From: a virus
Taxonomy: Duplodnaviria; Caudoviricetes
IMG/VR virus record: IMGVR_UViG_3300044645_001738
Span: 1 to 64,000 of that record
Direction: 5' to 3' (one strand)
Length of the DNA stretch: 64,000 nt
Shown here: in pieces, positions 1-64,000 of the stretch
How the letters are laid out: each line of letters starts with the position of its first letter
Numbering within the stretch: position 1 is the stretch's first letter
Translations under genes and position numbers: made by a program
Notes under the pieces: generated by a model
Seen by the model: only the letters and a program-made list of their open reading frames with translations
What the model was told of the DNA's origin: nothing
The model's database searches: none

Positions 1-1
1 T

Positions 2-172
2 GTAAGCGCTGGTTGGACTGTTTTCAACCACGAGCTTTCAACTGGGTTTGCCGAATACCAGGTCAATGCTGCCGCTGCTGCTGCTCAACGCAGAAGCAAG
101 CACATTGACAGCTTGATCACTGGTGACTACGCACGCTCAACTTCGAGCGGTCGCAAGATCACCTTTAGCTAA
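2..172 (+). CDS. Partial hypothetical protein (5' end outside window)
   Basis: Open frame VSAGWTVFNHEL...RKITFS* read by hand, stop TAA at 170-172. Confidence 0.6.
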   Translation, partial: VSAGWTVFNHELSTGFAEYQVNAAAAAAQRRSKHIDSLITGDYARSTSSGRKITFS

Positions 173-239
173 CCCTGGTGGGTTCCAGGGAGGTTCGATT
201 CCTCCCTTAGTTATTGCCTTCAGCGGAGATAGGCACCGC
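166..239 (+). ncRNA. tRNA-like mini-cloverleaf followed by a small pseudoknot
   Basis: TAGCTAA(166-172)/TTAGTTA(207-213) 7-bp stem; CTGG-TGGGTT-CCAG hairpin; GGAGG-TTCGATT-CCTCC T-arm; then TGCCT/AGGCA stem with GCGG/CCGC pairing. Confidence 0.55.
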
Positions 240-257
240 ACAACTTAATTTAGCACC

Positions 258-437
258 ATGCGTAATGCAGCCACAATCATTTGTGTCGCAGCATTGATCA
301 TTGGTGTAGGCACGCAAGTGTCAGTACACCAATTGGAGAAGGCTACTGCACAGCAATGTGCTAACCACGACTGGCCCAAGTCTGCGCACGAGGTCCACAT
401 GGCCTGGTGTGCAGCCAACAATTACCCCACTCATTAA
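258..437 (+). CDS. Small protein with hydrophobic N-terminus (59 aa)
   Basis: MRNAATIICVAALIIGVGTQV...YPTH*, read by hand (below ORF track cutoff). Confidence 0.6.
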   Translation: MRNAATIICVAALIIGVGTQVSVHQLEKATAQQCANHDWPKSAHEVHMAWCAANNYPTH

Positions 438-450
438 GGAGAATACGTAC

Positions 451-648
451 GTGTATTTCATTACACTTGACGGTAAACAGTACCGTCATTATTCGTCCAA
501 CGAGTACGTCGAGGCATTGGAAGATGCCGCACAACTGGACCACATCTACAACTCACCAGAGTTAAACGATGGCGTTCAGGGTTCCCACGACATTAAACTT
601 CTCACTCTTCCTGAGATGATGATGTCCGACGTTGAGATGGTCATCTGA
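451..648 (+). CDS. Hypothetical protein
   Basis: 3' part of ORF 358..648; GTG start at 451 preceded by AAGGAG. Confidence 0.55.
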   Translation: MYFITLDGKQYRHYSSNEYVEALEDAAQLDHIYNSPELNDGVQGSHDIKLLTLPEMMMSDVEMVI

Positions 649-709
649 CCAGGCGTGATGCCGGGGCATCGAATGCCCCACTCAACAATTGCCACACACA
701 GAGTGTGGC
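631..709 (+). ncRNA. Second tRNA-like cloverleaf element plus hairpin
   Basis: GTTGAG(631-636)/CTCAAC(681-686) stem, two short hairpins, GGGGC-ATCGAAT-GCCCC T-like arm, then ATT-GCCACAC/GTGTGGC hairpin. Confidence 0.45.
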
Positions 710-724
710 TTAACTTAAAGCAAC

Positions 725-913
725 ATGACCGCACTTAACATCCGCAAGAACACTGCTGGTCTGCTTAAGATTGCAGCATCAGCAGTAGAGAATGCCAAAG
801 TACCTACCAAGACACAAGCATCCAATGCACTGCATGACATTCGTTGTCGAGCAGCTGCACTTGTAATGCCTAACGACATGGCATTCGTTATCACACCTAA
901 GACAAACATCTGA
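725..913 (+). CDS. Hypothetical protein
   Basis: ATG ORF in co-oriented early array, followed by terminator-like hairpin. Confidence 0.6.
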   Translation: MTALNIRKNTAGLLKIAASAVENAKVPTKTQASNALHDIRCRAAALVMPNDMAFVITPKTNI

Positions 914-926
914 CGTTTGCACTAAG

Positions 927-963
927 GGGCTACGGCCCTTTTCTGCAGACCTCATTGTCTGCA
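927..963 (+). terminator. Terminator-like hairpin + U tract followed by second hairpin (copy 1)
   Basis: GGGC-TACG-GCCC-TTTT then TGCAGAC-CTCATT-GTCTGCA. Confidence 0.55.
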
Positions 964-988
964 TTCAATTCACACCACTTGGATTCAC

Positions 989-1228
989 ATGACTCCTAAA
1001 GCTGTTGAACATCTACTCACGCAGGACGCTCGCCTGCTTGCCAGGAGAGATGCCCCTGCCATTGACCAAGAACTTGAAGCGCAGCGTCAAGCTGCACTCG
1101 AAATTTTTTTCAAATGGCAGGATCATGCCTGTCAATTTGAAGACGTCATACCATTCTGCGTGGTACTCCAACGCCAGGTAAATCTCAACCGAGATTTGCT
1201 ACGTTGGGAACGCCAGAACGCAGACTGA
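989..1228 (+). CDS. Hypothetical protein
   Basis: 79-aa ATG ORF ending RQNAD*. Confidence 0.65.
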   Translation: MTPKAVEHLLTQDARLLARRDAPAIDQELEAQRQAALEIFFKWQDHACQFEDVIPFCVVLQRQVNLNRDLLRWERQNAD

Positions 1229-1264
1229 CTTCTGTACTTAACCTTCCGCACTGTATTTTACAAC

Positions 1265-1438
1265 ATGAATATCAATTGGAAAGAAGCGGAATTTCTTATG
1301 CATTGCATAGAACTATTCGCTAATGGTGACAAGGAGTTTCCTTTCACCACATACGATGGACTTGACATTTTGCTGACTACTGAACAGATCGAAGAACTGT
1401 TTCAACAGTTGCAGCAGCAGCGCCAGAACGCAGACTGA
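1265..1438 (+). CDS. Hypothetical protein (57 aa) between direct repeats
   Basis: MNINWKEAEFLMHCIELF...QQRQNAD*, read by hand. Confidence 0.6.
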   Translation: MNINWKEAEFLMHCIELFANGDKEFPFTTYDGLDILLTTEQIEELFQQLQQQRQNAD

Positions 1439-1456
1439 CTACTGACTTCTGTACTT

Positions 1457-1504
1457 AACCTTCCGTTTCGGCGGTAGGTTTTCTACAGGACTCAACATCC
1501 TGTA
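1457..1504 (+). terminator. Terminator-like hairpin followed by CAGGA-CTCAACA-TCCTG hairpin (copy 2)
   Basis: AACCTTCCG...CGGTAGGTT-TT then TACAGGA-CTCAACA-TCCTGTA. Confidence 0.55.
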
Positions 1505-1525
1505 TCCCATTGTTAATTCAATTCC

Positions 1526-1906
1526 ATGCTGAGCAACACCATCATCGGCAACATCACCTACATGGAGAAAGCTGTGCATGAGGGTCGCGAGTTCCTTGCG
1601 ATCACCATGACAGTTAACGACATGTACGACGGTGCTTGCCGAGTCCGGTTCAACAACTCCAACGGGTTGTTGACTGCATACAACAACGGCACACTCATTG
1701 TTGGACACCAGCTCATCCTGAGTCAATACGACGTGCGAATCAGCAGCATTCGTACGCACTACCTGAAGGATGGACTGATGCATCAACTTAAGTACCCTGA
1801 GCTTGCACTCACTCGAGTGAGGGCTATCATCGGTGCCGCACCCAGGCCCAAGCCTGAGGTTGTGGCACCAACTGTCGAACCAACTCTTGAAGAGATTGCA
1901 TTCTGA
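1526..1906 (+). CDS. Putative SSB-like OB-fold protein
   Basis: N-terminal TIIGNI, beta-rich core, Pro-rich linker, acidic tail EEIAF resembling SSB C-terminus. Confidence 0.5.
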   Translation: MLSNTIIGNITYMEKAVHEGREFLAITMTVNDMYDGACRVRFNNSNGLLTAYNNGTLIVGHQLILSQYDVRISSIRTHYLKDGLMHQLKYPELALTRVRAIIGAAPRPKPEVVAPTVEPTLEEIAF

Positions 1907-1916
1907 TTCCTGCATC

Positions 1917-1964
1917 AAGGGCCTTGGGTTACCAGGGCCTTTCTTGCAGGACTCAACATCCTGC
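1917..1964 (+). terminator. Terminator-like hairpin followed by CAGGA-CTCAACA-TCCTG hairpin (copy 3)
   Basis: GGGCCTTGG-GTTA-CCAGGGCCT-TTCTT then GCAGGA-CTCAACA-TCCTGC. Confidence 0.55.
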
Positions 1965-1991
1965 TCAACATTTACCCAACATCTTAACCAC

Positions 1992-2249
1992 ATGCCAGTC
2001 ACTATTGATCACAAAGAACTTCAAGATGCACTGGAAGAGTTTGATATTCGTCCGGCAGATTACTATCTGTCGTTTGACACCAATGTTGTTTACCTCGTTT
2101 GGTGTACGACCGGCGCTAATGCCGTTCGACACGTACACAGCAACGGATGTATAGACATTGAAATCAAAGGCGTATGGCATGACGAAGTTCCTGAAGGTTA
2201 CATCCTTCCTACATACGCATGCGTACGTTTGGTCTTTGCAACCAACTGA
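1992..2249 (+). CDS. Hypothetical protein
   Basis: 3' part of ORF 1833..2249 from MPVTIDHKEL. Confidence 0.55.
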   Translation: MPVTIDHKELQDALEEFDIRPADYYLSFDTNVVYLVWCTTGANAVRHVHSNGCIDIEIKGVWHDEVPEGYILPTYACVRLVFATN

Positions 2250-2425
2250 CATGAAGCAAATCATTCCCCTAGGCAAAGGCCGATTTGTCCACGTTGATTC
2301 TTACGGTGTGTCTCAGACACGCCGTGGATCCATCATTGTGGCAGCCTTTGCCATGATCATCTCAGCACTCACTGTCGGTGCCGTACTTGGCATCGACATC
2401 ACCTCACCCAACACCACCACACAAC

Positions 2426-2650
2426 ATGGCTATCCACATCGCACTGATCGTTGATCGCAGCGGTCGTTATGCCCACGTTTGGGGCGAAGCTCCAAGCTGG
2501 AGTAAGTTTTCCGACCAGCTCGAAGACCTTGGCGCAGAGGTGGTAGAAGAACAAACAGACGACTGGGAAGGCAGTACCAAAGATGAGATCGCTGAAGATT
2601 GCGTGGCAATTAACCAGCTTCTCAGCGGTACGGACTTCCTACCCCACTGA
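2426..2650 (+). CDS. Hypothetical acidic protein
   Basis: 3' part of ORF 2378..2650 from MAIHIALIVD. Confidence 0.55.
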   Translation: MAIHIALIVDRSGRYAHVWGEAPSWSKFSDQLEDLGAEVVEEQTDDWEGSTKDEIAEDCVAINQLLSGTDFLPH

Positions 2651-2736
2651 TAGCGTCAACAGATCGCACTACACCACACCTGGTACTTGTCATCTGATAG
2701 GTACCAGGTACTCTATGCAAGCAACCAACTCAAACC

Positions 2737-3186
2737 ATGGAAGCACTTAGCCAACTCGACGTTCAAGCCCCTGATCACGTCAGTGTAATTACAAGGGAAG
2801 GCAAGGTCACTATCTCCGTCGTTAAAGACGGAACATCAGTGACTCTTGGATTCCCCATCAAAACTACAGGGCTTGATACAACCCCCAGACCCCCGCTTCA
2901 GCAACCAGCACCAAAGGTAATGGCTGTTAAGACCCAGCATTCCACTGCAGTGCAGCTGGAAACATCTTATCTTTCCTTGAAAAGTAAACACTCTCCCGTT
3001 GGCAACTGTAAGTTGACACCGCAGCAGGTACGTCAAATCAAACTGATACTGACGGATGAACGGTTCATGAAAGCATTTGGTTCTAGGCAACAAGCTTATG
3101 AAGCAATTGCTGTTAAGTTCAACGTCAGTTACCACACAATCTCCAACATCCACAAAGGACTTGCTTGGAGGAACGTAAACATTTAA
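2737..3186 (+). CDS. Protein with C-terminal HTH-like DNA-binding domain
   Basis: KLTPQQVRQIK...IAVKFNVSYHTISNIHKGLAW resembles the HTH tails of phage HNH endonucleases. Confidence 0.6.
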   Translation: MEALSQLDVQAPDHVSVITREGKVTISVVKDGTSVTLGFPIKTTGLDTTPRPPLQQPAPKVMAVKTQHSTAVQLETSYLSLKSKHSPVGNCKLTPQQVRQIKLILTDERFMKAFGSRQQAYEAIAVKFNVSYHTISNIHKGLAWRNVNI

Positions 3187-3213
3187 CTACTCATACCTTG
3201 AGTGGTAACACTC

Positions 3214-3307
3214 ACGTCCTGAGTACACGAAGTGTAGCGACACAATGTATTCCTTTGTTTTCAATGGAATGCATTGTGTTACCACCTTCGGTGACGTTAA
3301 ACTGCTC
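3214..3307 (+). ncRNA. Repeated H-type pseudoknot element, copy 1 (with inserted long hairpin)
   Basis: ACGTC-CT-GAGTA-[67-nt hairpin]-GACGT-TAAAC-TGCTC. Confidence 0.65.
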
Positions 3308-3330
3308 AACACACCACTGCAATTCACACG

Positions 3331-3534
3331 ATGAGAGACCCTGACTTCATTGATGAACAACGCAATGCCGATGCACTTGATGCAATGGCTGATCGTGTAT
3401 ACGAATTGGAAGAAGCCATGCGTGAAGCAGAACAAGATGGTTGGACAGGTGTTTTCAATGATGAGATATCAAATGAAGAACGCTACGCATGTGACCATTA
3501 CAACGAGAGGTATGTAATCAATGACTACCACTAA
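3331..3534 (+). CDS. Hypothetical acidic protein
   Basis: ATG ORF just downstream of pseudoknot element. Confidence 0.6.
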   Translation: MRDPDFIDEQRNADALDAMADRVYELEEAMREAEQDGWTGVFNDEISNEERYACDHYNERYVINDYH

Positions 3535-3615
3535 ACAAATCTGGGATGAAGACCCAGTGCTGCTGGGTATTGTCCTGGTATCAATCACAGTCACACTCAT
3601 TGGAGACTTCATCAA

Positions 3616-3969
3616 ATGCCTACTGCAAATCCATTTGCCAAGACAGAAGCAGCTCGTCGCTGGATCAGTAGGTACAACTGGTCAACAGAATTTGAAGACA
3701 AGGAACCAACCACGATCACGCTCCACGAATGCACCATGCATTACGGTGGACAAGAAGAAGGAGGATGGTATTGGGAATCAGGTTGGCCCATCAAAACAAT
3801 CTGTATCTTCTCCAAGAAGCAAGCCATCCGCGAAGCAATCGCACTCGAAGAGTACGCACTCGAAACCATTGGTGACAAGAAGGACAACCTTGGATGGCCC
3901 CAATGGCACGTTAGCTTCTCCAACGAGTACGCCAAAGCGTACCCCGAAGAACGTCCGTACTACTGCTGA
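3616..3969 (+). CDS. Hypothetical phage protein
   Basis: YGGQEEGGWYW and PEERPYYC motifs; coupled to next ORF. Confidence 0.7.
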   Translation: MPTANPFAKTEAARRWISRYNWSTEFEDKEPTTITLHECTMHYGGQEEGGWYWESGWPIKTICIFSKKQAIREAIALEEYALETIGDKKDNLGWPQWHVSFSNEYAKAYPEERPYYC

Positions 3970-4223
3970 TGTCAAATCAACTGGACCTGCCCAAGCTTGA
4001 TCCCAAGATCAGGCTGACAATCAACCAACGCAACATCTGGTTCTACTTTCTGAATCACAGGAAGAAGTACAAGAACTTACCTTGTTATGTACCAAAGCTT
4101 CCGATGCAGGAGACCAGGCGTCAAGACTATTACACAGCCTTGGAAAGGTTGGAGCAATACGGATTGATACGCGTGGACAGAACCAGTCGTAACTACACAG
4201 GCTGGATCATGCTTGATCCCTAA
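3969..4223 (+). CDS. Hypothetical protein, possible winged HTH
   Basis: LTINQRNIW...ALERLEQYGLIRV pattern. Confidence 0.55.
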   Translation: MSNQLDLPKLDPKIRLTINQRNIWFYFLNHRKKYKNLPCYVPKLPMQETRRQDYYTALERLEQYGLIRVDRTSRNYTGWIMLDP

Positions 4224-4309
4224 CCAACATATAAGTTTTACTTATATTCCATTCGCTATTTGCGAATAGCGCACAGTAGGTACCAGAGTATTGCCAGATA
4301 ACTGCCAAC

Positions 4310-4582
4310 TTACTTACCTAAAGTATTAATCAAATCTTTATTGGCTTGGTTTACAACTTGATAGGCGTGTTCCAATGGCTTTGGTTTAAGAGACTTTATA
4401 TCTTGAACGTCACTAGCCCAAAACATTCCAACGTTTGAACCGCCCCAAATCAAGTGATCTCCTTGTGCATATCGTTTAGATGTATATTCATTGACAACAT
4501 GCTGATCAATGTATTTACCAGAGGCTACCTCCCTGGGATATGCAACAACTTGATCTACATACTTACCAGCTAATTCCATCAC
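4310..4582 (-). CDS. Counter-oriented AT-rich hypothetical protein
   Basis: 90-aa ORF flanked by 14-bp direct repeat CAGAGTATTGCCAG; internal repeat GKYVDQVV/GKYIDQHV. Confidence 0.55.
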   Translation of the reverse strand: MMELAGKYVDQVVAYPREVASGKYIDQHVVNEYTSKRYAQGDHLIWGGSNVGMFWASDVQDIKSLKPKPLEHAYQVVNQANKDLINTLGK

Positions 4583-4630
4583 TTAAACCTTTTAAATAAC
4601 ATAATAAGACAGAGTATTGCCAGCTTCAAC

Positions 4631-4668
4631 CCTGGACATCCACATACTTATGTGGTGTAAGTCCCAGG
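4631..4668 (+). ncRNA. GTGTAAGTC bulged-hairpin motif, copy 1
   Basis: CCTGG-ACATC-CACATA-CT-TATGTG-GTGTAAGTC-CCAGG. Confidence 0.5.
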
Positions 4669-4696
4669 ATTAATTCAACCTCTCAACAAACACACT

Positions 4697-5083
4697 ATGA
4701 CTGAATCAAGTGAACAACTGGTTACAGTTATTTGTTTAGTAGTTCAGCCACGTTACGAAGAAGTCGTAATGACTCAGTCTGAATTCGAAGCATTCAATAA
4801 AGAATTCCAAGAGACATGTCCAGACGAATACGAAGAAGACTTGCTGCGTAAGTATAAGTTTGTCGATTGGGAATACGGTACCCTTGGTACTAACTTAGAT
4901 GCTGATAGTTATCAATTTCGAGCTTACCCTGGCGACGTAAGAAACGGATCAGATGATGTTGTTTACTTTGACACGAATCAATCGTGGCAGAAAGCATATT
5001 CAAACAAGAAGCTTTCCCTGCGCAAACATGGAAACTATCTTCGATATGTACAGGAACGTAGAGAATTAACCCAAGAAGAATGA
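4697..5083 (+). CDS. Hypothetical protein
   Basis: 128-aa ATG ORF. Confidence 0.6.
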   Translation: MTESSEQLVTVICLVVQPRYEEVVMTQSEFEAFNKEFQETCPDEYEEDLLRKYKFVDWEYGTLGTNLDADSYQFRAYPGDVRNGSDDVVYFDTNQSWQKAYSNKKLSLRKHGNYLRYVQERRELTQEE

Positions 5084-5234
5084 TCCCAACTATGTGTACT
5101 ACACTTTTGTGCCTGACTCAATACTTTGGATCGGGCATAACATATACTCAGTCATATAACGCAGTTGCATTTAAAGTTCAAGATACTTTTTACTTTTGTA
5201 CTAAAGCATCTGGATTGTACAACTGCATTACCAA

Positions 5235-5666
5235 TCAAGGCCTATACCATTGAGGATTTGATTGTCGATAGTTATAAATTGTTTCTTCTCTTAACTGTTT
5301 TGCAGGTGAAAGAGAAGTTGTAACATCATTTAAATCACTGCCAAGTCCAAAGATTTCTTTGCTTTGCTGAAAACTTTGAGGCTTGGTGCCAAATCTGAAT
5401 CTTGCTTCTATTGATGGATCTTTAATCCCAACATTTAAACCAAAGTTATTACCCATTACACCAAGTTTTCCATTCAAAGGATTCAAGTTAACGCTACCCG
5501 TATCATCTTTGAATTCCATTGATCCACGATTAAGTAATGCGCTAAATACATTGCCTAACTTCTGTGCATCCGTAGGAGCAACTGGATTGTTAAACTGCGT
5601 TGACAACAACGCATCTGTTACTGCAGGACTCCAAGCACCTGCTAAACGTGTGCCAAAATTAGGCAT
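5235..5666 (-). CDS. Counter-oriented AT-rich hypothetical protein
   Basis: ORF from MPNFGTRLAG; upstream motif shared with 4310..4582. Confidence 0.6.
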   Translation of the reverse strand: MPNFGTRLAGAWSPAVTDALLSTQFNNPVAPTDAQKLGNVFSALLNRGSMEFKDDTGSVNLNPLNGKLGVMGNNFGLNVGIKDPSIEARFRFGTKPQSFQQSKEIFGLGSDLNDVTTSLSPAKQLREETIYNYRQSNPQWYRP

Positions 5667-5821
5667 GTGTTTAAACTTGTTTTTACAATAATAAGACAAG
5701 GGTATTGCCAGATAACTACTGGCCTACCCCCCGAACCCCCCGCTGTTCAGTACCAGGGGGGATCCTTAGATATACATACGTTATATCCATTTACTCCCAC
5801 CATTCACTCATCAACTCAACC

Positions 5822-6121
5822 ATGGAACAATCACAGAAGTATCCAACGATTGATTGGACTAAGAACGAATACTACCAAGTGCAACGTGCATTGGAGATCC
5901 TCATGCAGGTCGTTGATCGTGAATCAAAACGTCACGAGATGAATCAACATCTCACACCCAGCATGCTCAGCATGTTGGAAGATGAGATCATCCCAATGCT
6001 TAGTAACGAACTTGACTGTGACGGTGGGCCAAGCGATGACGAAATCTGTGGTGAACCACCGATGACGGCAGACGAAATGCACACTGCTGCATGGCGTCAG
6101 CACCAGGAGCTTCACTCCTAA
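5822..6121 (+). CDS. Hypothetical protein
   Basis: From MEQSQKYP, preceded by CAACTCAACC leader. Confidence 0.65.
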   Translation: MEQSQKYPTIDWTKNEYYQVQRALEILMQVVDRESKRHEMNQHLTPSMLSMLEDEIIPMLSNELDCDGGPSDDEICGEPPMTADEMHTAAWRQHQELHS

Positions 6122-6212
6122 CCAAACATTAAGAGAATCTGTAAGTCTACCTTGGACTAGCCATCCAGGGTAGACTGACCCTGCTTAACTCATTCCGCAA
6201 AACACACATCAG

Positions 6213-6416
6213 ATGTCCGACAAACCACGCATTCCCGACGCACTTGACATGCAACGTCTGCATGTCATGCAGCTTGTTGCCAAGATGAAAGAAGCTGCTG
6301 ATAAACAAGGTGTTCAATTCATCGGGGGTTTCGTCACCCCCGATGGAGAGAAATTTGTAATGACCAATATGGATGAAGATGACCAGCGTATGCTCATGCC
6401 TGAGGAACTCAAGTGA
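6213..6416 (+). CDS. Hypothetical protein
   Basis: 67-aa ATG ORF overlapping next start (GTGA). Confidence 0.65.
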   Translation: MSDKPRIPDALDMQRLHVMQLVAKMKEAADKQGVQFIGGFVTPDGEKFVMTNMDEDDQRMLMPEELK

Positions 6417-6766
6417 CTAATCAACACCCAATCACCCCACCGCCCGAGCTGGTGACGAATTGGTTAAGACATCGCAAACTTCTGGACCCGCAACCGCTTG
6501 CCCACCATTACCTTGCTAGTCGCGCCGCCCAATGGGGCTCAGACCAGGAGCTGGAGGCGTGTATTGAGTGGGTATCCATTCAGTTGAACTGTACCTCCCA
6601 AGAGCATTTAGTTCCACATCTCCGCGCCGCCCGCCGCCCCAAGCCGCCGAGTCTGAAGGAGCAGGCATTCAAGGATCTAGATGAATTGCTCCGTATTGCG
6701 AGACAAGCTGGAGTTTTTAATCCACCTGATAACATCCGCCGCGCACTGGAGGCTTTGCCCGAATGA
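6413..6766 (+). CDS. Mosaic small protein, family A (PITPPPELV / AAQWGxDQELEAC / ARRPKPPSLKEQA / IRRALE)
   Basis: Paralogous conserved blocks shared with 7739..8098 and 15401..15772. Confidence 0.8.
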   Translation: MTNQHPITPPPELVTNWLRHRKLLDPQPLAHHYLASRAAQWGSDQELEACIEWVSIQLNCTSQEHLVPHLRAARRPKPPSLKEQAFKDLDELLRIARQAGVFNPPDNIRRALEALPE

Positions 6767-7155
6767 CTAAACCTTTAACGCACAACAGAGTTGACATCAA
6801 AGTTATTTTGGCTAACCCCTTACTACGGGAAGAGTTAATTGAGGGTGCTACAGATTTTATTTGCAAAGTTGAAGGTATTCGCCGCCGTAAAGAAGATTTG
6901 GAAATGACTAACCTTTCTTCCGCCGCACAGGCGGTGCTGAGTGCCGCTAATGCTTCCGCAACTAATGCGTGGTCTGACGCCACTCACCAACGCTTTAGGT
7001 CTGGTGTAGCCGCCGCCCTGCAAGCTGCTGCTGATCAGGTGGTGCCGGAAACCACAACACCATGGAACTCCACTTTGACTCCAATGATTTCAGCAGGAGA
7101 AGTACGCGCTAAGTTCCTCGCCATCGCCGCCGAGCTGGAGGGTGGCAATGAATGA
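6763..7155 (+). CDS. Mosaic small protein, family B (LSxAAQAVL / AAALxAAADQVVPE / LAIAAELE); family B part starts at ATG 6904
   Basis: Blocks shared with 12797..13063 and 15765..16007. Confidence 0.75.
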   Translation: MTKPLTHNRVDIKVILANPLLREELIEGATDFICKVEGIRRRKEDLEMTNLSSAAQAVLSAANASATNAWSDATHQRFRSGVAAALQAAADQVVPETTTPWNSTLTPMISAGEVRAKFLAIAAELEGGNE

Positions 7156-7306
7156 CCTCGATGACACGCTCACCGCGATTGCCGCAGTAGCAACCCTTCT
7201 GATTATGTTTGCGGTTGCTTGGTGGTGGTTGCCGCAAAAGTGGCAAGCCTGCCAAAAGCTGTATGACAACCGTCCAGCCCAAGTATTCTGCTTTGGAGTT
7301 AAATGA
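7148..7306 (+). CDS. Small membrane protein (52 aa)
   Basis: MNDLDDTLTAIAAVATLLIMFAVAWWWLPQKW..., overlaps both neighbours. Confidence 0.6.
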   Translation: MNDLDDTLTAIAAVATLLIMFAVAWWWLPQKWQACQKLYDNRPAQVFCFGVK

Positions 7307-7746
7307 CTGACACTTTTCGTGCGCTGTGCGCTGAGCTGGCTGATTCCGTAGAGCTGTTGCTTGAAATGCGGAGCAATGATCGACCGATGCGGGTAACAGA
7401 GGATCGCCTTAACCGCGCCCGCGCCGCCCTGGAGGCCCAGCCCGAGCCGCAGGGGCCGAGTGAACTGGAACTAGAGGCCATTGAACTGAAGCTATGGGAC
7501 AAGCACCGAACCAAGGGATATATGGGAGAAGAGTTTATGTATGACAACGACTTCAGCGCTGCCTTGGATGAATACCGCGCTGCCCTGGCCCGATGGGGCC
7601 GCCCCGCCATCGAGCCCGAGCCGCCGAGCTTGAAGGAGCAGGCGCTGGAGGAGCTAACCGAAATCGACTGTCACTACATACCCCCTGGGGCGACCGAACG
7701 CATTGACATTATCCGCCGCGCACTGGAGGCCCTGCCAAATGACTAG
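7303..7746 (+). CDS. Mosaic small protein, family C head fused to family A tail
   Basis: FRALCAEL / RARAALEAQPEPQGPS / LARWGRPAIEP then PPSLKEQAL / IRRALEAL. Confidence 0.8.
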   Translation: MTDTFRALCAELADSVELLLEMRSNDRPMRVTEDRLNRARAALEAQPEPQGPSELELEAIELKLWDKHRTKGYMGEEFMYDNDFSAALDEYRAALARWGRPAIEPEPPSLKEQALEELTEIDCHYIPPGATERIDIIRRALEALPND

Positions 7747-8098
7747 CCCGATCACCCCGCCGCCGGAGCTAGTGCAGCAGTGGGTGGGCGGCGCCTTCCT
7801 ATCAGATGTGCACCACAACGAAGAAGATTTGGCGTACGAACAGTACATCGCTGAACGTGCCGCCCAATGGGGCGCCGACCAGGAACTGGAGGCGTGCTGT
7901 GAGTGGATTAAATCTGAACTCCGAGGACAACTTCGCCCCGCCCATCGAATCGCCATTGAACTCCGCGATGCCCGCCGCCCCAAGCCGCCGAGTCTGAAGG
8001 AGCAGGCGCTTGGCATCCTTGATGTGGCTCACCACGATGTTTTAGAAGATGACCAAATAGCAACTATCCGCCGCGCACTGGAGCAACTCGATGACTAA
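7739..8098 (+). CDS. Mosaic small protein, family A
   Basis: MTSPITPPPELV...AAQWGADQELEAC...IRRALEQLDD. Confidence 0.8.
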   Translation: MTSPITPPPELVQQWVGGAFLSDVHHNEEDLAYEQYIAERAAQWGADQELEACCEWIKSELRGQLRPAHRIAIELRDARRPKPPSLKEQALGILDVAHHDVLEDDQIATIRRALEQLDD

Positions 8099-8291
8099 AA
8101 ACAAATCACCAATTAACTTTGACAAGACAATCGCTGGCTTTAACATAACTGAGCACGGCGTTAAGTCTTATACCAAGTCAATTAAACTTGGTCCGTTCCA
8201 GGTTACACTTAATGCTCGTGGCTCTGGTGTCAGAGGATCTATTAGTATCCCCGGCACAGGCTTGAGCAAACGTAACATCCAACTGTTCTAA
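8091..8291 (+). CDS. DUF4236-like protein
   Basis: KSIKLGPFQVTLN...SISIPGTGLS motif. Confidence 0.6.
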   Translation: MTKNKSPINFDKTIAGFNITEHGVKSYTKSIKLGPFQVTLNARGSGVRGSISIPGTGLSKRNIQLF

Positions 8292-8293
8292 TA

Positions 8294-8328
8294 GCTGGGC
8301 ATCACCACTAGGGTGTGTAAGTCCCAGT
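8294..8328 (+). ncRNA. GTGTAAGTC bulged-hairpin motif, copy 2
   Basis: GCTGGG-CATC-ACC-ACTAG-GGT-GTGTAAGTC-CCAGT. Confidence 0.5.
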
Positions 8329-8524
8329 ACCCACCTCGCTCTCAACTCAACATGGATTCACTCACACTATTTGATCGCATCAATCTTGCAAAGTGTGCAC
8401 AGTTGCGTGCTGAAACCAACGTCCTTAACAACGACGTATTTATGGGAGAGTATTACACTGCACGCATGTGGACTAAGTACCGGTGTTACATCACCAAAAC
8501 TGTTTCATTCGTGGAGTCTGACTG

Positions 8525-8773
8525 ATGTCTGTCCTTGCAATCGAATCAACCGTCATCGATGATGACTATGTCACAGTTGAAGCAATTGTTGATGACATGC
8601 GTTGCATTTATGCAGCGACTTACTCAAGCCCTGCTGAATACGCTCCGGCACTTTGCCGAGCTAGCTTCTTCTTGGGTGATGACACCATCCCTACTGATGA
8701 AGATGGCTTCTGCCGTTATCTTGACGCATGCCAGCTTGAGTGGGAACCCATTGATCTAGGTAACGACGAATGA
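8525..8773 (+). CDS. Hypothetical cyanophage protein
   Basis: VEAIVDDM...PAEYAPALCRASF, acidic, coupled start. Confidence 0.65.
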   Translation: MSVLAIESTVIDDDYVTVEAIVDDMRCIYAATYSSPAEYAPALCRASFFLGDDTIPTDEDGFCRYLDACQLEWEPIDLGNDE

Positions 8774-8947
8774 TTGGATTCTCCATCGAATTTAAACGCT
8801 GGTACATCACAGTGCGTGGTCCCATGGGCAGGGTATATCTCTGCACTGGGTTTGCCAAACGCCTGCCAGTGTTTGTGTCACCGCAACAATCAATTGCATT
8901 TGATGACGACATCACTGATGATGAAGACTATGGTGTAAGGTAACACC

Positions 8948-8975
8948 ACGTCCTGAGCATGACGTTAAACTGCTC
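8948..8975 (+). ncRNA. Repeated pseudoknot element, copy 2
   Basis: ACGTC-CT-GAGCA-T-GACGT-TAAAC-TGCTC. Confidence 0.7.
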
Positions 8976-9000
8976 ATCATTTTAATTCAATTGCACACAC

Positions 9001-9873
9001 ATGGACTTCAAAAGTATTAATGATGCTTTCGATATTGATAAAGTGAGGCACCGCGCTGCCATGCATTATCAAAAGTACAAGTCACCTTCAGGTTACCCAA
9101 ACTGGTTAAAGATACTTGACAAAGTTGATATAGCTCATAACGTAATTCATGAAGTCCAAAAGGAAATTGGTAGCTTTGGATTGACACGAGAGTTATCTCA
9201 AGAAGAGAATGCTGCCTTGGTTGTTACAGGCGCTATTGCATCATTGTCTCCACCCATTTGCGTACATGAAAACATAATAGAAGCGCTTGCAAATACAGAT
9301 GTTAAGCCAATGGAAACACCTGAATATGCATTGCCGTTCTTTATATTTCTTTTGCCAAAAGATTTCAAGTTTACAACTAAACTACCTGACTACCAAGGTT
9401 TTGATTTAAATTTTTATGTAGCATTTGCTGCATGTATTCCTGACTGTGTGAAAGTAACTTACATAAGTGAAACTACTGTTTGTTATGGTTCATACCAATG
9501 GACTGAAATCATTACAGAAAAAGATGGAGCCAAAGAAGAAGATTACATCCTGGAAAAGTTCATGAAAAATTTGATACTTATGTATATGTATGAGCCCAAG
9601 TATTTGACAGAGGAAACCATCAAGCTACCCACAAAAGGCAAAGGCTTTGGTTCTAGTGAAAAAGATAAGCCATTCCAAATGCGTTGGCTAGGTAAAAACT
9701 ATAAGCAAGTACGACAAACAGTTGTATGCAAAGACAATATTGTTGATCCAGATAACAAACGATCTGTCCGAGCACATTGGCGTCGTGGACATTGGCACAC
9801 AGTATGCCATGGTCCCAAACACAAACAACGCAAGCAACAGTGGTTTAAACCTGTGTTTGTTAATCAGGATTAA
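9001..9873 (+). CDS. Hypothetical phage protein with C-terminal HWRRGHW motif
   Basis: 290 aa, VRAHWRRGHWH...WFKPVFVN; flanked by identical 34-bp repeats. Confidence 0.75.
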   Translation: MDFKSINDAFDIDKVRHRAAMHYQKYKSPSGYPNWLKILDKVDIAHNVIHEVQKEIGSFGLTRELSQEENAALVVTGAIASLSPPICVHENIIEALANTDVKPMETPEYALPFFIFLLPKDFKFTTKLPDYQGFDLNFYVAFAACIPDCVKVTYISETTVCYGSYQWTEIITEKDGAKEEDYILEKFMKNLILMYMYEPKYLTEETIKLPTKGKGFGSSEKDKPFQMRWLGKNYKQVRQTVVCKDNIVDPDNKRSVRAHWRRGHWHTVCHGPKHKQRKQQWFKPVFVNQD

Positions 9874-9877
9874 CACC

Positions 9878-9905
9878 ACGTCCTGAGCATGACGTTAAAC
9901 TGCTT
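9878..9905 (+). ncRNA. Repeated pseudoknot element, copy 3
   Basis: ACGTC-CT-GAGCA-T-GACGT-TAAAC-TGCTT. Confidence 0.7.
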
Positions 9906-9933
9906 ACATTACGAACTTAACTCTGAACTCACC

Positions 9934-11673
9934 ATGGAATTTCGTCTTCCGACCAACCTTCAGAACGAACTTATCCCTTACGATCCAACGCTCAAGAAGT
10001 TGGCACGTACTGAGAAGCAAGGCAAGGCAGGTACCAAGAAATCTAAATATCCACTTGGCAATCCACCACGGTTGATGCCATTGGATGTCGTAAGAGAATC
10101 ACTGCAGCAAGAAGCAATTGATGTTATCAATAGAGTAACTGCTTGTGATAGGCACCATGAATTCAAGTTGCCTGTCGGTAACATCCCCAACGTAGAGTAC
10201 GTTGTCCATGCAGTGATGTACCACTACGAAGGCGTATGGGTAGCAGCATGGCTGCCACCTAAAGGCAAGGAGAATGACTATGTATATGGTTACACTTACT
10301 GCTTTAAGGACACAGCCGCTACTCGTAAGATGCTGGATTGCCAGGTTAAAAATAACCTGGAAAAATACACCGTATCAGAAATTGGTCGTTCTGTTTATTA
10401 CTACAGAACTGAACTGGTTACCAAGCAAAACATCATTGATGGTAATGATCGTCCTTGCTGGATGTATAGCTACGTTGGTGGCTACGCCCAAAAATCTAAG
10501 AACATTGCATCAATGCTTGGACGCTTTAGGGATGCACTTAAGAAAACAATTCCAACCTGGTCAGACGGTCGCGGTATCTTTGATCGCATCAAAACTTCTC
10601 GTACCCTATACAGCTTGCTTAGTGAAGATCGTGATTTGGATAGTACCTATTGGATCAAATACAAAAAAGATTTTAAGCAGACTAAACAACAATGGTCTGC
10701 ATCAGTTGCGTCTTTGTTCCACCTAATTGATTACCATGTAAATGTCTCTCGCTATAATCCGTTTAGCGAATTTGTACGCGTTCGTCATATACTTGATAAA
10801 CCATTCTTCCGCAAGTGGATCCAAGATAAATGTAATGAGATCAATACAAAGTACCAAGATGAATCAGTAGACACTATGGCTACAATCCGCAGGCCTTGGT
10901 TGTTAATCAAAGAGTTTGTTAAGGGTATTCATTATGTCCATTCAATCTGGGGTGATGCAGTTCCATTGGATTACTACCAGTCAAACATTGATAACTTAAT
11001 GGGCGTTAAAACCTGGAGCCCTGTACCAACAATTGTTCTTCCATGGCTAACTGAACATATGCCAGTTGCTTCATTCTTTCAAATGCGTAGCAAATACTAC
11101 CTGGAACAGAAGGCTGCTCCACAACGTAGTTATGACTATGAAGAAAGGCTTGGTATGTCTCAGTACCGATTCCGTGAATGGGAAGATACATGCAGCATGC
11201 TTAATCAAATCCTCAATAATGACAAAACAATTGATCCGCCAAAGCGTTGGCGTATCACTGAACTCCATGACCATGTGCAAGCAGAAGCATGGAAGATCCA
11301 GAATCCCAATCACAAACTTCCACAAGATCTATTCCCTGCACCAATCAAGGTGCAGCACGCTGATCAGAACTGGTCATTCTTCCAGCCATTTGACACTCAT
11401 CAATTGGCACAGTGGGGCCAAGCCGTACGTAACTGCGTAGGTAATGCCAGCAGTTATGCCGAAGGTGTACGCAAGAAACAACACTTTATTGTGTTGTGTA
11501 TGGTCGATGGTGCACCACGCTTTACCATCCAACTTGAAGTCAACATGGGACTCATGAGTGTCAAACAGATTGTTGGAATGCACAACTCCAGGCTGACGGA
11601 GGCAGACCGTGATCTGTACTCAGCAGCTTTCCGTCAGGCCTTGCAATCCCGCGAGGAACAGCTTAAGATCTGA
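9934..11673 (+). CDS. PcfJ-like domain protein
   Basis: C-terminal ELHDH...LAQWGQAVRNCVG..Y...RFTIQL...QIVGMHN pattern. Confidence 0.7.
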   Translation: MEFRLPTNLQNELIPYDPTLKKLARTEKQGKAGTKKSKYPLGNPPRLMPLDVVRESLQQEAIDVINRVTACDRHHEFKLPVGNIPNVEYVVHAVMYHYEGVWVAAWLPPKGKENDYVYGYTYCFKDTAATRKMLDCQVKNNLEKYTVSEIGRSVYYYRTELVTKQNIIDGNDRPCWMYSYVGGYAQKSKNIASMLGRFRDALKKTIPTWSDGRGIFDRIKTSRTLYSLLSEDRDLDSTYWIKYKKDFKQTKQQWSASVASLFHLIDYHVNVSRYNPFSEFVRVRHILDKPFFRKWIQDKCNEINTKYQDESVDTMATIRRPWLLIKEFVKGIHYVHSIWGDAVPLDYYQSNIDNLMGVKTWSPVPTIVLPWLTEHMPVASFFQMRSKYYLEQKAAPQRSYDYEERLGMSQYRFREWEDTCSMLNQILNNDKTIDPPKRWRITELHDHVQAEAWKIQNPNHKLPQDLFPAPIKVQHADQNWSFFQPFDTHQLAQWGQAVRNCVGNASSYAEGVRKKQHFIVLCMVDGAPRFTIQLEVNMGLMSVKQIVGMHNSRLTEADRDLYSAAFRQALQSREEQLKI

Positions 11674-11892
11674 TTGCTGAAGCCACAGCAGGGCCATCGT
11701 ATTCTCGTTATAGGTGGCCCTTTCTCTAATGCCTGATTACACTGACGATCAACTACTTGCCATGGCAATGGCAAACCTTGGTGAATACATCCATGACAAC
11801 TCACCACATTACATTCTGATTGAAGAAGATCCTCGCAATGAGGATGACTACGACACGTGGAGTTATGGTACTGAGCCATTACCACGTGATCA

Positions 11893-11936
11893 CACTTGGC
11901 AGCACACATCAGTTGATGTGAGTGTAAGTCCAAGTG
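11893..11936 (+). ncRNA. GTGTAAGTC bulged-hairpin motif, copy 3 (abuts tRNA)
   Basis: CACTTGG-CAGCAC-ACATC-AGTT-GATGT-GA-GTGTAAGT-CCAAGTG. Confidence 0.5.
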
Positions 11937-11938
11937 AT

Positions 11939-12024
11939 GGGGACATGGCGGAATAGGTAGACGCAACGGACTTAAAATCCGTAGGCCATTGGCTGTGAGA
12001 GTTCAAGTCTCTCTGTCCCTACCA
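11939..12024 (+). tRNA. trnL: tRNA-Leu(TAA)
   Basis: GGGGACA/TGTCCCT acceptor, ACGGA-CTTAAAA-TCCGT anticodon arm, long variable arm, GAGAG-TTCAAGT-CTCTC T-arm, encoded ACCA. Confidence 0.95.
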
Positions 12025-12046
12025 ACAAACACACCAGCTCAACACC

Positions 12047-12409
12047 ATGTCAATCTTTGCTTGCTTTAAGTACATCATCCCTGAGTTTCATGCATTCAGT
12101 GATGACGACAATCGTTACAACCTTGGTGCAACATGGACTGCACAAGATGGACTCAAGGATTATCACAACCTTGAACTAAGGTATGTCCATAACTCAGAGC
12201 GGCTTGCGCTCCAGGGGGATCCACAGCCTGATGGATCATGGCGTTACGTGGAAGCCAATGGCTCTGTTCATACCATATCACCTGAACGTGCCAAGCATTT
12301 CATGGAGCAGACTCATCAGCATGCCACGATCATGTGTGCCATGCTCGACAAGCTTAAAGAGTCAGGGGTTATGAACGAACCACTGGACACCCAAGCCAGC
12401 CCAGCTTAA
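12047..12409 (+). CDS. Hypothetical protein
   Basis: 120-aa ATG ORF with C/A-rich leader. Confidence 0.65.
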   Translation: MSIFACFKYIIPEFHAFSDDDNRYNLGATWTAQDGLKDYHNLELRYVHNSERLALQGDPQPDGSWRYVEANGSVHTISPERAKHFMEQTHQHATIMCAMLDKLKESGVMNEPLDTQASPA

Positions 12410-12459
12410 ACTCAGTACCTACTCACTACCCTCCGTTACTAACAGCGGAGGGTTTACTC

Positions 12460-12804
12460 ATGGACACACAACTTTCAAATGATTACATTGACCTTGACCT
12501 TGTTGACAAGGTGCTTGCATTAGTACCAGAGCAGGCATGGTCTTTAGTATTGACCGCTATTGTTAGCGGCATTGTTGATGAGATGCCATCGACTGTGCTC
12601 CAGGAATTGACTGGAGATGTAGAGGGGTTTGATCGTGCCGAAGAAATCTTAAATTCGTATTACAGTGGCATAGATCAACGTCATGCTTTAATCCAAGATG
12701 CATTCAAACTTATTGGCACAGAAAATACATTGCATCTTTTGGATGCAATGCAATTAAACAAGTATGTTGAATCTCTCGAACTTAACACTGAAACCAATGA
12801 CTGA
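12460..12804 (+). CDS. Hypothetical protein
   Basis: 114-aa ORF coupled to family B gene. Confidence 0.65.
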   Translation: MDTQLSNDYIDLDLVDKVLALVPEQAWSLVLTAIVSGIVDEMPSTVLQELTGDVEGFDRAEEILNSYYSGIDQRHALIQDAFKLIGTENTLHLLDAMQLNKYVESLELNTETND

Positions 12805-13063
12805 ACCTCTCTCCCCCGCCGCCAGGGCGGTGCTGGATGCCTTCACCGAGGACCATTTTCTCCACGACTGGAAGCACAACCACTACAACACTGACGCTCT
12901 CGCCGCCGCCCTCCGCGCCGCTGCTGATCAGGTGGTGCCGGAGCCTCCGATGATCGTTGAAGGTGGTCGCACTTATGAGGAAGCGTGGACCGCCACCGTC
13001 CATGGCGACATTCGCCGCCAATTCCTTGCCATCGCCGCCGAGCTGGAGGCCCTCAATGACTGA
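12797..13063 (+). CDS. Mosaic small protein, family B
   Basis: MTEPLSPAARAVL...AAALRAAADQVVPE...FLAIAAELE. Confidence 0.8.
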   Translation: MTEPLSPAARAVLDAFTEDHFLHDWKHNHYNTDALAAALRAAADQVVPEPPMIVEGGRTYEEAWTATVHGDIRRQFLAIAAELEALND

Positions 13064-13553
13064 CTTTCGTGCGCTGTGCGCTGAGCTGTTGAGCGAAATA
13101 CAGGCTTTGCGGCGAGCAGTGGCCGATGAAGTGGGGTGTTCATCACCCGAGCCTTCGGTCATCACCCGCGCCCGCGCCGCACTGGCCCAGCCCGAGCCGC
13201 AGGGGCCGAGTGATGAGGAGCTGTTGCGCATCTACCGAGTAGCAAGATATTGTTACCAAGTCGAAGAGTACAAAAGAGAGTTGGACTTCGCCCGCGCCGT
13301 CTTAGCCCGCTGGGGCCGCCCCGCCATCGAGCCGGTGCCTAAGCAGGAGGACATTCACTACGCCTGGGAACTGCATGATGCCGAGGGTGAGTGGCAGGCT
13401 GGTGGGTCAGCCAACAGCTTGGAGGATGTTCAACGAGAAGGCAATCGCTACCTGCAGACCTACTCGCAAGATGGCCCCCACAAGTTGATCATTGAGCGGC
13501 ACTGCGTAACAACCATCGAGCCGGTGCCTGGGGTGGAGGGTGCCGATGGCTGA
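13056..13553 (+). CDS. Mosaic small protein, family C, with in-frame insert
   Basis: MTDFRALCAEL...RARAALAQPEPQGPS...LARWGRPAIEPVP...IEPVP. Confidence 0.8.
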   Translation: MTDFRALCAELLSEIQALRRAVADEVGCSSPEPSVITRARAALAQPEPQGPSDEELLRIYRVARYCYQVEEYKRELDFARAVLARWGRPAIEPVPKQEDIHYAWELHDAEGEWQAGGSANSLEDVQREGNRYLQTYSQDGPHKLIIERHCVTTIEPVPGVEGADG

Positions 13554-13658
13554 CGCCCTGCTCACCCTCGCCCTGCTGCTCGCCCTCGGCGCAGCGGTTG
13601 AACTAAGTGTGAAAGTAATCTTTGTTAAGTTACTACCGCTGTTACTTAGGTTGCATTA

Positions 13659-14006
13659 ATGAAGTGTCGTCAATGTAATAGCAAGAACACACGTGTTACT
13701 TGCACTGATCACTTTGATACATTCACTAAGCGTTACTGCCGATGTCTTGATTGCAATTTAAAGTTTCGAACTGTTGAATACTATGAAGAACGTAAGCCCG
13801 GTCCCCCGCCTGGCACACCAAGAACACGTAACATAACGCGTGGTGAGTCCCATGGTTGTGCAGTGTTTCAAGAGAAGGACATCCGTATGATGCGCACTCT
13901 CTACCAACAAGGCACAACCTTGGTATCCATCGCAATTAAATACGGGACAAGTTCTTCTTACGTGTCACGCATTGTCAACCACAAATCATGGAGCCACATT
14001 AAATGA
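13659..14006 (+). CDS. NrdR-like Zn-ribbon plus C-terminal HTH protein
   Basis: MKCRQC..NTRV......RYCRCLDCNLKFRTVE; C-terminal IAIKYGTSSSYVSRIV. Confidence 0.65.
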   Translation: MKCRQCNSKNTRVTCTDHFDTFTKRYCRCLDCNLKFRTVEYYEERKPGPPPGTPRTRNITRGESHGCAVFQEKDIRMMRTLYQQGTTLVSIAIKYGTSSSYVSRIVNHKSWSHIK

Positions 14007-14299
14007 CCAGTGCCAAGTACGACTTCAACATTGGTGATCGTGTTGCCGAACGTCCCAAGTCACATGGGTTGTTTGCTGTAAGTAAAGAAGCTGAGGAGAT
14101 TGTTAAACGTAATAGGTCTCAAAGGTATGGCACTATCGTTGGCTATGACACACAGCTAAACAAAAGTGGTAAGCGCATGAACATGTTGCTTGTGCAATGG
14201 GATCACCTCAAGTCCCCAATGAAACATGCAAGGTGTAGGATCTGTCCCATTGATCAGCTTGCTACATTGACAAAACAAATCATTGTGCCTGGGGAATGA
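14003..14299 (+). CDS. Hypothetical protein (SH3-like FNIGDRV start)
   Basis: ATGA-coupled on both sides. Confidence 0.65.
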   Translation: MTSAKYDFNIGDRVAERPKSHGLFAVSKEAEEIVKRNRSQRYGTIVGYDTQLNKSGKRMNMLLVQWDHLKSPMKHARCRICPIDQLATLTKQIIVPGE

Positions 14300-14952
14300 C
14301 CATGAACGTATCACTTGTTTGGGTCACGCCTCAAGCCGAAGAGTTGATCACACGCATGGCTCGGGTGTCAGCTCCAAAGAACCAAGGGAATATGGATACA
14401 GCACCTAAGTTGTTGCGCTATTTAATTACGCACCAACATTGGAGTCCATATGAAATGGCTAACATGTGTGTTGAAATCAACACAACACGTGCAATATCTG
14501 CACAGATTATTCGCCATCGTTCGTTTAGCTTTCAAGAATTCAGTCAGCGCTACGCTGATATCAATGAGCTTGGCTCAGCTGTTATCCCACACCTGCGTCG
14601 TCAAGACCACAGCAACAGACAAAATAGTATCGATGACTTGACATCGGAAGATGTTGCCAACTTCTATCGGCGCATCAGTCAACTCTTTGAGGATACTGAG
14701 CATCTCTATCGTGAGATGGTAAGTCAGGGCATTGCCAAAGAGTGCGCCAGGAACATCTTGCCGATGGGTACGCAGACTAAGATTTACATGAACGGTTCGC
14801 TCCGTTCGTGGATACATTACCTGCAGCTAAGAACTTCCAATGGAACCCAAGCAGAACACAAACAAATCGCAGAAGAAATCAAACGAATCTTCTGCGCACA
14901 ATTCCCAGTCATTGGAGAAGCTGTGTTCTCAGGAGATCCAGGGATTACCTGA
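14296..14952 (+). CDS. thyX: Flavin-dependent thymidylate synthase
   Basis: HWSPYE, QIIRHRSFSFQEFSQRY ThyX motif, KECARNILP. Confidence 0.97.
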   Translation: MTMNVSLVWVTPQAEELITRMARVSAPKNQGNMDTAPKLLRYLITHQHWSPYEMANMCVEINTTRAISAQIIRHRSFSFQEFSQRYADINELGSAVIPHLRRQDHSNRQNSIDDLTSEDVANFYRRISQLFEDTEHLYREMVSQGIAKECARNILPMGTQTKIYMNGSLRSWIHYLQLRTSNGTQAEHKQIAEEIKRIFCAQFPVIGEAVFSGDPGIT

Positions 14953-15167
14953 AGATTCTTTTGGTCAGCCTGTTGAATCAGACAACAACTTCAGCAGGTT
15001 GTTTTTTTAATTCTTTGATGGCACGTTTGGACTCTACATCCTTGCGTGTTTGTTTTTTCTTTTGGTTTGCCAGGTACACAAGCAGTGCTTGATCCATTAT
15101 TCTGTATCTGTTGTTACTGAAGTTTACTTCAATTGATGCACACCATGTTGTTCACTGTGTAACACAA

Positions 15168-15404
15168 ATGACACCAAACAAATACCAACGCAACGCACGT
15201 TTTAATTATTTGGCAAAGTATGATCACTTTGCTAAACCAGATGACTTCATTGAAGTAACCGAATGGTACAACGGTGAAGGCTTTGATGTACACCTCAGCA
15301 CCAGCGCTGGTGAACAGCGTATGTCATTTAGCTGGGGTGAGTACCAAGCATTGAAAGCAACTCTTGGTGACTGGGCTGAAAACAATCTGGAGGATGAAGA
15401 ATGA
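15168..15404 (+). CDS. Hypothetical protein
   Basis: From MTPNKYQR; FIEVTEWYNGEGFDV motif. Confidence 0.6.
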   Translation: MTPNKYQRNARFNYLAKYDHFAKPDDFIEVTEWYNGEGFDVHLSTSAGEQRMSFSWGEYQALKATLGDWAENNLEDEE

Positions 15405-15772
15405 CTAATCAAATTAATGGTGACAAGTTATTTGTCATTAATCCACACCCTGCCATCCCACCTTCTGATCAACTAAAGAAGTGGGAAGACAAATGGTTCG
15501 ATGAAGAAGAACATCCTGATGTTCTGTTAATCCAGGCGTTTCAAGCAGGCGCCGACCAGGAGCTGGAGGCGTGTGTGGAGTGGCTTGGTGATGCTCCTGT
15601 TGTATGGGACAACAATGGCGATCTTCATCCAGGTTCATATTTAAGAGATGCCCGTCGCCCTAAACCAAACTTGAAGGAGCAGGCGCTAACGGCATTGCTG
15701 CACCTTGACCAAGGACAACATAACGAGCGCTGCTTGATCATCCGCCGCGCCCTGGAGCAACTCGATGACTGA
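15401..15772 (+). CDS. Mosaic small protein, family A (variant N-terminus)
   Basis: GADQELEAC...LRDARRPKPNLKEQAL...IRRALEQLDD. Confidence 0.8.
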   Translation: MTNQINGDKLFVINPHPAIPPSDQLKKWEDKWFDEEEHPDVLLIQAFQAGADQELEACVEWLGDAPVVWDNNGDLHPGSYLRDARRPKPNLKEQALTALLHLDQGQHNERCLIIRRALEQLDD

Positions 15773-16007
15773 ACTTCTCTCCCCCGCCGCACAGGCGGTG
15801 CTGAGTGCCGCTAATGCTTTCGCAACTAATGCGTGGTCTGACGCCACTCACCAACGTTTTAGGTTTGGTGTAGCCGCTGCCCTGCGAGCTGCTGCGGATC
15901 AAAAAAGCGAGTCCGTCTGCACTGAAGAACACGGCAAAATTTCCGTCATTTTTACTGGCGACATCCTTTCTCTCGCCGCCGAGCTGGAGGGTGTGACCTC
16001 ACGGTGA
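15765..16007 (+). CDS. Mosaic small protein, family B
   Basis: MTELLSPAAQAVL...AAALRAAADQ...LAAELEG. Confidence 0.8.
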   Translation: MTELLSPAAQAVLSAANAFATNAWSDATHQRFRFGVAAALRAAADQKSESVCTEEHGKISVIFTGDILSLAAELEGVTSR

Positions 16008-16106
16008 TCAAGCCGCAAGGTCATTCGCTTGCTAGCCAGGGGAAGCAGCAGAAACCCTGACTCCCTCGGGGTTGACGCTGCTCTGCTACACCCCATATAA
16101 TCATAC

Positions 16107-16133
16107 ACGTCCTAAGCATGACGTTAAACTGCT
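16107..16133 (+). ncRNA. Repeated pseudoknot element, copy 4
   Basis: ACGTC-CT-AAGCA-T-GACGT-TAAAC-TGCT. Confidence 0.7.
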
Positions 16134-16154
16134 AGTCAACTCAACTCAACTACC

Positions 16155-16922
16155 ATGAAACTTCTCAAGTTTTCTACCGGCAACGGCAAGCTCAAGAATC
16201 GTTTGATCTTCTCGCTGCCAGCGGGATACGCCTGCCCTCACGCAGGTGTGTGTAAGACCATGGCCGATCGTGCCACTGGTTCCATCATTGATCTACCACA
16301 ACACAATGGCACAACAGCAGATGAGTTCCGCTGCTTTGCTGCCATGGCAGAAGTTAGGCCAAACGTACGGGAGGCACGCTGGCACAACTGGGATCTGTTG
16401 CGTGGTGTTATGTATGGCAATGGAAACCAAGCGTTGTTGTTGCGTGATCTAATTGACATGTCGCTCAGTATGCAACCACCAAAAGAACTGGTGCGTGTCC
16501 ACGAGTCAGGAGATTTCTGGACTGAGAACTATCTCAAGGCATGGCTGATGGTTGCCAAGCAACGCCCTAAGCAAAAGTTCTATGCCTATACCAAGTCTCT
16601 TGGGATGTGGTACAACCTTAAAGATCTGATACCATCCAACTTTTATCTCACCGCATCTTACGGTGGTACGTTGGATTACATGCTGCCCAAGTATCCAGAC
16701 GTTTACACACGCATTGCGTATGTGGTGTACACGGAAGAGGAAGCAGCAGAGCGTGGACTTGAGATCGATCACGACGATAGCCACTGCCTTGGTGATAAGC
16801 CATTCGCACTCTTGGTTCATGGGTCCCAGAGGGCTGGTACTCCTGCATCCCAAGCGTTGTCTCAACGCAAGAAGGATGGGAAGTTTGTTGGGTACGGTAA
16901 ATCAATGCAGAAGATATCCTGA
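16155..16922 (+). CDS. Gp88-like protein (Cys-containing, radical-SAM-like fold family)
   Basis: GNGKL, FSLPAGYACP..GVC, CFA, VRVHESGDF, FYAYTKS motifs. Confidence 0.75.
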   Translation: MKLLKFSTGNGKLKNRLIFSLPAGYACPHAGVCKTMADRATGSIIDLPQHNGTTADEFRCFAAMAEVRPNVREARWHNWDLLRGVMYGNGNQALLLRDLIDMSLSMQPPKELVRVHESGDFWTENYLKAWLMVAKQRPKQKFYAYTKSLGMWYNLKDLIPSNFYLTASYGGTLDYMLPKYPDVYTRIAYVVYTEEEAAERGLEIDHDDSHCLGDKPFALLVHGSQRAGTPASQALSQRKKDGKFVGYGKSMQKIS

Positions 16923-16978
16923 ATATCTTGCATTGACAAATAGGTCTGATAACATCTGACAGTTATCTTCTTGTTCAG

Positions 16979-17212
16979 ATGAGCTACGTCATTGTCTCTT
17001 GGAAATCAGGAGCACCGCATGCGGTACATGCATGCAACAAAACTAACTCTTTTCAGTTGGTTCCATTAGACTCTGACGTAGCTCTTACCAAAATTTTTTC
17101 GCATCCGTATCGTGCGGGTGCGCAACAAATTTTAAATTGGATTAACAAGAATGATGACCAGCTCGCCCGTCAAGAACTCGACGTTTACGATGAAGCCCAG
17201 TTCCGCAAGTGA
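16979..17212 (+). CDS. Hypothetical protein
   Basis: 77-aa ATG ORF upstream of polymerase. Confidence 0.55.
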   Translation: MSYVIVSWKSGAPHAVHACNKTNSFQLVPLDSDVALTKIFSHPYRAGAQQILNWINKNDDQLARQELDVYDEAQFRK

Positions 17213-19016
17213 TACTTGGCTTGTATTCGATTGTGAGACGGACGGGTTGTACGATCAAGCCACTGTTGTTCATTGCATTGTTATCTATGACATCAATAGA
17301 AAACAAACTTTTACTTACGGGCCTGATCGTATTACTGATGCTCTTGCTCATTTGGCAACCGCTGATGTACTCCTTGGTCACAATGTAATCTTCTATGACA
17401 TCCCTGTACTAACAAAGCTTTATCCTTCTTTCACATACAGTGCCAGAGTCATCGACACACTTGTATGCACTCGATTGATCTGGCCAAAGGAATTACTCAA
17501 TGACCTTGACACAGAACAATATCCGCAAGTTCCATCGAAACTGCGGGGATCAGCTTCTCTTAAGGCCTGGGGATGGCGCCTGGCCGATAACAAAATCAAC
17601 TTCAAAGACTTCTCGCAATACTCTGAGGAAATGCTGGAGTACTGTGTCCAGGACGTTGTCATTACTACCAGGCTTTGGCAAAAGATCGCAGACGAATACT
17701 ATCCGCAATCAGCGCTCAAACTTGAGCATGACTTTGCTATCGCGATTAACCGACAAATTAGATCAGGTATTCCTTTTGATGTTGATGCATCTCTTGATCT
17801 TGTGGATGAACTACGCACAAAGCAACAAAACATCGAGGCAAAGCTAAAAGAAATCTTTCCACCAATCAAACATGAAACAGTATTCATTCCAAAGGTCAAC
17901 AACAAAACCAGGGGTTATATCAAGGGTGAACCATTTGTAAAGATTCACTATGAAGAATTTAACCCTGGCTCTCGTAAGCAAATTGTTAATCGTCTACAAG
18001 AAAAGTACGGATGGACTCCTGAAAAAACAACTGAGAAAGGCAATTGTATTCTTGATGACGATGTACTTGAATCACTTCCATACCCAGAGGCCCAAGTACT
18101 AGCTCAATACATGCTGGTCAAAAAACGTCTGGGGCAAATCGTAGATGGCAACAACGCTTGGAACAAGTTGGTTAATAACGACACTGGTCGCATGCATGGT
18201 GATGTTGTTACTAATGGTTGTATCACTGGCCGCTGCGCTCATCGCAACCCAAACATGGGTCAAGTCCCTGCTGGTTACTCACCTTACGGTAAAGAATGCC
18301 GTTCTTTTTTCCATGCTCCTATGGGTTGGCAGCTACTTGGTATCGATGCCAAAGCGTTAGAGCTGCGTTGTCTTGCTGGATATCTAGCCATTTGGGATGG
18401 CGGTGAGTACGCCAAGCTTGTTGTTAATCCTGAATCAGATATCCATACAATCAACCAGGAACTATTTGGTGTGGCTACCAGGGATATTTCTAAGCGTTTG
18501 CTTTATGGATTGTTGTATGGAGCTGGTGCACTAAAGGCTGGTACGATTGTGGATCCGAATGAAAAAGATGAAACAGTTCTGCGTCAACTAGGAAGGACTG
18601 CAATCAATTCATTCATGAAAGGTGTACCTGCATTGCGTCACCTTAAAGAACAAATTGAAAATACACTTGCAGAACGCACGTATTTGATTGGGCTTGATGG
18701 TCGGCATTTGTATTGTCGTTCAGCGTTTAAAGGATTGAATGTGTTGTTGCAATCAGCAGGTGCAATCCTTATGAAGCAAGTTGTTATTACAATTCAAAAC
18801 AACATCACCAATAATTTAGGCCTGGTGTATGGAGAAGACTGGGAACAAATGCTGATGATCCATGATGAAGTTCAGTTGGCTGCCAAACCGGAACACATCT
18901 TAAAGATCCAAGAGCAGGCGATGGCTGCGTTCCCACAAGCACAGGAATTCTTTGGGTTCAGGTGTTTGATTGAAGGCGACTCTCGTGTAGGATCCAACTG
19001 GTCTGAAACCCATTGA
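17190..19016 (+). CDS. polA: DNA polymerase family A (T7-like) with 3'-5' exonuclease
   Basis: FDCETDG (ExoI), GHNVIFYD, YCVQDV, TGRCAH..PN, DAKALELR (motif A), KRLLYGLLYG (B), IHDEVQ (C). Confidence 0.97.
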   Translation: MKPSSASDTWLVFDCETDGLYDQATVVHCIVIYDINRKQTFTYGPDRITDALAHLATADVLLGHNVIFYDIPVLTKLYPSFTYSARVIDTLVCTRLIWPKELLNDLDTEQYPQVPSKLRGSASLKAWGWRLADNKINFKDFSQYSEEMLEYCVQDVVITTRLWQKIADEYYPQSALKLEHDFAIAINRQIRSGIPFDVDASLDLVDELRTKQQNIEAKLKEIFPPIKHETVFIPKVNNKTRGYIKGEPFVKIHYEEFNPGSRKQIVNRLQEKYGWTPEKTTEKGNCILDDDVLESLPYPEAQVLAQYMLVKKRLGQIVDGNNAWNKLVNNDTGRMHGDVVTNGCITGRCAHRNPNMGQVPAGYSPYGKECRSFFHAPMGWQLLGIDAKALELRCLAGYLAIWDGGEYAKLVVNPESDIHTINQELFGVATRDISKRLLYGLLYGAGALKAGTIVDPNEKDETVLRQLGRTAINSFMKGVPALRHLKEQIENTLAERTYLIGLDGRHLYCRSAFKGLNVLLQSAGAILMKQVVITIQNNITNNLGLVYGEDWEQMLMIHDEVQLAAKPEHILKIQEQAMAAFPQAQEFFGFRCLIEGDSRVGSNWSETH

Positions 19017-19180
19017 TTACCATGGACCCTCAAGTTGATTACGAGCTTCTGGCTAAAGACTTGTACTTGGCTGCTGATCATTTCTTTTGTTCAATGTTTG
19101 ATAGTTCTTGCTGGAACGACGAAGAATTAAACAGCAAGTACATAACAGTTCTTGGAGAAGCTCGCAGGGTATTTGGTTCC

Positions 19181-19207
19181 ACGTCCCAAGCATGACGCTA
19201 AACTGCT
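19181..19207 (+). ncRNA. Repeated pseudoknot element, copy 5
   Basis: ACGTC-CC-AAGCA-T-GACGC-TAAAC-TGCT. Confidence 0.65.
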
Positions 19208-19229
19208 GTAACACTATCCTTTTGATCCC

Positions 19230-20045
19230 ATGAACTTTTGTTGCATCTGCGCACAGTTGGGTGAAAACCCACGCGAAGTTTTTACCAGCGCATCCTCAAC
19301 TGCAATTCGTTGCTCCGTCATCCTTCCTCCCGTTGGAAACAAAGCACCTACCACAATTGAATACAACATCTACGGAAAACAATCCGAGCGTTTCCAGCGG
19401 CTGCATAAAGGAAACCTCATCTACATTCACGGCGCCAAGCTACGTTATGATCTCGAATCCAAAACGTATTCGCTACATGGAGGAGTTGTTGCAGAGGTTA
19501 CGGATACATTCCCAATCCTCAACTCAATTGTATTGACTGGCCGTTGTGTTAAAGACATTGATCAGTCTGATGCACGTGCATTTAAAACAACCGCTGATGG
19601 TTTGATGATTGCCAATCAAAGTATCTCGGTTAATACAGGTAAGGGTCAGGCAGATCTGTTTAACTTCTATGCAATCAACAATGCAACAGACAAGTTTAAT
19701 CAAGCCGAACTTCTGGTGAACTCCACCAGGAAAGGCACGGGCATTACGATCCATGGGCGATTGGTTACTGATCGTTTTAAAGATGCCAATACCCAGGAGA
19801 TTCGTAACATCTCCAAACTTCAACTGGTCAATATGACCTTGGCTCCCAAGGGGGCAGACGGTAGTGCGCCTAAGCCTGTAGCACCGCAAACAACTGTGGC
19901 ATCGGCAGGTGAGGTAACATCCCTCTGGGGTGGCCGCACCGCTGAGGAGAACAACGATCCTTGGAACCAAACATCAGGTGGCGGTCTGCCTGAGATTCCT
20001 GGTCAATACGGACAAGCCCCCAACCTCGACGAGATTCCTTTCTGA
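19230..20045 (+). CDS. ssb: Single-stranded DNA-binding protein, two OB folds
   Basis: NSIVLTGR..., KGTGITIHGRL, Gly/Pro linker, C-terminal LDEIPF. Confidence 0.85.
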   Translation: MNFCCICAQLGENPREVFTSASSTAIRCSVILPPVGNKAPTTIEYNIYGKQSERFQRLHKGNLIYIHGAKLRYDLESKTYSLHGGVVAEVTDTFPILNSIVLTGRCVKDIDQSDARAFKTTADGLMIANQSISVNTGKGQADLFNFYAINNATDKFNQAELLVNSTRKGTGITIHGRLVTDRFKDANTQEIRNISKLQLVNMTLAPKGADGSAPKPVAPQTTVASAGEVTSLWGGRTAEENNDPWNQTSGGGLPEIPGQYGQAPNLDEIPF

Positions 20046-20269
20046 TGACGATTCGGTTTTCCCACTCGGATGAAGATTTAAGTATTTCATTTGAGTCCCA
20101 AGCTGTTACTACGGATGAGGTGATGGCGCACTTCATTCAGTTTCTTTTGGCAATGGGGTATGCCCGTGAAAGTATTCATGAGGCCATGCAAGAAATCGTT
20201 GATGAACACGACGATTACTTGAAGAATCTTGACAAAGAAAAAGCTCGGCTGCCTTTTGACGTAGACTGA
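20045..20269 (+). CDS. Hypothetical protein
   Basis: F.QFLLAMGY motif; coupled to ssb. Confidence 0.65.
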   Translation: MTIRFSHSDEDLSISFESQAVTTDEVMAHFIQFLLAMGYARESIHEAMQEIVDEHDDYLKNLDKEKARLPFDVD

Positions 20270-20272
20270 GTC

Positions 20273-20300
20273 ACGCCTTGGGATGGCGTTAAAAGCATCC
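20273..20300 (+). ncRNA. Repeated pseudoknot element, copy 6 (divergent)
   Basis: ACGCC/GGCGT and GGAT/ATCC pairings, TAAAAG linker. Confidence 0.55.
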
Positions 20301-20321
20301 ATCGTTTACTACGAACTGACC

Positions 20322-21362
20322 ATGACCCAACTTCCGTCTTTGAAGGACATCAACACAATGGCTACGAAGAAAACTTCTGCTCTTGCTACACGCGGTCTGG
20401 AATCTTTTAAGATGTTCCAGTCCAAAGAATTTGTATCGGGTTACCAGAACCTGGTCACTATCCAACCACTGAACAAGTCCAAGACTCGTGGTTGGTTTGT
20501 GCGTAAGTCTGACCTTGACACCTGCGGTTGGACCGCAACTGAAGATCAGTTTGCCAAAGGTTCAGTCATCTGGAACTACAAGCAAACCTTTGGCATGGCT
20601 CCCAACACTTCAATTGAAGAAGGGTTGAACTTCATTGAGCCTCGCCTTCAAGTGCTGTTGCGTTCTCCCCTGATGGTTGAAGAAACTTCTGGGATGCGCC
20701 AGGTGATTGGTTCGTTTGACAATCCGAATGTCAAAGAACTGTTTGAGGCTGACAAGATTGCATCTGATCTTGCCAACAGCAAAGGTGAAATGTACAAGCG
20801 CAGGTACAGCGTGCGTACCAAATACCTGGTGTATGTGCTGACCCAGGACAACAAGCGTGCCCATAAGATCCCTATGATGCTGACGCTGAAAGGCTTGAAT
20901 GGTACTGACGTTTCTGAGAAGATCCGTCTGTATGAAAAGGAAATGTCTAAGTGCTTGAGCAAAGCACTGGACTCTGAGGTGCCTCTGGCATTCAATGAAA
21001 AGTTCTATGCCACTACGGTGTTCTGCCCTGTGCTGGCAAATGAAATGCGCGGTGCCAACAACGTTGAGATCTGCGCCATTGAATCCTTTGACATTCCTGA
21101 TTACAGCTCCCAGGAAGATGCAGTCGAATCTTTGAATCGTCTGTCAATTCCTGATGAAGATCGGGAATCAACCTGGAAGTATCAAGAGATGTTCCAGGAC
21201 TACATCAACGTCCATGCCAAACAGGACTCAGACAAACTCGGTGGTGCCTATGGCATTAAGGAAGGTGTTGAGATTCTGCCTGTGTCCCGCACCATGGATC
21301 CAGTAGATGTCAAAGCCCTGCCTTCTCGCGATGAGTTGACAGGGGAAGACTCTTCACTTTGA
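20322..21362 (+). CDS. Hypothetical protein in replication module (possibly DUF5895-like)
   Basis: Long ORF with biased codon usage; AHKIPMMLTLKG motif. Confidence 0.7.
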   Translation: MTQLPSLKDINTMATKKTSALATRGLESFKMFQSKEFVSGYQNLVTIQPLNKSKTRGWFVRKSDLDTCGWTATEDQFAKGSVIWNYKQTFGMAPNTSIEEGLNFIEPRLQVLLRSPLMVEETSGMRQVIGSFDNPNVKELFEADKIASDLANSKGEMYKRRYSVRTKYLVYVLTQDNKRAHKIPMMLTLKGLNGTDVSEKIRLYEKEMSKCLSKALDSEVPLAFNEKFYATTVFCPVLANEMRGANNVEICAIESFDIPDYSSQEDAVESLNRLSIPDEDRESTWKYQEMFQDYINVHAKQDSDKLGGAYGIKEGVEILPVSRTMDPVDVKALPSRDELTGEDSSL

Positions 21363-21620
21363 TGTAGGTTCAACCTTAGGGTTAGCCAGGTCATCTTGAT
21401 TAATGGAAACATTATTGAAGATGAACATATCCTGGACTAACCCTCGGATACAACCTTGACGATTAGTGGCGATCTGCGCAAGCAAGGTCGCCATTTCTTT
21501 TAACTCACTTACGGAGTTACAGTCTTGAATTGAACGTTTGATTTTTTCTAGCCAGAACTTATCGTCAAGCGATGGTTCAATCTGAAACTTGTTCAGGGGT
21601 ACGTACTGAATTTCTTCCAT
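21354..21620 (-). CDS. Possible divergent NblA-like protein
   Basis: PSLDDKFWLEKIKRSIQ...ELKEMATLL......RQGCIRGLV matches NblA helix-loop-helix spacing loosely. Confidence 0.4.
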   Translation of the reverse strand: MEEIQYVPLNKFQIEPSLDDKFWLEKIKRSIQDCNSVSELKEMATLLAQIATNRQGCIRGLVQDMFIFNNVSINQDDLANPKVEPTSK

Positions 21621-21894
21621 AGGTATTCAGTTGTTACAAATCAATTGTACTTCCATAGTTAAATGCAACGTCAACCTTCACAATGTATTAAGGAGCACAC
21701 AATGCACAAGGCTGATGCGGCTGCTATCATTGCGGGTAGCACCACGGCATTGGTTGGTGCTGCTATCATTGCGGTCGGCAGCACTCCCGTTGCCTGGGCT
21801 GCACTAGCATACGGGACCTACCGCATGAGCAAACAAGCTCACCGCCTAGTCCAGAGCCGCACTGACTCCAACATCCAAGAAGAAGATTCTTGGC

Positions 21895-22866
21895 ATGTCT
21901 AACTCAACCCTCAACTCAACCATGACTACTCGAACTGTTCTTGAACTCAACGCTGCACAAGCCAGCATTTACACTCGTACTAACATCCGTCGTGCTTACC
22001 AGGATTTTGATGACTCCGAGATTGCTGGCATTGGTGTGCGAGGCGACAATTGTATTGTTGTGCGTCGCGATGGTAGTGAGCAGACTTATGACAGGCAGTT
22101 GATTAAGACTGCGTTTAGCTCCTATACTCACCGTCTAAAAGATTTCTTCTCGTACCTTGGCCCTCATTACCGTGGCCCTAGTGTATGGCGTAACAATGCT
22201 TACGTATTGTTTAAAGGATGGACCTACACTCACGCCCTTGGACACACAACATCCCATGCAAAACTCCAAGCCCACTGGGCAGACAAGTTTATACACTTAT
22301 CAGATGCCGTTAAACTCACCACGTTGCTTCAGTCTGACCAAACGGACCTGGGCCATTTGGTGGCGCCAGACGGATTTCGGTTTTCGAATCGGCCGTTTGA
22401 TATGGACTCTGAGTTGGACAACGACAAAGAACAACAGCAGGTGCTTAATGAACCTAGTTGCTCGTGTGGGTCGTTTCAACGTCAGCTCAACAACCTATCT
22501 GCTTTCCAAGAAGAGATCCAGGGATTTAAACCGTGGTGTATTCACCTGACTTGGTTTCAGAAATACAGGGAACTGCTTTGCAAACGTACTGAGATTCGCA
22601 ATGCTGCACATAGTGGTGTGTCTGACAAGTGCGTGGCTTGGTGGTACGCACCTCCTGTTGACTCCAACAATGATGGACGTTTCGTATTGCTTCACACCAA
22701 GTCAGGTGCGCAAGCACCGCTTAGCCACTGGCGTACCTACAAACCACAAGAGGTCCTGACACAGAACGATGCATGGGACCTGTTCTTCAATATGATGGAG
22801 GCGGGTTACATTCCATTCCCTGGAATTTCACTCCCACAACTCAAGGAGGCCGTCAAGAAATCATGA
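21895..22866 (+). CDS. SWIM zinc-finger domain protein
   Basis: CSCGSF...PWCIHL. Confidence 0.7.
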   Translation: MSNSTLNSTMTTRTVLELNAAQASIYTRTNIRRAYQDFDDSEIAGIGVRGDNCIVVRRDGSEQTYDRQLIKTAFSSYTHRLKDFFSYLGPHYRGPSVWRNNAYVLFKGWTYTHALGHTTSHAKLQAHWADKFIHLSDAVKLTTLLQSDQTDLGHLVAPDGFRFSNRPFDMDSELDNDKEQQQVLNEPSCSCGSFQRQLNNLSAFQEEIQGFKPWCIHLTWFQKYRELLCKRTEIRNAAHSGVSDKCVAWWYAPPVDSNNDGRFVLLHTKSGAQAPLSHWRTYKPQEVLTQNDAWDLFFNMMEAGYIPFPGISLPQLKEAVKKS

Positions 22867-23185
22867 TCTTGTCTAATGGTAAACACAGTTATCATCTTGA
22901 GTTTGACGATGATACACATTGGGCACTTGTAAAAATTGGTGCCGAGATAAAGATGGATTCTGAAACCTATGCTGAACATGTATTAACCAGTCATGTCGAA
23001 CAATTCTTGGGTCAACAACCTACAAATTGAATACAAAGAAGAGCCTGATGGTTCCGGTACAATTGTCATTGAGTGGGATGAAAACGACTGCTCACTAGAA
23101 CAATGGATGTCATGGGGTGAAGAAAAACAAAAACAATTTATTTTTGATGCGCTTACTCTTGCTGTATCTGACGCACTAAACGACA

Positions 23186-23515
23186 ATGAAACTTGATTCA
23201 TGTGGGTTACCTGAAGATCAATTCATTGAGATCTTCCAGAAGAAGGCCCAGTTCTTAGGCAAACTATTAACAACATTTCATCCAGGGACGCAGACCATCA
23301 TGGATGAGAAGATTGCCTGGGAGATGTTCCAGGAATGTGTCTATGCTGCTGAAGCAGAAGCACGGGACATTGTTGATCCTGAAGGCAAGGATGATCCCTA
23401 TGGTCCCAAGATGTTTATCTCCCGTGAGGATATGATGCTTGAGATTAAAACTGTTAAAGAGAAAGTGCAAGCGCTTACCGATAGCATCTCTGTGTTAATT
23501 CATACAGAGAAGTGA
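23186..23515 (+). CDS. Hypothetical protein
   Basis: 109-aa ATG ORF. Confidence 0.6.
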   Translation: MKLDSCGLPEDQFIEIFQKKAQFLGKLLTTFHPGTQTIMDEKIAWEMFQECVYAAEAEARDIVDPEGKDDPYGPKMFISREDMMLEIKTVKEKVQALTDSISVLIHTEK

Positions 23516-23519
23516 CGAT

Positions 23520-23547
23520 GCGTCCTGGTCATGACGTTAAACTGACC
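23520..23547 (+). ncRNA. Repeated pseudoknot element, copy 7
   Basis: GCGTC-CT-GGTCA-T-GACGT-TAAAC-TGACC (compensatory stem 2). Confidence 0.7.
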
Positions 23548-23681
23548 TTAACCAAATCCACTAATCAACTCATGTTTGAATCCATCCTTGGCATTGTTCT
23601 TCCCGTTGTTAAAGATTTGTTGTGGGCAGCGGCAGGCATGGCGCTGACCTATTTGATTAACAAGGTTCAACATAGTTGGGC

Positions 23682-23894
23682 ATGACTAAACACGATGCAA
23701 CAAAACAAATCATTGCACTAGCTAAAACCTACGACTTTATTCTGATCAGGAAAAAGAAACATCTGATTTTCAAGCATCCGTCTGGTGCCACGCTTGTAAC
23801 ATCAGGTACCACTGGTGACTGGCGTGCGCTTAAAAATGTTGAAGCCAACATCAAACACATTCTTTTGAAGCATGACTCAAATCACATCAACTAA
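23682..23894 (+). CDS. HicA-like dsRBD-fold protein
   Basis: LAKTYDF.LIRKKKHLIFKHPSGATLVTSGT.GDWRA. Confidence 0.65.
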   Translation: MTKHDATKQIIALAKTYDFILIRKKKHLIFKHPSGATLVTSGTTGDWRALKNVEANIKHILLKHDSNHIN

Positions 23895-24573
23895 ACTCAA
23901 CGAGCTTAGTGTCATCAAACTCTACGAGCACTACAATGCTCTTGAAAAATCACTGCCTCTACTTACTCCTGAGTCCCAGGACTTGGCAAAAGCAGAGCTT
24001 GAAAGTTGCGCCAACCTACGGTCTGAAAAGGTTGATCGTATCTATTACGCCATGGCGGCGCACGACGACGCCTTGGAACGTATCAAGAAAGAAACTGAAC
24101 TCATTACGCAAGCTAAGCGTCACCACGAATCTCAGCTGCGGTCCCTCAAGGGGTTGTTAAACTGGTTGAAGCGGTCATTGCCATTTGATACCAACAAAAT
24201 CACTGGCCGCAACTATCAGTTCACACTTGTAAAGAAGAGGGAGTTAACGGTTGAAGTCTCGTCGGATCCAGACGTTTGGAGTCCTGAACACAGGCAACTC
24301 TATTGCATCGAAGAACAAGTCACCACAACTAAAGAAATTGTGCTACGTTCAATGTCAGGAGAAGTTCTTTCTACAAGAACAGAACCTGCCACCAAAACTA
24401 AAGTACTCCCAAACCTCGATGCCATCCGCGACGCCTACCAAGCCGGACAACTTCTACCAAGTGGGGTCAAGGTCTGCCAAGAGTACAGCATCCGTTCTAA
24501 GCGAATCTATGTCGAACCACGTGTGGAACTACAAGCATCCGAGTATCCAGGACAATTTCTACCTGAAGATTGA
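23872..24573 (+). CDS. Siphovirus Gp157-family protein
   Basis: Coiled coil EKVDRI...IKKE...LKGLL; C-terminal PNLDAIRDAYQAGQ.LPSGVKV. Confidence 0.7.
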   Translation: MTQITSTKLNELSVIKLYEHYNALEKSLPLLTPESQDLAKAELESCANLRSEKVDRIYYAMAAHDDALERIKKETELITQAKRHHESQLRSLKGLLNWLKRSLPFDTNKITGRNYQFTLVKKRELTVEVSSDPDVWSPEHRQLYCIEEQVTTTKEIVLRSMSGEVLSTRTEPATKTKVLPNLDAIRDAYQAGQLLPSGVKVCQEYSIRSKRIYVEPRVELQASEYPGQFLPED

Positions 24574-24826
24574 AGCGCCATCCAATGTAGATGATGCCAA
24601 GATCAAAATGAACTGCCATCAACACGCAGTGAAAGACTTTGATCTTCAGCTGGAAATGAATGATCTTGAGATTGATATGCTCAAAGATCAGGACCAGGTA
24701 CTGCCGTACAACGAAACACGTGCGGATGAATTAGACCAAAAGAAACTTAAGTTGCTCCTTGGTAAGAGGTTCCATCAAAATGCTATGAATGCTTATTGGT
24801 ATTACTTGGCTAAATGTGGTAAATAA
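24509..24826 (+). CDS. Hypothetical protein
   Basis: 3' part of ORF 24251..24826 from MSNHVW. Confidence 0.5.
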   Translation: MSNHVWNYKHPSIQDNFYLKIEAPSNVDDAKIKMNCHQHAVKDFDLQLEMNDLEIDMLKDQDQVLPYNETRADELDQKKLKLLLGKRFHQNAMNAYWYYLAKCGK

Positions 24827-24832
24827 ACAACA

Positions 24833-25309
24833 ATGAAAAAGTACCCGTCAACAGAAAAATTGCGTCAAGTATTTGATTATGTTGACGGGTGCCTTTATTG
24901 GAAAATAAAACCATGTATGGCTGTTTCTATTGGAGATAAAGCTGGAACAGATAAAGGAGCAAATGGTTACGCGCGTGTTAAGTATAATAAATCTATTTAT
25001 TTAATTCACCGTATTGTTTGGGTTTGGCATGGAAATAGTCTTGATGAAAATCAAGAGATTGATCACATCAACCGCAATAGAGCAGATAATCGAATTGAAA
25101 ATTTACGTCAAGTAAGCAGAGATAAAAATTTAGAAAATCAAAAAGGCAATATGGTTTGTTATTGCCCTAGCGTTAAAAGCAAAAACAAATGGAAGGCCTA
25201 TACAAAACAAACAAGCACAAACCGACAAGTTCATTTGGGTTATTATGAAACTAAAGAAGACGCTTTGCAAGCATTAAAAAACAATGAACGGAGATGCTGC
25301 TTTAAATAA
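24833..25309 (+). CDS. HNH homing endonuclease with AP2-like C-terminus
   Basis: HRIVW...IDHINRNRADNRIENLR; HLGYYET.EDA; AT-rich. Confidence 0.9.
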   Translation: MKKYPSTEKLRQVFDYVDGCLYWKIKPCMAVSIGDKAGTDKGANGYARVKYNKSIYLIHRIVWVWHGNSLDENQEIDHINRNRADNRIENLRQVSRDKNLENQKGNMVCYCPSVKSKNKWKAYTKQTSTNRQVHLGYYETKEDALQALKNNERRCCFK

Positions 25310-25547
25310 ATTAATCGCTGGTTTTACTCAAGATGGAACTCCATTGTCAGCCACCATCGGTTCAAAGCTTGAGCATGGTGTTCTTGTTTTAACCGCTGCA
25401 ATGTTATCAAATGAAAACCTAGCTGCTTCTATGAATGCCGAAGAAATGGTAGACGCTTCTATCAATTACTACAACGTAATCCAAGAACGTCTTGGTTACT
25501 ACCAGCAACATCAAGCCCATTCACTGGAACGACTTCTAAATAACTGA
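25284..25547 (+). CDS. Hypothetical protein
   Basis: 87-aa ATG ORF. Confidence 0.6.
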   Translation: MNGDAALNKLIAGFTQDGTPLSATIGSKLEHGVLVLTAAMLSNENLAASMNAEEMVDASINYYNVIQERLGYYQQHQAHSLERLLNN

Positions 25548-25765
25548 TATAGTGACTGGGTCCTTCCAGTTATTGATGGAACCAGTTACTGTGCCAAAAC
25601 TAACGGTGTCATTTGCAATTGACATTGAAGTGGAGTATGACTCCTTCGGTGGTAAAACGCCGCAGGATATTGCGATTGCGCTCCAGGATGAGATTGATGA
25701 TCTCCTCTACGAAGCAAGCCCCACTGTGTCTTCTGTATTCACTTCCATTACCGCACTGGATTCCA

Positions 25766-26092
25766 ATGACTGACGACCTCGCAATCAAACTTAAAACTGC
25801 TGGGGCTTTTGATACGCCTTGGCTCAAGGAACAACTCCGCAACTGGAATGTTATTGCTGAGCAAAAGAAAGCGGACTTTACTGAGCACATGTATGAGTGC
25901 TCTGGACGCCAGCACCCACAGCATCCTATGCACGGCCTCTACACCGGCCTGTGGGAAGCCTTCTGCCTGAATGAGGCAGGTCCGTACTGCCGGGAGAAGT
26001 ACTTCCAGATGGTGGAAGCAGTGCGTCAATACGAAGCTGGTTTGCTGCCAGCGGTTGCGCTTGACACAGAACCCATGGTAGTTATATCTTAA
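25766..26092 (+). CDS. Hypothetical protein
   Basis: From MTDDLAIKL; HPMHGLYTGLW motif. Confidence 0.65.
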   Translation: MTDDLAIKLKTAGAFDTPWLKEQLRNWNVIAEQKKADFTEHMYECSGRQHPQHPMHGLYTGLWEAFCLNEAGPYCREKYFQMVEAVRQYEAGLLPAVALDTEPMVVIS

Positions 26093-26117
26093 GCTTTATA
26101 TTGAACACAGCTGCTTC

Positions 26118-26152
26118 AAAGCACATCACAATGCGGGTGTGCTTTTTCTTTT
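26118..26152 (+). terminator. Rho-independent terminator
   Basis: AAAGCACATC...GGTGTGCTTT followed by TTCTTTT. Confidence 0.55.
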
Positions 26153-26620
26153 ATGGACCATCCCCACGAACCCATCAATGCCATCAAGGAATGGCAAAAG
26201 TGGTACCGCACTCACGCCGTTGTTGCTTCCATGGATGAACCGTTAATGTCTAAGGACTCACGCGAAAATTTGCACGACACCTCCAAGGCTACGCATGAGA
26301 TGCCCGACTGGCGTTCGTTTTACAAAGAACTTGCCGAGGTTGATATTGAACCTACCGAGGTAGATGACAACATCTATCTACAGAAAGCAATCGAACACTT
26401 TAGTGACACGCTTTGTGAATTTGCACATGAACTAAGTGCTGAACAGTTCTACAAAGCATTCTTGATTGCAGCTACAAATGTAGCCAAGAGTGCACAAGAT
26501 GATTACCTTAAGTGCAAAACATTAGTTGATCTTATTGAAGGCAATGAAGAAACAAAAGCGAGTCAATTATCCGAATTGGATATGCCACAAGTGCGGCGTA
26601 AAGCACGGTGCCTGGTATAA
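26153..26620 (+). CDS. Hypothetical protein
   Basis: 155-aa ATG ORF. Confidence 0.6.
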   Translation: MDHPHEPINAIKEWQKWYRTHAVVASMDEPLMSKDSRENLHDTSKATHEMPDWRSFYKELAEVDIEPTEVDDNIYLQKAIEHFSDTLCEFAHELSAEQFYKAFLIAATNVAKSAQDDYLKCKTLVDLIEGNEETKASQLSELDMPQVRRKARCLV

Positions 26621-26784
26621 GAACGGGACTTATATTGGACCTGACAATTACTCTACAAATCACATGGGAACTTGTGGTGTGTGTGGTGCAACTGATGTAA
26701 GCGTTACTGAGCCACGGGACTACGGCCACTTGCGTGCTGAGTGGAGGCAAGAAGAACTACAATAAGAAAAAGTCTTATGGCAAA

Positions 26785-28119
26785 ATGATTATCCGTTATA
26801 TCAATGATTATGGTGATGGAACTTCGGGATATGCAGATTACGGTTCTGGAATTGTCGTAACCACTGCAAGTGGTCAGCCAATTGAAGTAACCAGTACGTC
26901 CAGTGGGGTGGTTAACATCCAGCCTGCAGGCGTTGCTTCTGATGCCTTTGGTCGATTGCGTTCTTCCACACCCTTAACACTGTTTGATTCCAGCCATCGT
27001 TATAAAGATAATGGTCTGTGGACTACAACCAGTGGTGTCGGTGGCACTACAGCATTTAACGCTAATGCTGGACTTGTAGACCTCAACGTCACAACAACAT
27101 CTGGCTCTGAAATCATCAGGGAAACAACAAAGGTGTTTGCGTATCAACCAGGCAAGTCCTTGTTGGTGATGTCAACCTTTGTGATGAACGCATTCAAGAC
27201 TGGGTTGCGTCAACGGGTTGGCTACTACGGCGCCGACAATGGCATCTATATAGAAAAAGATGGGACCAGTGCGGCAACATTTGTTGAGCGCAGTCTTGTA
27301 ACTGGTTCTGTAACTGAAACCAGAGTTGCTCAATCGAATTGGAATATTGACAAGCTTGATGGTACAGGCGTATCTGGTATTACGCTTGACCTAACTAAAG
27401 CTCAAATCCTGTTCATGGATATTGAGTGGCTGGGTCTTGGTACTGTACGGGTAGGTTTTGTTATTGACGGTAAGTTAATTCATTGTCATTCATTCCATCA
27501 TGCCAACTTAATTACATCTACTTACATCACAACCGCATCGTTACCTTTACGTTATGAAATTAGAAATACTGCTGCTACTGCAAGTAGCAGTACACTGAAA
27601 CAAATTTGTTCAAGTGTTATTTCAGAAGGTGGCTATGAGTTACGTGGCCTCCAGCAAGCCATTGGCACTACAATTACTGCACCTTATAGTCTGACTACGG
27701 CTGGCACATTTTATCCAGTGATTTCGCTGCGGTTAAAAACAACGGCGCTTGATGCAATTGTCATCTTGACCGCCATCTCAATTATGTCGGCAGCAGGTAC
27801 TGCAAACTATGTGTGGCGCGTGGTAGCCAGTGCAACCACTACTGCTGGTACTTGGGTAAGTGCAGGTGCTGACTCTGCCGTGGAATACAACTTAACTGGT
27901 ACTGCAACTACGGGCGGACGCGTTCTTGCTCAAGGATATTTTGCTGGCAGCAACCAATCCAGTACTACAATCGACATCTTGAAAGAAGCATTGTTTAAAT
28001 TTCAGTTAGAGCGTAATGGTTTAACTGGTACTCCTTATGAGTTGTCACTTGTTTTGGCTGCTAGTGCAAACACATCAACTGTGCATGCTGCATTGGATTG
28101 GGAAGAAATCTCAAGATAA
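26785..28119 (+). CDS. Putative virion structural protein (beta-rich)
   Basis: DAFGRLR.S.P.TLFDS, YQPGKS, EWLGLGTVRVGF motifs; Thr/Ser/Gly rich. Confidence 0.7.
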   Translation: MIIRYINDYGDGTSGYADYGSGIVVTTASGQPIEVTSTSSGVVNIQPAGVASDAFGRLRSSTPLTLFDSSHRYKDNGLWTTTSGVGGTTAFNANAGLVDLNVTTTSGSEIIRETTKVFAYQPGKSLLVMSTFVMNAFKTGLRQRVGYYGADNGIYIEKDGTSAATFVERSLVTGSVTETRVAQSNWNIDKLDGTGVSGITLDLTKAQILFMDIEWLGLGTVRVGFVIDGKLIHCHSFHHANLITSTYITTASLPLRYEIRNTAATASSSTLKQICSSVISEGGYELRGLQQAIGTTITAPYSLTTAGTFYPVISLRLKTTALDAIVILTAISIMSAAGTANYVWRVVASATTTAGTWVSAGADSAVEYNLTGTATTGGRVLAQGYFAGSNQSSTTIDILKEALFKFQLERNGLTGTPYELSLVLAASANTSTVHAALDWEEISR

Positions 28120-28168
28120 GCCGTTGAGGTATTGACGGCTGATAAACTAGAACTATTGATAAGTAACC

Positions 28169-28723
28169 ATGTATACTCCTGCCCCTCAACAGTACCAGGC
28201 TGCGGAAACTCCTCAGGCACAACCTGTTCCTCGGCCCCAGGACAAGCCTAAGGCTCCCGCTAAATCCAAGGCTGGTGGTGATGTGGGTGCATTCATCCAG
28301 CAGTGCATTTCACTTTGCGCTTACCTCAAGGAACTTGAGACTCAATCACATTTGATTCATCTCAACTACGAGGGATCAAACTTCCTTGGGGTCCACGCAT
28401 TCCTGAAGGATCAATACGAGGCTCACCTAGAACAGTTTGATACCCTTGCTGAGTTTGTTCGCAGCATGGACTACCTGATGCCAATGTGTGGCTGTGGTCT
28501 TAAAGATGCTGCTCCTCCCATGCAGGCAGTGACTTCCTACAAGGGCGCTGACATGCTTGGCGTGTACTACAAGAACCTTGAGGAGCTGGGCATGAAAGCC
28601 AAGAAGCTTGAGCCTGTAGCACAAAAGGTTGGGGCAATTGACATCCAGAACTACATGGCTGATCTTGTTGGCCAGGCATTTAAAGCTGCTTGGTTTGTTA
28701 AAGCGGTACTTAGGTCTTCTTGA
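28169..28723 (+). CDS. dps: Dps/ferritin-like protein
   Basis: HLIHLNYEGSNFLGVHAFLKDQYE..LEQFDTLAE resembles Dps ferroxidase signature; KAAWFV end. Confidence 0.8.
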   Translation: MYTPAPQQYQAAETPQAQPVPRPQDKPKAPAKSKAGGDVGAFIQQCISLCAYLKELETQSHLIHLNYEGSNFLGVHAFLKDQYEAHLEQFDTLAEFVRSMDYLMPMCGCGLKDAAPPMQAVTSYKGADMLGVYYKNLEELGMKAKKLEPVAQKVGAIDIQNYMADLVGQAFKAAWFVKAVLRSS

Positions 28724-28895
28724 ATTTTTGCCCTGGGATAACTGGTTGCATTACAGCATCGTAATGTGACCAGCCAAGCTTTAAGCGTCGTTCAATAGTT
28801 TGGCGTTTAAGTCCTGTTTCTAATGCCCATTCTTTAACTGTTTGGCATTTGCCGTCAATCGTAATAGAAATACACATTGAACGATTTCTATTTTG
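28710..28895 (-). pseudogene. C-terminal remnant of HNH endonuclease
   Basis: QNRNRS...ITIDGKCQTVKEWALETGL....ERRLKLGWS, no catalytic domain upstream. Confidence 0.5.
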
Positions 28896-28995
28896 TAGCG
28901 AGAAAACGTGGCGGTAAATGGAAATTCCCAACTCCATTTGGCACATTACGCATTCCTGAACTAGGTATTTCAGAAGCAGGTGGATTGTTTTTCCG

Positions 28996-29244
28996 TTAAT
29001 CACTCCAGTGTTCAAGCCTGTGGCAATTGCAGCACAGCGGAATGCATTTATTGATTTCTTCTTGGATACGGCGCCAGGCGTATCCGTGATTGACCATACT
29101 TGACACATTTAAATCCTTGTCACCTACATGGTGAAACTCAAGGACTCTATAGTCTTCCAGGGCGCAGTGCTCGCACTTAAGAGTCTTCTTGTATTCCAAG
29201 AATCTCTGCCGGTTTTCTTGTAACCTGCGTGTACTTGTTGGCAC
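28996..29244 (-). CDS. Small HNH endonuclease
   Basis: CEHC...LEFHH...EINKC..LCCNCHRLEH. Confidence 0.8.
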   Translation of the reverse strand: MPTSTRRLQENRQRFLEYKKTLKCEHCALEDYRVLEFHHVGDKDLNVSSMVNHGYAWRRIQEEINKCIPLCCNCHRLEHWSD

Positions 29245-29273
29245 TAATGCCTACGCATTCTTTTTCAGTATAA

Positions 29274-29345
29274 AGGGTCGTGCCGGAATCGAACCGACTT
29301 TCAATGTGTGTTGTCCACCTGTCCTTACCAATAGACTAACGACCC
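29274..29345 (-). tRNA. tRNA-like gene with aberrant anticodon arm (isotype undetermined)
   Basis: GGGTCGT/ACGACCC acceptor, GTCT-ATTGGTAA-GGAC D-arm, GTCGG-TTCGATT-CCGGC T-arm; anticodon region GGTGGACAACACACATT pairs poorly and lacks U33. Confidence 0.75.
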
Positions 29346-29386
29346 AGCCCGATGCAAAGCAGAGCGGGAACATAAACATCATACAC

Positions 29387-29500
29387 AAAAAATCCCGGCT
29401 ACTCACACCGGGATTGTATTCTCCTTACCGCTGTTGCAAGCCCTACCGTAAGGTGTCAGGGTTTCGACTATTACCCTGGAGCTTTAGTGCTCTCCGATAC
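29387..29500 (-). ncRNA. Candidate structured ncRNA with terminator
   Basis: Three hairpins closed by GTAT/ATAC, followed by AATCCCGG/CCGGGATT hairpin and T tract. Confidence 0.4.
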
Positions 29501-29504
29501 ACTA

Positions 29505-29672
29505 TCACTTTTTCTTTTTCTTTGCGGTCTTAGCAGAATCTTTGAATGCCTTGGCAGTTGGTGCGCCTTTCTCACCAGGTTTCCGCATCTTCTCACCGGA
29601 ACCCGCAGCAATACGCTCCTTTTTGTCCTGAATGTTTTTGTACAAACCGTCAGGTTTCTTTTTGTCTGCCAT
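29505..29672 (-). CDS. Small basic protein (55 aa)
   Basis: MADKKKPDGLYKNIQDKKERIAAGSGEKMRKPGEKGAPTAKAFKDSAKTAKKKKK*, read by hand. Confidence 0.7.
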   Translation of the reverse strand: MADKKKPDGLYKNIQDKKERIAAGSGEKMRKPGEKGAPTAKAFKDSAKTAKKKKK

Positions 29673-29794
29673 TGTTTTGTTTGCGTTCTTCCAGTATTTT
29701 AGCCCACTTACATGGTTTCATACTCAACTCCCACCCAAGGGGTGGCTTGGGAATTTGATGACTCAACCATGCGAAGTAACGGTATAACCGTTCT

Positions 29795-30007
29795 TCATCC
29801 GAAGGGACTGTCCTCTTTTTGTTTGTGACCATGACCAAACTTTTCTAAGATCTGATCCATGGATTCAACTGATTCTAAACGTACGAGAAGATCAGAGATA
29901 GTTGCAATGGTCATTGGATGTTCAGATCTGGCGGCAAACGCAAGCGCATCACGAAGGTGCTCGGCGGCTTGATTGACTGCTTCTTTGACCTGACTGGATA
30001 AAGACAT
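29795..30007 (-). CDS. Hypothetical cyanophage protein
   Basis: MSLSSQVKEAV..A..HLRDALAFAARSEHP. Confidence 0.65.
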   Translation of the reverse strand: MSLSSQVKEAVNQAAEHLRDALAFAARSEHPMTIATISDLLVRLESVESMDQILEKFGHGHKQKEDSPFG

Positions 30008-30132
30008 TTCAGAAGTACGGGGTCCTCTAAGTATAAACGTGTTGGTGTACATACGTCTTTTGGACTAACCCAAACAGTATGAAATGCCGTATCAACTTTT
30101 GCAATACGGCGTTCACTGCTATGAGGTAGGGG

Positions 30133-30714
30133 TTACAGCTCCTGCCACACCCAGCCAACCTGGTAGTCGTCAAGGAATGGCTCGATGCCCAGGGACTCCA
30201 TCAGTTCGTAGACCAGGCGTCCTTTACCTAGGCGCTTACCCTCGTGCTTGATGTTGTCATCAATGACAATAAGGGTGTCATGCTGAATGATGTCCTTAGC
30301 TGCAAACAATTCCTTGAGATGATGTGCAGCCGGGGCCCAGTCGTCTTGCCAATTTTGGATGTTGTAGGAATCCAGGTAGAGGAGTGCAACGTTTCCTTGT
30401 AACGTGCCAAGGAATTCAACTGAGTCGGACTCGACAACTTCGGTGAGATTACTGGTGTTTGCCGAAGCCAAAGCGCAGGCTTTGGGGTCAATGTCAATAG
30501 AGATTACGCTGCCACCACGATCGTTGACGTAGTTGTCAAAGAGGAGGGTCGAACAACCATCTCCGGTGAAGTTGTTCTCCTCGCGGTATGTGCCAGTTTC
30601 AATAATGGTTGGATTGGTGGTTTCATCCAGGTAGGCAAAGATCTTTTCGAAGCCTCGTGCCCTAGCGCCAAGCTTTGGTTTTACTTCGGTAAAGTAGTCG
30701 TCCCAGCTAGTCAT
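30133..30714 (-). CDS. Class I SAM-dependent methyltransferase-like protein
   Basis: IIETGT, ISIDID, DSVEFL, LLYLDS, IVIDD motifs. Confidence 0.8.
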   Translation of the reverse strand: MTSWDDYFTEVKPKLGARARGFEKIFAYLDETTNPTIIETGTYREENNFTGDGCSTLLFDNYVNDRGGSVISIDIDPKACALASANTSNLTEVVESDSVEFLGTLQGNVALLYLDSYNIQNWQDDWAPAAHHLKELFAAKDIIQHDTLIVIDDNIKHEGKRLGKGRLVYELMESLGIEPFLDDYQVGWVWQEL

Positions 30715-30847
30715 GGCGTTTTACAAATCAACCCGAGTATAAGAGATATCTTCGTTCTGTAAGCTTTGTTCAAATGCGTCGGCTTCAATGGTTTCAATGT
30801 CTTCCACTACGGGCCAGCCGTCAAGGTCGTAGTAGAAACGGGTGAGA

Positions 30848-31096
30848 TTACAGGACATGGACAAGATTCCAAATGGAAGATTTGGTGGTTAACTCGGTGA
30901 CTAAGATGATGGTTACTGCTAGCATGGCAAGCCTTCCGTTGACACGCTCTGCATACCAGGTGAAATCATCTGGGTGAGTGGGTGGCTTCCAGAAGACTAG
31001 GTCTGGGAGATACTCCTTGACAATTTCAATGATGATCCAGGAGGCGCAGCTGTACCATCCACGGATTGAGTACCAGAACTTAGCGAGTCCTGTCAT
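30848..31096 (-). CDS. hli: High-light inducible protein
   Basis: AERVNGRLAMLA chlorophyll-binding motif followed by TM helix. Confidence 0.85.
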   Translation of the reverse strand: MTGLAKFWYSIRGWYSCASWIIIEIVKEYLPDLVFWKPPTHPDDFTWYAERVNGRLAMLAVTIILVTELTTKSSIWNLVHVL

Positions 31097-31249
31097 TGTC
31101 CTGGAGTAGAGGCAATAAAGATCAGATAAGCATCAATGGCCACAACTGTCAATAGAGCCAGGAGGATGCTGGAGATTGCGTACACAAAACCGTTCATTCG
31201 CACTTTGATAATTAGTGTGGTAACTTGAGGATAATATACAAAAGCTTCA

Positions 31250-32104
31250 ATGGTTGCTAAGATAGATTTATCGGATCCTTGGATTAAGGTCCAGGATAGG
31301 CAACCGGATCTCATGCGGAACCTAAACAGGGCCGCAACCAGAATTACGCTTAACGGCAAAAGGCATTACACCACGCCGTTACCCACTGGCCCAGCCCCGT
31401 CTGTAACTACAATCATATCTGAGACTGCTTCCGAAGCAAACAAACGGAAGCTTGAAATGTGGTCAAAAAATAATCCAGGTGTTAAGGAGGCCGCTGCCGA
31501 AAGGGGGACCGCCATTCACTATGGTATGGAGCAGTACCTAAAAGGGAACAAAACTCCGGAGATCGCTGATGAGTACCAAGACTTTTGGCAAGGCATGCCG
31601 TCAATTTTGGATCAGTTTGACGAAGTCTTATGGGCAGAGACGCCTGTGGTTGATCGGTTTAAATTCACTATTGGCGCTGATGACGTTGCTCGCGTTTGGG
31701 GTTGCGATCCTGACGGGCGAGCTTGGGCTGGTGCTCCCGACATTATCGGTGTGGTTAATAACAAGCTTACTCTCGCTGATTTGAAGACCAGCGTCAAACC
31801 CTACAGTCGCAAGTGGCCTAAAGACCTGGAGAAGGGGTCGCCTGAATGGCGTGATCTCTTGGGTGGTCACATGAAATTTAAAAAAACTTTGAAGCAGCTC
31901 GCAGCTTACGACTTGGCTATTACCCAGACGCTTGGCATCAAGGTCCAGCAGGCTGCCATCTTGGTATCAACACCGGTGCGTACACAAGTCTTTAAGATCT
32001 CCAGGAATTTTCTTAATGCTTTGCATGCGGATTGGCACAAACTGGTTGAAGAGTATTACACGCAAATGGAAGAGTATGGTCAGCAGGACCAGGATCTTGT
32101 CTGA
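31250..32104 (+). CDS. PD-(D/E)XK exonuclease
   Basis: PSVTTII, RGTAIH, AGAPD, LADLKTS, QLAAY. Confidence 0.85.
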   Translation: MVAKIDLSDPWIKVQDRQPDLMRNLNRAATRITLNGKRHYTTPLPTGPAPSVTTIISETASEANKRKLEMWSKNNPGVKEAAAERGTAIHYGMEQYLKGNKTPEIADEYQDFWQGMPSILDQFDEVLWAETPVVDRFKFTIGADDVARVWGCDPDGRAWAGAPDIIGVVNNKLTLADLKTSVKPYSRKWPKDLEKGSPEWRDLLGGHMKFKKTLKQLAAYDLAITQTLGIKVQQAAILVSTPVRTQVFKISRNFLNALHADWHKLVEEYYTQMEEYGQQDQDLV

Positions 32105-32385
32105 GATATAAGTGGGTCTAATGAGTCTCAAAACTCTGGGAAGTCGTAAGGTTGTCCTTGGATTGGTGGCCCTAGGATAAGTAAACAGCCAGACAACCCT
32201 CCGATGGAAATCTACGTTTCCGTTGGTGAGTGGATGAATAGTCTTCAGAATCGCATGAATAGTGCGATGGATGGGGACTGTTTTTATCTGCCCACCCCTA
32301 TGCATCTTCATGCTTTTTTCTTGGTGAAGGACCAGGCATTTGCCAATAAAGACTTTAAAGTAGAACTCATGCCATCAGTTAACGA

Positions 32386-35016
32386 ATGACTAATACTTCT
32401 CAGCTCTCGCTCAGGCCCGGCGAAATTCGTTTTGATTACATCCCAGCGGATTGGCCTCTTACTCCGCTTGGTGCCAACAAGGATCCGTATGTCGCTGGAT
32501 GGCAGAACAAACCGTTTAGTGTCAAGGAAATTGAAGATGAATTGACAAGCGGTAAGTGTAAGGCTATTGGTCTGCTCGGTGGTCCTGTTTACAACCATCC
32601 GTACGGTTTCATCTGGATTGACATTGATGGCCCATCGGTGTACCAGCTGGTGGAGGAGTTGGCCGATGCACCTTTCATTAAGGTGATGCCGCCCACACTG
32701 ACAATCTTCAGTGGGAAGGAAGGTAGGGAGCGTAGGTTATACCGGGTTAGCCGTGAGAAACATAAGCACATCGTTCGGAATAAGTACACGTGGCACGCAG
32801 CAGTAGACAAAGAAAAGCTTGAGATTCTTTGGAAGCGGCACCAGGGTGTGTTAATGGGGTTACATCCGGAAACGGATGGGTACTACACGGCTCCAGACCT
32901 TGGGTTTGAGTGGGCAAAGGCTGTGCCTGAAATGCCGGACTTCTTGTTGAATGCCATCATCAACAAGAATGTCAAGCAAGGTATTCCGGCAAAGGAAACA
33001 ACGCGTGTTATCGGCCCAGGCTTTGCGATCAATAGTGTTGTGGACCTTGACCGGGATATGAAGCTTGCCGCAGAGGCAATGTGGGGCATGCCTCCAGAAG
33101 CGGCGGATGACTATGACATCTGGATTACGGTCGGTCAATCACTCCATAATCTCGATGAATCACTCCTTGATCAGTGGGAAGAATGGTCCAAGCAGTCGGA
33201 CAAGTATAGGGAGGGGGAGTGTCACCGGCGGTGGCTGTCGTTTACTCGTGGCTCTGGTCGCAGCATTGGCTCACTGATTCACGTTGCTCGTGAGCAGGGG
33301 TGGCAGCCGTCCCAGGAGTATAGGGGGCTGAGTGTTGATGATGCGACATTAGAGCATGCTTCAAAATTATTGGCTGAAATTGATCTGGAAGAATCTCAAA
33401 TGACTCCCGTAACCGCTCCATGTGCTGCATCCGATGCCACTCAGACAAATCAATGGCAGTCGCAGGAGCTGGACACAAAAAACATGAAGTCAAAAGAAGA
33501 GAAGAAAACGTCAAAGAACCCGTCATCCAGCAAAATCGTAGATCATTTGCGCTCAACATATAACGGAGATCTGCGCTTTAGTCAAGCCCACGGTCAATTC
33601 TTTATTTATGCTAAAGAAAGTGATGGGCTTTGGTCGCCTCTCACGAAGATCGAAATGATGGGTGACATTCGGGAAAAGCTGCAAGTACTGCACCTTCCCG
33701 GTGGATTCACTTCTAATCTGATGAATGACATCTACCTGCAGCTCCAGGCGGTGTTGGTGTTTGATGATTGGTATGACGGTTCCAACTACCTGTTGTTTAC
33801 CAATGGGGTGCTGGATATCGAGAAGAAGGAGTTGCTTCCATTCAATCGGGGGATGCACCTGACCCAGCAAATGCCTTATCGGTATGATCCAGCGGCTGGG
33901 TGTGAAGACATCATTAAGTGGCTGAAGCATGTGCAGCACGGTAGCTGGGAACGTGTTCAGGTGTTACGTGCATGGTTGCGTGCCACGCTACTGGGGCGCT
34001 ATGAGATCCAGAAGTTTGTGGAGATTGTTGGCCCTGGTAAGTCCGGTAAGTCGACCTATGCAAACCTGGCTGTGGCATTGGTTGGTAAGCAAAACACCTA
34101 CTCAACAGACTTTGAGAATCTGGAGAAGAACAGGTTTGAAGCTGCAAGCTACATGGGCAAGAAGCTTCTGCTGTTCCAGGATGCTGATAGGTGGGGTGGA
34201 TCGGTATCAAAGCTGAAGGCAATTACCGGTAATGATTGGATCCGTAGTGAACGCAAGTATCAAAGCGAAGGTCAAGATCCGTTTCAGTATCATGGAGTTG
34301 TGATGATTACAGCTAATGAAGCTATTCAATCAACTGATTACACTTCTGGCCTTGCGCGTCGCCGCCTTACTATTCCGTTCGACCGTCCGTTTGAGGGCGG
34401 TCAGGCAGAACAAAAGGAACTGATTAAGTTCGATTCCAAGGGTGTCCCCCAGGGTGTGTTCGCTCCCTTGTTGCCAGGGTTGGTAAACTGGTTGTTGGAT
34501 ATGACTGAGGATGACATGCGTGCTTGTCTCATGGAAACCGGTAAGAAGATTGATTTCTTTCGTAAGTATGAGAAGCAGCAAAGCCTGCGTTCTAATCCAC
34601 TGTTGGATTGGATGGATCACAAGTTGGTGTTCCAGCCGAATGTGATGACGCACGTTGGCTTCTGTCAGCAGAATCCAAATGGAACTGGCGGCTATTACAA
34701 GGACAATACGCGTTGGTTGTATGCCAGCTATGCGGAGTTCTGTCGCAACTGCAACGTGGGCATCATGTCACGCGGCAGGTTTGAGCCCTTGTTCTTGGAC
34801 ATTTGCAGGCACCAGCTCAAACTGAACGTCTACTCCAAGAAGGCGGCGTCTGGTATGCAGGTCTTTAACATTGCCATCAAGGAGTCGAATATTGACAGGT
34901 ACTTACAGCTGCCTTCGGTTGTGGAATTTGCAGCAAACCCTGACCGTTATAAGGATCAATACCCTGAGCTTTTTGTACCTACTGGTGAGACAATAGAGAA
35001 TGATGCAACAATGTAG
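32386..35016 (+). CDS. Primase-polymerase / PriCT-2 / D5-like SF3 helicase
   Basis: WIDIDG, DYDIWITVGQSLH...WSKQSDKY, Walker A GPGKSGKST, LKAITGND, RRRLTIPF. Confidence 0.92.
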   Translation: MTNTSQLSLRPGEIRFDYIPADWPLTPLGANKDPYVAGWQNKPFSVKEIEDELTSGKCKAIGLLGGPVYNHPYGFIWIDIDGPSVYQLVEELADAPFIKVMPPTLTIFSGKEGRERRLYRVSREKHKHIVRNKYTWHAAVDKEKLEILWKRHQGVLMGLHPETDGYYTAPDLGFEWAKAVPEMPDFLLNAIINKNVKQGIPAKETTRVIGPGFAINSVVDLDRDMKLAAEAMWGMPPEAADDYDIWITVGQSLHNLDESLLDQWEEWSKQSDKYREGECHRRWLSFTRGSGRSIGSLIHVAREQGWQPSQEYRGLSVDDATLEHASKLLAEIDLEESQMTPVTAPCAASDATQTNQWQSQELDTKNMKSKEEKKTSKNPSSSKIVDHLRSTYNGDLRFSQAHGQFFIYAKESDGLWSPLTKIEMMGDIREKLQVLHLPGGFTSNLMNDIYLQLQAVLVFDDWYDGSNYLLFTNGVLDIEKKELLPFNRGMHLTQQMPYRYDPAAGCEDIIKWLKHVQHGSWERVQVLRAWLRATLLGRYEIQKFVEIVGPGKSGKSTYANLAVALVGKQNTYSTDFENLEKNRFEAASYMGKKLLLFQDADRWGGSVSKLKAITGNDWIRSERKYQSEGQDPFQYHGVVMITANEAIQSTDYTSGLARRRLTIPFDRPFEGGQAEQKELIKFDSKGVPQGVFAPLLPGLVNWLLDMTEDDMRACLMETGKKIDFFRKYEKQQSLRSNPLLDWMDHKLVFQPNVMTHVGFCQQNPNGTGGYYKDNTRWLYASYAEFCRNCNVGIMSRGRFEPLFLDICRHQLKLNVYSKKAASGMQVFNIAIKESNIDRYLQLPSVVEFAANPDRYKDQYPELFVPTGETIENDATM

Positions 35017-35369
35017 TGGGAAATGGCCGGCATCTGATACTGGATCTATACGATTGTGATCCAGAGATTTTGGATGATTACCAGGAGCTTCAACGATTGC
35101 TTGAGGCTTCTTTGGTAATGGCCAAAGCAACTATCCTGCGCATTATTGGCGAGAAGTTTAAGCCGCAAGGTGTCACACTATTGGCACTGCTGGCTGAATC
35201 CCACGCATCAATTCATTCGTGGCCCGAGATTGGGTATTGTGCAATCGATCTTTATACTTGTGGCGATACCACGCAGACGCATCGGGCGGCAGAATTTCTC
35301 AAGAAGAAGTTGAAAGCTAAAACTGTAGAGCAAAAAGAGTTGGTACGGTCGACTACTCCGTCGAATTGA
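35016..35369 (+). CDS. speD: S-adenosylmethionine decarboxylase proenzyme
   Basis: GRHLILDLYDC, F.PQGVT, LAESHASIHSWPE, DLYTCG. Confidence 0.93.
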   Translation: MGNGRHLILDLYDCDPEILDDYQELQRLLEASLVMAKATILRIIGEKFKPQGVTLLALLAESHASIHSWPEIGYCAIDLYTCGDTTQTHRAAEFLKKKLKAKTVEQKELVRSTTPSN

Positions 35370-35398
35370 GTATAGTAAAACGAGATAATCCGTCTTAA

Positions 35399-36661
35399 AT
35401 GGCTAAAAAAACTAAGATTCTTTGGGTTGCTGACTTTGCAGCAATGACCGGTTTCGGCCGTGTCAGTGGTGCGGTACTGCCGCGACTGAAGGATGACTTT
35501 GAAATTGTGGTGCTCGCATGTAATTGGCATGGAGATCCAACGGATGAGCAGAAAGATTTCAAGATGTATCCTGCGTCCAACCGATTCCAGCAGGCGCCCT
35601 TTGGTGAGGATCGCATTCGGGAGATTGTTGAGAAAGAACAGCCGGATATTGTGTTCAGCTTGAATGATCCTTGGATCGTTAGTGAACAGTACAGGCGTAT
35701 TCAAGATCTGCACCAGCAGAAGAAGTTTAAGTTCTGTGGCTACCTCACGATGGATAGCTACAACTGGATTGGTGGCATCGATGCACACATCAATGAATGG
35801 GATGCGTTGATTGCATTTACGGAATTTGGTGCATACGAATTCTTTAAGGCGGGTATCACCAAGCCGGTCACTGTAATTCCACATGGTTTGGATACGGATC
35901 TCTTTTATCCCATGGATAAGAAGGAGGCACGCAAGAAGCTGGGGCTGTCGGAGGACATCTTCATCTGTTTGAATGCCAACAGGAATCAGTTCCGCAAACG
36001 GATGGACATTACGATTGCAGCCTTTGCCAAGTTCGCAGTCGGTCGCCCGGATACGCAACTTTATATGCACTGCGGTACCAAGGATCAAGGGTGGGATATC
36101 ATGCCGCTCTTCGGGCGGGAGATGAGTAAGAACGGACTTGATCCAAACGGTCGCATCATCATGACCAATAACAACCAGGGGCCGCCGAACGTTTCGGTGG
36201 AGTTCCTGAATTGCATTTACAACGCGGCTGATATTGGGATCAATACCACCAAGGGGGGTGGCTGGGAGCTAGTCAACTTTGAGAATGCTGCCTGCCGTGT
36301 GGCACAGGTGGTGCCGGATCACACCAGTACCAAAGAGATTTTTGAGGGCTATGCCCCACTGATTCGTTGCGACCACGTGGATGTGGACACCAACATGGCA
36401 CGGGAGATGCCCTGCCCCTCCGACCAACACCTGGCGCAGATCCTTGCCAACCTCTACGACGATCGGGAGTACCTGAACAGTGTGGCCGATGCCTGCTACA
36501 AGCGGGTGACGGATCCTCAATTTAGTTGGGACTCAGTTGCGTCTCAGTTTGGAGGGGTGTTCCAGGAGGTGATGGAGGGTGGTGAGCCGGAAGTGGAAGA
36601 GAAGCCAAAGAAGAAAAAGAAGGAGAAGAAGGAAAAACGCACGGTTGGGGCTGCGGCGTGA
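35399..36661 (+). CDS. Glycosyltransferase family 4 (GT-B)
   Basis: TGFGRV, IPHGLD, NRNQFRKR.D, YNAADI, GGGWELVNFE.AAC. Confidence 0.88.
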   Translation: MAKKTKILWVADFAAMTGFGRVSGAVLPRLKDDFEIVVLACNWHGDPTDEQKDFKMYPASNRFQQAPFGEDRIREIVEKEQPDIVFSLNDPWIVSEQYRRIQDLHQQKKFKFCGYLTMDSYNWIGGIDAHINEWDALIAFTEFGAYEFFKAGITKPVTVIPHGLDTDLFYPMDKKEARKKLGLSEDIFICLNANRNQFRKRMDITIAAFAKFAVGRPDTQLYMHCGTKDQGWDIMPLFGREMSKNGLDPNGRIIMTNNNQGPPNVSVEFLNCIYNAADIGINTTKGGGWELVNFENAACRVAQVVPDHTSTKEIFEGYAPLIRCDHVDVDTNMAREMPCPSDQHLAQILANLYDDREYLNSVADACYKRVTDPQFSWDSVASQFGGVFQEVMEGGEPEVEEKPKKKKKEKKEKRTVGAAA

Positions 36662-36711
36662 GACTGGTCTCATGTGAGACGACTGAGGCTTGATTGGTGC
36701 CAAGGTGATGG

Positions 36712-36737
36712 ATCCCCTGGAAACAGGGGATTTTTTG
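36712..36737 (+). terminator. Rho-independent terminator
   Basis: ATCCCCTG-GAAA-CAGGGGAT-TTTTTGT. Confidence 0.8.
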
Positions 36738-36779
36738 TAGCAAGGTGTACGCATTGAGGAGGTGGGGTACGGGTGAAAT

Positions 36780-36995
36780 CCGATAAAACCCCCTTCCTAT
36801 CTTTACGTGACGCACATGACACTTTACTGAAAGTGTCATTATTTGAGTCAGGGTGAGACAGGAATGAGACGGTGGGATTGGTGGGTTGTGCTTATTGTCT
36901 CAAGTACAATCTCACTTGAGAATCCTTGACAAATAATGACACTTTCGGCAAAGTGTCATTTGGATCTAATAAAGATAAACAGGGGGTTTTATCGG
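36780..36995. repeat. 216-bp imperfect inverted-repeat structure (candidate replication origin)
   Basis: 26-bp outer IR (36780-36805 / 36970-36995) and two ATGACACTTT-N4-AAAGTGTCAT palindromes 120 bp apart. Confidence 0.8.
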
Positions 36996-37000
36996 GTTCT

Positions 37001-37336
37001 ATGGCTAGACCAGGCGCACCACTGCCACCTCTCTGGTACTTGGAGTCCCAGCTTCGGTTGTCGACTCAGTACCCATCTGGCCTGGAATGGGCTTGTACCA
37101 CGGGCTGGCACGCTGAAGGAGACATGGCCGGGAAATACGTCCCAGCCACCCGCTACTACGTGGTGAGGCTGGGGGGAGGGCAGTACCAGGCCCACAGGCT
37201 TGTCTACTTCCTACGCACCGGCCAGGACCCCCTGGAGGCCTCTGTCATTCACGTCGCATCTGACCGTGACAATCGCAAGGAACTGATCCTTCGTTCCAGA
37301 TCCCCTACCACCAATCTCATATTGGACTCAAATTGA
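37001..37336 (+). CDS. Degenerate HNH-like protein
   Basis: PSGLEW, GDMAG, YQAHRLVYFLRTG.DP, VIH....DNR. Confidence 0.6.
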   Translation: MARPGAPLPPLWYLESQLRLSTQYPSGLEWACTTGWHAEGDMAGKYVPATRYYVVRLGGGQYQAHRLVYFLRTGQDPLEASVIHVASDRDNRKELILRSRSPTTNLILDSN

Positions 37337-37337
37337 C

Positions 37338-38009
37338 ATGGCAAATTTGATTGCTCAGGTTTCCGAACTCAACGCTCGGCTCAACATTCGCTATTTGCGA
37401 AATGCAAATCAATGTGACGACAAGACCCTCGATGAGTACGGCTACTACCGGGGCTACGTGTGTCCGCACAACCACGACATACGTGACCAGGAAAACCATT
37501 GGTGTTACTACTGTGTCCAGAAAATCTGGAAGAACGTCTGTGGTTTTGACATCAACTATCTGGATCCCAACTACAAACACAAATACGCCGCGATCTGGAA
37601 CCGAATCAATGTCACAACCATGGATGAGTGCTGGCACATACGTGGCAATTCCAAACGTGCGTGCCTTCCTTCTTACCGTTCTCACTACGCCAAGCAATCA
37701 TCTGAATACGTCTCGCTCCATAAAGCGGTCTACCAGTGCGCGTGGGGAGATGTTGGTAAGTTTTTTGTGACTCGCGTGTGTGGCAATCCGGAATGTTTTA
37801 ATCCTGTACACATGCTTTCCAGCTGGAACAGGGACTATCCCCCTGGCCGCATTCACCCACTCGTCTTGGAATTTGAGCCAAGTAAATTGATGTGCTATGC
37901 CAGGGCGCGGAAGAAAGTACAGGCTGACTCTCTGGCTGCCACGCAGTACAAACAAACGATTACCAATCCACGGGAAGCAGCACCACCACCTGAATACGAT
38001 GAGGGTTGA
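37338..38009 (+). CDS. Cys/His-rich HNH-like (His-Cys box-like) protein
   Basis: DECW, HKAVYQCAWG, VTRVCGNPECFNPVHM; N-terminal CPHNH..CYYC. Confidence 0.6.
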   Translation: MANLIAQVSELNARLNIRYLRNANQCDDKTLDEYGYYRGYVCPHNHDIRDQENHWCYYCVQKIWKNVCGFDINYLDPNYKHKYAAIWNRINVTTMDECWHIRGNSKRACLPSYRSHYAKQSSEYVSLHKAVYQCAWGDVGKFFVTRVCGNPECFNPVHMLSSWNRDYPPGRIHPLVLEFEPSKLMCYARARKKVQADSLAATQYKQTITNPREAAPPPEYDEG

Positions 38010-38051
38010 ATTGAGCGCACTTACAATAAGGAAAAGGAATTATATCAAATA

Positions 38052-38996
38052 ATGTCGCGCAACCCGGCTATTGCCCAAGCCAATCGCAGTAAATCAAATC
38101 CATTGGTACTTGGTACCTTTAGTACAACTTCACTGCGCTATCTAAAGGGTAAGCTGGGCCCGCAAAATAAAGTCATTGGCTACAAGGATACCAACCAAAC
38201 GTCAAACGGTGGCTTCGGCGGTGGCACCTACAACCATTGGTTTCAAATTAACCTTGTAATCCCTGGTTGGATTGTTGTTACCAAAGGGCCACCGCGTCCA
38301 AGCTACATTCAAATTTCTGCGTATGACTTGGATTCAATTCCTATCCAGGGACGTGGAGTTTTTGATGAAGACTCTGTGTCAATCATCAGTGACAACGAAA
38401 TTTCACATCCGTACCTTGGTACGGTTATGGGCGCACAATCGAATGTATACAACTTCTTCTCAAGGTTTCGCGTCGACCGTGGCGACGATCGCTACTACGC
38501 GCTGGAAGCGGGTGCATACTTGATTTGTGTTTCGACTACTCGCAATGAACCGCTTGATTACGAGCTTGGTCTTGTTGTTGAGTTTCCTCCAACCGAAATG
38601 TTTATCGCCCTGGAGGATGAGGGTGATATTGCTTACCTGCTCCAGGAGACCTCAATTGATTTCAGCCGTACAATCAATGTAATTTCTCCTGTTTCTGTTA
38701 ACACTGTCATTTCTAGCAGCGTAGAACAACCGAATGGATTCACCGAACTGCTTTGCGCTATTAACTCAGGCATTACCGTTACCGTGCTCGATGGTTCCAC
38801 TTGGTTCATTGGTGACCAAATTCCATCTGAACAAGGTGATCAATATTGGGTAAACGTTGACACTGCAGATGATCAAGAATATTTTCTTGCCATTCACGAT
38901 CACTCTCTGTCAGAATGGCAGCAAGCATGGGAGTCTGAGCACCAGGACACGGACAAGTTCCCTGATATCTTTATCCCTCTCACCAACAGACCATGA
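38052..38996 (+). CDS. Hypothetical, probably virion-associated protein
   Basis: 314-aa beta-rich ORF preceded by TACAATAAG motif. Confidence 0.65.
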   Translation: MSRNPAIAQANRSKSNPLVLGTFSTTSLRYLKGKLGPQNKVIGYKDTNQTSNGGFGGGTYNHWFQINLVIPGWIVVTKGPPRPSYIQISAYDLDSIPIQGRGVFDEDSVSIISDNEISHPYLGTVMGAQSNVYNFFSRFRVDRGDDRYYALEAGAYLICVSTTRNEPLDYELGLVVEFPPTEMFIALEDEGDIAYLLQETSIDFSRTINVISPVSVNTVISSSVEQPNGFTELLCAINSGITVTVLDGSTWFIGDQIPSEQGDQYWVNVDTADDQEYFLAIHDHSLSEWQQAWESEHQDTDKFPDIFIPLTNRP

Positions 38997-39119
38997 TTTA
39001 CCGATTGCTTTCGTTTTGGTCTCGTCTTACAAAACAAAGGCCAACCAAAACAAAAACTCAGGCACATCGTTGGTATCAGTACTGCCAGGAAAATCCACAC
39101 GCTAGTTGCTGCAAGATGT

Positions 39120-39566
39120 ATGACGTATGAAGCTAAACGCTTTAGACGCTGCAAAAAGACAACAACGTATCAACTGAAAAACGGGTACATCTTTAAGATG
39201 CGCCTGATGCCGTGGCTAAGGACGGATGCTGGTTGTATTTGGCTGGCCAGCTTGGCAGTCGGCAAATCAAAACGTCAACTTAATGACTGGCTCAATAAAC
39301 GCAACAAAAAGTCGGTGCGTTCTTTAGCGGCGTCTTTGACAGGGCAAGAAGGAAACAAAATACAAGCTTTGGCTATCCGTCAAGTTCGTCATTGGGTAGC
39401 TGATTTACCGCCTGGTGATTCTTTGTGTTTAAGGTGTGAGTCTGCAGTACCAGACAAACAATTCAAGGTGTGGCGACGTTGGTTTGAAACGCATGAAGAT
39501 CCAAGGTGGAGAATAAATCCAGATCTTAAATCTTTCTATATTTATAAGCCTAGCAATTTAGAATAA
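39120..39566 (+). CDS. Hypothetical basic protein
   Basis: 148-aa ATG ORF. Confidence 0.55.
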   Translation: MTYEAKRFRRCKKTTTYQLKNGYIFKMRLMPWLRTDAGCIWLASLAVGKSKRQLNDWLNKRNKKSVRSLAASLTGQEGNKIQALAIRQVRHWVADLPPGDSLCLRCESAVPDKQFKVWRRWFETHEDPRWRINPDLKSFYIYKPSNLE

Positions 39567-39583
39567 GGAAAAAGGTATTGATC

Positions 39584-39748
39584 ATGTCCCAATTTCAACG
39601 TTACCTGGAAATCTTGTTTGCTTTCCACGCTTTTTGTTCGTTAGTTTGTGCACTGACTCCGACGCGCAAAGACGACACATTTATTGGTTATCTCTATCGT
39701 TTCCTTGAAGCAGGTGCTCTGTTGGTTGGCCGCGCCAAAGATCGCTGA
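39584..39748 (+). CDS. Holin-like small membrane protein
   Basis: MSQFQRYLEILFAFHAFCSLVCALTPTRKDD..., TPTxKDD motif, next to endolysin. Confidence 0.55.
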   Translation: MSQFQRYLEILFAFHAFCSLVCALTPTRKDDTFIGYLYRFLEAGALLVGRAKDR

Positions 39749-39915
39749 TCAATCGGGCAACGCTTGAAACCACCAAGTGCATCCGCCTTGTTGCTCTACC
39801 CAATCTCGTGTTGCATACGCCGCCTCTTTCGAGAGTGTGGCGCATTTTTTTTCATCACCAACTTGCCAACACATATTGACACGTATGTGTAGATCTTTGT
39901 TTTTTGCTTTAGCCA

Positions 39916-40923
39916 TCAGTAGTCCCAGCGAATTCGCGCTTTACTTTCCCTCATTCCAAGATGGACAAATCCCTTTTTAGCACCGTAACCAACTGAGTAC
40001 GGCCAATTTTTGTCACACCAGTCTTGCAGTGTGTAGACACTGACGCCATCAATGTAAAAGTCAACGGCACCTTTGGAGGGTGCGTCGTAGGTGTGCTCAC
40101 TGTTTCTTGCACCACCAACTTGTGAATTAATTGGTTCCGGCCGTGAACCACTGGTAATTACCAACGGTTTGTTCCCAAATGCAGCACGTGCTTTTTCCAA
40201 GAACTTACACAGTTCCAAGGCTGTTTCACATTGATACTGTTTGGTAAAACGACGCGCCTCTTGATTCAAAGTCAATTCACCGTAGGTGATGTGTTCCGTG
40301 ACTTTGGTTGTGAATGGGCTCCAGGGTTGAAATTTAGATGGCGTTTCAGGTTTTACTGCTGGCGTTGAGGGCTTGTCTTGTTTGGATAAGATGCCAATCA
40401 GTTTTGTTGCGTAGTTTGGATCAGTGGCATACCCTTCGGCAACTAAAAGCTTGGCGCATTCTTCAGCACTTTTGGCACGATTAACACCTTGGTAGCGACC
40501 AAAGTCTTTGTACCAGCGCTCGACTAGGTAGCAAACACAGGTGTAAAGGTCGGGGAAATCAATGAATCCGGCTTTGATCGTGACCCATTTACCGTTGAGA
40601 AATTCTTGGGTGTTGACGTTGGACCCACTTCCCTTTAATCCAAAGTAGTTGTGAGTACCTGATGTGTGTTTGCCCCAGCCTGATTCCAGTGCCCACTGCG
40701 CCGCAACAACTTCCGGATATTTACTGCCCGCTGCTTTTGCTGCGGCAAATACACCGTCCCAGGTGTTGTCAAAACTTTGGGGCGGTGTTGGTTTTTTTCG
40801 GTACATAGACGCAAAAGTCTCCAGAACCGAGGAGGAAACCTGATCCTGGAGCCAGTTAAATGCGTCAACTTGATGTGGCAGTCCTTTGAAAAACTCGGCT
40901 GCCTCGACAAATTTTATTGACAT
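39916..40923 (-). CDS. Endolysin: GH73 glucosaminidase + peptidase M15
   Basis: AAQWALESGWG, NYFGLKG, GYATDPNY; ITSGSR...N..VGGA.NSEH...AVD, FVHL. Confidence 0.9.
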   Translation of the reverse strand: MSIKFVEAAEFFKGLPHQVDAFNWLQDQVSSSVLETFASMYRKKPTPPQSFDNTWDGVFAAAKAAGSKYPEVVAAQWALESGWGKHTSGTHNYFGLKGSGSNVNTQEFLNGKWVTIKAGFIDFPDLYTCVCYLVERWYKDFGRYQGVNRAKSAEECAKLLVAEGYATDPNYATKLIGILSKQDKPSTPAVKPETPSKFQPWSPFTTKVTEHITYGELTLNQEARRFTKQYQCETALELCKFLEKARAAFGNKPLVITSGSRPEPINSQVGGARNSEHTYDAPSKGAVDFYIDGVSVYTLQDWCDKNWPYSVGYGAKKGFVHLGMRESKARIRWDY

Positions 40924-40964
40924 CGACCTAAAGCTTTTTACTAACTTTAGATCAGGTGTGTCAA

Positions 40965-41156
40965 TTACTCAGCAGTTTCTTCTGCCACAACTTCGGGAGT
41001 AATGGCTTCTTCTTCGGATTCCGGTTCAAACTCCAGGGTATCAACCAGTTTGCCAATGAGTTCAGCGGCAAACGCAATAAGGTTGCCGTCACCTGTGGCA
41101 CGTGCAGAACCAAAGGAGTTGATGGCGGAAACCAGTTGAGACTTTTTGCAGGCCAT
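40965..41156 (-). CDS. Hypothetical protein
   Basis: 63-aa ATG ORF in - strand late cluster. Confidence 0.6.
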   Translation of the reverse strand: MACKKSQLVSAINSFGSARATGDGNLIAFAAELIGKLVDTLEFEPESEEEAITPEVVAEETAE

Positions 41157-41192
41157 GTCAGTCAGTTAGCTTACGTAAAATATAGCAAATAA

Positions 41193-41516
41193 TTACCAGG
41201 GAATGCCAGACGCTGATGTTGGGTTGAGTTTTTGTTGAATCTGGTCGTTCAAACTTTTTTCAATAGAAACAACTTGATCAACGCCAAGTGCTGCCAGTAA
41301 CCAACCAACAACTTGCGATTTGGTCAGTTGATTGTACGGCGTAAAGGAACCGGAGGCTGGCTCACCTAACCCAATGCTGCCGTAAACACTGGCTACTTCA
41401 CCGCTTTCTTCCAGGGATGCAGTCCAGTGGATCGTGGAAACAGCACCGTCTGGGCATGTGTCTCCATCAGGAAGATGACGCTCAAGCTGTGCAATATCCC
41501 AGGTAACAGTAGACAT
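41193..41516 (-). CDS. Tail-fibre-associated small protein
   Basis: TWDIAQLER...IHW...PYNQLT..QVVGW...GIPW, typical of ORFs downstream of fibres. Confidence 0.65.
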   Translation of the reverse strand: MSTVTWDIAQLERHLPDGDTCPDGAVSTIHWTASLEESGEVASVYGSIGLGEPASGSFTPYNQLTKSQVVGWLLAALGVDQVVSIEKSLNDQIQQKLNPTSASGIPW

Positions 41517-41568
41517 GTTGATAAATGTTTTTCTTATTTTAACAGTTTGTTCGTTTAAGTGACCTTAG

Positions 41569-42075
41569 TTAAAACCCAATCTCCAAAAATGAATGCCTTT
41601 CTGTTGACACAAACCCACTTCGTGCTTGCCTTACAGAAATCCAGTACGGCAAAATACCAAGTCTACGCCACATCCAGGCTCTCCATGTGTCGATTTTGAT
41701 GTGTGTGGCGTCGGATGTTTTGTAGCCATCACCATCTTGGTAACTGTGACCTTCAATGGGAACACGCCCACCCCATACTTGTTCTGCGATAGCAAGCGCT
41801 CGTGGCATGTGGGAGGAATCAGTGACCACAAACAAACGTGTGATGCCAAGTCGACGCAACAACTTATAGGTATGAGTGAAGTTGGTAACGGTGTCCCAGG
41901 CCTGCATGTCGATTGTAATTCGACTACGATCAATGCCAGCGGTATCGTAATAATTGAGGCCATGGTCACCCCCTTCCGAGGAGATGACCACAGCTGCGTT
42001 TGGATACTGCAAGGCAAGTTCAGCGGCCTTGGTTGCCCTAACCGGATTGCCTCCCAAGTGGAGAATAATATCCAC
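41569..42075 (-). CDS. DUF218 (YdcF/ElyC-like) protein
   Basis: ILHLGG, R..KA.EL, AWDTVTNF, VVTDSSHMPRA. Confidence 0.8.
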   Translation of the reverse strand: MDIILHLGGNPVRATKAAELALQYPNAAVVISSEGGDHGLNYYDTAGIDRSRITIDMQAWDTVTNFTHTYKLLRRLGITRLFVVTDSSHMPRALAIAEQVWGGRVPIEGHSYQDGDGYKTSDATHIKIDTWRAWMWRRLGILPYWISVRQARSGFVSTERHSFLEIGF

Positions 42076-42077
42076 GT

Positions 42078-44549
42078 TTAGTTTCCCTCCAGTGCGGCGA
42101 CTTTGGCTTCCAAGGTTTCGATGCGGGACTGTGCTTCTTGGAGAGCCTTAATAGCCATCCACATCATCTGCTGATCTTTGACGCCAAGTTGCTGCTCTCG
42201 GGCAGGCTGATCTTCAGTCGCCTCTTTGGCTTCTTGAAAAACGGTAATTACTTCTGGGCAGCTCTCGGCAACCTGCTGGGCAATGACGCCCATGTTCAGG
42301 TCAGCGTCGTCTGGCTGGTCCTTGTAGCGGAAGTTGACGATCTCCCATTCCTTCAAGTAATTCCAAGTGCCGGCAGCTGGGACAATATCTTTTTTGGCGT
42401 TGCGATCAGACAAGTTGACGTTGTTGGCGCTGAAGTTGGCTAAACCACCGTTAGAACGTATTTCTGCTCTTATGGCAGCAGTGTCGCCGCATTTAATGAA
42501 AACAGCTGTTGTATTATTTGGCGCATAGCCACTAAAATCAGTCTCAAGCAGTGCGGTAGTAAATCCACTGGTTGCACTTCCATTTACATATAAGTTGTAT
42601 TCGTTATTTGCGTGACCAAGTCTAGTTTGACCAGTACTACTAATCCTCATCCGCTCCGTGGGGCTGCTCGCACCATCGGCGGTGGTGGAGAAGACCAGGC
42701 AACCTGGATAATCGCCGCTCCCACCCGCGCCATCTGCTTCTGCAAGTATACGCGCATAATCTCCTCCACTTCCATCGGCAAACCAAATGCTGCCTAGATC
42801 GTTTCCTGCGACAATAGACGCTGAAGCCGTGGTGTTCCCTAAGGTTAATCTTCCTTCTGAGCCTCCTCCAGCAGTATTGCCTCTAATTTGAATCAAAGAA
42901 TAGTTGCTGTCGTTGACGCCACTTCCAAAAGCAGTACTCGTCCCCACCAGCAGCCTGCCGTCGCTCGTGAATCTAGCTATTTCTGAAGGGCCACCACCAC
43001 CACTGGTGCCGGATTTCAAAATAATAGATTGCGTGGTGCCGAGATTAGCCGGAAATGCGTTGGCAATTATTTCTAATCCAGACGAAGTAGGAAGTAATCG
43101 AGAATAAATATTAGTTGATGAAACAACGTTAATCGCACCAGCAACCTGTAGTAAATCGCTTCCTCCAAGTCCAACTTCAGTAGCGCTTCTGCCAACTAAG
43201 AGCCTGCCGGAGCTGTCGATGCGGAGGCGTTCGGTGCCGCCAGGGGCAAAAAAGATGTCCTTAAGTGCTCCGGTTCCGCGGAAAGAAGTACCAAATCCAA
43301 AAGCAGAACCGTTGTAACCAATACCTAGAACAGACTGGTCCGCGTTTGCTTCAATGTGAATTGCAGAAGCAAATGTGGTGTCATTTTGCTGCTTTAAGCT
43401 AATAACAGGGCGTGCAAATGTCCCAGTGGTTGGGTTGGTTGTCGTATTTGCAAGAATTGAGCCGGAGCTGTCGATGCGGAGGCGTTCGGTGTTGTTTGTG
43501 GCAAAGCGCAGGTAACCATTGCGGGGATTCCATATCTCACTATCAACGTTATTAACGGCAGTTACATTTCCAATTGTCAGCGTTTCAGTACCGTTATTTT
43601 GTAAACTTAATCCGCCAACAATGGATGAACCATCTCCGTTAATTGTTGTACGGTAAACAATACTTGGACTACTCGTCCCAATCCCCACGTTGCCGGAGCT
43701 GTCGATGCGGAGGCGTTCGGTGTTGTTTGTGCTCCAAATATGAGAACCGCCAGCGCCTCCAGTGTATAGATATGCAGATTGATTGTTAGTTCGATCATAA
43801 ATCAATAAGTTGTTTCCAACTGCCCCGCCCATGCCAATTGACATTGAGCCGCTTGTGTTCACAAAACGAATGTAACCTCCACTAGAGGCTGATGTTTCTA
43901 CGCGTAGTCCTTCTCCACTACCAAACACGTGAAGCGGCGCCGCAGGACTACTCGTCCCAATCCCCACGTTGCCAACGCTGTCGATGCGGAGGCGTTCAGC
44001 GCCAACAGTTTGAAATGCAATACTCTGAGAGCTTTGGTTGGCTGCAATAGTGGCAACACCAGAAGAATCAATCCACAACTCAAGGCGTTTTGTGCTTGCG
44101 CTTGATTCTTCTAAACGTATTTGAGCAGTGGCCGCATTGATTTGCAGCGGATACTGTGGGCTACTTGTCCCAACCCCAAGTCTGCCCGTTGAATCAATAA
44201 AAATTCTTCCTGCACCACCAGTGCTAATACCTAAAAGGTCAGTGCCAGCACCATATAAACCAGGTGCCACACTTGCGCCAACACCTACTTGAATACTTGG
44301 AGCACCAGCGCTTCCTGCTGGAACTTTAACAATTGCACCAGAAATTTGCGTGGTGTAAACACCTGATGCAAAGTTGGCAGTCGTACCAGTTACCGTTGGG
44401 GCCTGAACAATTAAACCAGAGATGGTACCTGTTGCCGTGACGTTACCAGTGAAGGTAGGGTTTTGAACTAAACCTGAAATTGCGACACTCTTATCTACGC
44501 CCGCATCCGTAAACGTAATCGTATCAACTTTGATAGTACCGTACGGCAT
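42078..44549 (-). CDS. Tail fibre with C-terminal intramolecular chaperone (peptidase S74-like)
   Basis: Repeated ERLRIDSSGNVGIGT units; SDRNAKKDI...GVIAQQV...AIKALQE coiled coil. Confidence 0.9.
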   Translation of the reverse strand: MPYGTIKVDTITFTDAGVDKSVAISGLVQNPTFTGNVTATGTISGLIVQAPTVTGTTANFASGVYTTQISGAIVKVPAGSAGAPSIQVGVGASVAPGLYGAGTDLLGISTGGAGRIFIDSTGRLGVGTSSPQYPLQINAATAQIRLEESSASTKRLELWIDSSGVATIAANQSSQSIAFQTVGAERLRIDSVGNVGIGTSSPAAPLHVFGSGEGLRVETSASSGGYIRFVNTSGSMSIGMGGAVGNNLLIYDRTNNQSAYLYTGGAGGSHIWSTNNTERLRIDSSGNVGIGTSSPSIVYRTTINGDGSSIVGGLSLQNNGTETLTIGNVTAVNNVDSEIWNPRNGYLRFATNNTERLRIDSSGSILANTTTNPTTGTFARPVISLKQQNDTTFASAIHIEANADQSVLGIGYNGSAFGFGTSFRGTGALKDIFFAPGGTERLRIDSSGRLLVGRSATEVGLGGSDLLQVAGAINVVSSTNIYSRLLPTSSGLEIIANAFPANLGTTQSIILKSGTSGGGGPSEIARFTSDGRLLVGTSTAFGSGVNDSNYSLIQIRGNTAGGGSEGRLTLGNTTASASIVAGNDLGSIWFADGSGGDYARILAEADGAGGSGDYPGCLVFSTTADGASSPTERMRISSTGQTRLGHANNEYNLYVNGSATSGFTTALLETDFSGYAPNNTTAVFIKCGDTAAIRAEIRSNGGLANFSANNVNLSDRNAKKDIVPAAGTWNYLKEWEIVNFRYKDQPDDADLNMGVIAQQVAESCPEVITVFQEAKEATEDQPAREQQLGVKDQQMMWMAIKALQEAQSRIETLEAKVAALEGN

Positions 44550-44587
44550 TGTTGCTTACCTGTTTTTACTTATTTTAAGCCAAAAAA

Positions 44588-46864
44588 TTAAGGAAGGATG
44601 ATTAATGGTCCTTGAATTACAAAACCAGATGCACTACCAGAAACAACACCGGAGCAAACAATGGCTGGTGTTGCACCAGAGGGAGTTGTAACCCGAAGAA
44701 TACTACCGGTGATATTGGTGAATGCACCCGTAGCACCGGTCACTGTGGCGCCAGAAACTTGTGTACTGAAGTTACCGTTGACAAAGTTGGCGGTAGTACC
44801 AGTGGTTGTCGTACCGGTTAGTGATGTGAAGTTACCACTGACAGCATTTGCAGTTGTGAAATTAGCCGTTGTGCCAGTAACGGTTGTACCTGAAACAACG
44901 GTGGTAAATACACCAGATGCAAAGTTAGCCGTAGTGCCGGTAACGGTTACGCCTGTTACAACAGTAAATGCACCGCTGATACCCGTGACAGTTGTGAATT
45001 GACCCGTATTACCGGTTACGGTTGTGCCAGAGACTCGTGTGGTGAATACGCCACTGGCAAAGTTAGCGGTTGTACCCGTGACAGTTACACCAGTAACAAC
45101 AGTAAATGCACCGCTTACACCAGTGATTGTTGTGCCTTGGATCGTTGTGCCGGTTACGGTAGCACCAGACAATAACGTAGTGAATACGCCAGTGACACCT
45201 GTGATTGATTGGTAGTTACCAGTGGTTGCGTTAACGGTATTACCAGTAACCGTCGCACCAGAGACTACGGTCGTGAATACGCCAGATGCAAAGTTGGCAG
45301 TAGTACCTGTCGTGGTTGTACCAGTTAATGACGTGAAGCTACCAGTGACAGCAGTTGCAGTTGTGAATTGACCTGCAGTGCCGGTAACAGTGATGCCACT
45401 AATTGTTCCAGTGACACTAAGACCGGAAACAATAAAGCCGGATCCCAGTGTTGTTGTATTACCAGAGAATGTAAGGTTGCCGCCAAACGTTTGGTTGGTT
45501 GCCGTTAAGTTCTGGAAAATACCACTTGTGAAGTTGGCGGTTGTACCAGTGACGGTCGTACCTGAAAGCTGTGTTGTGAATACGCCTGACGCAAAGTTTG
45601 CCGTTGTGCCGGTTATGGTCACACCAGTAAGAACAGTAAATGCTCCACTGACGCCAGTGACGGTCGTGAATTGAGCCGTGGTACCGGTTACGGTTGCGCC
45701 TGATAACGATGTAGTAAAGACGCCTGTTACTCCGGTCAGCGATGTAAATGCACCACTAACACCTGTGATTGTTTGTCCTGTTAACGATGTAAATGCGCCG
45801 CTGATGCCAGTAACAGTTGTAAATCGAGCCAGGGTACCAGTTGTAGTTACACCAGTAAGTGACGTAAAGTTTCCTGTTACAGCATTTGCGGTCGTAAATT
45901 GTCCCGTGTTGCCTGTAACGGTGGCACCAGAAACAGACGTTGTGAATACACCAGTAACACCAGTAAGAGACGTATATTGCCCAACGTTGCCAGTAATCGT
46001 GGCACCCGATAACTGTGTTGTATAAACACCGGATACACCTGTTACAGATGTAAAGACGCCTGTTGCACCAGTAATTGTGTTGCCGCTGAGCGTACCAGTG
46101 ACATTGACGTTGCCCTGGAAAAGACCTGAGCCAATGAACGTACTAACGCCAGTTACCGTAAGTGTCGACTGGATAATTCCAGTGGCGGCCGTGAGTGTCT
46201 GAAAGTTTCCTGTGGTGACGTTAGCGGTAACACCGGTGACAGTTGTCGCTTGAATGGTATTGCCCGTGATTGTGGCACCGGATAACTGAGTTGTGAATAC
46301 GCCAGAAACACCGGTGATGTTTGCACCAGAAATTGATTGGCCTGAGACCGTGGTAAATTGACCAACGTTGCCGGTAATTGTCGCACCAGAGAGACTGGTT
46401 GTAAAAACACCGGTCACACCAGTAAGAGACTGATAGTTACCTGTGGTTGCTTGGATGTTATTGCCGGTGATAGTGGCGCCAGATACTCTGTCCGTAAATC
46501 GTCCGGACACAAAGTTTGCCATGGAGCCAGTGAAGGTTGTTCCACTGGTAGTGCCGCTGACATTTAAATTGTTTTGGACGATAACACCGCTAAATGTTCC
46601 AAAGCCTGAGCTTGTTACTGTGCTCAGGATTGTTGTACCACTAACGGTTAAACCACCTTGAATTACAACATTGCCACTGATTGTTTCGCCAGTGACGTTT
46701 GCATAGTATTGATCTAGGTAGGTACGGAACTGACTGAAGGTAATTTTTTTGTTGCGCAGTACCGGGTCCACTTCAAAAACGTGGACCAGCGTCATGAGGT
46801 CTTCATCAACAATCGCGGTGCCGTCAATCGACGGAAACTCGCTGATCCTTCTATTGGTGGCCAC
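44588..46864 (-). CDS. Thr/Gly/Val-rich repetitive virion fibre protein
   Basis: ~10-aa repeats such as TGVSGAFTSL, TGTTANFASGVFTT; N-terminal RRISEFP. Confidence 0.8.
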   Translation of the reverse strand: MATNRRISEFPSIDGTAIVDEDLMTLVHVFEVDPVLRNKKITFSQFRTYLDQYYANVTGETISGNVVIQGGLTVSGTTILSTVTSSGFGTFSGVIVQNNLNVSGTTSGTTFTGSMANFVSGRFTDRVSGATITGNNIQATTGNYQSLTGVTGVFTTSLSGATITGNVGQFTTVSGQSISGANITGVSGVFTTQLSGATITGNTIQATTVTGVTANVTTGNFQTLTAATGIIQSTLTVTGVSTFIGSGLFQGNVNVTGTLSGNTITGATGVFTSVTGVSGVYTTQLSGATITGNVGQYTSLTGVTGVFTTSVSGATVTGNTGQFTTANAVTGNFTSLTGVTTTGTLARFTTVTGISGAFTSLTGQTITGVSGAFTSLTGVTGVFTTSLSGATVTGTTAQFTTVTGVSGAFTVLTGVTITGTTANFASGVFTTQLSGTTVTGTTANFTSGIFQNLTATNQTFGGNLTFSGNTTTLGSGFIVSGLSVTGTISGITVTGTAGQFTTATAVTGSFTSLTGTTTTGTTANFASGVFTTVVSGATVTGNTVNATTGNYQSITGVTGVFTTLLSGATVTGTTIQGTTITGVSGAFTVVTGVTVTGTTANFASGVFTTRVSGTTVTGNTGQFTTVTGISGAFTVVTGVTVTGTTANFASGVFTTVVSGTTVTGTTANFTTANAVSGNFTSLTGTTTTGTTANFVNGNFSTQVSGATVTGATGAFTNITGSILRVTTPSGATPAIVCSGVVSGSASGFVIQGPLIILP

Positions 46865-46909
46865 CTACTTATACTGCGCAGTATTATACCTAATTATAGT
46901 TCTCTTTGC

Positions 46910-47221
46910 TCACTTAACCCTTACCTCAATCCTGGGCAGCAGGTTGGAAACACCGTGCCAAACAAATTGGATTCCTGTTACAATTCCACAAGAAATGAGG
47001 AATACAACCAGTAGTTCTGCAACGGTGAGGTTGCGCCGAACATACATCACCTGCGGCGGTTGCTGTTGAAAGCTTGCTTGCTGGGCCAAGGCTTGTTGGA
47101 TGGCTAGTTCTTTTGCCCTTGCTTTCATTGCTGCAAGATTTTCAGGGCTGATCTCATTCATGAAATAGTCCTGACCAGTGGGTTGACCCGGAAACTGACT
47201 AGGGGGAATTTGTTCTTCCAT
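46910..47221 (-). CDS. Hypothetical membrane protein
   Basis: RRNLTVAELLVVFLISCGIV TM segment. Confidence 0.6.
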   Translation of the reverse strand: MEEQIPPSQFPGQPTGQDYFMNEISPENLAAMKARAKELAIQQALAQQASFQQQPPQVMYVRRNLTVAELLVVFLISCGIVTGIQFVWHGVSNLLPRIEVRVK

Positions 47222-47272
47222 GATGCAAAACCTTTTCACACACACTAGCATCTATAGAGAGGATTTGTCGCT

Positions 47273-47698
47273 ATGAACTACGGCTTACGAAAAGGTTTGG
47301 AGGATATTGCCACCGAACTCAAGGGTATTCGCAACATCCTTTCGTCAATGTGGCACAGTCGTTACGGAGAAGATGAAACAAATATCTTGAATCCCCAGAT
47401 TTACGCAGATGAATACGTATCAACTGAGGAGTGTGCCAAGCGGTTGGGCGTATCCGATCAAACGATCAGAAATTGGATTTCTATTGGACGTAAGACTCCT
47501 GACAAGGGTTGGGTAGAAGGTGTTCACTACGTCAATATTTCGCCAGATCCCAATCGCAAAGCGGTTATTCGTATCCCATGGAACCAGATGATTCACGCAT
47601 TCTGCAAGAATCGCCAAAGTGATCTCTGGGATTTTATTGGCAACACCGGTGCACGGTCGACCAAATATAAAACAACTAACCCCGATCGTCTCGTATAA
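47273..47698 (+). CDS. HTH DNA-binding protein (excisionase/MerR-like)
   Basis: YVSTEECAKRLGVSDQTIRNWI...EGVHY. Confidence 0.75.
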   Translation: MNYGLRKGLEDIATELKGIRNILSSMWHSRYGEDETNILNPQIYADEYVSTEECAKRLGVSDQTIRNWISIGRKTPDKGWVEGVHYVNISPDPNRKAVIRIPWNQMIHAFCKNRQSDLWDFIGNTGARSTKYKTTNPDRLV

Positions 47699-48165
47699 TG
47701 CCGCACAGATTTCACGGGATTGAAACTGAGGTTGTAACCCTGGTCAATTACAGGGAAGTATTGCCAGCATCACTTGCGGATCAAGTGGAAATGTTCTTGC
47801 CACCCGAAGGATCTTTCGATGACGGGTGCCTGCAAAGATACCTGGAAAACTTAAAAAATTATGAAGAAGAGGATGCGAACTTTGGTATGACACTTGCCAA
47901 TCGTTTGCGTCTTGCGTTCCAGGACTTAACACCTGATACAATCTGCGGCAAATTCCCGCAAGCCGAATTGCCACTTAAACGACGGCTACGTTGTGTGGCA
48001 GAATATCTGATCCGTTCAGGAGAATTTGAAAAACTGAAGGACGATACTGGACGCCTCGTAAAAAAACGCGGTATCCTGGGCAAGATGGTTGTCTTGTACA
48101 AACCAACCAATAAACTACTGGAAGCATTAATCAAGCAGGGGTTGATCAAAAATGAGCCGTCGTGA
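47698..48165 (+). CDS. Hypothetical protein
   Basis: 155-aa ORF, coupled. Confidence 0.65.
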   Translation: MPHRFHGIETEVVTLVNYREVLPASLADQVEMFLPPEGSFDDGCLQRYLENLKNYEEEDANFGMTLANRLRLAFQDLTPDTICGKFPQAELPLKRRLRCVAEYLIRSGEFEKLKDDTGRLVKKRGILGKMVVLYKPTNKLLEALIKQGLIKNEPS

Positions 48166-48538
48166 AAAGTTGATCGCATCGGTGATCGGTCCTGAGCTTG
48201 ATCAAACGAAAGCCAAGATGCTTGATGCCACTATCAAGTTGATCCTTGGTGACATGGGGCAGCATTATTGCAAAATGTGGGAGCATGAAGGTCCAGGGGT
48301 GATGGTGTTTCAACCTGACAATTCCGACCGTTCGATGTTCTTCATGACGCTAAAGGAGATGCACTCAGCGCAAGAGGAGTGTGAACGCGGTAATGATGGG
48401 GATTTAGCTGAGACATTCAGGCGTATCCTCAGTGCTGCACAGAAAATTAATCCAACGGAAAAAGCTGGTTACATCATCAATGATGCAGCGGGCATGCGTT
48501 ACTTGGAAATCGACTACAACAAAGTATCGGAAGACTGA
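48152..48538 (+). CDS. Hypothetical protein
   Basis: 128-aa ORF, coupled. Confidence 0.65.
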   Translation: MSRREKLIASVIGPELDQTKAKMLDATIKLILGDMGQHYCKMWEHEGPGVMVFQPDNSDRSMFFMTLKEMHSAQEECERGNDGDLAETFRRILSAAQKINPTEKAGYIINDAAGMRYLEIDYNKVSED

Positions 48539-49125
48539 TGGCAATTGAAAACATCAAGGCTCACGCAGAAGATCGTGAGTTAATCACAAGTTCTGACCTG
48601 GTTTCAGCAGCGCACGCCCTGATGGAGGGTATTGATCTTGATGTTGCCAGCTCAGATTTTGCAAATGAATACGTCGATGCCAAGAAGTATTTCACTCCAT
48701 CTGACGATGGATTGAACTGCCAAACGTGGTACGGCAAGGTTTACGTCTTTCCTCCCAGTGGCGCATACTTCTGGGACAAGAAGAATGAACGCTGGAAGAT
48801 GACACGGTCTTCTTCTCCAACTTTGACATCGTCACATGCGGTGTGGTTCCGAAAGCTGTACCGCAGCTGGTTAGCAAGAGAAGTAAGTCAGGGCTTGTAC
48901 TTTACCAACTGCCCGGACATGATTCGTTACGAGTTTAAGATCTTTGATTTTCCCATCTGCATCTTGCGGACGCCACCAACGTTAACAGTTCGCAAGAGCA
49001 CAGGTGTTGGCGTGCATAAAACGTGCACCTCACTATTGGTGTACCTGCCTCCCATGGAAGATACGGGGAAAGCAATCGAACGTTTTAAGGATATTTACGA
49101 ACCAAGGGGGCACATTCTCTGTTAA
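48538..49125 (+). CDS. Phage DNA N6-adenine methyltransferase-like protein
   Basis: IDLDVASS..AN, DDGL.. W.GKVYVFPP (NPPY position altered). Confidence 0.65.
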   Translation: MAIENIKAHAEDRELITSSDLVSAAHALMEGIDLDVASSDFANEYVDAKKYFTPSDDGLNCQTWYGKVYVFPPSGAYFWDKKNERWKMTRSSSPTLTSSHAVWFRKLYRSWLAREVSQGLYFTNCPDMIRYEFKIFDFPICILRTPPTLTVRKSTGVGVHKTCTSLLVYLPPMEDTGKAIERFKDIYEPRGHILC

Positions 49126-49157
49126 TTTCTCTAGAGTGAAAAGGATTAAAAGGAATT

Positions 49158-49745
49158 ATGAGCATCCTTGCCGACTGGGAAATTCGTGAGCAGGCCCTTG
49201 AACATGGGATGATTGATCCATTTGTGGATCATTTGGTAAGCAAGGAGAATGGACGGAAACTTCTCAGTTACGGCCTCAGTTCGTACGGATATGACATTCG
49301 CTTATCACCTAGTCAGTGCCTGATTTTTGGCCGTGTACAAGCCGGGGATTGTGACCCCAAGAATTTTGATCCCGATATTTTGAAGCCAGCGGATCTGCGG
49401 GAAGACGAACGTGGCCAATACTTCTTGCTGCCGCCGTACGGCTATTGCCTTGGCGTAGCGCATGAACGTCTGAGGCTCCCTAGCAACATTAGTGTTGTAG
49501 CTGTTGGTAAATCTACATATGCGCGGTCAGGGATTATGGTAAACATCACGCCTGCCGAAGCAGGATGGGAGGGTTACCTTACGCTTGAAATCAGTAACTG
49601 CACTGGTTTGTTCAATCGCATTTATGCGAACGAGGGAATTACTCAGCTGTTGTTCCACACTGGTAGCCATTGTGAAGTTACTTACCAGGACCGGAAAGGT
49701 AAGTATCAAGACCAACCAAAGAACGTTGTGTTCTCCCAGGTTTAG
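49158..49745 (+). CDS. dcd: dCTP deaminase
   Basis: SYGLSSYGYDIRL, GKSTYARSG, TPAEAGWEGYLTLE, YANEGI.Q, GKYQ.Q. Confidence 0.96.
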   Translation: MSILADWEIREQALEHGMIDPFVDHLVSKENGRKLLSYGLSSYGYDIRLSPSQCLIFGRVQAGDCDPKNFDPDILKPADLREDERGQYFLLPPYGYCLGVAHERLRLPSNISVVAVGKSTYARSGIMVNITPAEAGWEGYLTLEISNCTGLFNRIYANEGITQLLFHTGSHCEVTYQDRKGKYQDQPKNVVFSQV

Positions 49746-50113
49746 TATTGCTTACCAAAGCTTGATCCAGGTTTACGGGCGTAGCCGGTACTTCCGGCTC
49801 GTCCGATTGTGTCCCCCATACTTGGCAGTGCAACACCGTCCATTGTTGCTTCTGTTCTTGGGGTTTTACCTCGGATGGTCGGTTCAGCAATACCTGCTCT
49901 TTGTCGGTATGCCCCAGCGGTTTTGGCTGCCCTAAAGAACTTACCAACGCGGTCTTGATTATCGTTTAACGATTCAACAGCTTGTCTTTCTTCTGATGGG
50001 AAACGACGTAAATCTGTATCGTACGCCTGTTCAGGATTAAGGTCAGTAACCTCAGCCCCTGACGTACCAGCGTCAGCCGTTGGATCGTAATTGGGGTCAA
50101 AGAATTTTGCCAT
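49742..50113 (-). CDS. Hypothetical protein
   Basis: From MAKFFDPNYD. Confidence 0.6.
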   Translation of the reverse strand: MAKFFDPNYDPTADAGTSGAEVTDLNPEQAYDTDLRRFPSEERQAVESLNDNQDRVGKFFRAAKTAGAYRQRAGIAEPTIRGKTPRTEATMDGVALPSMGDTIGRAGSTGYARKPGSSFGKQY

Positions 50114-50154
50114 AGTATCATTGTAGAAGCAATAAATCAACCAGGGTATTCGCC

Positions 50155-50496
50155 ATGCATGGCGTCGCAGGTTTCTTAGATAGCTTCATTCAAGACGAAG
50201 TAAAGTGCCGCTGCCTCAGCGAAGAAGATTTTGGTGCACCGCTCGACAATGAAGCGAATGATGTACCATTAATGGATATGTACAACCGAGGCTTGGTCGC
50301 ATGTCAACAGGGGCGGGAAAGGAATCCACTGAATCTCGAGGGGCAACGGCCTGGAACGACGGGGTATATTCCGTCAATGGAGGAGGGTCTGCAGATGGGG
50401 GCATCACCCAAGCCCAGGGCGTTAGTGCTGGACCTGGAGGGGCCCAGCGAGGAGATGCTGGAGCAGTCACGCAAGCGTCGTGGTTTGAGCCGGTAA
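50155..50496 (+). CDS. Hypothetical protein
   Basis: 113-aa ATG ORF. Confidence 0.5.
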   Translation: MHGVAGFLDSFIQDEVKCRCLSEEDFGAPLDNEANDVPLMDMYNRGLVACQQGRERNPLNLEGQRPGTTGYIPSMEEGLQMGASPKPRALVLDLEGPSEEMLEQSRKRRGLSR

Positions 50497-50786
50497 CAGA
50501 CGATTCTGGCTGCAAGGACGGCATTTGTCCTGTGCCCTGGCTAACGAAAGAAAAGGCATCGGTGCTCCAGGAGGATGTGGTTAATCATCCTTCTCACTAC
50601 GGCGGCATTGAGTGCATTGAAGCCATTGAGACAGCTTTAACCACCGAAGAATTCCGTGGTTTCTGCAAGGCCAACTGCATGAAGTATATCTGGCGTGAGA
50701 AGCATAAAGGCGGGACAGAATCACTGAAGAAGGCACAGTGGTACCTCAACCGCCTTATTGATTTGGACGAAGCTCAAAACGGTTGA
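50301..50786 (+). CDS. DUF3310 (SaV-like) protein; start uncertain
   Basis: VNHPSHY..IECIEAI...GFCKAN.MKYIWR..HKGG.ESLKKAQWYL. Confidence 0.8.
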   Translation: MSTGAGKESTESRGATAWNDGVYSVNGGGSADGGITQAQGVSAGPGGAQRGDAGAVTQASWFEPVTDDSGCKDGICPVPWLTKEKASVLQEDVVNHPSHYGGIECIEAIETALTTEEFRGFCKANCMKYIWREKHKGGTESLKKAQWYLNRLIDLDEAQNG

Positions 50787-51079
50787 AGCTCATCTTCGTC
50801 TTCGTCATCCTCGTCGTCGCCAATACAAGCGGCGGCGAGTTCTGCTAATTCCAAGTCGGTGGGAATGTCGAAGTCAATCGAGATGTTTTCTGCTGCGAGG
50901 ATATCTTTGATGGCATACCACTCCATCAGCCGCTGGTGGTAGAGGTTCAGAAGTGCGTACAGCAATTCATCCCATGTCATCTCTTGCGCTGCAAGTTCTG
51001 CCTTGCGCATGGAGAACTGCAATTCCAACGGGAGTTCAAATTCCCTGGGCTCGACTGATCTCTCCATTCCAGCCTTCAT
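50774..51079 (-). CDS. nblA: NblA-like phycobilisome degradation protein with acidic tail
   Basis: ELPLELQFSMRKAELAAQEMTWDELLYALLNLYHQRLM aligns by eye with NblA LSLEQQF.IR....V..MS..Q....L..LY.QM. Confidence 0.65.
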   Translation of the reverse strand: MKAGMERSVEPREFELPLELQFSMRKAELAAQEMTWDELLYALLNLYHQRLMEWYAIKDILAAENISIDFDIPTDLELAELAAACIGDDEDDEDEDELQPF

Positions 51080-51103
51080 TTGCGTGTTGCAATTATTCTA
51101 ATG

Positions 51104-51763
51104 CTAGCTGGCGGACAGAAGATCTGCTTCTTGGTCGTTAAAATCAAACCAAGGGTTTTCATCAATCCGGAAGTTGTTTCCAAACTCTGCCAGGATGTAT
51201 GGACTCATGAGTTCTTCCAAGCGTCGCACTGCTTTCACCTGATGAGGTGCTGCGGTGTAATTGCGGAATGCTGTCAACAATACTTCGGTAGAGGCCCAGG
51301 GATTTGCATCAACTCCTTGGAGGAACAGGTTGATTTCTTCTCGGCGTCGATCCAGGAGATTACCAACGACTTGATGATCAGCATTGAAGATCCACCGGCC
51401 CATTTCTCGCGTGGCACCGCAGTAATCTTCGTGTTCAATGCAATCGATAATGGCGCTGTAAAGGAAGGGTTCCCAGCCGATGGAGTGAATGAAAGAAATC
51501 AAGGCTTGACGCATGCCGTCATCAAGGCCCAGGTTTTGCTTTAGCAGCTGGGTGTCAATGATATTTGTTTCGTGGAATAACAGCTCCAGTGCTTTTTGTG
51601 GACTGCAACGTTGACCACGTTTGACAGGAGAGCCGTCAGGGTAAAACTGTGTGCCGTAACCAATGGTGTACGGATCTTTCCCTGTGTGAGGATCTGCGAA
51701 AGCTTGTTCGTTAAAACCTTCGTATTTCCTGATCAGATTAAGCGCAGCGGAAAGATCCGACAT
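51104..51763 (-). CDS. Lysozyme (GH24 phage muramidase)
   Basis: LIRKYEGF...ADP...YTIGYG, ALISFI.SIG, L..RRREE..LF. Confidence 0.88.
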   Translation of the reverse strand: MSDLSAALNLIRKYEGFNEQAFADPHTGKDPYTIGYGTQFYPDGSPVKRGQRCSPQKALELLFHETNIIDTQLLKQNLGLDDGMRQALISFIHSIGWEPFLYSAIIDCIEHEDYCGATREMGRWIFNADHQVVGNLLDRRREEINLFLQGVDANPWASTEVLLTAFRNYTAAPHQVKAVRRLEELMSPYILAEFGNNFRIDENPWFDFNDQEADLLSAS

Positions 51764-51798
51764 AGGAGTAACATTAGTTACTCCCAATCATACACAAT

Positions 51799-51924
51799 TT
51801 ACTTACCTTGGCCGCGTGTTTGTTTGCGTCCGTGATTAGGAAGTGAGTGTTGCCCTTGTCCTTGACGAGTCTTTTTAGGGCGGGATTCAATCTTGACGAC
51901 TGAGCTGGACTTGGGTTTGGCCAT
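51799..51924 (-). CDS. Small basic protein (41 aa)
   Basis: MAKPKSSS...PKKTRQGQGQHS...RGQGK*, read by hand. Confidence 0.6.
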   Translation of the reverse strand: MAKPKSSSVVKIESRPKKTRQGQGQHSLPNHGRKQTRGQGK

Positions 51925-51942
51925 GGGAAACCAATGTGGTGC

Positions 51943-52242
51943 TCACCATTTTACACGGTGGCTCCAGTAGCGTGCTGACATTTTGTCGGGACTTGAATCT
52001 TGCGCATTGTGACGTGCGTAATAAGACCTGCGACGGGCCTTGTCTTTTTCTGAAGTTGGGTTTTTACCTGCGCCTTCAACTCCTTGCTGTCCAAACCTGA
52101 TAATTTTTTCTTCACCGTCTTTACATGCTTTTACAACATGCGATTTTGTGGCATGACCTGGAGTGCGCTGCGGTTTGTTGCAGGCCATCTTATCTTTTGC
52201 CAACTTGGCAGCACCAGCGGCTTTCTTACGTTTGTCAGACAT
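51943..52242 (-). CDS. Small basic phage protein
   Basis: KIIRFGQQG...RRRSYYARH...SARYWS..KW. Confidence 0.75.
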   Translation of the reverse strand: MSDKRKKAAGAAKLAKDKMACNKPQRTPGHATKSHVVKACKDGEEKIIRFGQQGVEGAGKNPTSEKDKARRRSYYARHNAQDSSPDKMSARYWSHRVKW

Positions 52243-54959
52243 CAGAATCCTTTAAACATTGATGTAAATTCACCCAAGATTTGGCTACCTGTCTTTGATT
52301 TGTAGCTTGTTTCTTCATCATCCAATCCTAAGTTAAAGATACTTTTTTCTTTGGTGGTTGTCTCATCTGTTGTATCGGTGTCCTCATCACCAAAGAAACC
52401 TTGGATAGTACCAAGGGATGCGAATGGATCACTTAAGTCAAGTCCTTTTAACTGAAGGGCGCTGCCTGCGCCCGCCTTGGTGAGAAGCTGCTGCTCACTT
52501 CGGTCCGTATCGGGGAACAAATCAGTGTAAAACTCATCTTCTGTTCCCTTGTAACCAGCTTGTTGAAAGACTCTGTACATTTCTGTTTCTGATTTGATCG
52601 AGTCTGTCTTGTAATCTTCGGGCCTTTCAATGTAATCAACACCTAAAACTTTTTGAGTAGGCTTCTCACCTTTTTCATTCAGGTATTTGATCTGCTCTCT
52701 GATTTGTTGTGCGGAACCCGTGCGTAATGTCTCTGCAACTAAGTCTTTAAATTCACCCAGGTTCCCCTGAAAATCTTTAAGACCAACGGCGTCTAGCGCT
52801 TTTTGCCAAGTAGCTTTATCCGTTGGGTCCAGGCCCTTTAACATTTCGTCGGCAAACTCTTCTGGCGTAATGAATTGACCAAAAATTGTTCCTTGTTTTA
52901 ATGCTTCCTGCTTAAGAGACGGCAAGATTTTGTTGTAAATTTCATCTTGAACTCTTCCTGCCGTTAATATGTCTTCCGCCGGATCGTAGCCTAAGCCTTT
53001 CCCCTTGACCTGGAAGTGCATTCGCGCAAATTGTTCTTTGTTATTTGGATCAATACCAAAGCGATAAGCCTGGCTTGCCCAGTATTCATCACCGGCTTTT
53101 GCCTTTTCCCAATCATCTGCTACTGCCTGAGACTGTTGAGAGTAAGCATCAGTCCTGGCCTTGTCTCCAGTGGGATTGAAATAAAAGTCGGCATTAAAAT
53201 AACGGTCGGGAGTATTTTGAACTTGAGCTAAAAACTGATCGGCACGCAAGTTGGCAACCTGACTAACAGCGTTCAGCATGTCCTGCGTTTGGAACGGGTT
53301 TTGCTCTTGTTGCCGAACATCAAGGTACTCCGTGAATTCACTGATTGAACGAGAGGTGTTAAAACGTGGGATCAAATACTTGTCCATAAAATCTCTCGCA
53401 AACTGCGCTTCAACTTTTATGGTGTCTTTTGCCGTCTCGGTGCTGTAACCAAGTTCAACTTCTTGTTCGTACTTCTTCTTTAGCTCCGTATCAAACCATT
53501 GTTGCCAGTTGTAGGTGGTGCTGTTGTTGACACCTGTTATGTTTTGAAGGCTTTTCTCCAGGGAATCCTGGGACGCTTTGCCTGATGTAAAAGAAAGAAT
53601 ACCACCAACCCCAGAATCACCAAGGATGCTGTTACTGAGTTCTTTGTTGATGTCCATGATTTCTCCAAAGCCGGAGAAGCCTTGCATAAGGCCAAGCATT
53701 TGTTCTTTTCCCTTGGCCTTCTTCATTTGCTCAATGGTGTCCTTTAACACATTTTGAGTTAACGCACCAAATTTTTTTGCGTCTACTGTTGCCTTTTCAC
53801 CAACCGCTTGGTTTACTGCATCTTCTAATTCCGTGACGCCATACCCAGCATTCAAGTTGTAAGCAAAACTTACTTGTTTGTCTTCTGGTCGTTGGGACAA
53901 ACGGAACAGTGCGGCAAATTCATCAGGTTTCTCTGGGTTTAAGAACTTCTCTTTGCCCAGTGTTTTCCAGTATTGATCACCTGCTTTTGCTTTATCCCAT
54001 TCAGCAGAAACCTCAGGTACTGCCAAGAGGCGTTCAGTTTGTGTGTCAGTATTAAGGCCTAGCTGGAGGCTACGGGCAGCCTGAATGTCGGCATCGGTTG
54101 GCTTGCGTTCCAGGTATTGGTTTGCTGCTGTTGTTTGTTCTGCGGCATTACCTCGCTTCCCAGCTGCTTTCCCTTGGGATGTGTAGTGTTGAAGGTAATA
54201 CGAGTTTTCAGAATACCTTTGGGTGATGTCAATATCATCATTAGCAACTGCGGCTTGCCACTTTTGCCCTACATCTGGATTGATTGATTTGTAGTACTTT
54301 GGATCAAAGTCGCCGTACTGCGGTTTTGCTCCCAGGTTTGCATCCCAGGTTTGTAGCTTTTCAGTTGAATAAAAAGCTTTGAAGTAATCCTCTAATTGTG
54401 ATTTAGTTACATCACTGATACCCTGAAGCCTTCTGATCTGCTCCCTTTGCGTAACATAGTCTCCTCCTTGCGTTGAATTAGCTGTTGCAAGGACGGTGTT
54501 ATAGGCGTTGTTTTTGCTTGTGTTCTCAGTGTTTAAAGTTGTATTCTCTTGGTTTCTTTGGGTGTTTAAGTTGTTTGTTTGTTCATTATTTCTGTAAGTC
54601 GTTGCTGTACTTGCAGCTTTATCGCGCAATGCTTGAGTTGCTGACAAATAAGTAAGACTGTCTAGTCCTCCAAACCTTGAGCTAATTGCTTGTCTAACGC
54701 TTTCATCACTAACGTTGTCCCTTGGTACCGACCCTACGCTAATCCAGTCTTTTCCGGGTGATGAAGATTGTGCCGCTGTGTCGGTTACGACGGGATCGAA
54801 AAAATTTTGTCCTTTGAAAACACGCACACGCTTTTCAGTTTTTACCCAAAGATTTACCGTGCCTGAGTTCTCTAGATTAGTTGGAAAATTAGTTTGGTAG
54901 TCTGTTTTCTCCTGTGCCAGATTCCACTTTTTATTTGTTGGATCGTAAGTTAATGCCAT
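52242..54959 (-). CDS. Large putative virion/internal protein (905 aa)
   Basis: Long ORF in late cluster; internal repeat (FDPKYY..NP / WDKAKAGD.YW / HY...GK..G). Confidence 0.75.
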   Translation of the reverse strand: MALTYDPTNKKWNLAQEKTDYQTNFPTNLENSGTVNLWVKTEKRVRVFKGQNFFDPVVTDTAAQSSSPGKDWISVGSVPRDNVSDESVRQAISSRFGGLDSLTYLSATQALRDKAASTATTYRNNEQTNNLNTQRNQENTTLNTENTSKNNAYNTVLATANSTQGGDYVTQREQIRRLQGISDVTKSQLEDYFKAFYSTEKLQTWDANLGAKPQYGDFDPKYYKSINPDVGQKWQAAVANDDIDITQRYSENSYYLQHYTSQGKAAGKRGNAAEQTTAANQYLERKPTDADIQAARSLQLGLNTDTQTERLLAVPEVSAEWDKAKAGDQYWKTLGKEKFLNPEKPDEFAALFRLSQRPEDKQVSFAYNLNAGYGVTELEDAVNQAVGEKATVDAKKFGALTQNVLKDTIEQMKKAKGKEQMLGLMQGFSGFGEIMDINKELSNSILGDSGVGGILSFTSGKASQDSLEKSLQNITGVNNSTTYNWQQWFDTELKKKYEQEVELGYSTETAKDTIKVEAQFARDFMDKYLIPRFNTSRSISEFTEYLDVRQQEQNPFQTQDMLNAVSQVANLRADQFLAQVQNTPDRYFNADFYFNPTGDKARTDAYSQQSQAVADDWEKAKAGDEYWASQAYRFGIDPNNKEQFARMHFQVKGKGLGYDPAEDILTAGRVQDEIYNKILPSLKQEALKQGTIFGQFITPEEFADEMLKGLDPTDKATWQKALDAVGLKDFQGNLGEFKDLVAETLRTGSAQQIREQIKYLNEKGEKPTQKVLGVDYIERPEDYKTDSIKSETEMYRVFQQAGYKGTEDEFYTDLFPDTDRSEQQLLTKAGAGSALQLKGLDLSDPFASLGTIQGFFGDEDTDTTDETTTKEKSIFNLGLDDEETSYKSKTGSQILGEFTSMFKGF

Positions 54960-55330
54960 TATCCAGCAGCAAATGTATCTGGTACCGTCTCAATATTATA
55001 AGTAAACAGGTCGATAATTTCTTGGTGTATCCAGGCCTCAATCCTGTTCATCCTTACTTCGGTGTAGTACGTCTGTTGTGGATACCATTCTTCCATTTTT
55101 GAACTAGCCTTGTTTGCATTACATCTTTTGCAGCAAGGCAGAAGGTTGTTCCGATTGCTGGAACCAGAACGAAACCTTGGGACAATGTGATCCAGGGATG
55201 TAGCTTGTTCTTCGCAATAACCACACTTGTGGTCCCACGCATCGTATATGGATTGACGGTAACGTTTCTTGGCCAATTTAGGAGTTAATTCAAGGAGAAG
55301 GGAAAGGGGTTCCTGCTCACAGTTGAACAT
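54959..55330 (-). CDS. HNH endonuclease
   Basis: CGYC...SLDHIVPR..G....NLLPCCKRCNANK. Confidence 0.9.
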   Translation of the reverse strand: MFNCEQEPLSLLLELTPKLAKKRYRQSIYDAWDHKCGYCEEQATSLDHIVPRFRSGSSNRNNLLPCCKRCNANKASSKMEEWYPQQTYYTEVRMNRIEAWIHQEIIDLFTYNIETVPDTFAAG

Positions 55331-55465
55331 GCTCTTCGGTTGCCGTTAACTTATTCTAATTTCAGGACATGTAGACCAATGTAAACAAAGGGATGAAATC
55401 TTGCTTAAATCCATTGACGATCTGCCTGAGACCCATAACGTACAGAGGCAAGCACATGCCTTTTT

Positions 55466-55684
55466 ATGGCTAAGCATCCAGGTTGGGTCACGGTCCAACA
55501 AGCCGAAGAACTTCTCGGCATTGATAAAAAGACTCTCTTCAAGTACCGCGATGACGGCACACTGAAGCTTGGCCCTCACTACGCTGCCTTTCCTGATACA
55601 CGTTCACGCGACACCTATCGCTGGAACGTAGCAGCAGTACGTAAGCACCTTCGCAAACTGGAGGCTGCTGCTACGGCAGCTTAA
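55466..55684 (+). CDS. HTH DNA-binding protein (excisionase-like)
   Basis: WVTVQQAEELLGIDKKTLFKYR..G.LKLGPHY. Confidence 0.75.
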   Translation: MAKHPGWVTVQQAEELLGIDKKTLFKYRDDGTLKLGPHYAAFPDTRSRDTYRWNVAAVRKHLRKLEAAATAA

Positions 55685-55688
55685 GGCA

Positions 55689-55922
55689 TCAGTCTTCGGG
55701 CAGTATGCCTTCTGCGTATGCTGCCCAAGCAAGACCAAGTGATTCCATGGAGGATAGTTCATTTGCCTCGTAGGGCAAGTTGACTACATCTCCAGTTTTG
55801 TAAACAGTAGGAGATCCGTCGTAATAAACGGAGCTGAATCCATATTGACGGCGTGTGAGTTGTTCTTCACTTGGAGCTTTAGTGGAGTCAACAACATCGC
55901 CAAAGCCTGGTGTGTTGGTCAT
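55689..55922 (-). CDS. Hypothetical protein
   Basis: 77-aa ORF coupled to upstream GT. Confidence 0.6.
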   Translation of the reverse strand: MTNTPGFGDVVDSTKAPSEEQLTRRQYGFSSVYYDGSPTVYKTGDVVNLPYEANELSSMESLGLAWAAYAEGILPED

Positions 55923-57538
55923 GGCTTACGAAACACCAAAAGGTTTTGAAGGAACCAACCCATATGATAACCCTTCTCAATAAAGGAAATTAACTGGGCT
56001 TCAATTACCCAGTCATGAATCAAACCTGTATCTTCAAGTAGCAGTTTCCAATAGTCTTTGGTTTGACAGTTAATGTGACCAACGCCACCTTGGCCTGGTT
56101 TAGCGGCGGTCCAAATTAACACGCCGCCAGGTTCCAGTGCTTGATGCATTGTGTCAACAATCCGCTGATTCTCAGACCCATCAATGTGCTCTGCCACTTC
56201 CATGCATAAGACGACAGGTGCAGAATGCTCAAGATCAAAAAGACTCTTGCAAAGAAGGCGATCTTGATTCTCGACACGCAAATCAGTGTCATAACCAATG
56301 CAATCAATTCCAAGGTCAGTAAAGCAATCAACATAAGTACCTGGCCCGCAACCAAGATCTAGTACATGTGTGGGATGAAGATTCTCCCCAATCCAACTTG
56401 TGAGTCGCTTTGCGAATGGACGTTCTTCGGCATCGAGGTGATTGTAGTCAATCCTGGACGGCTCTCGTAACTGATACCAACCCGCGTGGTGAAGAGCATC
56501 GATTGTTTTAAAGATCTTGTCATATTTTGCTCCACAGGCTTCCAGGCTGTAACGAGACCTGGCAGTGGCGGCAACTACCTGACGGTCGAGATCTCCTGCT
56601 GCGTGGATGGCGTCAATCCAATCTTGGAGAGTATGGCAGCGAAAACCTGTGCAACCTTCGATAATGGTTTCAGTAAAGGCTCCGTAATCAACTGCAATTA
56701 ACGGAGTGCCGCACAACATTGCTTCTACGCCACTGCCGCCGAATGGCTCAGTGAAATTAGTTGGCATCAAAGCTGCACGTGCTTTACCTAAGAAATCAGA
56801 CCGCTCACGACCTACCAACGGACCGCCGTACTTAATGTTCGGATGGCTCCAGGGGGTTGGATCACCTTGACCGTGGATGACAATTGGCCATGGACTGTGG
56901 CTTGCCAATTCCTTAATGGTGTCCATCCCTTTGACTGAACAGATGCGTCCAAGGAATGCAAGATATTCTCCGTCTTCGTAACAAGGATCCCAATCAGACA
57001 ATTCAAAGTAATTGGGCACAACCCATTCGTAGTTTTTGCCTTGCCTTTTTTCTTGTCCCTGGTGGTAATGCATCCAGGCGTACGACTCGAAGATCCGAAA
57101 ACTGTTCGGCATCAAAGTCGGATACCCAATCCCCGTTTCTACATGGTGATGAGTGGGGAACTTCTCCATGAGAATTTGATGGGCGTGCCCGAAGGGATGA
57201 CAAATAATGTCACGTGGCTCCAGGCGTTTACGCATCTCGACAATTAAACGTTCTTCAAATGCTTGATGCCCTTCGCTGCCAATGGTTGCATCGTTGCCAT
57301 GGAAGTCGGTTTTCTTCCGATCACCGTAAAACTTCTTGAATTCTTTCTCGGTCAGGATTGGTACGTGCTCTGTTGCGCCAGCTTCACTTCCTTCGTTGCT
57401 GTACTCAATCACGTCATAGCCATACGCCTGCATCATCTTGGGAAAACGCAAAGCCTTACCAGTAAATGCACAGTGAGAGTATTGACTGGTTGCCTGTGTG
57501 TGAAAGATCCCAATCAGATGCAGGCGAGGTTTTGCCAT
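55919..57538 (-). CDS. Glycosyltransferase family 4 fused to class I methyltransferase
   Basis: FLGRI..KG, EPFGGSGVEAMLCGTP; VLDLGCGPG, CMEVAEHI, PGQGGVGHIN. Confidence 0.9.
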   Translation of the reverse strand: MAKPRLHLIGIFHTQATSQYSHCAFTGKALRFPKMMQAYGYDVIEYSNEGSEAGATEHVPILTEKEFKKFYGDRKKTDFHGNDATIGSEGHQAFEERLIVEMRKRLEPRDIICHPFGHAHQILMEKFPTHHHVETGIGYPTLMPNSFRIFESYAWMHYHQGQEKRQGKNYEWVVPNYFELSDWDPCYEDGEYLAFLGRICSVKGMDTIKELASHSPWPIVIHGQGDPTPWSHPNIKYGGPLVGRERSDFLGKARAALMPTNFTEPFGGSGVEAMLCGTPLIAVDYGAFTETIIEGCTGFRCHTLQDWIDAIHAAGDLDRQVVAATARSRYSLEACGAKYDKIFKTIDALHHAGWYQLREPSRIDYNHLDAEERPFAKRLTSWIGENLHPTHVLDLGCGPGTYVDCFTDLGIDCIGYDTDLRVENQDRLLCKSLFDLEHSAPVVLCMEVAEHIDGSENQRIVDTMHQALEPGGVLIWTAAKPGQGGVGHINCQTKDYWKLLLEDTGLIHDWVIEAQLISFIEKGYHMGWFLQNLLVFRKP

Positions 57539-57582
57539 TGTCAACAAACACTATGACGGTGAAGGAACCAATTGTATCCCGT

Positions 57583-58521
57583 CTACCAAGAATAAATTAG
57601 AACCAGGCCTGCGCCACCGTTTCCACCAGCGCCACTTCCACCTGTGGTACCACCAGCACCACCGCCTCCTCCACCGGAACCGACGCGGCCGTCACCTCCG
57701 CGGCCGCCAAGTGCGTTGCCGCTGTTACAGCCACCGCCAGACCCACCGGTAGAAAGTAGCGGAGTGTTGCGTTGGTGCCCAGGACTGCCAATGCCTGCAG
57801 TGGCACCTGCCGCACCACCGTTCAACGTTGGAAACAGGTTCAAGACAGCGGTCTGAGATGCTGGCGCTGTGATGTTGCCCCCTGCGCCAGTAGAGCCACC
57901 TCCACCGCCTGCACCACCGGAGAGGAGCAGTCCGGTCGTTGGGTATGTGATTGCGCCCCCTGCACCGTTAGCGACTGCACCACCAGCACCACCGGCCTGT
58001 CCTGCAAGAAAAAAGCTAGTTCCCAGTCCAGCCAATATAGAGTTGGCTACTGTTGCAACTGCACCAGCACCACCCGCCGATCCTACAACCGTCGCTGTAG
58101 CCGCTGTAGTGCCCGCGCTTCCAGGGTTGGCAAAACATACGGTGTAGATAGCGGCAGTCGCTGGAGCGATTGAAACATAAGATCCAATACCATTAGCCCC
58201 AAGAGTGCCGACAGTAGTTGAGGAAGCACCACCGTTACCGCCAAGACCTGCTGAAACGTACAACAGATCAGGCAATAAAGCAGCAGGAATTTCTACTGTT
58301 GAGATGCCGCTACTGCCACCGCCACCGCCACCGCCTCGGTTTCCTGTGGCCGCTGGAAAACCACCGCCGCCGCCTCCGCCGCCGCCAATGCAGACGATGC
58401 GAACCATGGCAATACCTGCTGGTTTCTCCCAGGGAACCCACTGTGTGTTGGCGTTTGCAAAACCTGGGAATACGTCGACAAAACCGTTTTGCGGCTTTGG
58501 AACGCTGAATACGTTAATCAT
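57583..58521 (-). CDS. Glycine-rich virion protein
   Basis: WEKPAGI.MVRIVCIGGGGGGG...GGNGGAGLVLIYSW. Confidence 0.8.
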   Translation of the reverse strand: MINVFSVPKPQNGFVDVFPGFANANTQWVPWEKPAGIAMVRIVCIGGGGGGGGGFPAATGNRGGGGGGGSSGISTVEIPAALLPDLLYVSAGLGGNGGASSTTVGTLGANGIGSYVSIAPATAAIYTVCFANPGSAGTTAATATVVGSAGGAGAVATVANSILAGLGTSFFLAGQAGGAGGAVANGAGGAITYPTTGLLLSGGAGGGGGSTGAGGNITAPASQTAVLNLFPTLNGGAAGATAGIGSPGHQRNTPLLSTGGSGGGCNSGNALGGRGGDGRVGSGGGGGGAGGTTGGSGAGGNGGAGLVLIYSW

Positions 58522-58973
58522 CAGTAGTCACCTCCAATCGCCAATCCCTGCCAGTTGGAGTTGGTGTTTTGAGCAACGGATTGCGCCACGAGTAGGAATC
58601 TGTTAGCTGGAATTGCAAAGTTAAACGGAATCTCGATTTGGTAGGGCGCAGTTGTTACTGCCGAGACAGTTTGCGCTGCAGCCTGAACTATCGCAAGCAA
58701 GTCGGTGTTGGCTGCTGTTGTGGCACCAGTATTGACAGTGGATGAGTACACTTGCAGTGTAGTGGCAACAGAGCTAATAACACTTGTGGTTGAAACGAAT
58801 GAGAAGCGGAATTTTTGTATGTAAGAGCCGTTTACGCCAGATGTAAATGCTACGAAACAGTTGGTCCCTACTGTACCAGGGGCCGTGGTATTAGTGTTTG
58901 TGGCTGTAGTCAAGATGTCGGCATGACTGACGTTTGGGGTTAACGTCCAAATGGGCGAAGTGTTAGCGGGCAT
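58521..58973 (-). CDS. Putative virion protein
   Basis: MPANTSPIWTLTP...GGDY. Confidence 0.65.
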   Translation of the reverse strand: MPANTSPIWTLTPNVSHADILTTATNTNTTAPGTVGTNCFVAFTSGVNGSYIQKFRFSFVSTTSVISSVATTLQVYSSTVNTGATTAANTDLLAIVQAAAQTVSAVTTAPYQIEIPFNFAIPANRFLLVAQSVAQNTNSNWQGLAIGGDY

Positions 58974-58991
58974 GGCGGGTAAAAGTAAATG

Positions 58992-60992
58992 TTAGGGCAT
59001 TGCTGCGCCGTAGTGAATAGCAAGAATATCACCGTATTTTGTTGCGCCTGCAGGGCCAGTAGCCCCTGTTGCACCTGATACACCTATTACACCAGTAGCT
59101 CCTGTAATGCCTATCACTCCTGTGGCACCTGTAACACCAGTGGGGCCAGCAACGCCCGTGGCACCGGTAGTACCTTGAACACCTGTCGCCCCTGTAATTC
59201 CAACAACTCCTGTGGCACCTGTTATTCCTACACCTGTTGCACCTGTTGGTCCGGTGATTCCCACACCAGTGGCACCTGTTGGTCCCGTGATTCCAGTGGC
59301 ACCTGTTACGCCCTGAACACCTGTGGCACCGGTGATTCCAATAACACCCGTCGCACCTTGTACGCCAGTTGCGCCGGTAACACCTGTTACACCTGTAGCA
59401 CCTGCAACGCCTGTAGCACCTTGAACACCTGTTGCTCCCGTAGTTCCAGCAACTCCTGTAGCGCCGGTTATTCCTACACCTGTGGCACCAGTTGGCCCGG
59501 TGGCACCTTGTGGTCCGCTAACCAACGCTAAGAATACAGCTAGGTTATTCGCAAAGTTTGTCGAGCCCGTACCACCGGATGCAACTAAAGTTGCTGGATA
59601 TGTCCAGTAGCTGGTTGACGTGCCAGGATTAACGTTCGTTGGGGTGCCGTTAACTTTCCATGTTTGGTAATTAGAACTGGAGCCTTGGTCCTGGATTGTA
59701 ATAATTTCTGTATTGAAAACTTGCGCAAGAAAGATATCGATATCAATCGCATCGCTTGTTAAATGGCTAACGTTGATTTGCGTTGCACTTGCTTGTGTTG
59801 CGTTGTTCCAAATTACAAAACCTGCGCCTGGATCTCCGCTTGTAATTGTTGTCTTTGCGGAATACTTAAAGAGGCTGGAAGAAAAACCTTGTGGGCCAGT
59901 CGCACCAGTGGGACCTGCAACACCAGTAGCGCCAACACCCGTGGCACCTTGTACGCCTGTAGCGCCAGTGGAACCCTGCACACCCGTAGCACCAGTGGCT
60001 CCTGTAACGCCCTGTATGCCGGTTGCACCTGTGATACCAACAACGCCTGTGGCACCTTGCACGCCAGTGGCACCTGTGGCTCCTGTAGCGCCTTGCGTAC
60101 CAGTGGCACCGGTAACTCCTGCGACACCGGTAGCACCCGTGGGACCAGTTATGCCCTGAACTCCGGTAGCACCTGTGACACCGGTAGGACCCGCAATGCC
60201 TGTTGCGCCCGTTACTCCAGTAACTCCTTGGATACCAGTGGGACCTTGTATGCCAGTGGCACCTGTTGGACCGGTAATACCTTGAACACCAGTGGCACCA
60301 GTAGGGCCGTCAATACCTGTGGCACCGGTGGGACCAGTGGGTCCATCTACGCCTGTTACACCTTGAATACCCGTGGCACCTGTGATACCAATGGGGCCTG
60401 TAGCGCCGGTAACTCCAGTGACACCTGTAGGACCAGCTACGCCTGTAGGACCGGTAATACCTTGAATACCAGTTGCGCCTTGTGGACCAGTGACGCCTTG
60501 TATGCCGCTCGCACCTGTAGGGCCACTTGGACCTGTGGGGCCTGTAGTACCAGAGGGACCAGTAGGGCCGGTGGGGCCGCCACTAGGGCCAGTGGGACCT
60601 GTCGGGCCAATCATTGTATAGACCTTCGCCAGACCGGCGGAATCGTATACAACCCAATCTGCGTTCTCATTGAGGACCACAGATTCGCCAGCGAGAAGCA
60701 AACCGGTCCACACCGTGGTTGTTAGTGCACCATCAGTGTGATTGATGGTAATACTGTTGCTTAAAGTTGGATCATCATTCTTGATAAAACAGGTTCTTAA
60801 GTTGCGCTGAATAGTAGAGGTTGTGGGACCAGTGACAATTGTAGTTGTTGTGGCAGTTGTGATATTGGTGTCAAGTCTACCGGCGGACACATTACCGCTG
60901 TTGTTATCTGCAAACGCAGCATGAACTTCAACATTCGTTGCCGCCGAAGTAACAATACGAACAGCATCCGACGTGGAAGTCAGCAGTAACAT
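58992..60992 (-). CDS. Collagen-like fibre protein
   Basis: Two long G-X-Y tracts (GAT/GVT/GPT/GVQ) separated by a globular domain. Confidence 0.9.
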
Positions 60993-61033
60993 TTCAGCCT
61001 ACCTACCGTAATAATCTATTTTAATCTATTTGC

Positions 61034-62671
61034 TTAAGTTGCGGGCATGCCGCCTTGAGAAGGAATGTACAGATTTCCTTCCTTGTCAAACATTGAGAAG
61101 CCTTGCATGCGAATAAAGGTCGACGGTACGTTAAACAGTTTCTGCATCATTGGCATCATCATTGGTGCCTGGCAGTTATACGGTGGTACGTCCATGTAAG
61201 AAACGGCGTGCCTGGCTAGTTCGACACTGATTCTTTCTTGGTTTTTTTCATTTGTATCCACAAGTTGTTGTTCCCATTCAACTAAACTGCCGTTGCTTAT
61301 TGGAACATCTGACGGCTCGGGCGGGAATACTCCCTCCTTAAAGCGCATTGCGTAAACATGTTTGCAATACCGAAATTCATCTAAGACTGGGGTCCACGTA
61401 TCCGTCAAGGATACCAACTCATTTCCTACCGTGGAGTAGTCAGCGTAAGTCGGCAAGCCGTCTGATTTTGCACCAGGTAATGCTGGGTCTGTCCCTCTTA
61501 AGTAAACAGAGCCAAAGTCTGTAAACAAACCAGGACTGTCCCTGGTCGTACCTTCTACTACCGATGAGTTTGGTGTGATGGTTGGTGGAACATTATATTC
61601 TGGTGCAGGGGCAACAATCTGCATTCCACGATTGACATTACCTGGTGTCATTGCATTATTGTTGACGAGACCATTGAGCGTAATGATTTCCTTGCGACCA
61701 GGCTTCACGTTGCCGATGCTATTCCTGGGGAAACATCTACGGTTGGAATCTTTTAGATTCATCATGAATGCATAATCTCGCCTTGTGAAATCTTGGCAAG
61801 AACAGCAGTAACGCGTACCCGTCATGAAGAAACGCCCCACGTTTGGCGGCCTGGTAGCAGGAGTAACCAGTGCTCGATCTGGGGTTGCCTCAACGGAACC
61901 ACGCTTGCGAAGTGTCAATACACCCGTGAATGGGTTGGTGTCTACCAGGATGGCTTGAACGTATCCGTAGCGCTTCTGTGTTAACGGATCAATCGTATCC
62001 CTGGTAATCGGCACACCATTCTGAGTGATAATTCGATCCTCTAAGATCTCACCGTTAATTGCCTTGAGTCCCCCTGGTACTCCTGGGAGTGCAACGTATA
62101 GCGGAGGTGGTAATGGATTTTGTGTACTCCAATCACCAGCCAACTGGACGTACCAATACTCATCATCTTCCGTTACGGAAGCAATCGAAGCAGTTCTTGT
62201 GGTTATGTAAAATTGCGGATCAAACCACTGACCAATGTTTTCATAGTTGTTGAATTGCGCGGCATGCCAATAGAACGGATTGGTAACGCGAGTGTTGCGT
62301 ATGTTATCAAACCGAAGACTTCCTGCGACCCGGATCCCGGACCAGTGCATCCCAAACTCTTTGTTGACTGTTGGGAAACCTTTGAAGATACCAGGCAATA
62401 CTGGTGGGTTAGACCCAGGGGTTGATGTTGCTCCTTGTGGGATTGGTACTTGGTATAAGAATGGATATTCGTACGACGTATCCGTTACCGATGCTGTGGC
62501 CAGCTCGTAACCACGGCGCCAACGTGCCCAAGAGGACTCCCGATCGAGAGCCGCAAAAGAGTTTGGGACGCTGCCCTGTGAAAACTCTGTTGTAATCGGT
62601 TTTACTTTTGGCGGTTCAAAAGCTCGTTGCTTGCTGAAACCGTCAAACGAACCACCAAATTTTTTTGGCAT
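61034..62671 (-). CDS. Hypothetical protein with split SWIM-like Cys/His motif
   Basis: YCCSCQDF ... RYCKHVYA. Confidence 0.65.
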   Translation of the reverse strand: MPKKFGGSFDGFSKQRAFEPPKVKPITTEFSQGSVPNSFAALDRESSWARWRRGYELATASVTDTSYEYPFLYQVPIPQGATSTPGSNPPVLPGIFKGFPTVNKEFGMHWSGIRVAGSLRFDNIRNTRVTNPFYWHAAQFNNYENIGQWFDPQFYITTRTASIASVTEDDEYWYVQLAGDWSTQNPLPPPLYVALPGVPGGLKAINGEILEDRIITQNGVPITRDTIDPLTQKRYGYVQAILVDTNPFTGVLTLRKRGSVEATPDRALVTPATRPPNVGRFFMTGTRYCCSCQDFTRRDYAFMMNLKDSNRRCFPRNSIGNVKPGRKEIITLNGLVNNNAMTPGNVNRGMQIVAPAPEYNVPPTITPNSSVVEGTTRDSPGLFTDFGSVYLRGTDPALPGAKSDGLPTYADYSTVGNELVSLTDTWTPVLDEFRYCKHVYAMRFKEGVFPPEPSDVPISNGSLVEWEQQLVDTNEKNQERISVELARHAVSYMDVPPYNCQAPMMMPMMQKLFNVPSTFIRMQGFSMFDKEGNLYIPSQGGMPAT

Positions 62672-62674
62672 TGA

Positions 62675-63460
62675 TTAGAAGAAGCCGCCTTGCGCAGCAA
62701 CGTGCACACCTGGGATGTAACCAGAACTATTGGGACCATCCGGGAACACGCCAACGTAAACACGATCGCCACGCTCAAGGTAAATTCCTTTGTTACGCAG
62801 TGGAGCTGTAGTACCAAGGCCGTTGGTATTACCTGCGCTCACACTGGGAACTGCCAGTTGTGGCATCACATCCGAACAGTCAACCACACCGCTGTTTGCG
62901 GGGATTGTTTTGGCGAATAACACTTTGTAGTCACCAGAGCCAGGGATTGGTGTGGTTGTGCCACGTGTCTGGTAAAAGACAAAGGTAGCAGCGGGTTGAT
63001 CCCCGTATGCAATACCGTTGTACAAGAAACCAGACGTAGTACCGCCCGAATAATTCAATGCACTGTTGACGCCTGTCAGCGTGCCAGAACCGGTGTATGT
63101 GTAATAGCCGTAACCACTGTATGGTGCGCCAGCACCAGTGAGAGAACCTGTGGCGGATACAAAAACAATCTGTCCGCTAACCAGGGAGACTGGTGTTCCT
63201 GACGTTGTGGAATTTACTGTATAGTCGGGGCCGCGATAAAAATCGTTACGTGTGATCGTGATGGAATCAATGACACCGCCACTGTTATTGTCTTCGCTCA
63301 GTGACGCATCCATGTCTACCAAGATGGAAGGCGCTTGGCCACCTTGGACAAACAAAGTATTACTTGCTGCACTACCAACGGTTTGCGTTGTAACACGCAC
63401 CGAATCAAATAAGGGCCTATCAACCAACAGTGGCTGCTTGTTTGTAGATGTCGAGCTCAA
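62675..63460 (-). CDS. Putative virion protein
   Basis: SSTSTNKQPLLVDRPL...AQGGFF. Confidence 0.65.
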   Translation of the reverse strand: MSSTSTNKQPLLVDRPLFDSVRVTTQTVGSAASNTLFVQGGQAPSILVDMDASLSEDNNSGGVIDSITITRNDFYRGPDYTVNSTTSGTPVSLVSGQIVFVSATGSLTGAGAPYSGYGYYTYTGSGTLTGVNSALNYSGGTTSGFLYNGIAYGDQPAATFVFYQTRGTTTPIPGSGDYKVLFAKTIPANSGVVDCSDVMPQLAVPSVSAGNTNGLGTTAPLRNKGIYLERGDRVYVGVFPDGPNSSGYIPGVHVAAQGGFF

Positions 63461-63523
63461 AGTAGACTTAACACCCTATCTCTGTTATATTGATAGGGTC
63501 CCCGAGAAACTCCCTTTATTCTA

Positions 63524-64000
63524 ATGGTCCAAACTGTTTTTACTTGCAAGAATTGTGGCAAAATTTTTGAACGTTCTGGCATGGCTGGGGCTACGTGCCG
63601 GGCTCGGGTAAGGCAACGTGGTTATGTTTTTTGTTCTAAAGGCTGTGGCAGCTACAAGCACGGTGGGTACAAAAATCAAGACTCGGAATATTGCTCGTGG
63701 AACGCAATGAAGTCTCGTTGCAATAATTTAAACCATGGCTCTTATGCCCGCTATGGAGGCCGTGGTATTACGTATGATCCATCATGGGAAATTTATACAA
63801 ATTTTCTTACTGACATGGGGCCAAAGCCAAGCCCTGAAATGGAGTTAGAAAGAATAGACAATGACAAAAACTATTGTAAAGAAAATTGCCGCTGGGCCAC
63901 GCATAAAGAACAGACTCGCAACCGTGGCGGAAAACGTGCAACACGTCTTTACACGTTTAACGGGAAAACTCAATGCATTGCCGATTGGGCAAAAGAAGTT
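63524..64000 (+). CDS. HNH homing endonuclease (truncated by window end)
   Basis: SWNAMKSRC, YGGRGI, FLTDMGPKP, LERIDND.NY.KENCRWAT..Q..N, read by hand. Confidence 0.9.
   Translation, partial: MVQTVFTCKNCGKIFERSGMAGATCRARVRQRGYVFCSKGCGSYKHGGYKNQDSEYCSWNAMKSRCNNLNHGSYARYGGRGITYDPSWEIYTNFLTDMGPKPSPEMELERIDNDKNYCKENCRWATHKEQTRNRGGKRATRLYTFNGKTQCIADWAKEV

What the first reader, a model, noticed from the sequence alone, without database searches (positions are those of the whole stretch)
166..709. Two tRNA-like mini-cloverleaves straddling stop codons in the early region
Seen: 166-213 forms a 7-bp acceptor-like stem, a short hairpin with a GG-containing loop and a canonical GGAGG-TTCGATT-CCTCC T-arm, but no anticodon arm. 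631-686 has a similar topology in different sequence (GTTGAG/CTCAAC; GGGGC-ATCGAAT-GCCCC). Both overlap the upstream ORF stop codon, are followed by ATTGCC plus another stem (a GCGG/CCGC pseudoknot in the first), and end ~15-20 nt before the next ATG. Known: acceptor plus T-arm is the RNase P/RNase Z recognition element. Inference: tRNA mimics used as processing punctuation of the early polycistron, or as decoys.
Basis: partly seen in the sequence, partly recalled or inferred. Interest (0 to 1): 0.7.

Follow-up and report, generated by a model that had tools for sequence, protein, structure and literature searches.

The report
tRNA-like punctuation between phage early genes
The two small tRNA-like folds are real: they belong to a large, previously uncatalogued family of structured RNA spacers that sit between the small early genes of a lineage of freshwater cyanophages, and they probably mark where the long early message is cut or protected.

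Summary
Both elements exist as described. They are the window's only two copies of a modular intercistronic RNA family. I found over 300 distinct copies in IMG/VR contigs, plus two in the isolate Synechococcus phage S-EIVl.

Module A starts at the upstream stop codon. It is a three- or four-way junction: a closing stem stacked on a T-arm-like hairpin, about 12 bp together, plus a side hairpin or a GG-bearing linker. After 1-2 unpaired bases comes a near-invariant UUGCC (UURCC), which opens module B, a hairpin or a pseudoknot. The next start codon lies 15-25 nt further on.

- **Covariation:** strong for both modules, and G-U pairs place the fold on the mRNA strand.
- **Databases:** Rfam and ARAGORN find nothing.
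- **Distribution:** whole-record searches of the window's record, three relatives and S-EIVl put every copy in one cluster. One proper copy was found among hits from 596 Gb of prokaryote genomes.

Best reading (about 0.45) is mRNA punctuation like the plant mitochondrial t-elements. Cutting in the A|UU linker, by RNase Z/P or another nuclease, would leave each cistron a 5' hairpin and a 3' tRNA-like cap. Cleavage is inferred; no RNA data were available.

The parts
2..172 (+). Upstream ORF, cut at its 5' end by the start of the record. Its stop TAA 170-172 lies in the closing stem of el1.
   Evidence: ORF list. In relative L031 the same ORF starts about 30 nt further upstream.
166..213 (+). el1 module A (type C). 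Closing stem P1 167-171/208-212 (plus optional 166:213); linker 172-186 containing UGGUG; T-arm-like H2 187-193/201-207 with loop TTCGATT 194-200; unpaired A213.
   Evidence: One search lists 24 loci in this loop class: one near-identical copy (L002) and several with the same P1-linker-H2 layout but different stem sequences. The type-A model R2 detects it weakly (E 0.017, 20.6 bits).
214..239 (+). el1 module B1. UUGCC 214-218 opens a pseudoknot: S1 215-219/231-235, S2 223-226/236-239, with a GGAGAU stretch that is invariant across the aligned copies.
   Evidence: 98.7% of cells paired versus 24-43% when the partner is slid; 5 of 9 pairs show double changes; 117 of 126 copies have all four S2 pairs, in at least 8 Watson-Crick variants.
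258..437 (+). ORF of 59 aa served by el1. The leader 240-257 has no Shine-Dalgarno sequence.
451..648 (+). ORF of 65 aa (GTG start after AAGGAG 436-441). Its last codons and its stop TGA 646-648 are part of el2.
   Evidence: Relatives share 65-94% protein identity.
631..688 (+). el2 module A (type B, four-way form). P1 631-636/681-686; hairpin 638-642/647-651; hairpin H1 652-654/660-662; H2 663-668/674-679 with loop UCGAA 669-673; unpaired AA 687-688.
   Evidence: z = -4.66. (type B: H2 100% paired, closing pair A:U 59, G:C 8, C:G 2). (14 el2-like copies: all 11 pairs of P1 and the extra hairpin paired in 14 of 14; one pair is A:T in 7 and T:A in 7).
689..709 (+). el2 module B2. UUGCC 689-693 opens the hairpin GCCACAC 691-697 / GTGTGGC 703-709.
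   Evidence: Stem variants ACAC/GTGT, ACCC/GGGT, ACTC/GAGT and AACC/GGTT occur in relatives.
725..913 (+). ORF of 62 aa served by el2 (leader 710-724).

Best explanation
The two elements are copies of a phage-specific family of modular intercistronic RNA structures that act in the sense-strand early mRNA as punctuation.

Module A mimics the top half of a tRNA. An acceptor-like stem is stacked on a T-arm-like hairpin, about 12 bp in all. A side hairpin or GG-bearing linker may dock on the T-like loop. Module A closes the upstream cistron right at its stop codon.

One or two unpaired bases follow (A or UA, in the place of a discriminator). Then a near-invariant UUGCC (UURCC) opens module B, a hairpin or pseudoknot that heads the next cistron.

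I propose that a host endonuclease cuts in the A|UU linker. RNase Z after the discriminator-like base is the most specific candidate. RNase P, or a nuclease unrelated to tRNA, are also possible. Cutting would turn the polycistronic early transcript into small mRNAs. Each would carry a protective 5' hairpin or pseudoknot and a 3' tRNA-like cap, so each could have its own stability and translation.

Shown: the structures, their covariation, the strand, the fixed geometry relative to stop and start codons, confinement to one gene cluster in the records searched whole, and modularity.

Inferred: cleavage, the enzyme and stabilisation.
For: 1. **Module A structure is under selection.**
   - Type A, 150 of 179 distinct copies: 95.9% of cells paired. 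Column shuffles give 74.4% (0 of 500 reach the observed value) and slid partners give 33-48%. Thirteen of 16 pairs show double changes.
   - RNAalifold predicts the same junction on its own.
   - Type B: 89.2% paired versus 32-53% slid, with 13 of 15 pairs showing double changes.
   - The el2-like subset: 14 of 14 copies paired at all 11 tested pairs.
2. **The fold is on the mRNA strand.** Pair 18-25 is U-G in 143 of 150 copies. In loci oriented by their genes, 61 of 68 candidates lie on the coding strand.
3. **The geometry is ruler-like.**
   - The distance from the T-like loop to UUGCC peaks at 13 nt (292 distinct copies) and 14 nt (88). Other bins hold 4-22 per strand.
   - At 13 nt, 195 of 292 copies have all 12 positions paired, split 7+5 (154), 6+6 (26), 5+7 (11) or 8+4 (4). 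A shuffled 3' strand finds a partner in 27%, 8% and 5% of cases for 5-, 6- and 7-mers.
   - Twelve base pairs followed by one unpaired base is the acceptor plus T-stem geometry of tRNA (established knowledge). RNase P is described as measuring the T-stem-loop/acceptor stack (PMC4919913, passages).
4. **The context fits RNase Z.**
   - RNase Z cuts directly after the discriminator, is suppressed by C just downstream, and contacts only the acceptor stem and T-arm (PMC7479834, passages). Here the base after the unpaired A is always U.
   - el1 matches GGTTCRANYCC, the motif used to find plant t-elements (PMC1920247, passages).
5. **The layout is that of punctuation.**
   - In 293 of 298 copies an ORF of at least 40 codons ends inside the element (mode -42 from UUGCC, 147 copies). 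The next start lies at +30 to +49 in 217 copies.
   - Relative L032 has seven units in a row after terminator-like hairpins, with no sigma-70-like plus-strand site.
   - Model hits fall in one cluster of about 0.4-1.4 kb per genome.
   - Seen directly in the sequence: module-B-like hairpins also precede genes that follow GC-rich hairpins ending in a T run, with no module A (window about 944-962 and 1945-1963).
6. **Modules are interchangeable.** Three kinds of module A combine with pseudoknot or hairpin forms of module B. This points to a structural role rather than a sequence-specific one.
Against: - There are no RNA data of any kind, so cleavage is pure inference.
- RNase P cleavage at the 5' end of the closing stem would cut off the upstream stop codon. 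That would be harmful unless it is regulatory.
- The archaeal RNase Z enzymes in PMC7479834 needed a mature 5' end (passage). Here the 5' side continues as a long ORF.
- The commonest loops (UGCAAAC, and UCGAA closed by a covarying pair) are not the canonical T-loop. The closing stem is only 5-6 bp.
- ARAGORN and the Rfam tRNA model do not respond.
- Only 1-2 unpaired bases separate modules A and B, which is little room for RNase E.
- The tight placement of the stop codon inside the closing stem is not needed for processing. It hints at a link with translation.
- The 12-bp rule is incomplete. It holds fully in 195 of 292 copies, and type B has two unpaired bases after the stack.
- The copies are related sequences, so shuffle controls overstate significance. 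The slid-partner controls and the many distinct compensatory variants are the sturdier evidence.
Confidence: 0.45

Rival explanations
1. The elements control or couple translation. The terminating ribosome must melt the closing stem and side hairpin, because the stop codon lies in them. Module B and the leader set how the next start codon is presented. The elements would then tune reinitiation, or the relative translation of neighbouring small genes, without any cleavage.
For: - The stop codon is embedded at a fixed place (mode -42, 147 of 293 copies) and the next start lies 30-49 nt after UUGCC.
- The pseudoknot holds an invariant GGAGAU, which resembles a Shine-Dalgarno sequence.
- Many pseudoknot-type units in relatives are followed by a small hairpin that pairs the Shine-Dalgarno GG and the start codon. 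At least 32 of 311 match a strict pattern.
Against: - Stop and start are about 80 nt apart, which is far for reinitiation.
- Hairpin-type module B has no GGAG, yet it occupies the same place.
- I saw no conserved complementarity between module A and the start region, though I did not test this systematically.
- A tRNA-like 12-bp ruler is not needed for coupling.
Confidence: 0.2
2. The tRNA-like pieces are released or act in place as decoys or ligands. They would bind a host factor that recognises the tRNA top half or elbow, such as the CCA-adding enzyme, a tRNA-targeting defence nuclease, a Ro/Y-RNA-type partner or the ribosomal E-site/L1 region. The benefit to the phage would lie in that binding.
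For: - The top-half geometry, the T-loop-like U-N-N-R-A pentads in the H2 loops (UGCAA, UUCGA, UCGAA) and the multiple copies per operon give a high local dose.
Against: - There is no anticodon arm, which is the usual target of known tRNA-cleaving defences (recalled).
- Release needs a 5' cut that destroys the upstream stop codon.
- The window's own phage has only two copies.
- The strict coupling to module B and to ORF borders is not explained.
Confidence: 0.15
3. The repeats matter mainly at the DNA level, as recombination junctions that shuffle small early genes. They would resemble the PeSL cassettes of T4-type phages, and the RNA folds would be secondary.
For: - Homology between copies breaks inside the element.
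- In 124 of 155 pairs that share only the left flank, divergence starts at +5 to +39.
- In 47 of 70 pairs that share only the right flank, homology ends at -10 to -1.
- Gene content between elements differs among relatives: 2 units here and up to 7 elsewhere.
Against: - Recombination needs sequence identity, not compensatory base changes. The pseudoknot and the three-way junction covary strongly, with U-G pairs on one strand only.
- No sigma-70-like promoter lies in the elements.
- Shuffling is better read as a consequence of the repeats.
Confidence: 0.1
4. The T-arm-like hairpin with its U-rich tail is a weak intrinsic terminator or attenuator between early genes.
For: The simple scan flags el1's hairpin 187-207 with tail TAGTTATTGC, and one type-A copy in L032, as terminator-like.
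Against: - The tail is the 3' strand of the covarying closing stem, not a free U tract.
- Type B tails (ACUCAGUA) are not U-rich.
- The number of terminator-like sites equals the shuffle expectation.
Confidence: 0.03

Closest known systems
Plant mitochondrial t-elements (Forner et al. 2007, PMC1920247; abstract and passages read)
   Same: Both are non-canonical tRNA-like folds beside or overlapping the ends of protein-coding genes. Both are thought to direct RNase Z and/or RNase P cuts that create mRNA ends. el1 carries the same GGTTCRANYCC T-arm motif used to find t-elements. Some t-elements also lie inside the end of the reading frame.
   Different: t-elements are organellar, few in number and tRNA-derived. 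Here the elements form a phage operon array of up to seven units in three structural classes, most without the canonical T-loop sequence. They are always joined to a UUGCC hairpin or pseudoknot module. No RNA ends have been mapped.
tRNA punctuation of animal mitochondrial transcripts; MALAT1 mascRNA; MHV68 tRNA-miRNA units cut by tRNase Z (all recalled, no call)
   Same: In each case a tRNA or tRNA-like fold inside a longer transcript serves as the cleavage signal. In MHV68 a hairpin follows directly after the tRNA-like part, as module B does here.
   Different: Those are eukaryotic or organellar systems that use full or nearly full cloverleaves. Here the system is bacterial and phage-borne, with no anticodon arm and a stop codon inside the closing stem.
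RNase III processing sites between T7 early genes (recalled, no call)
   Same: Both are structured intercistronic signals in the polycistronic early mRNA of a phage. In T7, cutting yields separate mRNAs with protective terminal structure.
   Different: T7 sites are long, imperfect double-stranded hairpins. The elements here are branched, tRNA-like, and paired with a second module.
PeSL cassettes of T4-type phages (PMC2839356, PMC4122927; search listing and start of abstracts only)
   Same: Both are repeated intergenic motifs that flank small variable early genes and mark the junctions of gene shuffling.
   Different: PeSLs are described as composite promoter-terminator motifs. Here no sigma-70-like promoter was found, and the signal is RNA structure with compensatory changes, including a pseudoknot.
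tRNA-like domains of tmRNA and of bacterial Y RNAs (YrlA) (recalled, no call)
   Same: Both have an acceptor stem plus T-arm with a reduced or absent D-arm. In tmRNA a pseudoknot follows before the reading frame.
   Different: Those are stand-alone RNAs with CCA ends or protein partners. ARAGORN finds no tmRNA here and Rfam finds no family.

Membership tests
Canonical tRNA gene | Full cloverleaf with an anticodon arm, detectable by a tRNA finder or model | tested here: not met
   ARAGORN finds only two tRNA-Leu genes elsewhere in the window and none in 24 related loci. Rfam at E up to 10 gives no tRNA hit in 1-3000.
tRNA-like processing signal (t-element type) | Acceptor-like stem stacked on a T-arm-like hairpin, about 12 bp, followed by an unpaired base | tested here: met
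   The loop-to-UUGCC distance peaks at 13 nt (292 copies). All 12 positions are paired in 195 of 292, split 7+5, 6+6, 5+7 or 8+4. el1 is 5+7 followed by A213. el2 is 6+6 with one A-A mismatch, followed by AA.
tRNA-like processing signal (t-element type) | T-arm motif GGTTCRANYCC (as used in PMC1920247) | tested here: inconclusive
   el1 192-202 reads GGTTCGATTCC and matches. el2 (GCATCGAATGC) and the commonest type A (GGTGCAAACCC) do not.
tRNA-like processing signal (t-element type) | The trailer after the unpaired base lacks C/CCA, the RNase Z anti-determinant | tested here: met
   The trailer is UUGCC or UUACC in the aligned copies. The rule itself comes from PMC7479834 (passage).
tRNA-like processing signal (t-element type) | RNA ends coincide with the element borders, or RNase P/Z cleaves in vitro | not testable with these tools
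   No RNA run holds the sequence.
Any Rfam 15 family (riboswitch pseudoknots, ribozymes, phage motifs) | Covariance-model match | tested here: not met
   No hit in 166-709 at E up to 10. No hit on elements in five related loci at E up to 1.
PeSL promoter-terminator cassette | A host-type early promoter inside the repeat | tested here: not met
   No sigma-70-like plus-strand site in window 1-3000 or in L032 1-4600. The scan covers only that consensus.
PeSL promoter-terminator cassette | Repeats mark the junctions of gene shuffling | tested here: met
   Homology breakpoints cluster within the element.
tmRNA-like tRNA domain | G3:U70 alanine identity pair and a CCA end, conserved | tested here: not met
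   el1 has a G-T at the third pair of its 7-bp stem, but the other type-C relatives use different stems. No CCA follows, and ARAGORN reports no tmRNA.

The most novel reading that the evidence does not exclude
A bacterial virus uses the tRNA-punctuation principle. Host tRNA-maturation enzymes would recognise these anticodon-less tRNA top-half mimics: RNase Z after the discriminator-like A, perhaps RNase P and the CCA-adding enzyme as well. They would cut the early operon into single-gene mRNAs, each ending in a tRNA-like 3' cap and starting with a hairpin or pseudoknot. This would be the first such system outside organelles and eukaryotes. It would come in three independently shaped structural solutions to the same 12-bp ruler.
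Probability: 0.3. Interest if true: 0.85.

Novelty: new variant of a known kind. Interest (0 to 1): 0.72.

Why it matters
- **A new structured RNA class.** It adds a well-supported structured RNA family to phage biology, absent from Rfam. The family has hundreds of natural variants, three interchangeable tRNA-like architectures and a covarying pseudoknot.
- **A new place for a known principle.** If the proposed mechanism holds, tRNA-like punctuation of mRNAs also operates in a bacterium-phage system. So far it is known from mitochondria and a few eukaryotic and viral transcripts.
- **How early genes are handled.** It would explain how a phage gives many tiny early genes individual mRNA fates from a single promoter.
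- **How early genes are shuffled.** The modules also mark where early gene cassettes are exchanged.
- **It can be tested now.** The cultured phage S-EIVl carries two copies.
- **Possible tools.** The parts are compact and might serve as processing or insulator elements for cyanobacterial operon design.

Tried and rejected
- **Known RNA families.** Rfam cmscan on window 1-3000 (E up to 10) gave only two chance-level hits elsewhere: mir-4000 at 1904-1956 and sR11 at 2340-2406. Five related loci gave two unrelated weak hits. ARAGORN gave nothing at the elements.
- **Expression data.** No RNA holder was listed. All 24 listed runs are lake-water metagenome DNA kept as contigs. I did not use read laying, because DNA contigs cannot show RNA ends.
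- **Hammerhead or other self-cleaving ribozyme.** I considered this because of CUGAU at the junction. I rejected it because CUGA is the stop codon plus stem, the junction lacks the conserved cores, and Rfam models do not match.
- **Integron attC-like sites.** I considered this because of the cassette array. I rejected it because the structure is branched, U-G pairs indicate RNA, and Pfam scans of 30 of the window's larger ORFs named no recombinase.
- **Phage-encoded RNase or tRNA enzyme near the array.** Pfam on those 30 ORFs found ThyX, GP88, SSB, DNA polymerase A, primase-helicase, HNH, a ferritin-like protein, glycosyl- and methyltransferases and tail-fibre parts. It found no RNase and no phage RNA polymerase.
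- **Host or cellular origin.** The type-A pattern gave 31 single hits in 596 Gb of prokaryote genomes. Only 1 of 31 has a proper stem and spacing, against 172 of 174 in viral loci. I did not follow up that one hit.
- **Prior description.** I found none. The searches were: tRNA-like + bacteriophage + intergenic + RNase P + polycistronic; S-EIV1 + cyanophage; the title of the S-EIV1 paper, which is not held in the library; and tRNA-like + cyanophage. The catalogue of 10,006 candidate viral structured RNAs built from IMG/VR (PMC10690425, passages read) may contain this motif among its unnamed entries.
- **Three-dimensional feasibility of the pseudoknot.** S1's 3' strand abuts S2's 3' strand directly. 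I could not test this, so two alternating hairpins remain possible.
- **Covariance models.** I built models only for types A and B, not type C. el1 is therefore supported by the type-C layout seen in several relatives and by weak cross-detection.
Full report
**What the window is.** The window is the first 64 kb of an 83,977-nt IMG/VR virus record (linear; CheckV completeness 100). Its only relative among 50,697 isolated phage records is Synechococcus phage S-EIVl, which matches window 989-1156 at 72%. Runs that hold the DNA are lake-water metagenomes. Positions 1-9000 carry small plus-strand ORFs of unknown function, upstream of ThyX, DNA polymerase A, SSB and a primase-helicase. Calling this an early region is reasonable but is an inference.

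- el1: a closing stem (166/167-171 with 208-212/213) encloses a linker (172-186) and a 7-bp T-arm-like hairpin (187-207) with loop TTCGATT. The upstream stop TAA 170-172 lies in the stem.
- After A213 comes TTGCC 214-218. It opens a hairpin (215-219/231-235) whose loop GCGG 223-226 pairs with CCGC 236-239. ATG follows at 258.
- el2: GTTGAG 631-636 pairs with CTCAAC 681-686. These enclose three hairpins: 638-651 (holding the stop TGA 646-648), 652-662 and 663-679. Then come AA, TTGCC 689-693, the hairpin 691-709 and ATG 725.
- RNAfold gives exactly these folds. For 625-725, z = -4.66 (0 of 200 shuffles as good). For 160-260, z is only -1.36.
- On single-sequence thermodynamics alone, el1 would not be convincing.

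**Relatives change the picture.**
- Two neighbouring proteins retrieved 31 loci from related viral contigs. blastn showed that each has 3-7 element-like copies within about 2 kb.
- Reading them revealed a modular unit:
  - Module A is a closing stem P1, a side hairpin H1 or a single-stranded linker, and a 5-8 bp hairpin H2 with a conserved loop.
  - 1-2 unpaired bases follow.
  - UUGCC (sometimes UUACC) opens module B.
  - A 15-25 nt leader precedes the next start codon.
- Module A comes in three kinds:
  - Type A has H1 CCGU-NN-AAGCGG and H2 loop UGCAAAC.
  - Type B (el2) has H1 GGC-GUGAU-GCC and H2 loop UCGAA, closed by a pair that covaries.
  - Type C (el1) has a linker with UGGUG and H2 loop UUCGAYU.
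- Module B is either a pseudoknot (el1) or a plain hairpin (el2).
- Over all loci held, I counted 380 distinct candidate units with the standard spacing, background included.

**The structures are selected.**
- Type A module A (150 random of 179 distinct copies): 95.9% of cells form standard pairs. Column shuffles give 74.4% (0 of 500 reach it) and slid partners give 33-48%. Thirteen of 16 pairs show changes on both sides, in 503 cells.
- RNAalifold, given no structure, returns the same three-way junction.
- Type B (69 copies): 89.2% paired versus 32-53% slid. H2 is 100% paired. The pair that closes the loop is A:U in 59 copies, G:C in 8 and C:G in 2.
- The 14 copies with el2's four-way form have all 11 pairs of P1 and the extra hairpin intact. 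One pair is A:T in seven copies and T:A in seven.
- Pseudoknot (90 of 149 distinct copies): 98.7% paired versus 24-43% slid, with 5 of 9 pairs showing double changes.
- A less biased test used a search pattern that left three of the four S2 pairs free. Of 126 hits with a module A upstream, 117 had all four pairs, in at least eight Watson-Crick versions. Of 41 hits without module A, 10 did.
- The copies are related, so shuffle statistics overstate significance. The slid controls and the number of independent variants do not depend on that.

**Strand and place.**
- The H1 pair U-G occurs in 143 of 150 copies. It would be C-A on the other strand, so the fold belongs to the sense RNA.
- In loci oriented by their genes, 61 of 68 candidates are on the coding strand. 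By inspection, the seven others lack the family loops.
- In 293 of 298 copies, an ORF of at least 40 codons ends inside the element, most often with the stop codon's last base 42 nt before UUGCC (147 copies). That is the last two bases of P1 plus the unpaired A.
- The next long ORF starts 30-49 nt after UUGCC in 217 copies.
- Covariance models R1 and R2, searched over whole records, find copies in one cluster of about 0.4-1.4 kb per genome. The four records with hits were of 47-86 kb.
- In the window's own record only el2 scores strongly, and it is a seed sequence of R1. el1 scores weakly: R2 E = 0.017, R1 E = 0.89.
- In relative L032, seven units follow one another at about 260-nt spacing behind two terminator-like hairpins, with no sigma-70-like plus-strand site.

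**tRNA likeness.**
- The distance from the H2 loop to UUGCC is sharply fixed at 13 nt (292 copies) or 14 nt (88 copies), against 4-22 copies per other bin and strand.
- Within those 13 nt, 12 are paired and one is free. The 12 are shared between H2 and P1 as 7+5 (154), 6+6 (26), 5+7 (11) or 8+4 (4). That makes 195 of 292 fully paired, against 5-27% for shuffled strands.
- In the type-A alignment, one column pairs with the H2 strand in one subtype and with the P1 strand in the other.
- A constant 12-bp stack followed by one unpaired base is the geometry of the tRNA acceptor plus T stems and discriminator (established knowledge).
- This is the edge of tRNA that RNase P measures (PMC4919913, passages). 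It is also the part RNase Z contacts. RNase Z cuts right after the discriminator and is blocked by C downstream (PMC7479834, passages). Here the next bases are always UU.
- el1 matches the GGTTCRANYCC motif used to find plant t-elements (PMC1920247).
- The H2 loops all contain a U-N-N-R-A pentad. That this is the T-loop consensus is recalled, not tested.
- Against: types A and B do not have the canonical T-loop, P1 is short, type B has two free bases, and no tRNA tool responds.

**Modularity and shuffling.**
- I compared 306 distinct copies, each with 130 nt on either side.
- Pairs that share only the upstream flank stay alike into or through module B. Divergence begins at +5 to +39 in 124 of 155 pairs, partly because module B itself is conserved.
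- Pairs that share only the downstream flank stay alike leftwards up to -10 to -1 in 47 of 70 pairs.
- So module B travels with the downstream gene and module A with the upstream one. The junction of gene cassettes lies at or near UUGCC.
- This resembles the role of PeSL cassettes in T4-type phages (listing only). I read it as a consequence of the repeats rather than their function, because recombination does not select for compensatory pairs.

**Mechanism.**
- I commit to intercistronic punctuation, at about 0.45. A cut in the A|UU linker would yield mRNAs with a 5' hairpin or pseudoknot and a 3' tRNA-like cap.
- This fits several observations:
  - the fixed ruler;
  - the free choice among structural solutions;
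  - the position of modules at both ends of every cistron;
  - the sequence observation that genes following GC-rich hairpins with a T run carry a module-B-like 5' hairpin but no module A (window about 944-962 and 1945-1963).
- RNase Z is the most specific candidate. RNase P alone is unlikely to be productive, since its cut would remove the stop codon. Plant nad6 and ccmC mRNAs do end that way.
- The rivals are translational coupling (0.2), a decoy or ligand role (0.15), recombination only (0.1) and terminator (0.03).
- None of these can be settled without RNA data. No RNA holder was listed.

**Novelty.**
- No Rfam family matches.
- The literature searches listed under Tried and rejected found no description.
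- The IMG/VR-wide catalogue of PMC10690425 may include the motif in supplements I could not see.
- The family is essentially absent from cellular genomes: 1 of 31 pattern hits is well-formed, against 172 of 174 in viral loci.
- It is present in a cultured phage.
- I rate it a new variant of a known kind (tRNA-like processing signals), with interest 0.72.

Noticed in passing
Relatives, e.g. L002:1216-1240, L018:2125-2150, L011:1440-1465 (not in the window): After many pseudoknot modules, a small hairpin pairs the GG of a GGAG Shine-Dalgarno sequence and the bases before it with the start codon region. Forms include CACGG-AG..CCGTG, CATGG-AG..CCATG and ACAGG-AG..CCTGTG, and the stem covaries with the start codon (ATG or GTG). 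A strict pattern found 32 of 311 tails; the CAGGAG class was not counted.
   Followed up: partly
window 1211-1248 and 1421-1465: Two neighbouring ORFs (989-1228 and 1265-1438) end with the same residues RQNAD, the same stop and the same 25-nt downstream sequence (repeat families D3 and D10). This looks like another cassette junction or a recent duplication.
   Followed up: no
window 944-962, 1479-1502 and 1940-1963: Hairpins of the module-B kind (CTGCAGAC..GTCTGCAG; GCAGGA-CTCAACA-TCCTGC, repeat D11) sit just after GC-rich hairpins with a T run (about 924-942 and 1917-1944) and 25-35 nt before the next ATG. The 5' hairpin also occurs without the tRNA-like module.
   Followed up: partly
window 4620-4668, 8285-8328 and 11885-11934; also L218:6480-6530 and 7180-7235: A recurrent motif CTGG(G/A)CA - about 17-25 nt - GTGTAAGTCC(C/A)AG lies upstream of ORFs, and it ends 8 nt before tRNA-Leu (which starts at 11939). 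GTAAGTCC occurs 4 times against 1.08 expected. It is a candidate phage-specific promoter or operator, and it is also present in S-EIVl.
   Followed up: partly
window 6500-8100: A GC-rich island (0.548 against 0.40-0.49 around it) holds several 19-66 nt direct repeats at 60-100% identity to each family's reference copy (families D1, D2, D4, D7, D8). These are probably paralogous small genes or a repeated domain.
   Followed up: no
window 11939-12024 (+) and 29274-29345 (-): Two tRNA-Leu genes (anticodons TAA and CAA) lie on opposite strands.
   Followed up: no
window 58992-60992 (-): A 666-aa protein with collagen triple-helix repeats (Pfam E 1.7e-51) lies among tail-fibre-like genes. The neighbour at 42078-44549 has an endosialidase-chaperone domain.
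   Followed up: no
One of L219-L249 (prokaryote genome collection): One of 31 pattern hits in cellular genomes or MAGs has a well-formed H2 stem and the standard 13-14 nt spacing. It may be a prophage or a mis-binned phage contig.
   Followed up: no

Follow-up and report, generated by a model that had tools for sequence, protein, structure and literature searches.

A compact H-type RNA pseudoknot, formed by the sense strand, is present seven times in the window (the whole 64,000-nt stretch of viral DNA analysed here) and is located in the 5′ UTRs of a constant set of early and middle genes in S-EIV1-like cyanophages. Its layout comprises stem 1 (S1, CGUC), loop 1 (L1, CU), stem 2 (S2, NNN(C/U)A), a single junction U, S1′ (GACG), the linker UUAAAC and S2′ (U(G/A)NNN). 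The knot is a real, conserved structure, and its plan is common to part of two catalogued phage RNAs.

Seven copies of the pseudoknot in the window

All seven copies lie on the + strand, with starts at 3214, 8948, 9878, 16107, 19181, 20273 and 23520, as the initial annotation had reported for the coding strand.

3214..3307, + strand: copy 1, split; 5′ strand of S1 CGTC at 3215-3218, 5′ strand of S2 GAGTA at 3221-3225
3293..3307, + strand: 3′ part of copy 1; 3′ strand of S1 GACG at 3293-3296, then linker TTAAAC and 3′ strand of S2 TGCTC at 3303-3307
8948..8975, + strand: copy 2, consensus form; upstream ORF stop at 8941-8943, 5 nt 5′ of the first paired base of S1
9878..9905, + strand: copy 3; upstream stop at 9871-9873, 5 nt 5′ of S1
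16107..16134, + strand: copy 4; S2 of 4 bp, the terminal pair being A-A
19181..19208, + strand: copy 5; the canonical S-EIV1 copy is at the orthologous place before the S-EIV1 ssb
20273..20300, + strand: copy 6, variant; S1 CGCC/GGCG, S2 GGAT/ATCC, linker TTAAAAGC; upstream stop at 20267-20269
23520..23547, + strand: copy 7; S2 GGTCA/TGACC; upstream stop at 23513-23515, 5 nt 5′ of S1

Six of these copies are contiguous 28-mers. The copy at 3214 is indeed present, but it is split into a 5′ half (3214-3225) and a 3′ half (3293-3307) by a 67-nt insert (3226-3292), absent from the initial description, which folds as a long hairpin at the place of the single U found in the other copies. The stem variants of the window are those described initially, with GAGCA/TGCTC, GGTCA/TGACC, GGAT/ATCC and GAGTA/TGCTC for S2 and only one variant, CGCC/GGCG, for S1. 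The latter had been drawn with five base pairs; because its outermost A-T pair is unpaired in 36 of 85 distinct relatives, S1 is counted here as 4 bp.

Searches of both strands of the whole 83,977-bp genome with looser patterns and a structure descriptor revealed no eighth copy. The exact consensus with up to three mismatches gave 3 matches versus 0 in 100 shuffles. A generic pseudoknot descriptor devoid of sequence constraints returned more than 1000 hits per strand and is hence uninformative.

Covariation of both stems

To leave S1 and the three outer S2 pairs free, the alignment of S-EIV1-like phages was picked by an anchor pattern, which yielded 88 distinct 27-mers. S1 is fully paired in 83 of them, by 10 different pair combinations, and the outer three pairs of S2 are all formed in 64, versus 27.8 with shuffled partners. 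Changes on both sides were observed at eight of the nine pairs across these 88 sequences. Paired cells amounted to 94.6%, compared with 78.5% in shuffles and 21-51% with slid partners, and none of 500 shuffles reached the observed value. G-U pairs outnumber A-C mismatches 39 to 9, and therefore the sense RNA is the folding strand. While the stem sequences drift, L1, the junction U and the UAAAC part of the linker are nearly invariant. This analysis supports selection on an RNA fold and not on a duplex-DNA operator, in agreement with the initial annotation: covariation is seen in the two stems, and the wobble pairs are specific to one strand. Nested folding, which cannot represent the knot, returned either stem alone, with energies of -4.9 to -6.3 kcal/mol and z-scores between -0.6 and 0.7.

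Placement in the 5′ UTRs of S-EIV1-like cyanophages

Genomes of S-EIV1-like cyanophages, among them that of the cultured phage S-EIV1, harbor 3-7 copies, all on one strand. The gene families bearing a knot are kept across the lineage and include ssb, GP88, PcfJ-like and DUF5895 genes as well as small ORFs, with ssb always preceded by one copy (21 contexts, plus S-EIV1). The element is thus phage-wide and precedes genes, as first proposed, within their 5′ UTRs.

Analysis of 180 contexts showed the next ATG 20-31 nt past S2 in 136 of them, a spacing also found in 29 of the 43 contexts with an upstream gene end at least 25 nt away. The distribution has a sharp lower limit of 20 nt, is highest at 20-23 nt (92/180) and runs out in a long tail to 116 nt. 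On the other side of the knot, exactly 5 nt separate the end of the upstream stop from S1 in 63 of the 180 contexts and fewer in only one, and frames of at least 60 codons run into the knot in only 10. From the distance of at least 5 nt kept by upstream stops and the few reading frames that enter, we infer that the knot must stay folded. Frameshift-site and ribosome-helicase work gives 5 nt as the distance at which a ribosome holding the stop codon in its A site meets a downstream structure and leaves it closed.

The leaders that follow the knots have a G content of about 5% (5.2% in 122 leaders) and are predicted to be unstructured. No Shine-Dalgarno was found in these 122 leaders, nor in those of the window. 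After the window knots, such G-poor, predicted-unstructured sequence extends over 20-28 nt up to the ATG, the gaps from the end of S2 being 23, 25, 28, 20, 21, 21 and 24 nt for copies 1 to 7; the 21-28 nt given initially is thereby amended at its lower end.

3308..3534, + strand: 23-nt G-poor leader (3308-3330) and 67-aa ORF (3331-3534), after copy 1
8976..9873, + strand: 25-nt leader and 290-aa ORF (9001-9873), after copy 2
9906..11673, + strand: 28-nt leader and PcfJ-like gene (9934-11673, 579 aa; Pfam PcfJ, PF14284)
16135..16922, + strand: 20-nt leader and GP88-family gene (16155-16922; Pfam GP88, PF17338)
19209..20045, + strand: 21-nt leader and ssb (19230-20045; Pfam SSB, PF00436)
20301..21362, + strand: 21-nt leader and DUF5895 gene (20322-21362; Pfam DUF5895)
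23548..23685, + strand: 24-nt leader and 37-aa hydrophobic ORF (23572-23685), after copy 7

The Pfam matches confirmed the ssb, Gp88-like and PcfJ-like genes that had been named from the letters alone, and the 290-aa ORF matched no Pfam family. The 67-aa ORF is a member of a 43-68 aa family that is knot-bearing in 16 related contexts, and the 37-aa ORF of a 37-41 aa family that is knot-bearing in 19. G-poor leaders of like kind also precede other early genes of the window, which have no knot.

Transcription context

One putative promoter is placed immediately upstream of a knot.

16072..16101, + strand: sigma-70-like promoter TTGACG-18-TATAAT (11 of 12), with the -10 box ending 6 nt 5′ of the first paired base of copy 4

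Given this position of the -10 box, the predicted transcript start falls roughly where the knot begins. Promoters at a constant offset from the knot were rejected as a general property, since -10-like hexamers at such an offset occur in only 11 of the 49 contexts whose upstream genes are distant. Seven lake metatranscriptome runs contain 6-12% of the sampled words, and four of them were examined as contigs, which are blind to ends, strand and level and whose gaps in cover are uninformative. At 8948 and 19181, contigs from these RNA libraries cross the 5′ edge of the knot, at low depth and with possible DNA carry-over; obligatory processing at this edge does not appear to be indicated by them.

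Copies outside the lineage and related RNA families

The identical core is also encoded in prophage-like DNA from Bacillota, Chloroflexota, Saccharibacteria and others, where it frequently precedes scaffold genes. Of 60 core matches in prokaryote genomes of several phyla, 44 have S2 paired in at least four of five positions, and scaffold genes account for six of the ten downstream proteins tested. The distance from the prophage knots to the starts, which carry a Shine-Dalgarno of their own, ranges over 13-106 nt and thereby argues against a ruler for initiation.

At the gathering threshold, Rfam matched only a tRNA on the window, and at E up to 10 a single copy drew only chance snoRNA and miRNA matches. 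Megablast against cultured phages likewise gave a tRNA match only. The initial annotation had recognised no named family; indeed none passes the threshold, but the plan of the knot is the same as that of modules in GP20-b and RAGATH-1.

The GP20-b RNA motif (RF03003; Weinberg et al. 2017) is a candidate cis-regulator upstream of phage GP20/scaffold genes. It gave no hit at E up to 10 on positions 8900-9010 of the window or on the phage's own whole genome, its gathering score of 36.2 bits not being reached, while prophage copies (Enterococcus and other prophages) aligned end to end with its model at 17-30 bits, below threshold. Its 5′ half resembles the window knot, with S1 of 3-4 bp, a short L1, S2 of 4-5 bp and an A-rich linker, UAAAAC; the 5′ pseudoknot with such a linker is found in the window as S1-L1-S2-N-S1′-UUAAAC-S2′. 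The structure line obtained from cmscan marks S2 alone, and S1 covaries among eight aligned true hits (GUC/GAC, GCC/GGC, GGUC/GACC). In contrast, the 3′ hairpin of GP20-b with its GCAAC loop, followed by a UAAAAAGCGUA tail, is absent from the window copies. These do not precede the scaffold gene (GP20, PF06810), as only the prophage copies do; they are found, 3-7 to a genome, before ssb, GP88, PcfJ-like and other genes. A sequence-only model of the window knot scores GP20-b knots at no more than 6.6 bits. At one locus, the knot and GP20-b occur in tandem.

The RAGATH-1 hammerhead (RF03152) begins with a hairpin, CGUC-loop-GACG-UUAAAA, the loop of which is paired to a strand further downstream, and in alignment its S1, linker and topology are as in the window knot. 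Unlike in the latter, the downstream strand is hammerhead stem II, and the core CUGAUGA...GAAA is inserted between the linker and S2′; this core does not follow the linker in the window knots, and RF03152 has no match on the window. RAGATH-1 also occupies phage-like intergenic regions similar to those of the knot, and at one locus it is located about 600 nt from a knot copy. RAGATH-18 RNAs are described as guides of IS607 TnpB (PMC11061315). A guide-RNA scaffold of a TnpB element was rejected for the knot, since none of the eight upstream proteins scanned matches the TnpB family; they comprise a minor capsid protein, Mu-F, ArdA, AimR, one weak sigma-region-4 match and three proteins without a family. 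The literature search returned no description of the knot, although the GP20-b drawing of Weinberg 2017 and the list of Fremin 2023, which holds 8,495 candidate RNAs from IMG/VR (PMC10690425), may already contain the motif.

A proposed folded barrier at the 5′ edge of the cistron

We tentatively favor, while recognising that it could well be wrong, a model in which the constitutively folded knot acts in cis as a barrier, marking out and shielding the 5′ edge of the cistron that follows. By lying along the 4-bp, G-C-rich S1, the A-rich linker would secure the fold against enzymes travelling 5′ to 3′, namely the exonuclease RNase J, RNase E scanning from an upstream cut, and ribosomes trailing from the upstream cistron. 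The unstructured, G-free and Shine-Dalgarno-less leader and its AUG would thereby stay intact and open to initiation. Such a barrier could work as the first transcribed element, as for the copy at 16107, or inside a polycistronic RNA, and it would secure high expression, independent of upstream events, for genes whose products are required in large amounts, such as SSB here and scaffold proteins in prophages. Since each stem alone is weak in nested folds, the strength of the barrier would have to come from tertiary contacts. The exonuclease block suggested initially is compatible with all observations. Any stable hairpin could, however, serve as a barrier, and the near-invariance of the loops across phyla may instead mean that they touch a conserved partner, for example the ribosome or a protein. 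Self-cleaving ribozymes offer another way to a protected 5′ end, and the RAGATH-1 hammerhead carries the same module.

Contact with the ribosome is possible, if somewhat unlikely: the knot and its G-free leader would then form a high-affinity docking or standby site for the 30S subunit or protein S1 that replaces the Shine-Dalgarno. An H-type knot, an unstructured stretch and an AUG without a Shine-Dalgarno match the anatomy of the tisB standby site, where 30S and S1 cannot bind without the 5′ pseudoknot, and S1 SELEX yielded an H-type knot of nanomolar affinity, both as stated in PMC7708055. In tisB, too, a 5′ pseudoknot with a single-stranded stretch serves initiation that has no direct access to a ribosome-binding site, but the start is there about 100 nt downstream behind structure. 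The tisB site belongs to a single E. coli gene and has no sequence likeness to the window knot. The floor and peak of the spacing favor docking, and loops identical across phyla fit a universally conserved partner. Conversely, the prophage knots keep no fixed geometry with their Shine-Dalgarno-bearing starts, the spacing tail resembles an exclusion zone and not a ruler, and early genes lacking a knot have leaders of the same kind. Protein S1 is missing or not ribosome-bound in Bacillota and Mollicutes, and many of the prophage hosts belong to these groups. As for a protein partner, T4 gp32 nucleates at the gene 32 pseudoknot and spreads over an unstructured leader, and a trans-acting RNA-binding protein, for example cyanophage SSB, could likewise nucleate at the knot, spread over the leader and repress a small replication regulon. 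We consider such an operator quite improbable. It would account for the copy constantly found before ssb and for loops and linker that hold against drifting stems, and copy 19181 mirrors the gene 32 operator, with an H-type knot and then an unstructured leader before the gene of a ssDNA-binding protein. However, the SSB encoded here is a bacterial OB-fold protein (PF00436) and not gp32, the AUG follows the knot at a much shorter distance, 10 pair combinations are tolerated in S1, and the targets number seven. Because the same knot precedes prophage scaffold genes, a gene-32-type SSB operator cannot be general, and no single phage protein can be the common partner, since prophages of other phyla have the identical knot before scaffold genes and further, unrelated ones. 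Mention of the gene 32 pseudoknot is made in PMC10690425.

The same invariant nucleotides could belong to a more sophisticated RNA, either a tiny riboswitch that senses a global metabolite or a minimal ribozyme, or the partner of one, which we hold to be very doubtful. The topology of preQ1-I resembles that of the window knot, and the module is shared with a hammerhead variant. Occurrence in several phyla, a pseudoknot and many invariant nucleotides are the criteria given for sophisticated RNAs by Weinberg et al. (PMC5737381). The junction loop, however, is a single U that leaves little room for a pocket, the downstream genes are functionally diverse, and S2′ overlaps no ribosome-binding site consistently, three features that weaken the riboswitch option of the initial annotation. 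The window lacks a hammerhead core and any Rfam riboswitch or ribozyme match, preQ1-I and other small pseudoknot riboswitches included, and the distance to the Shine-Dalgarno varies in prophages. Barely credible, finally, is a signal acting in DNA (promoter, operator or single-strand initiation site) or in recoding of the upstream ORF by frameshift or readthrough. The hexamer TAAACT fits the -10 pattern TAnnnT, but the scarcity of such hexamers at a fixed offset stands against it, and interleaved compensatory changes in both stems together with sense-strand G-U pairs are unexpected for protein-DNA sites. Knots 5 nt past stop codons do resemble recoding sites, and the compact, triplex-bearing frameshift pseudoknots of BWYV-type luteoviruses are alike in size (about 28 nt), in their 2-nt L1 with C as its first base, in a junction of 1 nt, in an A-rich L3 and in lying 5 nt from the A-site codon. 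Unlike these, the window knots have no slippery sequence upstream and serve the downstream gene. A frameshift or readthrough stimulator was rejected, as the frames from stop to next ATG are uniform (35, 33 and 28 of 96) and 16 of the 33 in-frame cases have an intervening stop.

The barrier model may be extended, in a form that we regard as unlikely, to a self-sufficient and host-independent cistron-start module of 28 nt. This triplex-locked stop for 5′-3′ translocating enzymes would be a bacterial and phage counterpart of viral exonuclease-resistant RNAs, common to phages of at least five bacterial phyla, and the scaffold on which the RAGATH-1 hammerhead and GP20-b were built.

Significance for phage gene expression

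Intergenic RNAs of phages, among them GP20-b, the RAGATH motifs and phage-borne ribozymes, have been on record for some ten years with no role assigned to them. The window knot is the smallest version of one module shared among them, free of other parts, and recurs 3-7 times in a genome ahead of genes that can be identified. A cultured pair, S-EIV1 and Synechococcus PCCC-A2c, offers it for mutation and mapping. If the barrier model is true, a portable 28-nt cistron insulator or stabiliser would be useful in cyanobacterial engineering. Knowing the role of the knot would show how phages secure the expression of Shine-Dalgarno-less genes in cyanobacteria, and the answer would probably extend to the related motifs of gut and soil prophages.

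Pseudoknot copies in an S-EIV1-like genome

The record behind the window is a single contig of 83,977 bp, the window being its first 64 kb. Its DNA polymerase shares 67% identity with that of Synechococcus phage S-EIV1 (KJ410740), against at most 43% for the other cultured phages listed, and S-EIV1 also matches it in gene content and gene order, which identifies an S-EIV1-like freshwater cyanophage. By this likeness, its host is probably a cyanobacterium.

All seven sites at which the initial annotation had claimed an H-type pseudoknot were found on the + strand. The element, hereafter the knot, spans about 28 nt and consists of S1 (CGUC/GACG), L1 (CU), S2, a junction U, the linker UUAAAC and S2′. 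The copies starting at 8948, 9878, 16107, 19181, 20273 and 23520 are contiguous 28-mers, and the one starting at 3214 is split, with its 5′ half reaching 3225 and its 3′ half resuming at 3293. The 67-nt insert (3226-3292) forms a long near-perfect hairpin exactly at the one-nucleotide junction, which is a single U in the other copies. No similar insert was present in the related loci examined, and it could have arisen by expansion in this lineage or be a small mobile hairpin. The consensus, searched with as many as three mismatches, occurred three times, versus none in 100 shuffles, and a search of both strands of the whole genome with looser patterns and a structure descriptor revealed no extra copy. 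The copies are confined to 3.2-23.5 kb, within a + strand block of replication genes, among them those for a family A DNA polymerase, ThyX and SSB, with a primase-helicase farther along.

Covariation of both stems

Scanning IMG/VR for ACGTCCT-N5-TGACGTTAAAC, in which S1 is fixed by the search pattern, returned at least 118 stretches; as all collection scans used exact patterns, such counts are floors biased toward the commonest S1. Among the matches listed, 85 distinct standard-length copies showed S2 paired in 94.6% of cells, with double-sided change at four of the five pairs. To avoid the S1 bias, an anchor pattern restricted to the loops and the inner two pairs of S2 was applied to 2 Mb, yielding 244 hits (about 4 expected by chance) and 88 distinct 27-mers. 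S1 was fully paired in 83 of these 88 through ten combinations, namely CGUC/GACG (56), GGAC/GUCC (8), UGUC/GACA (8) and seven rarer ones. The resulting 88-row alignment displayed double-sided change at eight of nine pairs (124 cells with double changes) and 94.6% paired cells, versus 78.5% in shuffles and 21-51% when the partners were slid. The observed covariation values were reached by none of 500 shuffles, a count that does not amount to a probability given that many aligned sequences are mutual paralogues or orthologues; the slid controls and the count of distinct pair types are independent of that kinship.

The 83 rows with fully paired S1 contain 39 G-U cells and nine A-C cells, which identifies the sense strand as the folding one. 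The RNA fold put forward in the initial annotation was thus borne out by the covariation of both stems and by this G-U excess, except for its outer A-U pair of stem 1, which is unpaired in 36 of the 85 copies. Outside the stems, the conserved letters comprise C(U/C) in L1, the junction U and the (U)UAAAC of the linker.

Position between flanking genes

After removal of identical contexts and of copies near locus ends, 232 descriptor hits gave 180 non-redundant contexts. In 92 of them, the distance from S2 to the first ATG opening an ORF of at least 30 codons is 20-23 nt, and in 136 it is 20-31 nt; this ATG is closer than 20 nt in six and absent within 120 nt in 12. This association with the downstream gene was still seen where the upstream gene is distant (29 of 43). 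On the other side, the stop codon of the preceding ORF and the first paired base are separated by exactly 5 nt in 63 contexts and by 5-8 nt in 96. A stop closer than 5 nt was found in one context of 180; at copy 20273, whose geometry is odd, the stop is 4 nt away. Any frame of at least 60 codons entering the knot was limited to 10 of the 180 contexts, nine of which have another upstream ORF of at least 50 codons stopping 5-9 nt before the knot. The element is an RNA pseudoknot of the sense strand that is linked to the start downstream, avoids coding sequence to either side and precedes a leader predicted to lack structure.

Leaders separating the knot from the ATG are predicted to be unstructured, are poor in G (5.2%, with 34% A, 34% C and 26% U) and contain no Shine-Dalgarno sequence. 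Similar leaders without a knot precede other early genes of the window. One copy is directly preceded by a promoter:

Before copy 16107: promoter TTGACG-18-TATAAT, its -10 box ending 6 nt before the first paired base

Among the 49 contexts whose upstream gene is distant, a -10-like hexamer occurs at the same offset in only 11. Some knots would accordingly start a transcript, while most would lie inside polycistronic RNA.

Genes carrying the knot and occurrence in prokaryote genomes

Clustering of the 161 downstream proteins gave 33 groups, the largest being PcfJ-like (27), SSB (21) and GP88 (20), followed by a hydrophobic peptide of 37-41 aa (19), a protein of 43-68 aa (16) and DUF5895 (12). 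With the sequence model, S-EIV1 itself has six copies, one of them canonical before ssb and the remaining ones before GP88, PcfJ-like and DUF5895-like genes and two more ORFs; S1 is UGUC/GACA or AGUC/GACU in several. Anchor matches number 5, 3, 6, 5 and 6 in five related records of 84-88 kb; within a record they all share a single strand and fall within 10.5-16.1 kb, with zero matches on the opposite strand and zero for a reversed control pattern.

Outside this lineage, prokaryote genomes, one per species, were scanned with the pattern CGTCCT-N5-TGACGTTAAAC, giving at least 60 matches at 56 loci. Individual loci are cited below with the prefix L. S2 is paired at four or more of five positions in 44 of 60 and at all five in 32 (about 0.4 expected by chance). 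The 44 include Enterococcus, Ruminococcus, Finegoldia, Peptostreptococcaceae, Anaerolineae, Saccharibacteria, a Phytoplasma, Bacteroidota and two cyanobacterial assemblies, among others; the 16 unpaired matches, which comprise every Pseudomonadales, Psychrobacter, Wolinella and archaeal one, look like chance. Ten downstream proteins were scanned, of which three belong to PF06810 (phage scaffold, 'GP20' family), three to the PF14265 scaffold family and four to no family, and the upstream proteins include phage minor capsid, Mu-F-like, ArdA and AimR proteins. These neighbours indicate phage or other mobile DNA as the setting. At these loci a real Shine-Dalgarno is present, the distance between knot and start is 13-106 nt, and terminator-like hairpins often stand directly before it.

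An Anaerolineales contig has a tandem pair of knots (L132:1375-1430), the second with S1 GGUC/GACC and linker AUAAAC. A single variant with S2 GGCUG/CAGCC is shared by six contigs of Anaerolineae or related organisms (L134, L142, L150, L162, L165, L167), where it follows a conserved protein of 300-330 aa with a weakly sigma-70 region-4-like C-terminus; the sequence 3′ of it differs among the six, as at the edge of a mobile element.

Relation to GP20-b and RAGATH-1 RNAs

The Enterococcus knot aligned end to end with the GP20-b RNA model (RF03003), occupying its 5′ half, at 19.2 bits (E = 0.046) for a cut-off of 36.2. Five such genomes scored 17-30 bits, none above the cut-off, and true GP20-b above the cut-off was present in 7 of 151 sampled genomes. 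The 5′ half of these true hits follows the plan of the knot, with S1 (GAC/GUC, GUC/GAC, GCC/GGC or GGUC/GACC), then a short L1, S2 with 4-5 bp, and UAAAAC as linker. The second hairpin and the tail of GP20-b are both missing from the window copies, which gave no GP20-b match at E up to 10, and the sequence-only knot model scores GP20-b knots at 6.6 bits or less. At L171, a RAGATH-1 hammerhead (RF03152, 68.4 bits) sits some 600 nt away from a copy of the knot, and the first hairpin of this hammerhead reads CGUC-loop-GACG-UUAAAA, the loop pairing with the strand that forms hammerhead stem II. From these comparisons, the knot is a free-standing form of a module found inside two catalogued phage RNAs and belongs to neither family.

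At two loci GP20-b stands close behind another RNA element. At L191:1501-1603 (minus strand), a window-type knot, recovered by the sequence-only model, precedes a bona fide GP20-b element by about 20 nt, and this element itself precedes a scaffold-type gene; at L190:1303-1401, in a Clostridia-class genome, a skipping-rope RNA (RF02924, 43.5 bits) precedes GP20-b by about 100 nt. No functional study of GP20-b was found in the open literature. The main text of Weinberg 2017 (PMC5737381) does not discuss it, and Fremin 2023 (PMC10690425) names it only as a likely cis-regulator.

Other repeats and genes of the window

Further repeats and two tRNA genes were located:

6734-6751, 7711-7728, 8066-8083, 15740-15757: 18-nt repeat ATCCGCCGCGCACTGGAG, with one variant
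1229-1248, 1446-1465: 20-mer CTTCTGTACTTAACCTTCCG, two copies
1486-1502, 1947-1963: hairpin CAGGA-CTCAACA-TCCTG, two copies
4656-4667, 8316-8327, 11923-11934, + strand: motif TGTAAGTCC(C/A)AG, three copies
4288-4297, 4614-4623, 5702-5711, also 47758-47767: GTATTGCCAG repeats
11939-12024, + strand: tRNA-Leu (TAA), confirmed by Rfam
29274-29345, - strand: tRNA-Leu (CAA), without Rfam confirmation

Four small ORFs end in the same C-terminal peptide, IRRALE, which the ATCCGCCGCGCACTGGAG repeat encodes, and each of them overlaps or abuts the start codon that follows. Their products look like paralogues, forming a family of small early proteins whose tail is conserved. The 20-mer and the CAGGA hairpin, whose second copy stands after a terminator-like stem, may be boxB-like or processing sites. 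Two copies of TGTAAGTCC(C/A)AG precede ORF starts by about 30-45 nt, and the third is 5 nt before tRNA-Leu (TAA); this tRNA shares 89% identity with one from Synechococcus phages B3 and B23. The GTATTGCCAG repeats adjoin the minus-strand ORFs 4310-4579 and 5235-5666 inside the otherwise + strand early block; these ORFs have near-identical upstream regions and may be inserted selfish genes.

Possible function of the knot

Recoding of the upstream gene was rejected, since the frame from its stop to the next ATG is uniform (35, 33 and 28 of 96), and a DNA-level or recoding signal is hardly credible. A sensing or catalytic RNA appears very improbable. RNA-library contigs cross the 5′ edge of two knot copies, which argues weakly against obligatory cleavage there. 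The same core is used with and without a Shine-Dalgarno in several phyla, which favors an intrinsic property of the knot, or a universal partner, over a protein specific to one lineage. A protein operator is an improbable reading, ranked after docking of the ribosome or of S1. Such docking would fit the spacing peak between knot and ATG and has a precedent in tisB (PMC7708055), and we consider it unlikely, yet the next candidate after a barrier.

We tentatively favor a 5′-edge barrier or insulator of the downstream cistron because of the 5-nt and 20-nt floors, the linker arrangement and the use across phyla. Work on frameshift sites and the ribosomal helicase puts at 5 nt the spacing at which a ribosome, its A site occupied by the last codon, contacts a downstream structure and does not open it. 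The 5-nt floor equals this spacing, suggesting that the knot is meant to stay folded during upstream translation, and the 20-nt floor would place it just outside a 30S subunit positioned on the AUG. In small H-type pseudoknots, an A-rich linker lying along a G-C-rich S1 confers resistance to pulling from the 5′ end. The knot, whose A-rich linker would lie along a G-C-rich S1, would resist being pulled in this way and may protect or insulate the cistron that follows.

What the first reader, a model, noticed from the sequence alone, without database searches (positions are those of the whole stretch)
6413..16007. Combinatorial small-protein system: conserved GC-rich boxes alternating with unrelated in-frame variable segments
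Seen: eight ORFs in three clusters (6413-8098, 12797-13553, 15401-16007) fall into three families. A: PITPPPELV / AAQWGADQELEAC / LRxARRPKPPSLKEQA / IRRALE. B: LSPAAQAVL / AAALRAAADQVVPE / LAIAAELE. C: FRALCAEL / RARAALxQPEPQGPS / LARWGRPAIEP. Boxes are near-identical at DNA level including synonymous sites (e.g. GCCCGCCGCCCCAAGCCGCCGAGTCTGAAGGAGCAGGC near 6629 and 7970; ATCCGCCGCGCACTGGAG near 6734, 7711, 8066) and visibly more GC-rich than the genome, while the ~17-38 aa between boxes are mostly unrelated and of variable length. The ORFs start (A/G)TGACT and nearly all overlap the previous stop. Inference: a recombination-driven diversity generator with no RT, where the boxes act as crossover sites to swap variable loops on a helical scaffold, plausibly for host takeover or anti-defence.
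Basis: partly seen in the sequence, partly recalled or inferred. Interest (0 to 1): 0.88.

Follow-up and report, generated by a model that had tools for sequence, protein, structure and literature searches.

The report
Module-shuffled small proteins of cyanophages
A lake cyanophage carries eight small genes from three virus-only families whose conserved, GC-rich "connector" stretches act as crossover points, so that the protein segments between them are reshuffled among hundreds of phages like interchangeable parts; what the proteins do is unknown.

Summary
Eight + strand ORFs (A1-A3, B1-B3, C1-C2) belong to three families that are not detectably related to each other and have no known function. 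Family A is phrog_32006. A profile search finds 2,487 clusters at 50% identity. All three families consist of conserved boxes alternating with variable (V) segments.

Among 108 unique A genes from 93 DNA sources, 200 of the 209 gene pairs that share any V segment at >=80% nt identity share exactly one. Elevated identity decays to background inside the boxes. B and C behave the same way, on fewer genes. Two cultured Synechococcus phages show the same mosaic.

Box synonymous sites are not saturated: 4-fold identity is 0.665 against 0.33 expected from composition. Within a class, V segments are under purifying selection (pN/pS 0.11-0.16). They are conserved interchangeable modules, not hypermutating loops.

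The likeliest mechanism is homologous recombination at short conserved connectors, a principle known from T-even gp38 adhesins. No dedicated machinery and no reverse transcriptase were found. Anti-host or anti-defence function is a guess. This is a new variant of a known kind.

The parts
6213..6416 (+). 67-aa ORF that opens the chain of overlapping genes. Its TGA stop overlaps the GTG start of A1. No family assigned.
6413..6766 (+). A1, family A (phrog_32006). Boxes: 6416-6463, 6512-6571, 6620-6670, 6734-6763. V1 6464-6511, V2 6572-6619, V3 6671-6733.
6763..7155 (+). B1, family B. An in-frame 47-aa N-terminal extension (6763-6903) precedes the B unit, which starts at the internal ATGACT at 6904. 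Boxes: 6904-6951, 7006-7053, 7102-7149. The 125 nt at 6913-7037 are 93% identical to B3.
7148..7306 (+). 52-aa mini-ORF with a hydrophobic stretch, chained by ATGA overlaps between B1 and C1. Not a member of A, B or C.
   Evidence: read from the sequence
7303..7746 (+). C1, a cross-family hybrid. The family C head has boxes at 7303-7341, 7402-7476 and 7561-7608. It is joined at PPSLKEQAL to an A-type tail (box3-V3-box4, about 7606-7740).
7739..8098 (+). A2, family A. Boxes: 7739-7783, 7847-7906, 7961-8011, 8066-8095. V1 7784-7846, V2 7907-7960, V3 8012-8065.
8091..8291 (+). 66-aa ORF that ends the first chain. Its ATGACT start overlaps the end of A2. No family assigned.
12797..13063 (+). B2, family B. 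Boxes: 12797-12847, 12899-12946, 13010-13057.
13059..13553 (+). C2, family C. Boxes: 13053-13091, 13155-13226, 13278-13325. It has its own C-terminal tail, similar to that of P0317.
15401..15772 (+). A3, family A, with a longer N-terminus. Boxes: 15446-15484, 15524-15583, 15641-15688, 15740-15769. Its V1 class recurs in P0040 and P0041.
15765..16007 (+). B3, family B. The N-terminal half matches the HMM (positions 1-44) and shares its V1 class with B1. The C-terminal half is divergent and keeps only an AAELEG-like box.

Best explanation
The eight ORFs are real genes, probably early or middle, of a lake picocyanophage. They encode small acidic helical proteins of three virus-only families (A, B, C). 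The genes are laid out in same-strand, stop/start-overlapping arrays inside the replication and nucleotide-metabolism region.

Each protein is a string of interchangeable modules (V segments) joined by conserved Pro/Ala/Arg-rich connectors (boxes). The DNA of the boxes, about 30-60 nt and GC-rich, is conserved beyond what the protein requires. Homologous recombination crosses over inside the boxes. This recombination occurs between co-infecting phages and between paralogues in one genome. It swaps single modules, whole genes and even parts between families.

Shown: the mosaic, the crossover positions, non-saturated synonymous sites in the boxes, purifying selection on modules, virus-only distribution, and array turnover between related backbones.

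Inferred: the recombination enzyme. Phage single-strand-annealing systems or host RecA are candidates; none was identified in this phage.

Guessed, at roughly 30%: the proteins bind variable host factors (anti-defence or host takeover), with each module class matched to a different target variant. The confidence given below is for the shown and inferred parts, not for this guess.
For: FAMILY SIZE AND RANGE. A profile search for A finds 2,487 clusters at 50% identity. Only 12 loci were found in 185,579 species genomes, all on MAG contigs of mixed phyla. Atlas clusters are 94-100% viral.

CO-CLUSTERING. All 291 HMM hits in 93 sources lie on one strand. 68 of 93 sources carry B and 31 of 93 carry C within the fetched flanks.

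MOSAIC. Among 5,778 pairs of 108 unique A genes, the sharing counts are: V1-only 105, V2-only 47, V3-only 48, V1+V2 6, V2+V3 0, V1+V3 0, all three 3. Identity falls to background within box2 (HMM positions about 47-50) and box3 (about 78-83). For B, 10 pairs share one segment and 0 share both. For C, 8 share one and 1 shares both. 199 of the 200 single-segment pairs come from different assemblies.

CULTURED PHAGES. The V2 of S-CBS2 gp065 is 100% identical to the V2 of P0412, with V1 and V3 unrelated. The V3 of S-RIP1 SWVG_00042 is 82-88% identical to that of P0021, P0081 and P0016, with V1 and V2 unrelated.

DNA-LEVEL CONSERVATION. Same-amino-acid codon identity in boxes is 0.691, against 0.476 expected from pooled box codon usage and 0.340 from V usage. 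4-fold-site identity is 0.665 against 0.33 by composition. Codon choices are position-specific, for example GCG in 61 of 64 at one Ala although GCG is 8% of Ala codons in V segments. V segments of different classes are at shuffled-sequence identity, 0.43-0.46 against 0.40-0.43.

SELECTION ON MODULES. Within a class, pN/pS is 0.11-0.16.

TURNOVER. L022 matches the window at 95.5% over 245 nt up to the ATG at 15401, then carries different modules. Arrays sit at different sites in the syntenic relatives L060, L053/L057 and L013.

CONTEXT. DNA polymerase A, SSB, ThyX and HNH lie nearby. Across loci the neighbours are dCTP deaminase (24 loci), ThyX (16), polA (14), PD-(D/E)XK nuclease (12) and a RecT-like gene (8). 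In S-CBS2 and S-RIP1 the A gene sits among SSB, endonuclease, annealing-protein and primase genes.
Against: FUNCTION. There is no evidence for function. Pfam, PADLOC, PDB sequence searches, and Foldseek against PDB and BFVD give nothing named.

RECOMBINASE. None was identified in this phage. There is no RecT match. ORFs 20283-21362 and 21895-22866 have no informative match.

SAMPLING BIAS. Protein hits are the best 120 listed for each query, and loci are the best 80 of 542, both chosen by similarity to A2.

RESIDUAL LINKAGE. At 70% aa identity, V1 and V2 are co-shared in 11 pairs against 1.7 expected. V2-V3 sharing is 0.13 against a baseline of 0.026.

BOX IDENTITY. Boxes are not truly identical: the median is 0.75-0.80, and the median longest exact run is 11-17 nt. 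This is short for RecA-type recombination.

DATA TYPE. Most data are short-read metagenome assemblies, in which shared boxes could cause chimeric joins. Logan contigs do break at the boxes.

POPULATION EVIDENCE. Reads and contigs gave no clean evidence of swaps within this phage's own population.

ALTERNATIVE CAUSE. The conservation of box synonymous sites could reflect a nucleic-acid function rather than recombination.
Confidence: 0.75

Rival explanations
1. Ordinary divergence of paralogues. On this view the boxes are motifs held by protein-level selection, the segments between them are fast-evolving spacers, and no recombination is needed.
For: Boxes are the most conserved part at the amino-acid level. 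Pro/Ala/Arg/Gly-rich motifs are GC-rich by composition alone.
Against: All three 'only one segment shared' classes exist (105, 47 and 48 pairs). No clonal order with unequal rates can produce that. 4-fold sites in boxes have a JC distance of only 0.44, while V segments of different classes are at random identity. V segments are under purifying selection within classes, so they are not neutral spacers. GC3 of boxes is 0.75 against 0.52 in V segments, so the GC excess is not only due to amino-acid composition.
Confidence: 0.03
2. Assembly artefact. Short-read metagenome assemblers switch between co-occurring family members at the shared boxes and so create false mosaics.
For: In lake metagenomes, depth over box-bearing bins is 5-20 times the phage's baseline (for example 201.7 against about 9 in X1). 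k=31-based Logan contigs end at boxes (6649, 8067, 6443, 12912).
Against: The median longest exact run in boxes is 11-17 nt and the 90th percentile 18-32 nt. From my own knowledge, not tested here, that is shorter than the large k-mers and read lengths used in such assemblies. 199 of 200 single-segment-sharing pairs link different assemblies, and 90 of 108 genes take part. Clonal isolate genomes (S-CBS2, S-RIP1) show the same one-segment sharing. Specific combinations recur on many contigs, for example P0001 on 17, P0010 on 21, P0020 on 17 and P0086 on 13. 15 of 123 A genes are identical between loci.
Confidence: 0.05
3. Programmed cassette exchange. The box DNA is a cis-acting site recognised by a phage nuclease or recombinase, or is kept identical by selection for recombinability, making this a true diversity-generating device rather than a by-product of homology.
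For: Box codons are position-specific and conserved well above codon-usage expectation (0.691 against 0.476) across backbones of 43-66% GC, and track backbone GC only weakly (r 0.24-0.32). Small Zn-ribbon/HTH and HNH/AP2-type genes lie next to arrays in the window, in L013 and in about 10 loci. The ATGACTGA-type gene junctions are themselves conserved.
Against: No enzyme is consistently linked. The neighbours are generic replication genes. Crossover points spread over several codons of each box rather than falling at one site. Frequent homologous exchange alone can keep flanks homogeneous.
Confidence: 0.12
4. Selfish or near-neutral 'moron-like' passenger arrays. On this view the modules have no role in infection and persist because conserved flanks let them hop between phage genomes.
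For: Arrays vary in copy number, order and position between related backbones. Fragments and in-frame fusions are common, such as A 1-56, A 78-118 and B 1-44.
Against: There is strong purifying selection on module sequences (pN/pS 0.11-0.16) and on boxes (about 0.33). Reading frames are intact in 108 of 108 unique full-length A genes. The stop/start overlaps suggest coupled translation.
Confidence: 0.1

Closest known systems
T-even phage gp38 adhesins: hypervariable segments bounded by conserved glycine-rich motifs. Source: Trojet et al. 2011, PMC3157838, abstract and passages read; that paper cites Tetart et al. [quoted passage not shown]
   Same: Short conserved motifs alternate with hypervariable segments in a small phage protein. 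The conserved motifs are proposed to form the structural core and to mediate genetic shuffling of the segments between them.
   Different: There is no sequence or fold relation. Here the connectors are Pro/Ala/Arg-rich rather than Gly-rich, and the proteins are all-helical in the models. The genes lie in the replication module rather than at the tail-fibre locus. There are three co-clustered families in multi-copy arrays. The function is unknown rather than receptor binding. Exchange also crosses family borders (C head with A tail).
PeSL-mediated modular shuffling in T4-type hyperplastic regions. Sources: Arbiol et al. 2010, PMC2839356, and Comeau et al. 2014, PMC4122927; only the search listing and abstract starts were seen.
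   Same: Conserved short DNA elements flank small accessory ORFs of unknown function and let them be exchanged among related phages. Gene content varies strongly between close relatives.
   Different: PeSLs are intergenic promoter/stem-loop cassettes that move whole ORFs. Here the exchange sites are coding sequence inside the genes and at overlapping stop/start junctions, so parts of proteins are swapped.
Relaxed homologous recombination by phage single-strand-annealing recombinases, which creates mosaics. Sources: De Paepe et al. 2014, PMC3945230, and Neamah et al. 2017, PMC5499656; only listing and abstract starts were seen.
   Same: It offers a plausible enzymatic route for crossovers in short, imperfect homology. 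RecT-like and PD-(D/E)XK nuclease genes occur in the flanks of 8 and 12 of 93 sources.
   Different: No such recombinase was found in this phage. The link is an inference and was not tested.
Diversity-generating retroelements
   Same: Both are a phage-borne way of diversifying defined parts of a protein while keeping a scaffold.
   Different: No reverse transcriptase is present. Variation consists of discrete, unalignable module classes under purifying selection, not adenine-directed point changes copied from a template repeat.
phrog_32006 (PHROGs v4, unknown function)
   Same: A1, A2 and A3 match over the full length at E = 2e-30, 7e-28 and 1e-19. The tail of C1 matches positions 72-114.
   Different: The PHROG entry carries no function and no note of mosaicism. 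B and C have no PHROG match at E <= 0.01.

Membership tests
phrog_32006 (family A) | Full-length match to the family profile | tested here: met
   E = 2.1e-30 for A1, 6.5e-28 for A2 and 1e-19 for A3, covering profile positions 2-114 of 116.
Diversity-generating retroelement | Reverse transcriptase gene in the element | tested here: not met
   no RVT_1 (PF00078) match in the 83,977-bp record; the control genomes did give matches.
Diversity-generating retroelement | Template and variable repeat pair differing mainly at adenines | tested here: not met
   V segments of different classes are at shuffled-sequence identity, so no template-like near-copy exists. Repeats in the region are the boxes themselves.
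gp38-type motif-bounded hypervariable adhesin | Conserved motifs delimit hypervariable segments, and exchange occurs between the motifs | tested here: met
   boxes alternate with V segments, and identity profiles fall to background inside the boxes.
gp38-type motif-bounded hypervariable adhesin | Homology to gp38, glycine-rich motifs, tail-fibre locus | tested here: not met
   No Pfam or PHROG adhesin match. The connectors are Pro/Ala/Arg-rich. The neighbours are replication and nucleotide-metabolism genes.
PeSL-type mobile regulatory cassettes | Intergenic promoter plus stem-loop elements flanking the exchanged ORFs | tested here: not met
   Exchange points are coding. Promoter-like and terminator-like sites in 5500-17000 are no more frequent than in shuffles (12 against 15.0, and 11 against 9.8). 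A 28-nt intergenic motif exists but does not bracket the arrays.
Silent-cassette antigenic variation (pilE/pilS or vlsE type) | One expressed locus plus promoterless partial donor cassettes | tested here: inconclusive
   All window copies are complete ORFs with start codons in overlapping chains. Partial units do occur in other loci, such as A 1-56 and B 1-44. Expression was not measured.
Known anti-defence or defence proteins | Profile match to a described family | tested here: not met
   PADLOC gives 0 families for 8 of 8 proteins. Pfam gives none above cut-off. No dedicated anti-defence library was available, so anti-defence function stays untested.

The most novel reading that the evidence does not exclude
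The A/B/C arrays are a natural combinatorial protein library. On this reading the connector DNA is maintained, by selection for recombinability or by a box-directed enzyme, precisely so that conserved functional modules can be re-dealt among co-infecting cyanophages. At least 26 x 53 x 55 module classes were seen in only 110 family A proteins. That would give phage populations a recombination-based, RT-free counterpart of diversity-generating retroelements, aimed at variable host factors such as defence systems.
Probability: 0.2. Interest if true: 0.88.

Novelty: new variant of a known kind. Interest (0 to 1): 0.72.

Why it matters
The arrays belong to one of the larger uncharacterised virus-only gene sets seen here: 2,487 clusters at 50% identity for family A alone. 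They occur in unrelated cyanophage types, namely a siphovirus, a T7-like podovirus and this 84-kb phage, and recur in many lake metagenomes.

They show recombination acting at sub-gene resolution, on modules of about 15-20 codons, with crossovers mappable to a few codons. Exchange even crosses between unrelated protein families.

That makes them a tractable natural system for three questions:
- How short a homology phages use for recombination.
- Whether coding sequence can be selected for recombinability.
- What variable host targets drive such diversity in picocyanobacteria, which are globally important primary producers.

If the proteins prove to be anti-defence factors, the module catalogue would be a map of host defence diversity.

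Tried and rejected
FUNCTION SEARCHES THAT FOUND NOTHING.
- Pfam on the 8 proteins gave only sub-threshold noise.
- PADLOC gave nothing.
- PDB sequence searches with the A and B profiles and with C2 gave nothing.
- Foldseek of the A2 model against PDB, of the B2 model against PDB and of A2 against BFVD returned only uncharacterised phage proteins or E > 1.
- The ESM Atlas returned only unnamed viral clusters.

HOMOLOGY BETWEEN FAMILIES. hhalign of A against B, A against C and B against C gave probabilities of 1.9-2.6%, so a common origin is not supported.

COMPLEX PREDICTION. Complex prediction of A with B returned 'no answer' (score 0.00). It is neither support nor evidence against binding.

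READS AND CONTIGS. Only Logan contigs were available. They show that boxes are shared by many co-occurring contigs and that contigs break at boxes. The box-to-box 'joints' are best read as other family members, not as swaps within this phage's population. The three RNA runs hold only small shares, and the few RNA contigs on 6210-6441 and 13182-13321 are not taken as proof of transcription.

RECOMBINASE. No RecT match was found.

RNA AND SIGNALS. Rfam found only the tRNA. Promoter and terminator scans did not exceed the shuffled controls.

LITERATURE. Seven searches were run. None found a description of these families. The four box peptides occur in 0 papers of the library. Supplementary files were not consulted. 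The original S-CBS2 and S-RIP1 genome papers were not read.

ROWS DROPPED.
- 10 of 120 family A proteins were unparsed or longer than 150 aa.
- 43 of 108 unique genes were not parsed by the strict regex. The later hmmalign-based analyses used all 108.
- only full-length B genes (54) and C genes (19) were used.
- only equal-length pairs with 80% to under 100% identity were used (105, 45 and 51 pairs). These pairs are not independent.

CHOICES OF MINE. I set the segment borders after seeing the conservation profile.

Full report
WHAT IS THERE.

The window is the first 64 kb of an 83,977-bp IMG/VR virus record that CheckV rates as complete. It encodes ThyX, a family A DNA polymerase, SSB, HNH endonucleases and two tRNA-Leu genes. 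One tRNA is 88.6% identical to a tRNA-Leu of Synechococcus phages B3 and B23.

They fall into three families:
- A1 6413-6766, A2 7739-8098, A3 15401-15772.
- B1 6763-7155 (family homology from 6904), B2 12797-13063, B3 15765-16007.
- C1 7303-7746, C2 13059-13553.

The rest of the genome has no further copies. C1 is a hybrid: a C-type head carries the A-type tail (box3-V3-box4).

From 6213 to 8291, seven ORFs are chained by ATGA or GTGA stop/start overlaps, and the family genes begin (A/G)TGACT. There are 47 nt at 96% between 6620 and 7961, with a 38-nt exact run. The ATCCGCCGCGCACTGGAG box occurs at 6734, 7711, 8066 and 15740. B1 and B3 share 125 nt at 93%.

HOW WIDE THE FAMILIES ARE.

None of the eight proteins has a Pfam family above cut-off. 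Family A is phrog_32006, of unknown function; B and C have no PHROG. Database searches give:
- 1,807 hits for B.
- 706 hits for C.

Where a source names the hits, nearly all are called hypothetical; one family B hit (P0133) carries a transporter name in its source. A profile search of 1.84 billion representatives finds 2,487 clusters at 50% identity at E <= 0.001. The listed members are all 104-281 aa long, including tandem two-unit and three-unit forms.

Among 185,579 species genomes only 12 loci appeared. All are on MAG contigs of mixed phyla, which I read as mis-binned phage DNA. Atlas clusters are 94-100% viral.

Among cultured phages, family A occurs in Synechococcus phages S-CBS2, S-H1 and S-RIP1 only; B and C occur in none. 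In S-CBS2 and S-RIP1 the gene lies among SSB, endonuclease, annealing-protein and primase genes.

HMMs of the three families were run on every open frame of 93 DNA sources. They gave 291 hits, all on one strand. B is present in 68 of 93 sources and C in 31 of 93. Copy number and order vary: A>B 46, A>A 32, A>C 20, C>B 19, B>B 17, B>A 13, B>C 10, C>C 6, C>A 3. There are partial units, and six in-frame cross-family fusions.

Profile-profile comparison gives no support for common ancestry of A, B and C (probability 1.9-2.6%).

THE MOSAIC.

The first alignment already shows discrete segment types in different combinations. P0040 has the V1 of window A3, the V2 of window A2 and the V3 of P0007. P0086 carries the V3 found in the window's C1.

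In 110 parsed proteins out of the 120 listed, V2 and V3 identities are bimodal. Sharing a V1 class does not predict sharing V2 (0.03 against a baseline of 0.030). V2-V3 show weak linkage (0.13 against 0.026). The class counts are 26 (V1), 53 (V2) and 55 (V3).

At the DNA level I used 108 unique full-length A genes, aligned to the HMM, giving 5,778 pairs. Median box identity is 0.75-0.80. Median V identity is 0.43-0.46, with a small tail at >=0.8. Pairs sharing a segment at >=80% nt identity, with the other segments below 60%, number:
- V1 only: 105
- V2 only: 47
- V3 only: 48
- V1+V2: 6
- V2+V3: 0
- V1+V3: 0
- all three: 3

The per-codon identity profile of each 'only' class is about 0.9 across the shared segment. 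It returns to background within box2 (about positions 47-50), box3 (about 78-83) and the ends of box1 and box4. Because all three 'only' classes exist, no clonal history with unequal rates fits.

B and C show the same pattern on fewer genes. For B (54 genes), 10 pairs share one segment and none share both. For C (19 genes), 8 share one and 1 shares both.

IS IT AN ASSEMBLY ARTEFACT?

The worry is real. In lake metagenomes, depth over box-bearing bins is 5-20 times the phage's baseline, and k=31-based contigs end at boxes. Four results argue against it:
- 199 of 200 single-segment pairs link different assemblies, and 90 of 108 genes take part.
- Exact runs in boxes are short: median 11-17 nt, 90th percentile 18-32 nt.
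- Particular combinations recur on 13-21 contigs each.
- Two clonal isolates show the same pattern. The V2 of S-CBS2 gp065 is identical to that of P0412 while its V1 and V3 are unrelated. The V3 of S-RIP1 SWVG_00042 is 82-88% identical to that of three metagenomic proteins, which differ from it and from each other in V1 and V2.

I put about 5% on the artefact.

Synonymous sites in the boxes are not saturated.
- Same-amino-acid codons are identical in 0.691 of 253,716 comparisons. The expectation is 0.476 from pooled box codon usage and 0.340 from V-segment usage.
- 4-fold sites are 0.665 identical, against 0.33 by composition (JC distance 0.44).
- Codon choice is position-specific. One Ala is GCG in 61 of 64 genes although GCG is 8% of Ala codons in V segments. 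PKPPSL is CCC-AAG-CCG-CCG-AGC-TTG in more than 85% of genes. The Leu just past box3 uses six codons. These figures come from 65 of 108 genes parsed.

V segments of different classes are at the identity of shuffled sequences, 0.43-0.46 against 0.40-0.43. Neutral decay over the time recorded by box synonymous sites would leave about two thirds identity. The V classes are therefore either far older than the boxes' coalescence or not homologous at all.

Within a class, pN/pS is 0.11-0.16 with pS 0.27-0.41. The modules are conserved functional peptides, not hypermutating loops or junk spacers.

Boxes have GC 0.653 and GC3 0.750. V segments have 0.512 and 0.522, and the rest of the loci 0.535. Box GC follows backbone GC (range 0.43-0.66) only weakly, r 0.24-0.32.

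TURNOVER ON RELATED BACKBONES.

L022 matches the window at 95.5% over 245 nt, ending 12 nt into the A gene at 15401. After that, only two short box stretches match. L022's A gene carries a V1 of the window-A2 class and other V2 and V3 classes. In the syntenic relatives L060, L053/L057 and L013, arrays sit at other intergenic sites of the same backbone.

STRUCTURE AND PROPERTIES.

AlphaFold2 gives A2 five helices (pLDDT 78, pTM 0.51). The turns fall in V1, V2 and V3, plus the RRPKPPS loop of box3. B2 is three helices (pLDDT 76, pTM 0.64). Neither model has a named structural relative. All three families are acidic, with median pI 4.6-4.8 and net charge -7 to -13. Free reassortment implies that the modules do not depend on each other for folding.

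MECHANISM.

Shown: crossovers inside the boxes, exchange of single modules, of whole genes and of parts between families, and DNA-level conservation of the boxes.

Inferred: ordinary homologous recombination during co-infection and between paralogues. Phage annealing recombinases that tolerate short, imperfect homology would favour it (PMC3945230 and PMC5499656, abstract starts only). RecT-like and PD-(D/E)XK nuclease genes occur in the flanks of 8 and 12 of 93 sources. This phage has no RecT match, and its ORFs at 20283 and 21895 remain unidentified. No reverse transcriptase is present.

Open: why the box synonymous sites are conserved and GC-rich. Candidates are homogenisation by frequent exchange (possibly with GC-biased repair), selection on cassettes for recombinability, or a cis-acting role.

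FUNCTION.

Function is unknown. The evidence is position in early or replication modules, coupled small acidic proteins, virus-only distribution across unrelated picocyanophage types, many conserved module classes and fast array turnover. These fit accessory proteins that engage variable host factors (anti-defence or host takeover). I hold this at about 30%.

COMPARISON WITH WHAT IS KNOWN.

The closest principle is the T-even gp38 adhesin. There, conserved glycine-rich motifs bound hypervariable segments, and conserved motifs are said to mediate shuffling (PMC3157838, passages read). The present case shares that logic but not the homology, fold, genomic place or function, and it extends across three families in arrays. 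PeSL cassettes move whole ORFs through intergenic elements (PMC2839356, listing only); here the sites are coding. It is not a diversity-generating retroelement. No paper in the searchable library holds the box peptides.

VERDICT.

This is a new variant of a known kind.

Noticed in passing
window 8947-8974, 9877-9904, 16106-16133, 19180-19207 (+): A 28-nt motif occurs four times with 0-3 mismatches, where 0 are expected by chance. Each copy lies just upstream of, or overlaps, an ORF start (9001, 9889, 16155, and 19230 = SSB). It is a candidate phage promoter or regulatory box.
   Followed up: partly
window 7148-7306 (+): A 52-aa mini-ORF with a hydrophobic, Trp-rich stretch is chained by ATGA overlaps between B1 and C1. 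It does not belong to A, B or C.
   Followed up: no
window 7299-7610, 7654-8016, 12782-13231 (-): Long antisense ORFs (103-149 aa) lie over the GC-rich arrays. Similar antisense frames clustered across loci. They are probably compositional artefacts.
   Followed up: no
window 13659-14006 (+); L013 about 2904-3193: A small protein with an NrdR-like zinc ribbon and a weak HTH_7 match (phrog_20467, annotated 'HNH endonuclease') lies directly downstream of the B2-C2 array. In L013 it lies downstream of an A-B-C-C array, at 89.7% nt identity.
   Followed up: partly
L060, L053/L057, L013, L022 versus window 8500-17000: Syntenic relatives (about 68-97% nt identity in shared genes) carry A/B/C arrays at different intergenic positions of the same backbone. 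L022 has a different A-B pair at the exact site of A3-B3.
   Followed up: yes
window 11939-12024 (+) and 29274-29345 (-): There are two tRNA-Leu genes, with anticodons TAA and CAA. The first is 88.6% identical to a tRNA-Leu of Synechococcus phages B3 and B23. It draws very high summed contig depth in lake metagenomes (bin 11767-12117).
   Followed up: no
proteins P0062, P0074, P0093, P0360, P0367 (family A); P0246, P0248, P0252, P0329 (family C): There are tandem in-frame repeats of whole units: two or three A units, up to 281 aa, and C proteins with duplicated internal box-module units. This fits unequal crossing-over at the boxes.
   Followed up: partly
alignment A3, C-terminal columns: Many family C homologues carry an extra Cys/Trp-rich C-terminal module ending in an ALPVPGVEGAD-like box. 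C1 lacks it (it has an A-type tail instead). C2 has a different tail that ends in the same box.
   Followed up: no
window 9889-11673 (+): A 594-aa ORF has a PcfJ-like C-terminal domain (Pfam E = 4.5e-06). Its 3' end is 97.3% identical to the start of L013.
   Followed up: no
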